DNA of 33,138 nucleotides from a virus (IMGVR_UViG_3300047564_002129:1-33138), one strand, 5' to 3'; positions 1 to 33,138 are shown, numbered from the stretch's first letter. Translations and numbers: made by a program. Notes: generated by a model not told the origin, from the sequence alone.

Positions 1-402
1 GTTAGGGTCAATGCCGTCATTGTAAAGTGCTTTAGGAGAACATCCAAACCAGCAAACACAAGTTGCCTCGGAACATCCTCTAAAACATAGATCGTCAGCA
101 TTGTTACAGCTACGTCCAATATATCCGCAAATATAATTTCCTAAACATACACAAATACATTTCTTTGTATATGCTGGTGCATTTCCAGGTAAGCCAGTTC
201 CGCAGCAACACATTTCTGCTCCAGATCCAGCTGCACCCCATGCTTCAATAATTACTTTACCGCATCCCGGTGCTTGCCAGCACCAGTTGTTACAGAAACC
301 TGAATACATGTTTCCGTCTGAATAAACCCAAATACGTCCTTTTTCAAGGTTATCTTCGAAGGTTAATTCTCTGTTACCTAATAATTGAGATAATAAAGCC
401 AT
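1..402 (-). CDS. Cys/Gly-rich putative virion (fibre tip) protein, 3'-truncated by window edge; paralog of 404..1426
   Basis: Not in the ORF track. Manual translation from the ATG at 402: MALLSQLLGNRELTFEDNLEKGRIWVYSDGNMYSGFCNNWCWQAPGCGKVIIEAWGAAGSGAEMCCCGTGLPGNAPAYTKKCICVC..., open to base 1. 16 Cys in 134 aa. Starts 1 nt after the upstream stop. Confidence 0.85.
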   Translation of the reverse strand, partial: MALLSQLLGNRELTFEDNLEKGRIWVYSDGNMYSGFCNNWCWQAPGCGKVIIEAWGAAGSGAEMCCCGTGLPGNAPAYTKKCICVCLGNYICGYIGRSCNNADDLCFRGCSEATCVCWFGCSPKALYNDGIDPN

Positions 403-403
403 G

Positions 404-1426
404 TTAGTAAGCGCCTCCGAGTTTACCTTGATTTTGTTCCATTACTCCAGATCCTCGGTAGGTTAATCTAATAGCTCCCATACCGCCTCTCTTACCGTGA
501 TCTCTCACGCCTGGACAAGGAAATGGAGGGCCGCCAGCTACACCGTAAGGCATAAACACGTAGCATCCTAATGTTTCATAGCATCCGCAGGCCTGTTGAC
601 CGTTATAACATACACTCCATGGCATACCACCACTCGGTGATCTTGACAATGAATTTAGTGCATATGCGGCATTATGATGTCCCATACCTGACCATTCAGA
701 GTATTGTGGATCGTCATCGTGTGTATAACCAAAATGTCCTCCGTCCTGACTGAAAATTCCGGAAGCGTAAGGAATAAATGATTCTGTTGAGCAGATGCAA
801 ATTGCGTAGCATCCTTTAAATTGTGCATAGCCAATACATCCGCATTTGTTGATGTCGCCACCATAACCGCAGGCTAACCACGCACCGCTACAATGGTTAC
901 ATACTATACCGCAATTGTCAACACCTGTAAATTTGGTAGTACAAAAGCCTGCTGCCGTATAACAGCAGTACGCAGAAGAACCAGTGGTACAAATTGCTGT
1001 GCCGCTACGACCGCCTTGGGCACACATACATCCGCCGGTGAATCCACATAAATCTCTAGCATTGCCCCATCTTAGATAAGAAGCAACGCTACATCCCGAA
1101 TTACATAGATCGTGAGCATTACATGCCTGACCTGGGCAACCGCAAATGTATGTATCTGGCCAAACTGCAATAGTTTTTTTAGAGTATCCAGGAGCGTTTC
1201 CAGGTAGTCCAAATCCACAACAACACATACGGGAACCACTACCTGCTGCTCCCCATACTTCCATTGTTAGTGTTCCGCAACCTGGTGATCTCCAACAATA
1301 CATAAAGTCTGATCTCACACATGCAAACATACTTGGTACGGTGACTACCCAGACCTTGCCCTTTTCCAAGTTTTCTTGGTTGCCAGCAATCTCTCTAGTA
1401 GATAATAGGTCTGATAATTTTGCCAT
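404..1426 (-). CDS. Cys/Gly-rich putative virion protein (glycine-rich adhesin-like domain)
   Basis: 340 aa with 32 Cys. Motifs EVWGAAGSG..MCCCG.GLPGNAPGY.KK and C-terminal G.RGGMGAIRLTY resemble phage glycine-rich tail domains. AGGA lies upstream of the ATG. Confidence 0.75.
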   Translation of the reverse strand: MAKLSDLLSTREIAGNQENLEKGKVWVVTVPSMFACVRSDFMYCWRSPGCGTLTMEVWGAAGSGSRMCCCGFGLPGNAPGYSKKTIAVWPDTYICGCPGQACNAHDLCNSGCSVASYLRWGNARDLCGFTGGCMCAQGGRSGTAICTTGSSAYCCYTAAGFCTTKFTGVDNCGIVCNHCSGAWLACGYGGDINKCGCIGYAQFKGCYAICICSTESFIPYASGIFSQDGGHFGYTHDDDPQYSEWSGMGHHNAAYALNSLSRSPSGGMPWSVCYNGQQACGCYETLGCYVFMPYGVAGGPPFPCPGVRDHGKRGGMGAIRLTYRGSGVMEQNQGKLGGAY

Positions 1427-1439
1427 TTTTAATTCCTAA

Positions 1440-1766
1440 TTATGGTCCGATAAACACCCAGCCAAATGTTGCGCCGGAATAAATCAAAGTTACTGCTGCA
1501 TTGTTTAAGTTCAATACTAAATCTTCTGTAAGGTTTTGAATCTTTTGTCCATTGCGAGCAAGAGTTACATTGTTAATACTAAATGTACCAGCAACATCGA
1601 TGACTTGAATTGTGTCACCGTCTGCTGGAGAACTTGGTAGTGTTAATGTAAATGCGCTGCTTGTGGAGTTTGCAAAAATCCTTTCACCGGCAGTAAGGGT
1701 TGCAGAACCAGTTAAAGTTCTGTTAGTTACGCCTTCTGCGCCAAAGGATGATACTTGTCTGCCCAT
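1440..1766 (-). CDS. Small virion structural protein (T4 tail-fibre/baseplate repeat-like beta domain)
   Basis: 108 aa. FTLTLPSSPADGDTIQVIDVAGTFSINNVTLARNGQKI...LIYSGATFGW is a repeat type common in T4-like fibre proteins. AGGAG SD. Confidence 0.7.
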   Translation of the reverse strand: MGRQVSSFGAEGVTNRTLTGSATLTAGERIFANSTSSAFTLTLPSSPADGDTIQVIDVAGTFSINNVTLARNGQKIQNLTEDLVLNLNNAAVTLIYSGATFGWVFIGP

Positions 1767-1784
1767 TTTATGTTATCTCCTAAA

Positions 1785-2105
1785 TTATACCGTTGAGGTC
1801 TCAATACCAAATACACTCACTGAGGTATTTGCATTGCTGGCGTATACAACAAGACGTTTTCCTGCATCCATCATAATACCAGTTCTTTCTAATACACCGT
1901 TTGCACCAACTACTGCATCATACTCAATAAATTCAGCTGCTGTTGGTGTAGTTGATGCTGCTAAAGCGACCCTCAGTGCTACCGTGCTAGACGATCTATT
2001 GCAGATACTTAATGCTAAAACCGTGAAGGTTGTAGCAGGTACCGTATATACCGTTGTATATGTAGCTGCGGATGGTGCCGCTTGTCCTAATAATCCTGTT
2101 GCCAT
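1785..2105 (-). CDS. Small beta-rich virion protein (paralog of 16377..16709 and 19504..19872)
   Basis: 106 aa, TVYTVPA...ICNR...IMMDAGKRLVVYAS..SVSVFGIE. GGAG SD. Confidence 0.7.
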   Translation of the reverse strand: MATGLLGQAAPSAATYTTVYTVPATTFTVLALSICNRSSSTVALRVALAASTTPTAAEFIEYDAVVGANGVLERTGIMMDAGKRLVVYASNANTSVSVFGIETSTV

Positions 2106-2118
2106 TATCGAATCTCCA

Positions 2119-5100
2119 TCAATTGTTCAATAAAAAGTAATTTAACACAAGGGCATCACCGCCTATACCGCCTTTGAAGTTTACCTTTGTATTTATGTTA
2201 ATCTGTACATTTGTTGTTGTAGCAATAGTTTGCCCAGCTATGTAAATAACACCTGCTGTGAGGGTATTTACGTTCAAACTAGAACCACCGCCACCAATTT
2301 GGCTAGTAATGTACGCTCTGATAGCTCTTTGTGTTGGAATAATGCTATCTGAATCCTGTGTAAAGAATGGATCTGTTGAGAATTCTGTAATTGTTGCACC
2401 CGAACCTCCGAGTGCTACAGAACCCAAACTTAACTCATTCAATCCAGCAATATTAAACGCATCAGCATTTAATGTTGCAACACCAGTTGATTGCTCAACG
2501 TTAAACAATCCGCCAACTCTAAAGTTACCGTCTTGGTCAGTTGATGTATAGAATACACGACCACCTAACGATTGTTTATACTCGTTCGCCGGAATTGGAT
2601 CACTAAATGGCAACCCTGGATAGTTAGTATTGGTAAAGTTTCCAGTACCAACATCTAGCAAGTCATGTCCAGTTAAACGTACCTGTGAATATCTACGTCT
2701 AATTACGGTAGCTGTTTCATGTTCTGGTGCTTCTGCTGCACCAATTGCTGGACTTAACTGCAATGTAGCATTATATGTGCCATCTGGATTTGTAACCAAT
2801 GAAGTTACATTAACTAATCTATACCATACATCGTCAATACCTGCAATTTGTACGTTAGAACCTGCCTTAGGAACATCAGTTAAATTCTTAAATCCAACAA
2901 AAGAACTAACTTGATAATTGTCAGCATATCCGTTTCCAGAAACTTCAGCTGACGCTGCTGAGAATCCAGTTCCTCTATTGATAAACGTTGGTTGAGCTAT
3001 TGCACCGGTTCCAATTCTAATTTGCAATGTTGCATCAGAACCAATATTGTTTGGATCGGTTATAGTAGCTGACGGAGCAGTTACGTATCCAGAACCTGGT
3101 TCGTGTATCCAAATTTCATATAACCTTTCATCTAATACATAAGCTCTTGCTCTTGCAGTGGCACCTTGACGAATATTGAGCACTCCCAGAGAGTCTGCAC
3201 CTAAAACTACCCATCTTGGATTACCTTGATAATTTCCTAATGCACTAGCCACATACGACTTGCTGGCTAATGAAGTCATTGACCCACTACCCGAACTTAA
3301 CACAAAATTAGAACCACCTTTAGTTGACGACACGGTAAATTGTGTAGAGTTTGGTACACTAGTTACATAATAGTATGCATTGTCAAGAAGCCCACCAAAT
3401 CGTGTACCACTAAATCTAATTCTATCATTTACATTCAATCCAGCTGTGCTTGCACAAGTTAATAAATTAGAATTCAACACAAAATTCAAACTTGCTGCGC
3501 TGGTTGTACCGCCTGTGGCTAATACTGCATTTCTATCGTTTCCATAGGCTGCTGCTGCCCAGTTTGCTGTTGAGGACAATGTAGATCCTTCGACCCATGT
3601 AGTTCCATCTGTAGAATATGCTGTTCTATTTGAGTTGTATGCAAATGCTGTAAATGCACCTCCTCCATAGACAACTTTATTCCAGTTTGCCGCTGCACCT
3701 GGTAGAGTTGCTGCTGTCCAGGTTGTTCCGTTAGTAGAATACGCTGCTGCTGTTGAAGTACCAGCTGTGCCGCCGGCAATCGCAACAAATCTTCCGTTGC
3801 CAAATGCAACATCAGACCATAAATCCGAACTTGGTAATGTTGTACCCGAAGTCCATGTTGATCCAGCATTTGTTGAATATGAAGCGGTTTGGCTACCGGT
3901 TGCGTACCCAGAAACAATTACAAAATAATCAGTTCCACCTATGTTACCGTATGCAATTGCGCTGTTTTCTGACGAACCGCCGGAAATTGCAGCGTTGGTC
4001 CATGTTGTGCCGTTAGTAGAATAATTGATTGCTGCCGAATCACCTTTAATAGCAACATATCGTCCAGCACCATATGTCATATCTTTCCAGAAACTATTAG
4101 TTGTCATAGCGTTTGCAACACTAGACCAAGTAATTCCGTCTGCTGATGTAGCAGTATCGTTTGTTCCGCCGTTGCCACCAATTAACGCCACATACTGGTT
4201 AGTTCCGTTATATGCTATGGTAGTGTATTCCCAGTTTGTTCCAGAAAGAGGTAATGTTCCAGCAACCCATGTTTCTCCATTGGTGCTGTATGCTGTTAAT
4301 GCTGTAGATCCCACACTATCATAACCAACCGCAACAAATCTTGTTCCAGACCATGTAACATCAGTCCAATAACCGGATGCAGGAAGTGTTCTAGCTGTGT
4401 AATTTGCTGGATTTGTATTTTGAGCAGTTGATGTAACATTAAATGATACATGAGAACCGTCTCTTAGTGTCCATGTTACACCGTCTGGTGAACTTGCAGC
4501 ATAATCTCCGTTGCTGGTTACGTAGAATACACCTTGGCCGTAACCAATACTAGTCCACTCATACAATCCTGGCAAGTTGCTCTTGTACCAAGTTGCGCCA
4601 TCAAAACTATATGCTGCCATTGCAGAGCTATCAGAAATTGCAACATAACGTCCGTTACCGTAGGCAATGTCTACCCAATTAGATTCTGTTGAATCATCAT
4701 TGCTTGGTAGAGTTGTTACGGTCCATGTTGCTCCCGAAGTAGAATAAGCAACGCTGTTGGAGAAGTTACCTTCAACTAGTACAAATCTACTAAATCCATA
4801 TGTGATTGCTTTAGCGCCAGATGCTACGCTGTTAGTAGACCATGTTGCTCCACCGTTGGTAGATACCGATCTAAATGCTAAACTTGAATCGCTTTCTGCA
4901 ATTGCAACAAACGACCCGTTACCGTAGGCAACATCACACCAGTCAGCTACTTCATTTAATGATGCAATAGTCCAGTTAATACCGTCTAAGCTATAGGCTG
5001 AAACTGAGCTTTCTCTAGCAATTGCAACATAATAACTAACATTGCTTACCACTCCGTATGCTATCGCAGTCCACTGATTACTTGCACCAGGTCCTGTTGC

Positions 5101-8100
5101 TGTTGGTAAAGTTGTTGCTGACCAAGTTACTCCGTCTAAGCTGTACGCACCGGTTGCAGAACCGTTAACTAAAGCTACATATTTTGCTGTCACTGCTGTT
5201 CCGCTAGCTGTTACAGATGTAATAGCACCGCTTGGATTTGTTGCAGTATCAACGGTAATAGTTAAATCATTAGCTGGAGAAGTTCCACCTAGAGAGGTGC
5301 CTGCAATAGTTAGTGTGTTACCTACAGCATATAATGCACCACCAGCTAGTACTTCAACTGAATATACTCCCTGACGTCTTGTAACATTAAATGTTGCTAG
5401 AGAGCCCGATCCACCACTTGCACTTAATGCTGTATAAGCAGCATAACCATCACCAAATACTACATCAGACCAATTTGCCGAACTTGGCATAGATGCTAAG
5501 GTTTTAGTAAATGGAGGTGCTGTAAGAACGATTCTCGGAGTGATTTCGTAGCTTGTTGTTACATCTAATGCTGCTTCAATTGGAGTTCCAGGAACCACAT
5601 GATCCCAACCGGCAGTTCCTGTTGATTCTTTATAAACGGTTGCAATTTTAGATCCTGCATTATATGTATTAATATAACCGTATTGACCTGCACCTGTTCC
5701 CGATATAATATAAATGCTCATTCCGGCATATGCACCGCTTCCGGCAATATCTGCCGCAGCTAATGTAATTTGTGTTGTATTACCAGCTTGTGCTAAGTTA
5801 GCAGCAGTAAGATAACCTTCGCCACCTGTGCCAGAACTATCACCTGGGTCTGTTAACCTTATATTGAACACAGCCCCATCTCTAAATTCATTCGCCAGCG
5901 TTGACAAACCTGATCCCGATCCGGAAGTTGTGATTGTTGCCTGACTATATTCAGAACCGGCATTACCAAATTCATAAATTAAAACATCGTCCCCGTCTGT
6001 TATCACACTTCTAACATCGGCTTCTTCCCCTCGATTATTAATTTCACCTTCGATTGGAACTTCTGTAATATCGACACCTTCAGCAACACAGCCAAAGGTA
6101 CCGTATGAGGTGTTACCATTAGTAGCACGGATCTTACCGCCATTTTCTGCTAGATATCCAATGTGTGCATAGTATGAGAACACAGAAACAAGTTCTGCTC
6201 GTCCTAAGTTAGTAATCCATGCACCAATACCATCGCTAATAACTTGTGTAAAGTCGTTGGAAACGATAGAATCGTTACCGCCAGCATGTAATGATCCGTC
6301 GATCTTTTGACCAGTTGCGCCCGTACCAAATGTTGTAACGTTTTGTACATAAGTAGATCTTGAAGTTACCCAAGTTCTATTGTCGTTTGGACCCCAACCT
6401 GGATCTAGAGAAACATAAGCGCCTGCACGAGGTCTTTGTGTTCCGTATTCATTTGCCGGTAACAATGCACTTTGTACTCCAGTTTGGTCTCCGTCTGAGC
6501 TACCATCTAGTCCTGTTACGGTTTGATTTCTTACTCCGCAACCATTTCGTACCAAATACATATTTTCTAATTTAGAACCAGTAAATGCATTTCTATAATA
6601 TTTTGCCGCATACACAGATTTATAGTTTCCTGTGTAGACCATGTCATATGCGATTGCTTCAATATAGTTTCTAACGTCGTTCTCACAGCTATCAGAATTG
6701 TATTCCCATTTGAGGGTCATTGTTCCTGAAGCTGTAGTTAATGTTTTTACTGCACCGCCTAATGTATCAGATATTTTTAAAGTAGTTGGATTAACTACGG
6801 TATGAACGTAATATGTCGTTGCTAATACAACGCCACCAAATACGGTACCTGTAAATCTAATAGTGTCTCCTGCTACCATCCAGCTGGTGTCTCCAACGGT
6901 GATAGTATCGGTACCGGCACCTGTTGTAGCTGTAGCTGTTGTTATAAATGTTGTATCAATATAAGCATTAGATTCAGCTACTAAAAATTCTTTGTTCAAT
7001 AGCAAAATACTTGCACCATTAATTACATCAATATCGGTAGTTGGACTATTTGTTCCAACAATAATCGGTTCTGTTCCTGTATTCGCATAAGAAATAATAT
7101 TATCCCAAATTTGTTGAGCTAATACAGAAGCACCCGTAGCAACAACCTTGCTACACTTAGCAGATATAAAATCTAAAATATCTTGAGTTGCGGCTAATTG
7201 ATTTGCTATAACAACTCCGGTAGACGTAATGCCTCTACGATATGACATACCGGCTTTGATAGAATTAAAATTAGAACCAAACATTAAATCAAAACCAAGT
7301 GCATCAACAATCAATCCAACGTCTCTTGAACAAGTAGATTCGTTAAATTCTAAGGTTGGATATTCTCGTTTAATAAAGGCCAAAGAATCACTCTGAATAG
7401 TTGTTCTAAATGTAACTAATGCTGTTTTGGCTTTTAATAAACTTGCTGATACCCAAGACTCGTCTGGATTTATAGTTACCGGATAGCCAACATCTGTAGT
7501 GTCGCCGTCTACGGTAATAACATCAATGATATTTTGAATTCTTTCTTCACCGAATGCTGCTGCAAATGCGTTACCGGCTGTGCCGCTTACATCTTGAGTT
7601 TCAGCATTTCCTGAACTTGGAGTGATTGATGTTTCTGTAATAACATCGCCAACAATACTCTTAAGGTGAGCGTATGCTGCCAATGTTTCTTCTTTTTCGC
7701 CATCGCCAAATGTTGCTGCACCAAAGCTGTAATATGCTTTAGCAGCAATCATTGTTTGATAATTTCCACCATAGGTTAAATCATAACGCATTGCATCAAG
7801 GATATAACCAACGTCTCTAGCACAAGCAGCCGCATCATATGTAAATGACCCCGAGAACGGAGCAATAGATCCTGCAACCTGTACTGCTATCCACGCAGTA
7901 ATTTCTGCTTTGATAAAGTTTGTGTTTGCTAAAATTTGTGCTCTAGCATTATCATATGTTGAAGTTGCTCCGGTAGGATTTCCACTAGATGCATACTCAA
8001 CTTGAGTTAATGTTGAACCCCAGTTTGTTGGACTTGGAATAACGAATGCATCAACTGCTCCAAGACCGTTAGTTAAGATGTCTTTGATTTCTGTAACATT

Positions 8101-10488
8101 GTTTACCACACTGGTTACGGCTGCAGAACTTCCTACATTACCTTCATTCTGACTTGTGGTATCTTGTGTTTCAGTGTTACCTGAGGTTGGAGTTACTGCT
8201 GTGTTTGTAACAATTTCATCTGTGATAGATCTTAAATGAGTTAACGTAGCGATAGATTTTGCTTTATCGTTGGTTGGAACTAATTTTCCAGCTGGGCTGA
8301 CTCTCGATGAGCGCAATTCATCGCCTACTATTGCTGTATTAGCTGGTACTATAATAGGAAGAACTTCATAGTATTGACCTGTTTTTACTTGTATAGTAAA
8401 GTTAGGAACATCTACAGCTGGTAAATCGTCAAGATCGCCTGCTGTTAATGCATCTGTTATGATACCCGCCAATGATTGACAAATAGCCAATGCACCAACT
8501 TCTGCTGTATAAGTTGCATCAATTATTTGTAATGTTCTATCTCCTGCAGAAATGCCATTTAGTGCTTGGTAATTTTGTGCAGGTGCTGTGTTACTAAGTA
8601 CATTCCCCATTAGTGTTAGGGAATAATTAATAGCAGCAACTAATTGTTCTTCTTCGTCGCTGATAAATGTTTCTAACACACCTAAATCTGTAAAATACGA
8701 TTCTACAGCTTCAATAGTTTTTACATTTCCTGTATGGGTTAAATCATAAACAATTGCATCTACAATTAATCCAGTATCCCTTTCACACAATGCTTGACTA
8801 TCGTTGACAAATCCTGCCCAAATTCCTGTGCCTGCTGTAATTTGCGCGATGACCCATTCGGTAACTTCTCTTTGAATAAATGCTCTATTCATTTTTAACA
8901 AATATGCAGCATTAGGATTTTCTGTACCTTTTTCGATTTGTTCAGCAGCATATCTTATGCTTGCCCAAGGTTTATCAATAGTTGAGCCGTAAGTTGGTGC
9001 TGGAGAGTTTACACCGTGAGGTGCAACATACCATACATTTTCTACCTTACCAAAATATTTCCATGTTGGTAAGCCAGTGTCAACGGTTAATACTTGACCT
9101 TCGTCACCAATAGGCAGTCTTGTTGGGCCGCCTCCCGAATAATAAACTAAATCTCCAGTTGTAGTTAATACTGACTCTTCATTACCGGCTGTTAACAAAT
9201 TCCAATATACACCAGTATTGTCGTTGTCCGGGCGGTCCGCTCCTGTAGTTGAAGTGTGTGCTAATACACAAATATAACTATTTGGGCCATATTTAACTGC
9301 GTCGCCTAACACATATGACGTTGCACTGGTCCAATCGCCTTGCCAGTCGATACCTTCGTTTAACTTACTCCAATATGTTACATTAGGAGGAGTTTGATTT
9401 GTATTGTCTGCAATTGCAACATAGGTAAATCCACGTAGTCTTACAATTTCGCCAACTTTATATGCTGTTGCACCGCTCCAATCGCCCTGTAGTCTAAAAC
9501 CATTAGAGAACAAATCCCAATCTGTGGTGTTAGTTGATGGTTCAAAACTACCAGCTGAAATGTGAGATGTTTTTGCTATGTAACTATTTCCACCATAACG
9601 TACTATATCGCCTGGTTGGTAAGTAGTTCCTGATGTCCAGTCGCCTTCGAATTCAATACCCTCTACAAACTGATTCCAGTTTGCAACATCACTAACGAAG
9701 CTGCCAGAAGCAGTATGATTAGTAATACAGATAAATGTTCCCCCACCATACTTAACAACGTCATTTACCTTGTATCGAGTTGCGGTGACCCAGGTTCCTG
9801 TGTATTCAATTCCTTGATTAAAGTAATCCCATTTGCTTTGATCAAGTTCAAGTCCAGATGATGCAGTAGCAGCAGAAGTGTGGCCGGTATTACACACATA
9901 GGTAGTTCCGCCGTATTTTACCAAATCACCAATTTTATATCTTGTGGTAGTGCTCCAAGCACCTTTCCAGTCAACACCTTTAGAAAATATATCCCATTTG
10001 CCTTGATCTTGTTCTAGTCCCAAAGCATTTGTTGCTGCTGCTGTGTGAGCAGTATTACATAGATATGTTATGCCACCATACTTTACCAAGTCGTTAACTT
10101 TGTATGTAGTAGCTGCTACCCAAGCGCCTTTCCAATCAAACGATTCGGCAAATAGGTCCCAATCAGATTGATTTGCTTCTAATGTTGTAGAGCTAGTGTG
10201 GCCATCGTTACATATGTAAACATATCCGCCATATTTTACAATATCGTTTTCTTTATATAGAGTAGTTTGAGACCATTCACCTTTCCAGTCTTGGCCGTCA
10301 CTAAACTGATTCCATTTGGTTGGAACGTTACCTAAGTCGGTATAAAAATCTGCTGCGGCTGTGTGACCAGCTACGCAAAGATATGTTCTACCCCCGTATG
10401 CGACGATATCGTCTTTGTAGTATGTTGTACCGGTTGTCCAGTCGTTTTTCCATACAAATTTAATTCTACCTAGTTTAAATTCAGCCAT
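2119..10488 (-). CDS. Giant multidomain tail fibre/virion structural protein (2789 aa)
   Basis: Contains 8 N-terminal W..W...Y..xD.V.YGG..Y.C...H repeats (CBM5/12-like), a pectin-lyase-like region, four C-x-[RN]-D helical repeats and many S-x-D/N-G-x-T-W Asp-box repeats. C-terminus is shared with the 1816-aa paralog. GGAG SD and TAAATA box upstream. Confidence 0.85.
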   Translation of the reverse strand: MAEFKLGRIKFVWKNDWTTGTTYYKDDIVAYGGRTYLCVAGHTAAADFYTDLGNVPTKWNQFSDGQDWKGEWSQTTLYKENDIVKYGGYVYICNDGHTSSTTLEANQSDWDLFAESFDWKGAWVAATTYKVNDLVKYGGITYLCNTAHTAAATNALGLEQDQGKWDIFSKGVDWKGAWSTTTRYKIGDLVKYGGTTYVCNTGHTSAATASSGLELDQSKWDYFNQGIEYTGTWVTATRYKVNDVVKYGGGTFICITNHTASGSFVSDVANWNQFVEGIEFEGDWTSGTTYQPGDIVRYGGNSYIAKTSHISAGSFEPSTNTTDWDLFSNGFRLQGDWSGATAYKVGEIVRLRGFTYVAIADNTNQTPPNVTYWSKLNEGIDWQGDWTSATSYVLGDAVKYGPNSYICVLAHTSTTGADRPDNDNTGVYWNLLTAGNEESVLTTTGDLVYYSGGGPTRLPIGDEGQVLTVDTGLPTWKYFGKVENVWYVAPHGVNSPAPTYGSTIDKPWASIRYAAEQIEKGTENPNAAYLLKMNRAFIQREVTEWVIAQITAGTGIWAGFVNDSQALCERDTGLIVDAIVYDLTHTGNVKTIEAVESYFTDLGVLETFISDEEEQLVAAINYSLTLMGNVLSNTAPAQNYQALNGISAGDRTLQIIDATYTAEVGALAICQSLAGIITDALTAGDLDDLPAVDVPNFTIQVKTGQYYEVLPIIVPANTAIVGDELRSSRVSPAGKLVPTNDKAKSIATLTHLRSITDEIVTNTAVTPTSGNTETQDTTSQNEGNVGSSAAVTSVVNNVTEIKDILTNGLGAVDAFVIPSPTNWGSTLTQVEYASSGNPTGATSTYDNARAQILANTNFIKAEITAWIAVQVAGSIAPFSGSFTYDAAACARDVGYILDAMRYDLTYGGNYQTMIAAKAYYSFGAATFGDGEKEETLAAYAHLKSIVGDVITETSITPSSGNAETQDVSGTAGNAFAAAFGEERIQNIIDVITVDGDTTDVGYPVTINPDESWVSASLLKAKTALVTFRTTIQSDSLAFIKREYPTLEFNESTCSRDVGLIVDALGFDLMFGSNFNSIKAGMSYRRGITSTGVVIANQLAATQDILDFISAKCSKVVATGASVLAQQIWDNIISYANTGTEPIIVGTNSPTTDIDVINGASILLLNKEFLVAESNAYIDTTFITTATATTGAGTDTITVGDTSWMVAGDTIRFTGTVFGGVVLATTYYVHTVVNPTTLKISDTLGGAVKTLTTASGTMTLKWEYNSDSCENDVRNYIEAIAYDMVYTGNYKSVYAAKYYRNAFTGSKLENMYLVRNGCGVRNQTVTGLDGSSDGDQTGVQSALLPANEYGTQRPRAGAYVSLDPGWGPNDNRTWVTSRSTYVQNVTTFGTGATGQKIDGSLHAGGNDSIVSNDFTQVISDGIGAWITNLGRAELVSVFSYYAHIGYLAENGGKIRATNGNTSYGTFGCVAEGVDITEVPIEGEINNRGEEADVRSVITDGDDVLIYEFGNAGSEYSQATITTSGSGSGLSTLANEFRDGAVFNIRLTDPGDSSGTGGEGYLTAANLAQAGNTTQITLAAADIAGSGAYAGMSIYIISGTGAGQYGYINTYNAGSKIATVYKESTGTAGWDHVVPGTPIEAALDVTTSYEITPRIVLTAPPFTKTLASMPSSANWSDVVFGDGYAAYTALSASGGSGSLATFNVTRRQGVYSVEVLAGGALYAVGNTLTIAGTSLGGTSPANDLTITVDTATNPSGAITSVTASGTAVTAKYVALVNGSATGAYSLDGVTWSATTLPTATGPGASNQWTAIAYGVVSNVSYYVAIARESSVSAYSLDGINWTIASLNEVADWCDVAYGNGSFVAIAESDSSLAFRSVSTNGGATWSTNSVASGAKAITYGFSRFVLVEGNFSNSVAYSTSGATWTVTTLPSNDDSTESNWVDIAYGNGRYVAISDSSAMAAYSFDGATWYKSNLPGLYEWTSIGYGQGVFYVTSNGDYAASSPDGVTWTLRDGSHVSFNVTSTAQNTNPANYTARTLPASGYWTDVTWSGTRFVAVGYDSVGSTALTAYSTNGETWVAGTLPLSGTNWEYTTIAYNGTNQYVALIGGNGGTNDTATSADGITWSSVANAMTTNSFWKDMTYGAGRYVAIKGDSAAINYSTNGTTWTNAAISGGSSENSAIAYGNIGGTDYFVIVSGYATGSQTASYSTNAGSTWTSGTTLPSSDLWSDVAFGNGRFVAIAGGTAGTSTAAAYSTNGTTWTAATLPGAAANWNKVVYGGGAFTAFAYNSNRTAYSTDGTTWVEGSTLSSTANWAAAAYGNDRNAVLATGGTTSAASLNFVLNSNLLTCASTAGLNVNDRIRFSGTRFGGLLDNAYYYVTSVPNSTQFTVSSTKGGSNFVLSSGSGSMTSLASKSYVASALGNYQGNPRWVVLGADSLGVLNIRQGATARARAYVLDERLYEIWIHEPGSGYVTAPSATITDPNNIGSDATLQIRIGTGAIAQPTFINRGTGFSAASAEVSGNGYADNYQVSSFVGFKNLTDVPKAGSNVQIAGIDDVWYRLVNVTSLVTNPDGTYNATLQLSPAIGAAEAPEHETATVIRRRYSQVRLTGHDLLDVGTGNFTNTNYPGLPFSDPIPANEYKQSLGGRVFYTSTDQDGNFRVGGLFNVEQSTGVATLNADAFNIAGLNELSLGSVALGGSGATITEFSTDPFFTQDSDSIIPTQRAIRAYITSQIGGGGSSLNVNTLTAGVIYIAGQTIATTTNVQININTKVNFKGGIGGDALVLNYFLLNN
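2513..2553. repeat. 41-bp near-identical repeat (40/41) with 10943..10983
   Basis: ccaactctaaagttacc[g/a]tcttggtcagttgatgtatagaa, encoding FYTSTDQDGNFRVG in both giant paralogs. Confidence 0.85.
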
Positions 10489-10517
10489 TTATAGCTCCAT
10501 ATTCTTGCATTAAATCA

Positions 10518-10525
10518 TATTTATT
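10518..10525 (-). promoter_or_regulatory. T4-late-type promoter (AATAAATA)
   Basis: Intergenic, about 30 nt upstream of the 2789-aa gene; matches the TAAATA core of TATAAATA. Confidence 0.6.
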
Positions 10526-10542
10526 CCAAATCTTAGTTAGCA

Positions 10543-13500
10543 TTAAAAGCTCCCGGCGGAAGTAAAATAACTTAATGCCAACCACGATCCGTCTATTCCA
10601 CCTTTAAAATTAACTTTTGCATCAAAAATTAATTCATCCCCTGTTGCAGTGGTTATCGTATCAGGCCCTACTCTAACAATACCAGCAGTAATTTGTCCGG
10701 TGATAGCATCTGCGCCGCCACCCGATACCCTAGAATTAAGATATGCTTTAATTGCTCGCTGTGTTGGAATAACATTATTAGAATCAGCAGTGAACGTTGA
10801 ATCTGTAGAGAACTCTCTAATAACAACTCCCGAGCCGCCAACGGTAACTCCGCCCAGTACCAACTCTTCTAGTCCAGTAAGTTCAAAAAATTGAGCATTT
10901 AATGTAACCGTACCAGTTGCCTGTTCAACCGCAAATAATTCTCCAACTCTAAAGTTACCATCTTGGTCAGTTGATGTATAGAACACTCGACCACCGCCAT
11001 TTTCCTTAACTTCATCTTCAGGTGCTAGTACCGTGCCTTCAGGATTTAGAGTATCGGGATAATTAGTTTGTTCAAAATTTCCAAGTCCTATATCTAAGAA
11101 ATCGTGTCCTGTTAAACGAACTTGACTATACAATTGACGAATTTCAACACTGGTATCGTGTTCAGGACTTTCGTCTCTTCCAAGATCTTTTGCGATTGTC
11201 AATCTTGCTGTAATATTCGGTGCTGAACCAGATAATACTACGGCTGTTAACAACTTGTAAGTATAATCGTTAATTCCGGATATGTTTACGTTGTCGCCAG
11301 GTCCAGGAATTCTAGTCATATTGCTAACTACGAGTTCAGTTCCTAACGCATACTGATCTTTATAACCATTACCTGTTATTGCAATTCTTGTACTGGTAGT
11401 TTCGTAACTTGTTCCTGCATTTTCAATAGTAGGGCCAGCGATAACACCGTTACCAATTCTAATAATGGTAAACACTTCGGAACTATTGTTAGGATCAGTA
11501 ATAGTCATAACTGGTGCGCTGGTATAACCGCTGCCTGGTTCCCAAATATTGATCGACGACATTCTTCCAGCAACAACTACTGCTCTTGCCTCAGCTTTTC
11601 TTCCTGTGCTTATCGTTAAGGAAGATGTGCTATTAGTTGTTAAACCGCCAAGTACAAAAAACTTTCCGGGTTTTGTAATTGTTGAAAATGCTATAGAGCA
11701 CCACGGTCCTGAGCTTCCGATATCTTCGTAGTCCCAAACTTTTCCATCTACAGATGTTGCAACTAAATTTGAACCAGTAGCAACGGCTACGAAAAGACCT
11801 TGAGCATACTTGATATCTCGCCAATCAGCACTTGCCAATGCAGTTTCTGTCCATGTTATGCCGTCAAAGCTAGTGGCAACTTCGGTAGCACCTGCATATC
11901 CTCCAGATAATGCTACAAACAAATTATTACCGTAGGCTAAAGAATAGCTACCCATGGTTAATGTACCTGTTGTCCAAGTTATTCCGTCTGTGCTATATGC
12001 CGTAGCTGCTCCAGTAATTGAAGAATCGCTTAACGCAGTAGTTACAAATTTTCCTTTTCCGTATTCAATAGCATTCCAGTCTGCACCCTCGGGTAAAGTT
12101 GCTGCAATCCATGTTGAACCGTCTGCACTATATGCAGCTTTTGTTCCACCGGCAGCTACAGCTACCCACTTGTTATTTCCGTAAGTAACGTCTCTCCACT
12201 CAGCAGTACTGCTCATAGTCATAGGAGACCAAGTTACTCCGTCTGTTGATTTTGCTGCTTGACCGCCTGTAGCGAATGCCATAAAAACACCGCCTACATA
12301 TTTTACTTTAGTCCACAATGCTGTATTAGGCAATGTTCCGTTAGACCAAGAAGATCCGTCAACACTATAAGCTGCAACATTGCTATCTAACGCTACTGCT
12401 ACATATCTTTGCGGACTAGAAGCAACACTAGTCCATTGTCTAGATGTTGGCATAGTCACGCTTTGAGTCGTAAAGCCAGGAGTACTAAAAGTAATTCTAG
12501 GCTCAATAAAATAATTGCTGGTGCTGTCTAATAAAGACTCAATGGCTGTTCCTTCAACTAAATGGCTCCATCCTAAACAATGTAATGACATTGTTCCACT
12601 TCCATTAATTAAATTAAATGCTGCACCGCCCAACGTGTCACTAATTGTAATAGTTGTATTGTCTTCAATAGTTTTTACATAGTAAACAGAGTTATCCTGA
12701 ATATTTCCAAACTTAGTTCCAACAAAAATTATAGGATCATCAACTGATAAATGAGCTGCTGAACTAATTGTTATTTCATTTCCGCTTGAACTTGTGGCTG
12801 TTGCTGTTACTACAGCTTGGTATTCTAATCCAATATAGGCGTACTTTCCTGTGGAATCATATTCTGCAATGTATCCGTATTGACCTGTGCCTGTACCTCG
12901 ACCAATTACTAATCTCATTCCACGATAATTAGATGCTAAATTTTCATCCGAACCTGCTAGTTGTATTCTAAGATTATTGCCGCCTTGGGATGCGTTTGTA
13001 GCAAATGCATACCCGCTACCGCCTGCTGCTGAGCTATCACCCGGATCTGCGATTCTTACTTCATAAACCCCACCATCTCTAAATTCGTTCATGGTAAAGG
13101 ATGCATTTTGACCCGAGCCAGTTATTGCAAAATTGCCTGAGGAATACTCAACACCTGCATTAGAGAAAAATACCTTTAGAAGATTTCCTTGGGGTCCTGC
13201 CAATGTTTGATATACATCTGCATCATAATATCTGTTATTAACTCTTGCTGTGATTGGATCTTCAGCAATATTAAAGCCTTCGGATACTGCGCCAAACGTT
13301 CCGTAAGAGCAGTTACCGTTTGTTCCTCGTATCTTGCCGCCATTGGTGCTTAGATAACCAATATGGTTATAGTAGGTAAACACCGAAACAACTTCCGATC
13401 TTCCTGTTCCGTTCGCCCATACCCCAATACCGTCTGATAAAATTTGTGTGAAATCGTTGGCAACAATGGTTTGATTACCGCCTGCATGTAAGTTTCCGTC

Positions 13501-15993
13501 AATCTTCAAACCCACACATCCTGTACCAAAGGTTGTAACGTTTTGAACATACGGTGATTTACTACCAACCCAAGCTGCGGTATCTCCTACACCCCAACCT
13601 GGATCTAAACTAGCATAAGCACCGGCTGTAGGTCTACGAGTTGTGTAGATATTTGGAGAACTTAATGTTCCTTCTAATCCAGACAATGTCATGTTTCGTA
13701 GACCAGTTCCGTCCCTTAACAAAAACATATTTTGAATTTTATTTTGATCGTAGTTGCTAGCATTAATAAAATAATTAGCAGCTTCAATAATTTGATAATT
13801 TCCGGTATATCCCATGTCATATAATAATCCAGTGATTATTTTAGAAATATCATAGTCCCATCGTGTGGGAAGCTGATATGAAGGATATTCGTCTTGTATG
13901 TATAACGCTATTTCATTCTTTAAAAATGCTAAATTGTTTACTATTTGTAATCTAGCATTTAATATGTTAGCGTTAGATGTTAACGTGTTTGAACCTGTTA
14001 CTGAAACAGGATTTTGATTTTCTAATCTTTCAACAAATTGTGAAAGTAAACTATTTGTAATCAACGTTTCGGATACGGTAGCTGCTGTTCCTGAGAAATT
14101 TTGAGGCACATCGCCGTAAAGGACCGAGTCAGGTGCTAGAGTTTCATCTCCTACCGGAAGTTCTTGTATTACAAATTTAACAATAAATTCTAGATAAGTA
14201 GCTGCTGCTGAAATCTTTTCAATATAAGACTGCTCTAAAAGATTGTTTGCAGGTCTAACGGTTACGCTTCTAACTTCATCGCCTATAATAGCCACAAATG
14301 CTGGTACACGTATTGGCAATATTTCATCATAGTCGCCGGTCTTAACAAAAATACTAGCATATCCTGTTACGTTTTCGGTTGCGTATCTAATTGTTCTCCA
14401 CGGACTCTGAGGGCTAGTACCAGCTGTAGGCACATCTTCGCCAAATTCTGCAACAAAGTATGCTTTGTTTGAATCCCTAGTGTATTCCCAAGATATCTCG
14501 CCGTCTTTTGTTGTTAAGGTACGGCCTTGCTCTCCAACGGCTAGTGCCTTGTATCCAATTGTGCTGCCATCTTCTGTAGGGCCAAATGTTCTAATGTCGC
14601 CAACTAATTTTAATCTATTAATCCTATTACCGTCAGTAATTTTTGCCCAATATCTTCCTTCTAGTGTACTACCTACTTCACCGTCATCGTCTGGTCGATT
14701 TTGTTGGTCGCTAACGTGTTTGTCTAAACATCTGTAAGAACTAGAGACCCATACTACGGTATCTCCAGCCCAATATGTTTCTCCTTGATCCCAAACACCT
14801 CTCCATCTTATACCATCAATTAATAAATCCCAATATTCTGAATTAGTAGTGCTTCCATCATTTAAGAAATCAGGATCTTGATTAGTACTATCTTGTAATG
14901 CAGAATATAGATTTCCTCCGCGACGTACAACATCACCTAATCGATATGATGTCAAAGAATTCCATGCACCTCTAATTTTTGAACCTTGGAATAATAATTC
15001 CCAAGTTAATGAATTAGGGTCACTTGGGATTGCACCTTGGTGTTGAGTAAGACTATAATAAATGTTTCCACCAAAGCGTACAATATCTCCAGATTGATAT
15101 AATGTTGTAGTTGACCATTCGACATCAAATTCTTGTCCTGGGCAAAAGACATCAAAATAGCTTATGTCTAGTGTGGAACCAGATAAGTGGAAAGTATTAG
15201 CCTTATATAGATATGATCCATATTTTACAACATCGCCAATCTTATACGTTGTAGTTGGTGTCCACGTACCTTTATTCTCGATTCCTTCAAAGACCGTAGA
15301 CCATTTTGCTTGATCAGCCGGCAATCCGCTGTTGTCACTATTTGATGATACGTGAGGAATTTCACATTTATAAATGTTACCACCAAATTTTACTAGATCG
15401 TTGGATTTGTATCTATGACTTACTTGCCAATCACCTTTCCAATCATCGGAAATACTGACAACATTCCAAAATGCACTAGCTGCTTCTAAACCCTCTTCCT
15501 CACCGCCTGCTGATTGATGAGATGTATTGCATCTGTAAACTTTTCCGCCGTATCTAACTAAATCATTAACTTTATAATAGGTATTAGGTGTCCAGTTAAT
15601 TTTCCAGTCTTGTGAATTTAATTGTACGGTCCAATTAGCTATTTGAGTTGGAAAATCTACTTCATGAGAAGCAGCAACGTGTGCAGTAACGCATAGGTAG
15701 GTTGTGCCTCCTAATTTAATAATATCCCCAACTTTGTAATACGTATCTGGAGTCCAGGCGCCTAACCAACTAACACCGTCTGCTACCAATTCCCATTTAG
15801 GAACTAGCAACGGTGGAGTATCGTTATTAAAATACTCTAAGTCAGCATAAAAATTTTGATTTGCAATATGAGATTCAACACTAGCATATACTTTCCCGCC
15901 GTAACTGACTACGTCGTCGGGATTGTATCTGCTAAAAGGAGACCATTCTCCTTGCCATGTGTATTTGAATCTACTAAGTTTAAATTCTGCCAT
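10543..15993 (-). CDS. Giant multidomain tail fibre/virion structural protein (1816 aa), paralog of 2119..10488
   Basis: Same MAEFKL start, 8 N-terminal repeats, shared SLDPGWG..YVQNVTTFGTG..KIDG.LHAGGN block, Asp-box repeats and YSQVRLTGHD...GGRVFYTSTDQDGNFRVG C-terminus. Confidence 0.85.
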   Translation of the reverse strand: MAEFKLSRFKYTWQGEWSPFSRYNPDDVVSYGGKVYASVESHIANQNFYADLEYFNNDTPPLLVPKWELVADGVSWLGAWTPDTYYKVGDIIKLGGTTYLCVTAHVAASHEVDFPTQIANWTVQLNSQDWKINWTPNTYYKVNDLVRYGGKVYRCNTSHQSAGGEEEGLEAASAFWNVVSISDDWKGDWQVSHRYKSNDLVKFGGNIYKCEIPHVSSNSDNSGLPADQAKWSTVFEGIENKGTWTPTTTYKIGDVVKYGSYLYKANTFHLSGSTLDISYFDVFCPGQEFDVEWSTTTLYQSGDIVRFGGNIYYSLTQHQGAIPSDPNSLTWELLFQGSKIRGAWNSLTSYRLGDVVRRGGNLYSALQDSTNQDPDFLNDGSTTNSEYWDLLIDGIRWRGVWDQGETYWAGDTVVWVSSSYRCLDKHVSDQQNRPDDDGEVGSTLEGRYWAKITDGNRINRLKLVGDIRTFGPTEDGSTIGYKALAVGEQGRTLTTKDGEISWEYTRDSNKAYFVAEFGEDVPTAGTSPQSPWRTIRYATENVTGYASIFVKTGDYDEILPIRVPAFVAIIGDEVRSVTVRPANNLLEQSYIEKISAAATYLEFIVKFVIQELPVGDETLAPDSVLYGDVPQNFSGTAATVSETLITNSLLSQFVERLENQNPVSVTGSNTLTSNANILNARLQIVNNLAFLKNEIALYIQDEYPSYQLPTRWDYDISKIITGLLYDMGYTGNYQIIEAANYFINASNYDQNKIQNMFLLRDGTGLRNMTLSGLEGTLSSPNIYTTRRPTAGAYASLDPGWGVGDTAAWVGSKSPYVQNVTTFGTGCVGLKIDGNLHAGGNQTIVANDFTQILSDGIGVWANGTGRSEVVSVFTYYNHIGYLSTNGGKIRGTNGNCSYGTFGAVSEGFNIAEDPITARVNNRYYDADVYQTLAGPQGNLLKVFFSNAGVEYSSGNFAITGSGQNASFTMNEFRDGGVYEVRIADPGDSSAAGGSGYAFATNASQGGNNLRIQLAGSDENLASNYRGMRLVIGRGTGTGQYGYIAEYDSTGKYAYIGLEYQAVVTATATSSSGNEITISSAAHLSVDDPIIFVGTKFGNIQDNSVYYVKTIEDNTTITISDTLGGAAFNLINGSGTMSLHCLGWSHLVEGTAIESLLDSTSNYFIEPRITFSTPGFTTQSVTMPTSRQWTSVASSPQRYVAVALDSNVAAYSVDGSSWSNGTLPNTALWTKVKYVGGVFMAFATGGQAAKSTDGVTWSPMTMSSTAEWRDVTYGNNKWVAVAAGGTKAAYSADGSTWIAATLPEGADWNAIEYGKGKFVTTALSDSSITGAATAYSTDGITWTTGTLTMGSYSLAYGNNLFVALSGGYAGATEVATSFDGITWTETALASADWRDIKYAQGLFVAVATGSNLVATSVDGKVWDYEDIGSSGPWCSIAFSTITKPGKFFVLGGLTTNSTSSLTISTGRKAEARAVVVAGRMSSINIWEPGSGYTSAPVMTITDPNNSSEVFTIIRIGNGVIAGPTIENAGTSYETTSTRIAITGNGYKDQYALGTELVVSNMTRIPGPGDNVNISGINDYTYKLLTAVVLSGSAPNITARLTIAKDLGRDESPEHDTSVEIRQLYSQVRLTGHDFLDIGLGNFEQTNYPDTLNPEGTVLAPEDEVKENGGGRVFYTSTDQDGNFRVGELFAVEQATGTVTLNAQFFELTGLEELVLGGVTVGGSGVVIREFSTDSTFTADSNNVIPTQRAIKAYLNSRVSGGGADAITGQITAGIVRVGPDTITTATGDELIFDAKVNFKGGIDGSWLALSYFTSAGSF
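10943..10983. repeat. Second copy of the 41-bp repeat (see 2513..2553)
   Basis: Direct comparison shows one mismatch. Confidence 0.85.
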
Positions 15994-15998
15994 TTAAA

Positions 15999-16367
15999 TT
16001 AATCCTCTGATGCGCCGGAGTCATATTCATGTCCGTTATTGATTTTTGCAACAAGCTGGCCGTCATTGTCTATATAATAAAATATAGCTCGATCGTCCCA
16101 ACGATATTGTTGATATCTTAAATTTTCAAAAGCAGGATTGTGATTTACATCTATCCCTTCAAAAAAATCAACACCAACTTCAAAGTCCGTATAATTTCCC
16201 GACGGTTCACCAATATTATTCAATTCGATCGTTTCGTTACTTTTTAACTGATCGCTTCTTTGTAAAAACAAACTACCGTTTTCATTTTTTCTTAGGCCGT
16301 AGAAAAATCTAGGAGTATCGCCTAACCTTGTATACGGGTCGTTTCCTAAATAATAATTATTATTCAT
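15999..16367 (-). CDS. Hypothetical protein in structural operon
   Basis: 122 aa, co-oriented and tightly packed, AAGGA SD; RYQQYRWD...YYID.DGQLV motif. Confidence 0.7.
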   Translation of the reverse strand: MNNNYYLGNDPYTRLGDTPRFFYGLRKNENGSLFLQRSDQLKSNETIELNNIGEPSGNYTDFEVGVDFFEGIDVNHNPAFENLRYQQYRWDDRAIFYYIDNDGQLVAKINNGHEYDSGASED

Positions 16368-16376
16368 ATTTTATCC

Positions 16377-16709
16377 TTATGATATTTCTACATAACTAAC
16401 CACTACATCAACACTATCAGCAGTGTCACTTTTAATTCTTAATCCTGCGGTTTCAGGAAGAATTAATTTCTCACCGTTGGTAATAATTTTTACCGCAGAA
16501 TTTGGACTTATGGTTAGTCCTTTTACATATGTTGCTTGTTCGCTATCTTCACTGACTACAAAAACATCAACACTCACGGTGTCGTACTCTGTTACATTGG
16601 CTATGTTGCAACCAATAACCGTAGCTCTAAACCCCACTGGGACCTGAACAACATCAACTGGAGTTGTTCCTATATTTTTGTTAACAGCATGTTTAAATGT
16701 TGTTGGCAT
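16377..16709 (-). CDS. Small beta-rich virion protein (paralog family)
   Basis: 110 aa, MPTTFK..VVQVP...TVIGCNIAN...KLILPETAGLRIKSD..SVDVVVSYVEIS. Confidence 0.7.
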   Translation of the reverse strand: MPTTFKHAVNKNIGTTPVDVVQVPVGFRATVIGCNIANVTEYDTVSVDVFVVSEDSEQATYVKGLTISPNSAVKIITNGEKLILPETAGLRIKSDTADSVDVVVSYVEIS

Positions 16710-16716
16710 ATTTCTT

Positions 16717-17769
16717 TTATCCTAATATCAAAGCGAATCTAATCGCAATGTCGTTCGCTGTTGATTCAGAGACTGCACCAATTGTACCTGCAGGGCTGAC
16801 CCAGCCGCTACCGTCCCAAATTTCTAAAGCCTTTGAATCTGTATTATAACGTGTCATACCTTCTACAGCATAGGCAGTAGGACGTTCTCCAGTTGTTCCA
16901 ACTGGTGGTATAAATGCATTAGTACCATTAATTTTAAAATAGCCAGTACCAGTATGATTTATTTCTGTTATACCATTAGTTGCTGTATTTGTTATAGTGC
17001 TACCACTAATTGAAAAATCGCCAATCCTAACTGAACCAGTGCCGTTGGCATCAATGATTAAATCTTGTCCGGTTGTAGTAGAAATAGCATTATCAAATAA
17101 TTGAATATTCCCAACATTAAAACTACTTAAATTTAAATTAGTAGCAAAAATTCCCTGAGCATAGATATTTCTCCATTTGTAAGAAGAAGAACCTAGATCA
17201 TATGTTATATCACTTTCTGGTATTAAATCGCTCTGAATACTAGCATTAATCGTAATGCTGTCTGTTATGCTGTCACCAATGATTAAATTCCCGCCAATTG
17301 TAATATTGCCTTGCGCTGTAATATTTCCGCTTACTGATAAATTTCCTGTAATATCAGTAGAAGACAAAATATCAACTATGCCGGTGCCGTTGGTTCTCAA
17401 TTCTAAGTTTGCATTAGAACTAATAGTAGAAATAGAGTTTCCGTCTAATTCTAAATCATTAACAATTAATCTGGAATGGTATGCTGTGGCTTCACCGGCT
17501 GCTGCAACAAAGCTGATTGTTTGAAGATTGCTGCTAATGGTGTTACCAGTGATGTTAAAGTTACCAATGTTTAATTGGTTGGTAATCTCTAAATCTGTTG
17601 TTCTTGTTGTACCTACTACGTCTAGGTCGTATTGAGGAGTAGCCGTGTTTATACCGATGCGCCCTGGATCAACATCAAGATAGAGTAGGTTCGTCTCAAA
17701 AGCTAAATCAATTCCGTCTCGTACGAGATTAGCCTTTAAGAGCGGACCGGAAATACGACCAATCGCCAT
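16717..17769 (-). CDS. Fibre-like virion structural protein, paralog of 17904..18980
   Basis: 350 aa. GRISGPLL..NLVRDG N-terminus, I...TI.....N.DL.....GTG.V repeats, P.GTT.ERP..G.TRYNTD...E.WDG..W module and hydrophobic C-terminus. AGGAG SD. Confidence 0.75.
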   Translation of the reverse strand: MAIGRISGPLLKANLVRDGIDLAFETNLLYLDVDPGRIGINTATPQYDLDVVGTTRTTDLEITNQLNIGNFNITGNTISSNLQTISFVAAAGEATAYHSRLIVNDLELDGNSISTISSNANLELRTNGTGIVDILSSTDITGNLSVSGNITAQGNITIGGNLIIGDSITDSITINASIQSDLIPESDITYDLGSSSYKWRNIYAQGIFATNLNLSSFNVGNIQLFDNAISTTTGQDLIIDANGTGSVRIGDFSISGSTITNTATNGITEINHTGTGYFKINGTNAFIPPVGTTGERPTAYAVEGMTRYNTDSKALEIWDGSGWVSPAGTIGAVSESTANDIAIRFALILG

Positions 17770-17883
17770 CTGCTCTCCTAAATACCCCGTGTTTCACGGT
17801 TAACCGAATTCTCAGCTTTCGCTCTATGCTGGTTTACCACAGGTTGACCATAGGAAGGATTGGTCATCCTTCCTAATCACTAG
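17770..17883 (-). ncRNA. Candidate structured 5' leader RNA
   Basis: 10-bp perfect hairpin 17851-17875, AGC-GAAA-GCU hairpin 17814-17823 and CCGUG-AAA-CACGG hairpin 17787-17799, all between a TAAATA box and the SD. Confidence 0.5.
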
Positions 17884-17891
17884 TATTTAGT
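17884..17891 (-). promoter_or_regulatory. T4-late-type promoter (ACTAAATA)
   Basis: TAAATA core at the start of a 134-nt intergenic gap. Confidence 0.55.
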
Positions 17892-17903
17892 CAGATTAAG
17901 GAT

Positions 17904-18980
17904 TTAGCCGAAGACTAGGGTGTAAATGTGACCCAATTCTTCCATGACGGCCGGGGTTACAACAACGCCGCCGCCGGTGGCTACTTGCCATGTTGTGCCG
18001 TCAAAACATTCAAGATAGTCAAGGTCTGTATTCCAACGAGTTTCACCAATTTCTATTCCCGGTCTTTCAGCTGCTGTTCCGGCTGGAATTCTTATAGCAT
18101 TAGTATCTGTAATTGTTAGATAACCAGTACCTGTGTGAACCAAGACTAAATTTTGTGAAGCAGTATTATTAGTTATAGTTCCTTGATTGAATGTTAAACT
18201 TTCAATGGTGATATTACCTGTACTAGAATTTAATACAAGGTCATCGTTGCTCTGTATAGAAGTAATTGTATTACCAGAAATCTGCATTTGAGAGCTAATG
18301 ATAACAGAATTAGTTTGAATATTGTCTACCGCTGATAAATCTGCAACTCCCATTTCTGCCCATCGCTTATCTGATTTACCAAGATCGTATGCTAGTGTAG
18401 TTCCCGGTGTGATATTTTGAGAAAAATCAGGAGTAATAGTTACGGTATCGATAGGACTATCGCCTATTATAAATTGTCCGTTTAATTGAACGGTGCCAGC
18501 AGAGTTAATATTTCCTGTTACTCCTAAATTTCCAGTAATTGCCGTAGAAGCTAATATATCAACTTTTCCAGTACCGCTGGCATCTATTTCTAAATTTTGA
18601 TTTGAGTTAAGAGTTTGAATATAATTGTCTTTAAGTTCTAGATCAGTGTTTAAAACTTTTCCATATTCTACATATGCATCAACGCCTGTTGGTGCGATGA
18701 TAATAGGACCAACGGTGGTAGTGATTGTGCCGTTGGTGTTAAAAATTATATTATCAATTTCTGCTCGTGTTCCGTTAACTATACCGTTGGTAAATTTTGC
18801 CGTAGAGTTAATATCTAAATCCACATCAGGAACGCTAACATTAATTCCTAATTTTCTTTCATTAACTTCTAAAACCAGTAAGTCAGGATCTACGGCAGCA
18901 TTTCTGAATGTAAGATTAACTCCGTCCCTAACTAGATTGTTTAATAGTAATGGTCCAGAAATGCGGCCTAGTTGTGACAT
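17904..18980 (-). CDS. Fibre-like virion structural protein, paralog of 16717..17769
   Basis: 358 aa, MSQLGRISGPLLLNNLVRDG..., IRIPAGTAAERP..GETRWNTD..LECFDGTTW, ends IYTLVFG. Confidence 0.75.
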   Translation of the reverse strand: MSQLGRISGPLLLNNLVRDGVNLTFRNAAVDPDLLVLEVNERKLGINVSVPDVDLDINSTAKFTNGIVNGTRAEIDNIIFNTNGTITTTVGPIIIAPTGVDAYVEYGKVLNTDLELKDNYIQTLNSNQNLEIDASGTGKVDILASTAITGNLGVTGNINSAGTVQLNGQFIIGDSPIDTVTITPDFSQNITPGTTLAYDLGKSDKRWAEMGVADLSAVDNIQTNSVIISSQMQISGNTITSIQSNDDLVLNSSTGNITIESLTFNQGTITNNTASQNLVLVHTGTGYLTITDTNAIRIPAGTAAERPGIEIGETRWNTDLDYLECFDGTTWQVATGGGVVVTPAVMEELGHIYTLVFG

Positions 18981-18982
18981 AA

Positions 18983-19507
18983 TTAGTTTGCGTATCCAAA
19001 GAATATTGTAACATACTTGTCTGTAGGAACCGGACTAGTAAACACAATTCTAGTATCTCCTATAGTTCCACCGTAATCATATGTTAGATTAAAGTTAGTA
19101 TCTGAAATTTGCATAACGTTTTCAACTAACACTATGATATTATTTTCAGAACTAGGAATTTGATCTAGTGGTCCAAATGTTGTTTCGACATCGTCGCCAG
19201 GTCCTAACGTTTGTTTTTGTATTGCTGCAGACCCTGGGGCTTTAACGACTTCCCATACTCCACCAATATATGCTTCTAATCCAATTTCATTAATACCGTC
19301 TGGTCCTAGACTGGTATTATATCTTATGAATCCATTTCCGCCGTTAGGGGTGCGCACTCCGCTTAATTGTGGACGTTGTATTGTAGTACCTTTTGGTAGT
19401 CGCAATGCTCCGGTAAGATCCATAACGGCTCTTCCGTAATGATTAGTAAACAACGTATTGTCGCTGGGACTAAATTTGCTAAGTGTTTTCTGTTTTAAGA
19501 ATTTCAT
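18983..19507 (-). CDS. Virion structural protein
   Basis: 174 aa. The ALRLPKGTTIQRP..GFIRYNT..LEAYIGGVW module is shared with the 350- and 358-aa proteins. C-terminal IIVLVENVMQ...F......IVFTSP.P domain. ATGA overlap with the upstream gene. Confidence 0.7.
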   Translation of the reverse strand: MKFLKQKTLSKFSPSDNTLFTNHYGRAVMDLTGALRLPKGTTIQRPQLSGVRTPNGGNGFIRYNTSLGPDGINEIGLEAYIGGVWEVVKAPGSAAIQKQTLGPGDDVETTFGPLDQIPSSENNIIVLVENVMQISDTNFNLTYDYGGTIGDTRIVFTSPVPTDKYVTIFFGYAN

Positions 19508-19872
19508 ACTGGTAACGAACTCACGGTTATACTTAATAAGTTAGCGGCACTAGCAGTTGCTCTAATTTGATCTCCAGAATTTAAAACTATTCTTTCATCA
19601 CTGAAAAATACCGTTTCTCCTGCAGGAACAATTAAATTTTTTACAATAGTATTGGTATTGCTGCTAACACCTCCACTGATAACTAAATTTAAAGTTAATG
19701 TCGAACTATTAATCGTTTCGTCTGTTAAGTTTGGCGTTCCTGTATTACAAACTATAATACAAGTCACAGCATTTGTTTGTCCACTAACACCCGGGCCAAT
19801 AGGAGCTCCTGTTGTGCTGCTAGTATAAACTAATGTGTCGCCAGTGGTAGTTAATTGTGTGCTGTATATCAT
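19504..19872 (-). CDS. Small beta-rich virion protein (paralog family)
   Basis: 122 aa, LVYTS...AVTCIIVCN...IVPAGET....ERIVLNSGDQIRATAS..LSITVS. Confidence 0.7.
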   Translation of the reverse strand: MIYSTQLTTTGDTLVYTSSTTGAPIGPGVSGQTNAVTCIIVCNTGTPNLTDETINSSTLTLNLVISGGVSSNTNTIVKNLIVPAGETVFFSDERIVLNSGDQIRATASAANLLSITVSSLPV

Positions 19873-19882
19873 TTGTTATCTC

Positions 19883-20890
19883 TTAAAATATCATGCTAAA
19901 AACTAATGCTTTGTTTTTGCTAATTAGCTCGTCATTCTTTATAGTGTTTGTAAAATACAAACCAGTTGTGCCAACTCCAACAGATCCTCCATAAATTAAA
20001 CTACTATTAGCTACAGAAGCAGGTGTTGCTCCGTGATTGTTAAATTGCATAGCATAAGTAATTTCAACTTTTCCTGTGCCGTTTGTTTCAAGTTTAATAT
20101 TTGCGTTAGTGTTAATTGTTTGAATAACAGCCGCATCGGGAATCAACGGATTAGCAGGTGTTGGATCTTCTGTAAAAAATGTAACTCCTGCTAGCTGTAC
20201 TCTATTAGAAAAGAATTGACCTACAATATTATCATCTACAACTACAGAAATTAAACTTTCGCTAGGTTGAACAAAATAAGGACCTATCGGAAACAACAAC
20301 GGATCAACTGGGCTACCTATGTCAAACGCTACGGTCCTAGTATCACCTCTTAAAATTTGAAAGGTTGGGTTAGTTTGAATAGCATTATCAACATATGCTT
20401 TATTAGGAACGTCATCGTCGTCTGTAACTTGTAGTTCGTAGGCCGTAGTTCCCTTTACTGATAATACCCCAGTTCCTGTTCCGATTAAGGTTAAATCCCC
20501 AGTTCTATTTGTATTAGGATTTAAAGTATCGCTGTCAGTTAACAGCTCTGTTAATCGTAACTTACTAGGCAAAAATCCTGTGCCTGTTTTTATGTTCCAG
20601 CTATCATCACTTTCGTTATAGACAAAGAACGTAGGATCTAAAGTTCCTCTATCAATTTGAATGCCGGCAGTACCTAAAGTAACACCGGCACCAGTTTCAC
20701 CATAGTTTAAAGTGATTATATTATCTTGAACGTTTAAGTTTTCGGCAGAAACGGTTAATGTATCACCGTCAACAAGCAAATTACCAGTTACTCTTACTTC
20801 CCCAACACCGGGCCCGGTATCTAAGGTAATTGTTTTACCTTCACCGGTTTTGATGTTATAGTCGCCGTTGACCTGTAGATATTGTCCCAT
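19883..20890 (-). CDS. Fibre-like virion structural protein
   Basis: 335 aa, VTGNLLVDG..VQDNIITLNYGE..AGIQIDRG motif, VPNKAYVD, ends SKNKALVFSMIF. Confidence 0.7.
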   Translation of the reverse strand: MGQYLQVNGDYNIKTGEGKTITLDTGPGVGEVRVTGNLLVDGDTLTVSAENLNVQDNIITLNYGETGAGVTLGTAGIQIDRGTLDPTFFVYNESDDSWNIKTGTGFLPSKLRLTELLTDSDTLNPNTNRTGDLTLIGTGTGVLSVKGTTAYELQVTDDDDVPNKAYVDNAIQTNPTFQILRGDTRTVAFDIGSPVDPLLFPIGPYFVQPSESLISVVVDDNIVGQFFSNRVQLAGVTFFTEDPTPANPLIPDAAVIQTINTNANIKLETNGTGKVEITYAMQFNNHGATPASVANSSLIYGGSVGVGTTGLYFTNTIKNDELISKNKALVFSMIF

Positions 20891-20903
20891 ACCAACCCTT
20901 AAA

Positions 20904-21296
20904 TTAGATTGCTGTTAAAATTAATAATGTTTGCGATGAATCGTCTGTTAATGTCCACTTATATCGAACACCATTAAAGTCTGTAGCAATTTTGTTTGTT
21001 AACTTTCGAAGAGTAATCGGAGATCCATTTAGTATTCCTACTAAAGTTGCTTCGCCGTTATTTACTGGATCACTATTAGTGCCCTGTACTAGTTTGCATC
21101 TTACATTAGCTGCTGGAGGCGAAACGTTATCAGCATTGCATAGAAATGTCCTAGCACCTTTTTGTCTAGCGATATAGCCTTCTAATACCGAGCCATCTGT
21201 TTTAAATCTAATTGGAAGATTATTTCCTGTAAGTAATCCTGTTCCTGTTCCTGTGCCTACTGAACCAAACCATCTTTTATTAATTGGGCGTCCCAT
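20904..21296 (-). CDS. Conserved-looking hypothetical protein, probably structural
   Basis: 130 aa, MGRPINKRWFG..GYIARQKG..F. Strong AAGGAG SD and its own late promoter. Confidence 0.7.
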   Translation of the reverse strand: MGRPINKRWFGSVGTGTGTGLLTGNNLPIRFKTDGSVLEGYIARQKGARTFLCNADNVSPPAANVRCKLVQGTNSDPVNNGEATLVGILNGSPITLRKLTNKIATDFNGVRYKWTLTDDSSQTLLILTAI

Positions 21297-21373
21297 TTGT
21301 TTCTCCTTAAATTTGACGTTTTAGGTCTACGCAGAGGGATTCTGCATAAATCTGTATCTATTGTTAGATATAA
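21297..21373 (-). ncRNA. Candidate structured 5' leader RNA
   Basis: Hairpins UAUCUA-ACAA-UAGAUA (21355-21370) and UUUAUGCAGA-AUCCC-UCUGCGUAGA (21326-21350). The two G-U pairs in the second hairpin work only on the minus strand. Confidence 0.45.
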
Positions 21374-21381
21374 TATTTATC
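21374..21381 (-). promoter_or_regulatory. T4-late-type promoter (GATAAATA) overlapping the GT25 stop codon
   Basis: ATAAATA immediately 5' of the structured leader. Confidence 0.6.
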
Positions 21382-22051
21382 CTTCTAGTGCATTATTAAA
21401 ATTGTAAGTAGTGCTCAGTTCTGTAACTCTTCCAATATAAACTTCATCTAATCTAACAATGGTAGCTGTCACTGATACTATATCAACTATATTTGTTCCT
21501 ACAAACATATCTACAGGTATAGCTCCAACATGTTTTGCGTGATGTATTAGTTTCTCTGCTCCGCTAGGCTTTATTAAATATCCATAATAACCAACGTAAA
21601 ATCTGCCTGTGATTAGATTTTGAAATTCAGTAATTGGTTTTTCAAATTTTATATCGCATGAGATGCTAGAAGAAATTTGAGTTTCGTAGGTTGGATCCCA
21701 ATGCCTGAATGCTTCTAGTCTACAAACATCTGTAAAATTTTGTTCTATATTATTAGGCAACGGCCTTACAAATACTCCGTCGTGCTCTAAGATAGCAATA
21801 GTTTCATTTAATTCTATGCATTTTTTCCATAATAAAAAATGAGAAAGAAAACATCCTCGTTGTCCAATAGCACCTATTCCTCGAAATCCGTTTTTTACCT
21901 TGTGCTGTTTAAAAATATCTTTGCAATCATTGCCAGGAATACCGGAAAATAACTCAGCATCTAACCCAAAGCCCTTTGCTATGTTTATATTTTTACTTCC
22001 TAGTTCCTCGCCTAATTTATGGCCAGATAATACAATGTGGAATGACTTCAT
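21377..22051 (-). CDS. Glycosyltransferase family 25 protein
   Basis: 224 aa. GCFLSHFLLWKKC....IAILEHDG and YGYLIKPSGAEKLI....PVDMF match GT25 (Lex1/LgtB-type) signature motifs. Confidence 0.8.
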   Translation of the reverse strand: MKSFHIVLSGHKLGEELGSKNINIAKGFGLDAELFSGIPGNDCKDIFKQHKVKNGFRGIGAIGQRGCFLSHFLLWKKCIELNETIAILEHDGVFVRPLPNNIEQNFTDVCRLEAFRHWDPTYETQISSSISCDIKFEKPITEFQNLITGRFYVGYYGYLIKPSGAEKLIHHAKHVGAIPVDMFVGTNIVDIVSVTATIVRLDEVYIGRVTELSTTYNFNNALEG

Positions 22052-22052
22052 C

Positions 22053-22319
22053 TTATCTACTCAGCATAGCCATCAGCTCAATTTTTTCTACGGTGGCTAT
22101 GACTCTATTAATAGCATCAATTTCTAATTGGGCTTTTTCTAAGCAAGCCTTACTATGTGTTTGCCTATATTGTACCATTATAATGCTGTGATTTTGTATA
22201 TGTTTTTCCACAATGTGTTCAATTTGATTCACATCGTGTTTAAACATTGAAAAGCGTTTACGCCAAAGGTAAATCTGTTCTCTTAGTTTTGTAAAATCTT
22301 TTTCTGATTCTATCTTCAC
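22053..22319 (-). CDS. Hypothetical helical protein
   Basis: 88 aa, GTG start (uncertain); stop lies 1 nt before the GT25 ATG. Confidence 0.6.
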   Translation of the reverse strand: MKIESEKDFTKLREQIYLWRKRFSMFKHDVNQIEHIVEKHIQNHSIIMVQYRQTHSKACLEKAQLEIDAINRVIATVEKIELMAMLSR

Positions 22320-22323
22320 TAGA

Positions 22324-22331
22324 TATTTAAG
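22324..22331 (-). promoter_or_regulatory. T4-late-type promoter (CTTAAATA), 4 nt upstream of start codon
   Basis: Lies directly after the capsid terminator. Confidence 0.45.
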
Positions 22332-22336
22332 TCAAA

Positions 22337-22362
22337 CAAAAAGGACCCGAAGGTCCTTTTTG
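22337..22362 (-). terminator. Rho-independent terminator after the major capsid gene
   Basis: CAAAAAGGACC-TTCG-GGTCCTTTTTG with a C(UUCG)G tetraloop. U-tracts on both strands make it potentially bidirectional. Confidence 0.9.
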
Positions 22363-22383
22363 AATACAAAACATAAGTTTTGA

Positions 22384-23571
22384 TTAGGTAAACGAAACCT
22401 TGCTGTTGTCAATGGCAACGGTACCTAGGTAGTCTGCTGCGTTACCAAGAGACGAAGCAGTATTTGTTAACTCAACATAACCATAACGTGTCATGAAGCT
22501 AACTACTGGTTCGAATGTGCTTGGATCTAGAACAACACCACTGCTCATCAATGGAATGTATGGGCAATAGAATGCTGCTGCATCAGATTCGCTAGAACCT
22601 TTGTAACCGATAAGAACTTTATCAGTTGTTGACTCTAGTTCAGCATATGTGTTAACATAAACTTTCATTGCGCCATTCAAAGTACCAACCATCTTTGTGT
22701 TAGTTGGTGCTTCAAAAGTACCTTCTGTTGTTCTTGCGAACGCAGAAGTTGTAGCACTTTGAAGAATTGTCAATGCTGTTGGGCTAACAACTGCCCAGTT
22801 ACCAGCACCACGACGTGTACGCTGAGCGATTGTGTTACTTACACGGTTGATAGCAACTGCTAAAGCAGCGTGTTCATCACCAACGAAAGTAGCAGTACCG
22901 CTAACTGCGCTTTGATCGTAGTTAACATTGTTTTGTGTACCAGCTAATGTCTTAAGGCTACGTAGAACCTCTTGATCAATTTCAGCTGTAATTTCTTGAG
23001 CCAAAGCAGCCATGATTTCTGCTTCGATGTCAATGCCTTGTTGGGCTTGTGCATCTTGAGCAGCTTCAAACGTCCAACGAGCAGACAATTTACGTGTCTT
23101 AGCTTCGACGGTCTGTTTCAAGATTTGAATGCTTAGTCTGTTACCAGCAACACCTTCTTTAGCAGCAGTAGCGTCAGCCTTGCCGTTTGTGTTACCAGAA
23201 TAGCCTTCAGCAATCTTGAATGGGCTTAGTGCTTCTTCACCAGCACTTGCAGATCCACCTGCGCTACCTGTGAAGTTATCTGAATAACGAACACGTAGAG
23301 TGTGAATTTGACCAACTGGGCCAGTCATTGGCTGAACGCCAACTAATTCATTAGCGATGACCGTAGGCATCACACGTCTGATCACTGGAAGGATCACACG
23401 ATTTAGGGTTGCAACGTTACCGGCGGATGTAGCACCAGCACTAGCAGACTCTGCCAAATACTTGCGGGTATTTTCTAGAGTAGCTGCCATAACTGAACGC
23501 TTGTTACCTTGAAGACCTTCTAAAAGGGCGTCTTTGGTTTCCGACCAGCGTGACTCGAGTAGTTGTGACAT
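22384..23571 (-). CDS. gp23: Major capsid protein (T4 gp23-like)
   Basis: GVQPMTGPVGQI, TVEAKTRKLSARWT.EAAQD, EITAEIDQE, FYCPYIPL, FMTRYG motifs. N-terminal L-x-E candidate cleavage sites. Confidence 0.97.
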   Translation of the reverse strand: MSQLLESRWSETKDALLEGLQGNKRSVMAATLENTRKYLAESASAGATSAGNVATLNRVILPVIRRVMPTVIANELVGVQPMTGPVGQIHTLRVRYSDNFTGSAGGSASAGEEALSPFKIAEGYSGNTNGKADATAAKEGVAGNRLSIQILKQTVEAKTRKLSARWTFEAAQDAQAQQGIDIEAEIMAALAQEITAEIDQEVLRSLKTLAGTQNNVNYDQSAVSGTATFVGDEHAALAVAINRVSNTIAQRTRRGAGNWAVVSPTALTILQSATTSAFARTTEGTFEAPTNTKMVGTLNGAMKVYVNTYAELESTTDKVLIGYKGSSESDAAAFYCPYIPLMSSGVVLDPSTFEPVVSFMTRYGYVELTNTASSLGNAADYLGTVAIDNSKVSFT

Positions 23572-23583
23572 TATAGTTTCTCC

Positions 23584-24678
23584 TTAAACTTTAAGTCCCG
23601 CAAGCCTGCGGATGTCAAAAATTTCAGCGGTTTTTTCTTCGTTACCGCCAATTGCTTGTGCCTGTTTATCGCCTGTAATTTCTTTGCCTTCTGTTAATGC
23701 TTTCTTCGCCGGTTTGCCACCATCCATTACAGCTGGTAGGTATTTGTCGAAAGAATTACGTAGTTTGTCAGTTTGAACTGATTCAAGCAGTTCACGCATA
23801 ACTCCACGCTTATCGCCGGACAATGGACTCAACAATTCGCTCATAACTTCCTTGCGAGTTGCAACGTCCTTAGCGATGCGTAGTTCTGCATCACGACTTT
23901 CTACTAATTTTTGTGCTTCTGCAACAACCTTTGCTGCTTCTTCTAATTCTTGTTCTTTCTGAGAAACAACTTTAAGAAGTTTTGCAGTTTCGGATTTTTC
24001 ATTTAAATGACTTGCAGCATATTCGCTGGCAAAACTTTCAAAAATTCTACGTCCAAAATCATTTTTACGTGCTGCTTCAATGTCTTCACGCAACTGAACC
24101 ATTTCAGATTTAAGTCCTTTAGTGACCGTTTCTTCAATGATTTTAGCTGAACGTGCAATAAAATCCTTCTTGATAGATTCAAATTTAGCTTTGCTTTCGC
24201 GAACTAGGCGTACCTTAGTTTCAGCTAAATCTTTCTTATCAGCGTGGAATTCTGCGATTTCCTTCGCTAGTGCATCCACTATGAAAGACTCTAATTTACC
24301 GACATTTCCTGCAACCGACTTGCGATCTTCGTGTAGTTCAGCTAATTCTTTACGTAGATTAGATAACACAAAAGATTCTAAGGCTTTAGTATCTTGTTGC
24401 ATTTTTTCTACATAACGTGCTTTAGCTTCAATAAGTCCTTGGCGATCTTCAGCCAGCTCTACTAGCTCTGCCTGTAGGCGATCAGCTAACATTGCTTCAA
24501 CGGCTTCAACCATTGCAGTCTTATCGTGCTCATACTTTTGAGCAAATTCTTCACGTAGTTCGGAAGTGACTTGGTCACGATTTTCTTGAATTCTGCTTTG
24601 CCAAGCAGATTCAATTTCCGATTTGATTTCTTCGGAAATCACATTGTTCTCAAACAATTGTTTTACGATGTCTAGCAT
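23584..24678 (-). CDS. gp22: Prohead core scaffold protein (T4 gp22-like)
   Basis: 364-aa coiled coil between protease and capsid genes; N.FGRRIFESFASE motif. Confidence 0.85.
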   Translation of the reverse strand: MLDIVKQLFENNVISEEIKSEIESAWQSRIQENRDQVTSELREEFAQKYEHDKTAMVEAVEAMLADRLQAELVELAEDRQGLIEAKARYVEKMQQDTKALESFVLSNLRKELAELHEDRKSVAGNVGKLESFIVDALAKEIAEFHADKKDLAETKVRLVRESKAKFESIKKDFIARSAKIIEETVTKGLKSEMVQLREDIEAARKNDFGRRIFESFASEYAASHLNEKSETAKLLKVVSQKEQELEEAAKVVAEAQKLVESRDAELRIAKDVATRKEVMSELLSPLSGDKRGVMRELLESVQTDKLRNSFDKYLPAVMDGGKPAKKALTEGKEITGDKQAQAIGGNEEKTAEIFDIRRLAGLKV

Positions 24679-24694
24679 GTGATTCTCCTACTTG

Positions 24695-25324
24695 TTATTT
24701 GAGACCCCTGATGATCTTCACCAGACTCTCTGCTAGGTACTTCTGTGCCTTTGGGTCGCCTTTAACTTCTTGTGCTATTTTAAATGCCTTATATCCACCT
24801 GTATTATTCATCAAGTGCTCATAAACTGGGGTAGGGTAAGCTCCTGGAGCTGAAGGTTGGGCTACTACGTCAACGGTAATAATTTCAAAACCTTGAACAT
24901 TGCCATTGCTATCAACTTCTCCAGATCCTCTACTACTTACACCTAATTTAACTCCCGACTGCAACATGGTCGTTACTAGTTGACCCATTGGAGTGGGAAT
25001 TAATTTAAGTTTTCCGTAGCCGTTAGGACCGTCCATCCACATCTTGGTAATCATATGACTAACACGATCTAGATTGATTTTTAAATCCTGTGGGTGATCA
25101 ACTTCTCCAAGCACAGAGTATCCACCAGCGATCTGCTCGTTGAGCGTTTTGACAGCCTTGCCAATTTCTTGAGAAGAATAAACACGTTGATTTGCATTGC
25201 GGATGTCTCCTTGAATGCAAATACCGTTTAAATGCAGACTCTTATTACCGTCTGCACCTTCTTCGCTCTCCAAGACAATCTTGGCCTGATCGAAACTTAA
25301 ATGTTCGCTTAGGTTAGTTTTCAC
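24695..25324 (-). CDS. gp21: Prohead protease (T4 gp21-like)
   Basis: GICIQGDIRNANQRVY, GEVDHP, INLDRVSH, LGVSSRGSG, DVVAQPSAPGAY. GTG start. Confidence 0.95.
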   Translation of the reverse strand: MKTNLSEHLSFDQAKIVLESEEGADGNKSLHLNGICIQGDIRNANQRVYSSQEIGKAVKTLNEQIAGGYSVLGEVDHPQDLKINLDRVSHMITKMWMDGPNGYGKLKLIPTPMGQLVTTMLQSGVKLGVSSRGSGEVDSNGNVQGFEIITVDVVAQPSAPGAYPTPVYEHLMNNTGGYKAFKIAQEVKGDPKAQKYLAESLVKIIRGLK

Positions 25325-25336
25325 TTAATTGTCCTA

Positions 25337-26173
25337 TTATCTACGACCACGGAAAAGGCTTTGCTTGTTATCAGCGGATTCGCCAGCGCCTTTCTTTTCT
25401 GCGCCGTGTCCAGGTTCTTTCTTAGAAAAAGCATTACCTGCTTTGCCGCCTGGGACATTGATATTACCAGCATTGTCTTCTTTAGGTGTACCTTTTAGTA
25501 AACCAGATCCTTTTAATTGACCCTGATTTGCTAATACGCCAGCTTCTTCACCACCTTTGGCAATGTTTGCTGTAGTTCCACCCATATCGTTCTTACCTGC
25601 TACGACAGACTTAGCATTAGCACCATTGTCTCCCATTTTTGCAGTTGGAACTTTTTCTACATATTCACGAACGGTTTCTAAATCAAAATCTTCTTCTTTA
25701 GCAAATGGATTCTCACCTTCTTCACCGCCTTCTTCGCCACCCATGTCGCCGCCCATAGCGTCAAACTTAGCTTGTAGTTCATCTACAATAGCGTCTAAGT
25801 CTTGGAACAATTCTTCTGGCTCTTTATCGCTTAAATCTTCTTCGTCGCCGCCTTCTGCATCTAACTCAGCTTCTAAGTCGTCTGTTGGGTCACCGCCCAT
25901 TTCGTCGCCTTCGTCATCGGCTTCGATAGCGATATCTTCAAATTCTTCGTCTAAATCATCTTCACCTTCTTCGGCTTCTTCGTCTGATGATTCTTCAACT
26001 TCTTCGTCTTCACCTTCTTCGTCTTCTTCTTCAGATAACTCGGATTCGATAAGACCTTCGTAGATCTCACGAGATTTTGCTACAACGTACTCGTGGAATA
26101 ATTCTTCTGCTTTTGCTTGGTCTTCGTTTACTAGACGCTCAAGCATCTGCTCAATTAATGATTTGTCTGCCAT
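25337..26173 (-). CDS. Highly acidic putative prohead core/internal protein
   Basis: 278 aa with a long E/D tract and K/G-rich C-terminus. Position corresponds to T4 core genes 67/68. AAGGAG SD. Confidence 0.7.
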   Translation of the reverse strand: MADKSLIEQMLERLVNEDQAKAEELFHEYVVAKSREIYEGLIESELSEEEDEEGEDEEVEESSDEEAEEGEDDLDEEFEDIAIEADDEGDEMGGDPTDDLEAELDAEGGDEEDLSDKEPEELFQDLDAIVDELQAKFDAMGGDMGGEEGGEEGENPFAKEEDFDLETVREYVEKVPTAKMGDNGANAKSVVAGKNDMGGTTANIAKGGEEAGVLANQGQLKGSGLLKGTPKEDNAGNINVPGGKAGNAFSKKEPGHGAEKKGAGESADNKQSLFRGRR

Positions 26174-26209
26174 GCTATATTCTCCTTCAAGATGGTTAGG
26201 CTGTGCTTT

Positions 26210-26217
26210 TATTTAAC
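26210..26217 (-). promoter_or_regulatory. T4-late-type promoter (GTTAAATA) for the core-protease-scaffold-capsid unit
   Basis: TAAATA in the intergenic gap, 36 nt upstream of the ATG at 26173. Confidence 0.55.
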
Positions 26218-26237
26218 ACTATGATTACAATTTGGGG

Positions 26238-26879
26238 TTAAATGGTAGTTTTTTGAAGATTTTCGCTCGTATAAGTACACCCGGGATAATGATTTTCAAA
26301 TTCTTCATATGATATATGTTTTAAATTTGTTAATTGAATCCCTAACTGATCGGGTATAAATGCAGCAGATGGAACTACCCTATAAAATGTTGTATGCCTA
26401 AATTCTCTAATAGTTTTTTCTGTTTGCGTTAACCAATTTCCGTGAAATGTAGCAACGTCAGAACTCTTTTTATAATTGTATGTATTGGCATAAACATTGT
26501 TAAATTTACCGTTCAATCCTTGATAATCAAATCCAAAAATATAAATTTCTTTATGGCCGTGACTACATGCAAACCATAAAGCTGTTGGGCCTGAGCTCCA
26601 ACCTTTATGGGGATTAAACAAGTTAATATAATGCTTTGTAGATAATCCTTTATTAGGATTAGTCCATACAGAATTTTTTTTATGATAGCCACTAGCTACT
26701 ATTTCATTGACCATTTTTACGTCAACTGCTATAAGATAATGCGGAGAAAATTCTCGATATATGGCATTACACCCGTATACCATTCCTTTATCTAATAGAT
26801 TAGTGTGGTTTAAATTTAATCGGCTTGTACCATTTCCAAGTACAAATGCTGGTTTATTCGGTTGGTTGCTCTGCTTCAC
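26238..26879 (-). CDS. DUF115/Maf-like (sialyltransferase-fold) putative glycosyltransferase
   Basis: AFVLGNGTSR..YGCNAIYR...PHYLIAVD..WSSGPTAL..A...GHKEIYIFGFD motifs. Start re-called to the GTG at 26879 (GGAG 9 nt upstream) instead of the ATG at 26939. Confidence 0.65.
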   Translation of the reverse strand: MKQSNQPNKPAFVLGNGTSRLNLNHTNLLDKGMVYGCNAIYREFSPHYLIAVDVKMVNEIVASGYHKKNSVWTNPNKGLSTKHYINLFNPHKGWSSGPTALWFACSHGHKEIYIFGFDYQGLNGKFNNVYANTYNYKKSSDVATFHGNWLTQTEKTIREFRHTTFYRVVPSAAFIPDQLGIQLTNLKHISYEEFENHYPGCTYTSENLQKTTI

Positions 26880-27105
26880 CTGCTGGGGCTCCGTACATCT
26901 GTCTAACAAAGTCCAGCTCGCTTTCACGCTCGTATTCATGAGCCTCGCTTTGCATTCTTAATTGATTTATCTGTCTTAGAGTCAAGCGAATTTTTCTTGT
27001 ATCACTTTTTTTAAGAACAGATTTATCTTTGGCGTTGTCGTATCGACGATCAACTGCAAAGTCGTTATTGTTGTCATTAAAATAAAGGAATTCAAGTAGA
27101 AGCAT
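26854..27105 (-). CDS. Small protein downstream of portal (putative head assembly/core protein)
   Basis: 83 aa, KSDTRKIRLTLRQINQLR...VRQMYG. Confidence 0.7.
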   Translation of the reverse strand: MLLLEFLYFNDNNNDFAVDRRYDNAKDKSVLKKSDTRKIRLTLRQINQLRMQSEAHEYERESELDFVRQMYGAPAGEAEQPTE

Positions 27106-27109
27106 AATG

Positions 27110-27117
27110 TATTTATT
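27110..27117 (-). promoter_or_regulatory. T4-late-type promoter (AATAAATA), 4 nt upstream of ATG
   Basis: Overlaps the portal stop codon; no SD between the box and the ATG. Confidence 0.55.
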
Positions 27118-28813
27118 ACTGAGCCGGTTGTTCTTCTGGTGCTGCTGCGGCTTCTGCTCCTGTGTCAGCAGGAGCTTCTACAGGTGCTTCTTCTTCTTGA
27201 CCTGCAACATCAGCAGCTATTCCGTTGGGAGTAATCCCAACAGATCTTAATTGACTAGCAGAATCAAGTGCTGGCGTTAATTTTCCGCCATTCTCTTCTC
27301 GCCATAGTTTTTCATTCTCTTTAATTTCTTCTTCAGTTAATCCTAAGAATCGCTTAAGAGCAAATCTCTTGCTTAAATGCGGCATTTCTTGTAATGATAC
27401 AAACGTTGCTGCTCTTGCTGTGTCAAGTTCTGATTGGCGATATGCAGCAAAATTTTGTGGTGGATTAAATTTAATTTCAAATAAGCTGTTGTCAATATTA
27501 ATACCGTTATTGTACAACCAATACTTAAATTCCTGATCAAATGTTTCAACTACCATCGATTGCAAACGTTCGCAATATTTGTTGAAGCGTAGTTCTTGAA
27601 TATATGCCGTGCCTACTTTTCCGTCAGCAACGGTATTACTAGCATCGTCGACTGAAGTTGGCAAGTAGCTGCTAGGAATACGCAAGGCTCGGAATAGTTT
27701 ATTTGTGAAATAACGTAAGTCTGTAATTTCACCAAGATTAGTACCGCCAGGTAATGTTTCTACTTTAGATCCACGACCTTCTGCTGTCTGTGGGAAGAAA
27801 TAGTCTTCTGACACTGATAGCGGATTATAGCTTGCATCAACCATGTTTTGGCCGCCACCTGTTGATGAAGGAATACGACGTTGATGTATTTCGTTTTTAA
27901 CACGTTCAACGAATGCCATAGCCATGTGTGCTGGCATGTTACCCACATCTACATAGAAAATTCTACGCTCAGGAGCACGTTGTATACGATAGATAATGAT
28001 AGCATCTTCAAGCAATTCTTTCTGTTTATAAACTTTGAATACTGATTCCAGTAACGAATTGCCAAACGGATAATTGTTGTCTAGACCTTCGCTTAGACTT
28101 ATGTGTATAACATTTTTTGCATCTACGGTTACTTCATTAGTTTGATTATGAAATCTTGTTCCTGGTGGTTGCGCTGCCGTACCAACCATTCCTCGTCCAA
28201 AACCTCCGCCCGATGTATATGAACTTGTTCCACTAGGTGCAGTATTGCTTGTACCGTGTGGCGTAACAGCAATCATTTCTTTAAAGTTAAAATTTACATC
28301 ACGAATTACATATTGTTCAGGAATCTTACCTTCGCTTTCGTTGACAATTATTTTTGAAACTTTGGCAGCATCAACGAATAACCATTTTAATGTCTGAGGA
28401 TCTCTAACAAAAAAACAATCGCCGTATTTGAAAGCATTACGCACGATGCGGAAAATTCTAGTTTCAAATTGCTGTTGCTTACTCCATTTTTGTAGACTTT
28501 CTTTGATCAACTTAACTTCAGTTGAAGTAGGTTGACCTCTAAAGAAAATATGAAAGGCTGTGGCATTTTCTTTGTCTTTTTGAGTGCAGAACTCAGCAAG
28601 GATGTCCAAAGCAGCGTTAACTTCTGAATCCATGTCCATAGTATCGTACTGCATGTATCTTTCAACACGATTTGGAGCTCCTGCATAAACATCTGGTAAA
28701 AAACTAGAATAATTAGATCGTGCAGGTCCCGGGCGGCCACCACTAGCAATTGGGCTATAACTTCCAGATTGGTTATCTATGTTAACCGGTGTAAAATATT
28801 TTTTCCAAGACAC
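27116..28813 (-). CDS. gp20: Portal protein (T4 gp20-like)
   Basis: LLEDAIIIYRIQRAPERRIFYVDVGNMP, EDYFFP...GRGSKVETLPGG.NLGEI.D..YF..KL.RAL.IP.S, ELRFNKY..RLQ. GTG start. Confidence 0.97.
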   Translation of the reverse strand: MSWKKYFTPVNIDNQSGSYSPIASGGRPGPARSNYSSFLPDVYAGAPNRVERYMQYDTMDMDSEVNAALDILAEFCTQKDKENATAFHIFFRGQPTSTEVKLIKESLQKWSKQQQFETRIFRIVRNAFKYGDCFFVRDPQTLKWLFVDAAKVSKIIVNESEGKIPEQYVIRDVNFNFKEMIAVTPHGTSNTAPSGTSSYTSGGGFGRGMVGTAAQPPGTRFHNQTNEVTVDAKNVIHISLSEGLDNNYPFGNSLLESVFKVYKQKELLEDAIIIYRIQRAPERRIFYVDVGNMPAHMAMAFVERVKNEIHQRRIPSSTGGGQNMVDASYNPLSVSEDYFFPQTAEGRGSKVETLPGGTNLGEITDLRYFTNKLFRALRIPSSYLPTSVDDASNTVADGKVGTAYIQELRFNKYCERLQSMVVETFDQEFKYWLYNNGINIDNSLFEIKFNPPQNFAAYRQSELDTARAATFVSLQEMPHLSKRFALKRFLGLTEEEIKENEKLWREENGGKLTPALDSASQLRSVGITPNGIAADVAGQEEEAPVEAPADTGAEAAAAPEEQPAQ

Positions 28814-28827
28814 TATCTTAGTTCCTT

Positions 28828-31800
28828 TTAGGACGACATAAACATGTCGCCGCCCATTGTTCTTTGTACTCTTAATTGACTTTCATTTAAGTCAACCGCG
28901 GTTCTACTAATACTAATTAATGTACCCATCTGCATATTTAACCTTTCTAACAATGCTACAGCTTCGTTTAGGCTCGAAATTCCACCTGCTCCAGGAGCAC
29001 CTGATCCAGGAACAACTGGAGGAGATTGGGTAGTAGGAGCAGAAGCTGAAGCAACAGATGATGCTGCCGCTGTTGTTGCCGCTGTTGCCGTTGGAGTTAC
29101 TGCTGATGCTACAGATGTTCCGCTAGGAGTAACAGGGGCTGATCCCCCTGCTAATAATCCTAAAATATCTTGTTGTTCTTTTCCAAATCTGTTAACTACG
29201 CCGGCTTGTACATTAGCAGTACTGCCTCCAAAATGTTTTTTACCGCCATCGGCACCTCTTTCTGCATATACAGCCTTTACAAGCTGTTCATCAGTCATGC
29301 CTGGTTTGAAAACGCTGTTAAAGATTTTCATTGCACCACCAGGCCCGTGTTGCACAGCGGTACTAAACAACATTTCTTGAAGAGCTCGACTACCGTTAAT
29401 TCTTGCCTGTAGACCTTGATCTTTTAGGCCTTTTAGAGCTGTTCCGTATCCTTGTCCTAAAAATTCATTTTCGCTGTTGCCCAATGCACCACTAGCTGCA
29501 ACTTCTTTCCACACGTCAACTGCTTTACCACTAGTACTGCCAGTGTCTTTTTCTATACCTGCATCACGTAATTTTTTAGCAACATCACCTTTTCCTGTCT
29601 TTTCAAGGAATTTAAGAAAATCGGTCATTGCTCCGGCTCTGGACGAAATTTGTTTTTTACCGTAGCTAGTACCTCCTACTTTATCCCATCCAACGGTTCC
29701 GCTGCCTCGGCCTGCTGATTCATATTTTTCTGCTACTGCTCCTAGACCAGTGCCAATTGCAGATGCGCCGGGTATTTCCGCCACTGGTGCTGATCCAGAT
29801 GTTGTTCCAGACGGTGCTGCAACCTGAGGAGCTCCGGCTCCTCCTTCTCTTACTGCTTTAAAGGAATTGTATAATGCTTGTGGACTACTGAAATCTAATC
29901 CTTTTTTCTTAGCAGCTTCTTCTGCTGCTTTAGCTTCTTCTGCTTTTTTTGCAGCATCTAATTCTGCTTTTTTTGCATCGTCTAAGGCTTTAGTGGTAGT
30001 TGTTAATCCTTCTTGTACTTTTTTGCTGTTGGCTGCTAGTCTAGCTTCAATTTCTGCTTTTTTCTTTTCAGCGTCGGCTAGTGCTGCTGCTGCTTCGGCA
30101 GAATCTCGATCGGCTGCTGCTTTGGCCTTGGCTGCGGCAATAGCACTTAATTGAGCGTTTAAATCTTTTTTAAGTTGTTCTTGCTTTTGTTCAGCTAATG
30201 CTAATTCTTGTTTATGAGCGTCTGCAATTGCACTAAGCTCTTTTTGGTCTGCTAAGGCAGATGGTGAGCCTGCAGACGATGTTGTAGTTGTAGTTGTAGA
30301 TGCAGTTGTTGTAGGTGCGGTGCCTCCGGCTGCATTTTTCTTTTTTAAATATTCTGTTTCTGCTAGTATTCTATCATGTTTAGCCCGTTCAGCTAGTTTA
30401 TCTAATCCAATAAAACTTCCTACACTTTCAACACTTCTTGCAAGACCGCTTTGTGCTTTTTCCCACCAAGATGCAGCTTTCCAATTTGCTTCATCTTGCT
30501 TGGCCATGTCTTCAGTAACTTCTCTCGAAGCACCAGCCGCATCCATTAGGCTGTCAGTTACGGTTCCTGTTGCATACGCCAATGCACCAAATATAGTTGC
30601 TGAAGTAGCGACGTCGATCGCTGTTCCAACAGCTCCGCCGCCAACTCCAGCGGCATCGGCGGCAACTTGTGCTGCGGCACTTTTTCCGCCTTTTGGTTTT
30701 CGTCCTGTGCCGCCTTTACCGCCTTTTGGTCCACTTTTTCTACGACGTCGGCGTCCGCCACCACCACCTCCGCCAGCATCTCTAACATACATTGCATTTG
30801 CTGGACTAGAACCTCTTAAATTAGCTTTCCATTCTCTTATTTTTAATGCGGCATTAAACAATGCTGAAGCAATTTTTAGACCGCCTAATATCACTACCGT
30901 TTCTTTGAGGTACTTCATCAAAAACTCAAATCCAGGTAATACCCATTGTTCAACAAATCCGGCTAACTTTTTAAAAGCAGCTTCTAAATCGGGCAAATAT
31001 TTTGCCACGGTCTGTGTAATTCTGTTATTAATTTCAGCAATTAATTGTTGGAATCTTTGTAGTTGTGCCGGATCTAATGCTTCTTTACCCGCTTCTGCTC
31101 GTTTTCTAGCAGCTTCTAAATCGTCTGCTTGTTTTTTTTGTACATCAGTTAAATTACCAGCCTGTGCTGATAAGTTATGACTATCTAAAACTAATTGCTG
31201 TTGGATGCTGTTGCCAGTATTAGCTAATAATTTAGCTGTCCCTGTCTTTTTAAACTCGTTAGCTTCATTCCTAATAGTTGAATATGCATCGTTGATAGTT
31301 TTTTGAGATACGGTTCCTGTAGCGTTTATTTCTTGGAATATCTGATTGGCATTACCTGCAGATTTTTGCATAAATGTTGCAAATTCTCTACCTGCATCAG
31401 TAGTTGCTCCACCAAATGCAATATATTCTTTCATACCTTTTTGCATCGACGGAGGTAATGACAGCATCAATTTGTTAAGTTCAGCGGCTCCTTTTGGATC
31501 CATTTCAGCTAACTTAGTTCGATATGCTGCATCGTTCATCAAGGCATCTTGTTCTGCCTGTAGTGCATCCTTACTCTTACCAGTCAATTTAGATAGTGCA
31601 TCTAAATTTTTAAGATATTCTCCGCTGCCTGCAATTAACTGAGCATCGGTTTGTCCTTGTAATTTACCAGTCTTACCAAGTATACTGACATACTTGGCCA
31701 TTCCGTTATTGATATCTTCAGTAGTATAACCTAGTCTAGCTAAATCAGCATTTAATGGATTTGTTCGAATCTTAGCGCCAAGTTCAGCTAAACGTTTGGC

Positions 31801-32502
31801 ACCGTCTCCTGCACCTTGTGCTAACATAGCTAATGATTCGCCGTTCTTTGCTAAGACTCCCGCAAACTGATCAAAAGTCATACCTGCACTAGTAGCAGAA
31901 TTGATCATGTCATTGATACTACCACCAAAGTTTGCACCTACACTAGATGCCTGTTGAAATGCCTTATAAGTTCTTTCACCTGCTTGTGCAATAACACCAA
32001 ATGTGCTGGCCAGCATATTTCCAACTAAAGGAATCGCACCCATGGCCTGTGCAGCCGAACTCATACTAGAATTTAAATTAGAAAATGTACCAATTGTTTT
32101 TGTCAAATACCCAATTGAATCTTCTAACCTGCCAGTCCATTTATCAAGCGTTGCTAAGTTTTTTTCTAGACTTTTTGTTTCTTCGTCGTATAATTTTTTA
32201 GCCTTGGCTTTAGCTTCTCTTTCAGCTTCTGCTTGTTCCGCTTGTTTTTTTTGTGCCTCTGTTAATTTTTTTATTCCAGCAATTTGCGCATTCTGAGCTT
32301 TGTCTGCATCGCTAGCAGTTTTTGCTAACTTTCTTAATTGAGCTTCTAGGTCTTTTTGAGTTTTATTGTCAGCTTTGGTGCCTTTGTTCTGCATGGCAAC
32401 TGAAGCCAGCATGGCCTGCAGAAGCTGTTTTAACGTAGCTTCGGTAGCTGCATTGTTTAATTGGATTGGTTGACCACCAAGATCGCCTGTGACTTCTGCC
32501 AT
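28828..32502 (-). CDS. Tape measure/baseplate hub protein with C-terminal lysozyme-like (VgrG3-type) domain
   Basis: 1224 aa, Ala/Gln/Lys-rich and helical. LGAVAEKYES..G.G.V..D..GG.SYG..Q...STAVQHGP...VYAER...RF..E resembles the VgrG3 C-terminal muramidase. Lies divergent from a gp26-like gene. Confidence 0.7.
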   Translation of the reverse strand: MAEVTGDLGGQPIQLNNAATEATLKQLLQAMLASVAMQNKGTKADNKTQKDLEAQLRKLAKTASDADKAQNAQIAGIKKLTEAQKKQAEQAEAEREAKAKAKKLYDEETKSLEKNLATLDKWTGRLEDSIGYLTKTIGTFSNLNSSMSSAAQAMGAIPLVGNMLASTFGVIAQAGERTYKAFQQASSVGANFGGSINDMINSATSAGMTFDQFAGVLAKNGESLAMLAQGAGDGAKRLAELGAKIRTNPLNADLARLGYTTEDINNGMAKYVSILGKTGKLQGQTDAQLIAGSGEYLKNLDALSKLTGKSKDALQAEQDALMNDAAYRTKLAEMDPKGAAELNKLMLSLPPSMQKGMKEYIAFGGATTDAGREFATFMQKSAGNANQIFQEINATGTVSQKTINDAYSTIRNEANEFKKTGTAKLLANTGNSIQQQLVLDSHNLSAQAGNLTDVQKKQADDLEAARKRAEAGKEALDPAQLQRFQQLIAEINNRITQTVAKYLPDLEAAFKKLAGFVEQWVLPGFEFLMKYLKETVVILGGLKIASALFNAALKIREWKANLRGSSPANAMYVRDAGGGGGGGRRRRRKSGPKGGKGGTGRKPKGGKSAAAQVAADAAGVGGGAVGTAIDVATSATIFGALAYATGTVTDSLMDAAGASREVTEDMAKQDEANWKAASWWEKAQSGLARSVESVGSFIGLDKLAERAKHDRILAETEYLKKKNAAGGTAPTTTASTTTTTTSSAGSPSALADQKELSAIADAHKQELALAEQKQEQLKKDLNAQLSAIAAAKAKAAADRDSAEAAAALADAEKKKAEIEARLAANSKKVQEGLTTTTKALDDAKKAELDAAKKAEEAKAAEEAAKKKGLDFSSPQALYNSFKAVREGGAGAPQVAAPSGTTSGSAPVAEIPGASAIGTGLGAVAEKYESAGRGSGTVGWDKVGGTSYGKKQISSRAGAMTDFLKFLEKTGKGDVAKKLRDAGIEKDTGSTSGKAVDVWKEVAASGALGNSENEFLGQGYGTALKGLKDQGLQARINGSRALQEMLFSTAVQHGPGGAMKIFNSVFKPGMTDEQLVKAVYAERGADGGKKHFGGSTANVQAGVVNRFGKEQQDILGLLAGGSAPVTPSGTSVASAVTPTATAATTAAASSVASASAPTTQSPPVVPGSGAPGAGGISSLNEAVALLERLNMQMGTLISISRTAVDLNESQLRVQRTMGGDMFMSS

Positions 32503-32528
32503 TTAGTAAAAATCCTAAAAACTGCGCA

Positions 32529-32536
32529 TATAAATA
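32529..32536 (+). promoter_or_regulatory. T4 late promoter TATAAATA for the gp26-like gene
   Basis: Perfect consensus, 33 nt upstream of the ATG at 32570. Confidence 0.75.
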
Positions 32537-32551
32537 TATGTGTAGATAAAG

Positions 32552-32559
32552 TATTTATC
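32552..32559 (-). promoter_or_regulatory. T4-late-type promoter (GATAAATA) for the tape measure-portal unit
   Basis: ATAAATA about 50 nt upstream of the ATG at 32502. Confidence 0.6.
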
Positions 32560-32569
32560 GGAGATAAAA

Positions 32570-33138
32570 ATGCCAGATCAAACCATTCCACAACCGGTTA
32601 AAAAGCCAGTTAATAATCCACTTGCCAATTATTTTAGGCAACCAAAATTGTATATTAAATTACCCAGTCACGGAGCATTCTATCCCGAAGGGGCACTGGA
32701 CGTTAGTCAAAATGAAGAGTACGCAGTATTTGCTATGACTGCTAAAGACGAGTTGATGTTTAAAACTCCAGATGCATTAATGAACGGACAAGCTACCGTT
32801 GAAGTTATTAGAAGCTGTGTCCCGGCTATTAAAAATCCTTGGGCAATGCCTAGTATTGATATAGACTCTATATTGATTGCTATTAGAATTGCGTCGTACG
32901 GTGAAAATATGGATGTTAGCAGTGGTTGTCCTTCCTGCGGACATCAAAACGACTACGAGCTTAACCTTCTATCGTTTTTAGATAAAACCAACAGCTTTGA
33001 ATATAAAAGCATGTTAACTATAGATCAATTGACTATTAATCTTCGTCCGTATAATTATAAAGAACTTACACAGGCAGCAATTAAAACATTTGAACAACAA
33101 AAATTAATTTCAATTGTAACCAATGATGAGTTAACCGA
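32570..33138 (+). CDS. gp26: Baseplate hub assembly protein (T4 gp26-like), 3'-truncated
   Basis: Not in the ORF track. Manual translation MPDQTIPQPVKKPVNNPLANYFRQPKLYIKLPSHG.FY...MTAKDEL..KTPDALMNG...D.D.ILIAIRIASYGE.MDV...CPSCG, open to the window edge. GGAG SD. Confidence 0.75.
   Translation, partial: MPDQTIPQPVKKPVNNPLANYFRQPKLYIKLPSHGAFYPEGALDVSQNEEYAVFAMTAKDELMFKTPDALMNGQATVEVIRSCVPAIKNPWAMPSIDIDSILIAIRIASYGENMDVSSGCPSCGHQNDYELNLLSFLDKTNSFEYKSMLTIDQLTINLRPYNYKELTQAAIKTFEQQKLISIVTNDELT

Follow-up and report, generated by a model that had tools for sequence, protein, structure and literature searches.

Phage T4 encodes endonuclease II, a GIY-YIG enzyme that degrades host DNA, and it protects its own DNA by replacing cytosine. 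Classic avoidance of restriction sites is likewise well documented, and in the available portion of their study Rusinov et al. (2018; PMC6286503) match phages to the restriction-modification (R-M) sites of their hosts; ACNGT systems exist, with 14 species rows in file 4 of that work. Modifications of the 7-deazaguanine kind are described in the available parts of several sources: the DpdA of phage CAjan has the motif GA/GGC, with partial action at GGT (PMC7544227), that of phage iggy has the motif GA (PMC10484667), DpdL is marked by the motif LxxxHRHxF (bioRxiv 10.1101/2023.04.13.536721), and the modification of phage PA5oct, which resists EcoRI, XbaI, BsaI and BmrI, is given as ‘GA and/or GG’ (PMC12191111).

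The stretch of viral DNA analysed here, 33,138 bases in its full length and hereafter the window, lacks one short palindrome altogether. Throughout, counts are written as observed/expected, and the W form (ACWGT, that is ACAGT plus ACTGT) is distinguished from the S form (ACSGT). The features concerned are:

1..33138, no strand: absence of ACAGT and ACTGT (0 versus about 46–84 expected) with an excess of ACCGT and ACGGT (99)
2041..2054, minus strand: two consecutive Thr-Val junctions with codons ACG GTA, a forced codon choice, read as ACCGT at 2041 and 2050 on the plus strand

The first-pass annotation, working from a manual scan, had reported no ACAGT or ACTGT in 33 kb, abundant ACSGT, hundreds of [CGT]CWGT and an expectation of several dozen ACWGT, and the computed counts agree on every point. 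Both W words are absent from the whole window, while ACCGT occurs 56 times, ACGGT 43 times and [CGT]CWGT 364 times; ACWGT is the most depleted of the 5-mers (z −6.7), with 45.5 or 55.9 copies expected under order-3 Markov models, 84.1 under order 2, 55.2±4.9 in synonymous-codon shuffles and 52.4±4.7 in shuffles that preserve the next base, the minimum being 40 in 1000 runs of either shuffle. Coding DNA holds 98 ACSGT against 45–54 in codon shuffles, and is thus enriched in the S form. The neighbours of ACWGT by one mismatch, except ACTGT, have O/E values of 0.90–1.53. The suggestion that threonine codons are forced also holds, as threonine preceding a GT codon is ACC or ACG at 49 of 49 junctions, although threonine overall is ACA or ACT in 782 of 1003 codons (78%), and the sites at 2041, 2050, 22418, 23108, 23360 and 32795 are all ACSGT. 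The remaining two reading frames are empty too, with no xAC followed by AGT or TGT and no A-CAG-T or A-CTG-T. A second contig from this phage (G001), which overlaps the window and is 99.98% identical to it over 31,249 bases, contributes 13,311 further bases without ACWGT (25–35 expected), and window and contig together (46,450 bases) have ACWGT at 0/119 and ACSGT at 150/91. ACWGT therefore lies far under Markov and codon-preserving expectation in every frame, as in restriction-site avoidance; given the counts and codon shuffles, neither an error of the manual scan nor a bias in codon pairs or shorter motifs can be the cause, and we confirm that the purge is real and was achieved via silent codon changes.

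The window comes from the part of a jumbo-phage genome that holds the virion genes, and two of its genes place it among relatives:

22384..23571, minus strand: major capsid protein, 65–68% identical to those of PA5oct/Paride, Phosso and GAP32-like jumbo phages
28828..32502, minus strand: long tail protein, probably tape-measure-like, 100% identical in G001 and 58–59% in G002

The capsid protein puts the window inside a jumbo-phage clade with genomes of about 350 kb, and the best-matching sequencing runs are freshwater metagenomes. The annotation had proposed testing related phages for the same depletion, and the outcome was divided: a sister jumbo phage (G009; 219-kb record, capsid 85.5% identical) has ACWGT at 0/459 and ACSGT at 558/325, and ACWGT is also zero in one locus (L164) of the 170 clade loci not chosen for a nuclease and excluding G001, while most clade loci keep the word, as does the nearest long relative (G002; 353 kb, 98% complete). 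Other clade lineages instead lack CATG, AGCT, GTAC or ACGT, with CATG at 0/400 and GTAC at 1/142. A rapid phylogeny built from 101 rows of concatenated head proteins, with identical rows dropped and G002 absent under its own name, splits the window, G009 and L164 among separate supported clades, forcing three changes, as expected of a mobile gene. Contigs of related strains show three SNPs in 481 bases, none making ACWGT, a sample too weak to be informative.

The sister phage G009 encodes a solitary GIY-YIG nuclease of 183 aa (L321:7918-8466), which matches a Helicobacter pylori GIY-YIG enzyme at 36% identity over 130 aa (E 2e-19). The best PDB match of the nuclease profile is Hpy188I (3OQG; E 0.0085), and the PHROG match is phrog_1111 ‘endonuclease’, which we take to be the T4 endonuclease II family. 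Among nine clade sequences the profile matches G009 alone, with no match in the non-purging, 98%-complete G002; in G002, G006 and G008, none of which purges ACWGT, the genes flanking the nuclease are kept and the nuclease is absent at the slot. Similarly, G009 is the sole match to the H. pylori nuclease among clade genomes, and the D12-type methylase query from H. pylori found no match among them. Neither the window nor G001, which together cover about 46 of about 350 kb (roughly 13% of the genome), yielded a match to the nuclease, and no contig of this phage came up when IMG/VR was scanned with the profile; its presence in this phage is thus something that we infer.

The query used for ACNGT was the H. 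pylori gene pair that follows typA, three genes beyond a 545-aa gene, and comprises a D12-type methylase and the GIY-YIG nuclease. We take the 545-aa gene to be the ATTAAT methylase, and the ACNGT assignment assumes this. Table 1 of PMC4450513, the part of that source available, gives K747_10980 for ATTAAT and K747_10995 for ACNGT, and by locus-tag arithmetic the pair is probably the ACNGT system. The same source lists m4C, a mismatch with the methylase gene, which has DPPY, a D12-type motif. Among the best 120 of 607 protein matches to the H. pylori nuclease, the sequences were near-identical and the named ones all came from H. pylori; homologs of the probable methylase were confirmed in 533 metagenome stretches, with a nuclease homolog in 40 of the 80 loci kept.

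Across viruses, close homologs of the phage nuclease (39–100% identical, and 32–36% to the H. pylori enzyme encoded where the ACNGT system probably lies) coincide with the purge. ACWGT is zero and ACSGT at or above expectation in 19 of 20 such loci, which represent about four groups in two unrelated phage clades: seven copies from the G009 phage, eleven AT-rich T4-like loci (93–100% identical) and two further phages. In four of the AT-rich T4-like carriers, 70 kb pooled, ACWGT is at 0/125 and ACSGT at 101/65. No match to the methylase was found in the 20 loci (L464–L483) or in G009. The one exception, L480, has the nuclease and ACWGT at 8/17; all eight copies lie in its initial 2.4 kb, and it aligns with its twin L472 along just 4,363 of 7,585 bases. 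Six distant homologs (23–34%; L493–L498) show no purge. Homologs paired with a methylase, a pairing scored only from full-length matches to the Syn30 methylase and a separate homolog search, mostly deplete both forms, as in Syn30 (W 46/109, S 6/40), Sf-CH11 (69/116, 3/34), L487 (12/25, 4/15), L490 (13/44, 1/8) and L489 (0/14, 0/7), with little or no depletion in L463, L488 and L491.

The loss of ACWGT was very likely selected by a sequence-specific nuclease, and as other ACWGT-free phages carry a lone nuclease, the word was likely purged against the phage's own enzyme. We hypothesize that this phage carries a truly ACWGT-specific solitary nuclease, used on host or competitor DNA and tolerated through absence of its target, a reading to which we give an even chance. 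The enzyme, a predicted ACWGT cutter, would be encoded in the unsequenced part of the genome and would shred host or competitor DNA at infection, the phage itself being protected because silent codon changes had left no ACWGT to cut. Lack of a partner methylase would make lack of targets the means of self-protection, and so account for a purge that is total and lineage-specific. The comparative evidence favours a phage-encoded nuclease over a host defence, so that the pattern is not necessarily the fingerprint of the host that was earlier proposed.

A second regularity in the word counts bears on why the S form is spared. In 86 clade sequences of at least 9 kb, near-duplicates kept, each of the 27 strong purges concerns a word that lacks GA and GG alike, and there is no strong purge of GATC, GGCC, CCGG, TCGA, CCWGG, GAWTC or GGWCC. 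Loss of a site that ends in G requires a pyrimidine directly after it: G002 has RCGCGY at 0/84 and YCGCGR at 85/81, and CTGCAG in pooled clade loci stands at 39/251 where a pyrimidine is next to the G, versus 257/201. GA or GG at N positions protects too, since GCNNGC in G004 is at 12/137 when free of GR versus 107/88 otherwise, and GCTWAGC is depleted and GCTSAGC retained in nine of nine clade sequences. The phage of the window has the same signature:

1..33138 plus G001, no strand: GA/GG-shield signature of this phage in observed/expected word counts

Here CGCG is at 0/10 with R..Y flanks, 2/21 with one such side and 5/10 with Y..R flanks, and CTGCAG in the same three classes at 0/6, 2/10 and 8/4; AGCGCT is at 0/6 versus 11/8 for RGCGCY with GG, GTGCAC at 0/7 versus 20/15 for GWGCWC with GA, and GCTWAGC at 0/6 versus 3/4 for GCTSAGC, and AAGCTT is absent. 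GGT is seemingly no less protected than GG in its other contexts.

The shield has exceptions, and some words containing GA or GG are depleted in some genomes: GGGCCC at 5/18 in G002, GACGTC at 5/22 in G008, GACGCC at 4/32 in G004 and AGCTCC at 1/42 in G007. TCWGA is low clade-wide (median O/E 0.65 in the 86 sequences, near-duplicates kept) and 15 of 80 loci, again with near-duplicates kept, pass an un-normalised cut for it; G004 loses CATG whatever the flanks.

Relatives of the phage carry candidate genes for such a shield. G002 encodes FolE, QueD and QueE (precursor genes), a gene with the DpdL motif, a glycosyltransferase and a 514-aa TGT-like (dpdA-like) protein; folE and queE are present in G006, G007, G009 and G012, G009 has a dpdA-like/dpdL/glycosyltransferase/folE/queE cluster, and PA5oct has most of the G002-type cluster. 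The TGT-like protein at L183:2804-4345 conserves DSGG(F/Y)Q, LDxP, GW, HFLG and D294, which we take to resemble TGT motifs, and its predicted model (pLDDT 72.8) has strands alternating with helices. Pfam TGT matches occur in 4 of 73 homologs but are weak and under the cut-off (best E 0.0045), searches with PF01702 and against PDB sequences gave no match, and neither did CAjan DpdA. A search with the protein found five loci of one ACWGT-free phage, that of G009, among 80. Two other candidates for DpdA were rejected, L180:14854-16017 for lack of a usable match and L183:7127-8227 as a glycosyltransferase. Together, the clade word statistics and the relatives' gene cluster point to a 7-deazaguanine-like modification of G in GA and GG, which could also shield ACSGT. 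Of the first-pass idea that an ACNGT cutter acts while ACSGT is modified, the modification shield is thus supported, but on G in GA/GG rather than by CG methylation; likewise, of the genes suggested as a place to look, the candidates in relatives are of the 7-deazaguanine type, and nine clade records, including one at 98% completeness, yielded no C5 or N4/N6 methylase family (PF00145, PF01555).

Such a shield opens two further explanations. As ACGGT, one strand of every ACSGT, contains GG, an ACNGT cutter facing the shield would select against ACWGT only. The cutter might be the phage's own nuclease, as would fit the strength of the clade shield, its action at N positions, the joint presence of nuclease and modification cluster in G009, and the ACNGT-like behaviour of methylase-paired family members. 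We nevertheless regard this as unlikely, because of the AT-rich T4-like carriers, which have the same nuclease subfamily. The same four pooled carriers purge GATC (30/195), TCGA (9/82) and GAWTC (53/135), and L482 and L483 also lack CCGG (0/7 and 0/3), so these phages are without the GA/GG-shield signature and yet spare ACSGT, which favours a truly ACWGT-specific phage enzyme. Since CCWGG (86/52), GGWCC (45/44) and GGCC (36/39) are retained in them, a shield of GG alone could operate there; no QueE was found in three carrier records, weak evidence as these are 15–40% complete.

Alternatively, the cutter might be a host restriction enzyme of the HpyCH4III/Bst4CI/TaaI class, with the phage's GA/GG modification shielding ACSGT. 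Homologs of the probable ACNGT methylase are common in metagenomes, the shield is seen in the window's own phage, and PA5oct, with the same cluster, resists the four enzymes named above. In phages of Helicobacter, a host with ACNGT systems (PMC6286503), the W form (0/13 and 3/15) and the S form (6/22 and 8/22) are both depleted. A host ACNGT enzyme does not, however, fit the AT-rich carriers, and it leaves unexplained both the solitary nuclease in purged phages and its absence at the slot in non-purged relatives; we think it, too, has a small chance of being correct.

An undescribed ACWGT-specific R-M system of the host, the option that the first-pass annotation gave first, is improbable. W-specific enzymes are known for other interrupted palindromes (GCWGC, GGWCC, CCWGG and GAWTC), and the avoidance of host sites would be of the classic kind, but a host system does not explain the link to a phage-borne nuclease, and ACWGT has 0 occurrences in the R-M site tables available from PMC6286503. 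As a whole word, alone or with ‘methyltransferase’, ACWGT was not found in a full-text literature search, to which split notations, REBASE and bioRxiv supplements were beyond reach; searched anywhere in text, the matches listed appear, by title, to be primers or motifs, and the Blow 2016 supplements, with 0 matches for four motifs including ACNGT, are uninformative. Finally, although CG is present in every ACSGT, we reject as highly improbable an ACNGT cutter blocked by CG (C5) methylation, given the lack of methylase genes in the nine clade records, the undepleted CG of the window (1089 versus 1017 in the codon null) and the purge of CGCG itself, whose survivors are purine-flanked copies only.

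If the phage's own ACWGT-specific nuclease is the agent, aquatic jumbo and T4-like phages may share a mobile, methylase-free enzyme of new specificity that is used against host DNA and survived by erasing its targets, the CATG and GTAC zeros may mark further such enzymes, and the clade may hide GA/GG through an uncharacterized DpdA family whose motif is readable from word counts, a tentative generalization that we think somewhat more apt to fail than to hold. An unexplained missing word would then lead to a named, clonable candidate enzyme, and a palindrome missing from an uncultured phage may reflect a nuclease of the phage itself and not a host defence, a caution for host prediction. In what sequence context a DNA base is modified should also be readable from the restriction-site variants that survive. 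Attention is further drawn to an unannotated family of DpdA-like proteins, which occurs in an abundant clade of jumbo phages that has a cultured member in PA5oct.

Known kinds of system include site avoidance, phage nucleases and 7-deazaguanines; new here are the candidate enzyme and the interpretation of the word counts as a GA/GG shield, and the ACWGT specificity of the candidate would be new as well. The profile match and the predicted five-base interrupted palindrome target liken the candidate to Hpy188I and to HpyCH4III, Bst4CI, TaaI and Tsp4CI, from which it differs in being phage-encoded, in lacking a partner methylase and in the loss of the W form only. Compared with an ACNGT type II R-M system, a nuclease homologous to characterized enzymes is present in G009 and the AT-rich carriers and not in the window, no cognate methylase adjoins it in L464–L483 or G009, and of the four variants ACSGT is kept in the window's phage, G009 and the AT-rich carriers. 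As in the available portion of Rusinov et al. (2018), a palindrome is lost by silent changes in a lineage-specific manner; in this case the enzyme behind the selection likely belongs to the phage itself, and the sites listed there do not include ACWGT. The shield resembles the DpdA systems of CAjan, iggy and PA5oct and that with DpdL, in that relatives have folE, queD, queE, a DpdL-motif gene and a TGT-like gene; it differs from that of CAjan in the divergent, unannotated family of the TGT-like protein, in the glycosyltransferase of the cluster and in the seemingly undiminished protection of GGT, which CAjan modifies partly (PMC7544227, available part). Like T4 endonuclease II, the candidate is a solitary phage endonuclease (phrog_1111) that presumably degrades host DNA, but where T4 replaces its cytosine, this phage is apparently protected by the total removal of a five-base target.

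Complete nuclease and methylase pairs of the family to which the solitary GIY-YIG nuclease of G009, an ACWGT-free sister phage, belongs are carried by cyanophages Syn30 (L484) and Sf-CH11 (L486), and in both genomes ACSGT is depleted more than ACWGT (ACSGT 6 against 40 expected in Syn30, and 3 against 34 in Sf-CH11). Homologs of both genes also occur on a giant-virus contig from which ACNGT is absent altogether (ACWGT 0 against 14 expected, ACSGT 0 against 7):

L489:2397-5544, nuclease and methylase homologs, giant-virus contig

On a further nuclease-carrying contig, L480, all eight ACWGT sites lie within the first 2.4 kb (L480:1-2401); because the match to its twin contig spans only 4,363 bases, L480 is either mosaic or contains newly acquired DNA.

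Other words are purged almost totally from two jumbo-clade records, CATG from G004 (L225-L231; 0 against 400 expected, with AGCT at 55 against 381) and GTAC from G005 (L232-L234; 1 against 142). These purges may be the marks of other solitary phage nucleases; no match to phrog_1111, the PHROG 'endonuclease' family matched by the G009 nuclease, was found in either record, both of which are partial. L164, where ACWGT is missing over a short stretch (0 against 8.7 expected in 5.3 kb), hints weakly at a third independent ACWGT-free lineage of the clade.

In the window (1-33138), TAAATA/TATTTA, a T4-type late-promoter word, is also depleted (18 observed, 41 expected), possibly reflecting avoidance of that word. 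At one end of the window lie paralogous genes that run on into the overlapping contig G001, where they adjoin a carbamoyltransferase-like gene:

window 1-1426, minus strand, paralogous ORFs very rich in cysteine

The nearest long relative, G002, carries many host-type genes (L177-L181), including DnaK, heme oxygenase with bilin reductase, CsgF/CsgG, TctC, IscU, UvdE and a CHASE2 cyclase, as well as a modification gene cluster:

G002 L183:2804-14343, TGT-like (unannotated), dpdL-motif, glycosyltransferase, folE, PRTase and queE genes

Equivalent clusters are present in G006, G007, G009 and G012. The TGT-like gene is a candidate new DpdA family, and the candidate product is a 7-deazaguanine at GA/GG, possibly glycosylated. 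In phage PA5oct the equivalent is gp168-gp162, with folE not in the stretch read. PA5oct has published resistance to ApaLI, which may simply reflect a lack of GTGCAC sites (0 against 13 expected in L235 and L236, covering 81 of 287 kb).
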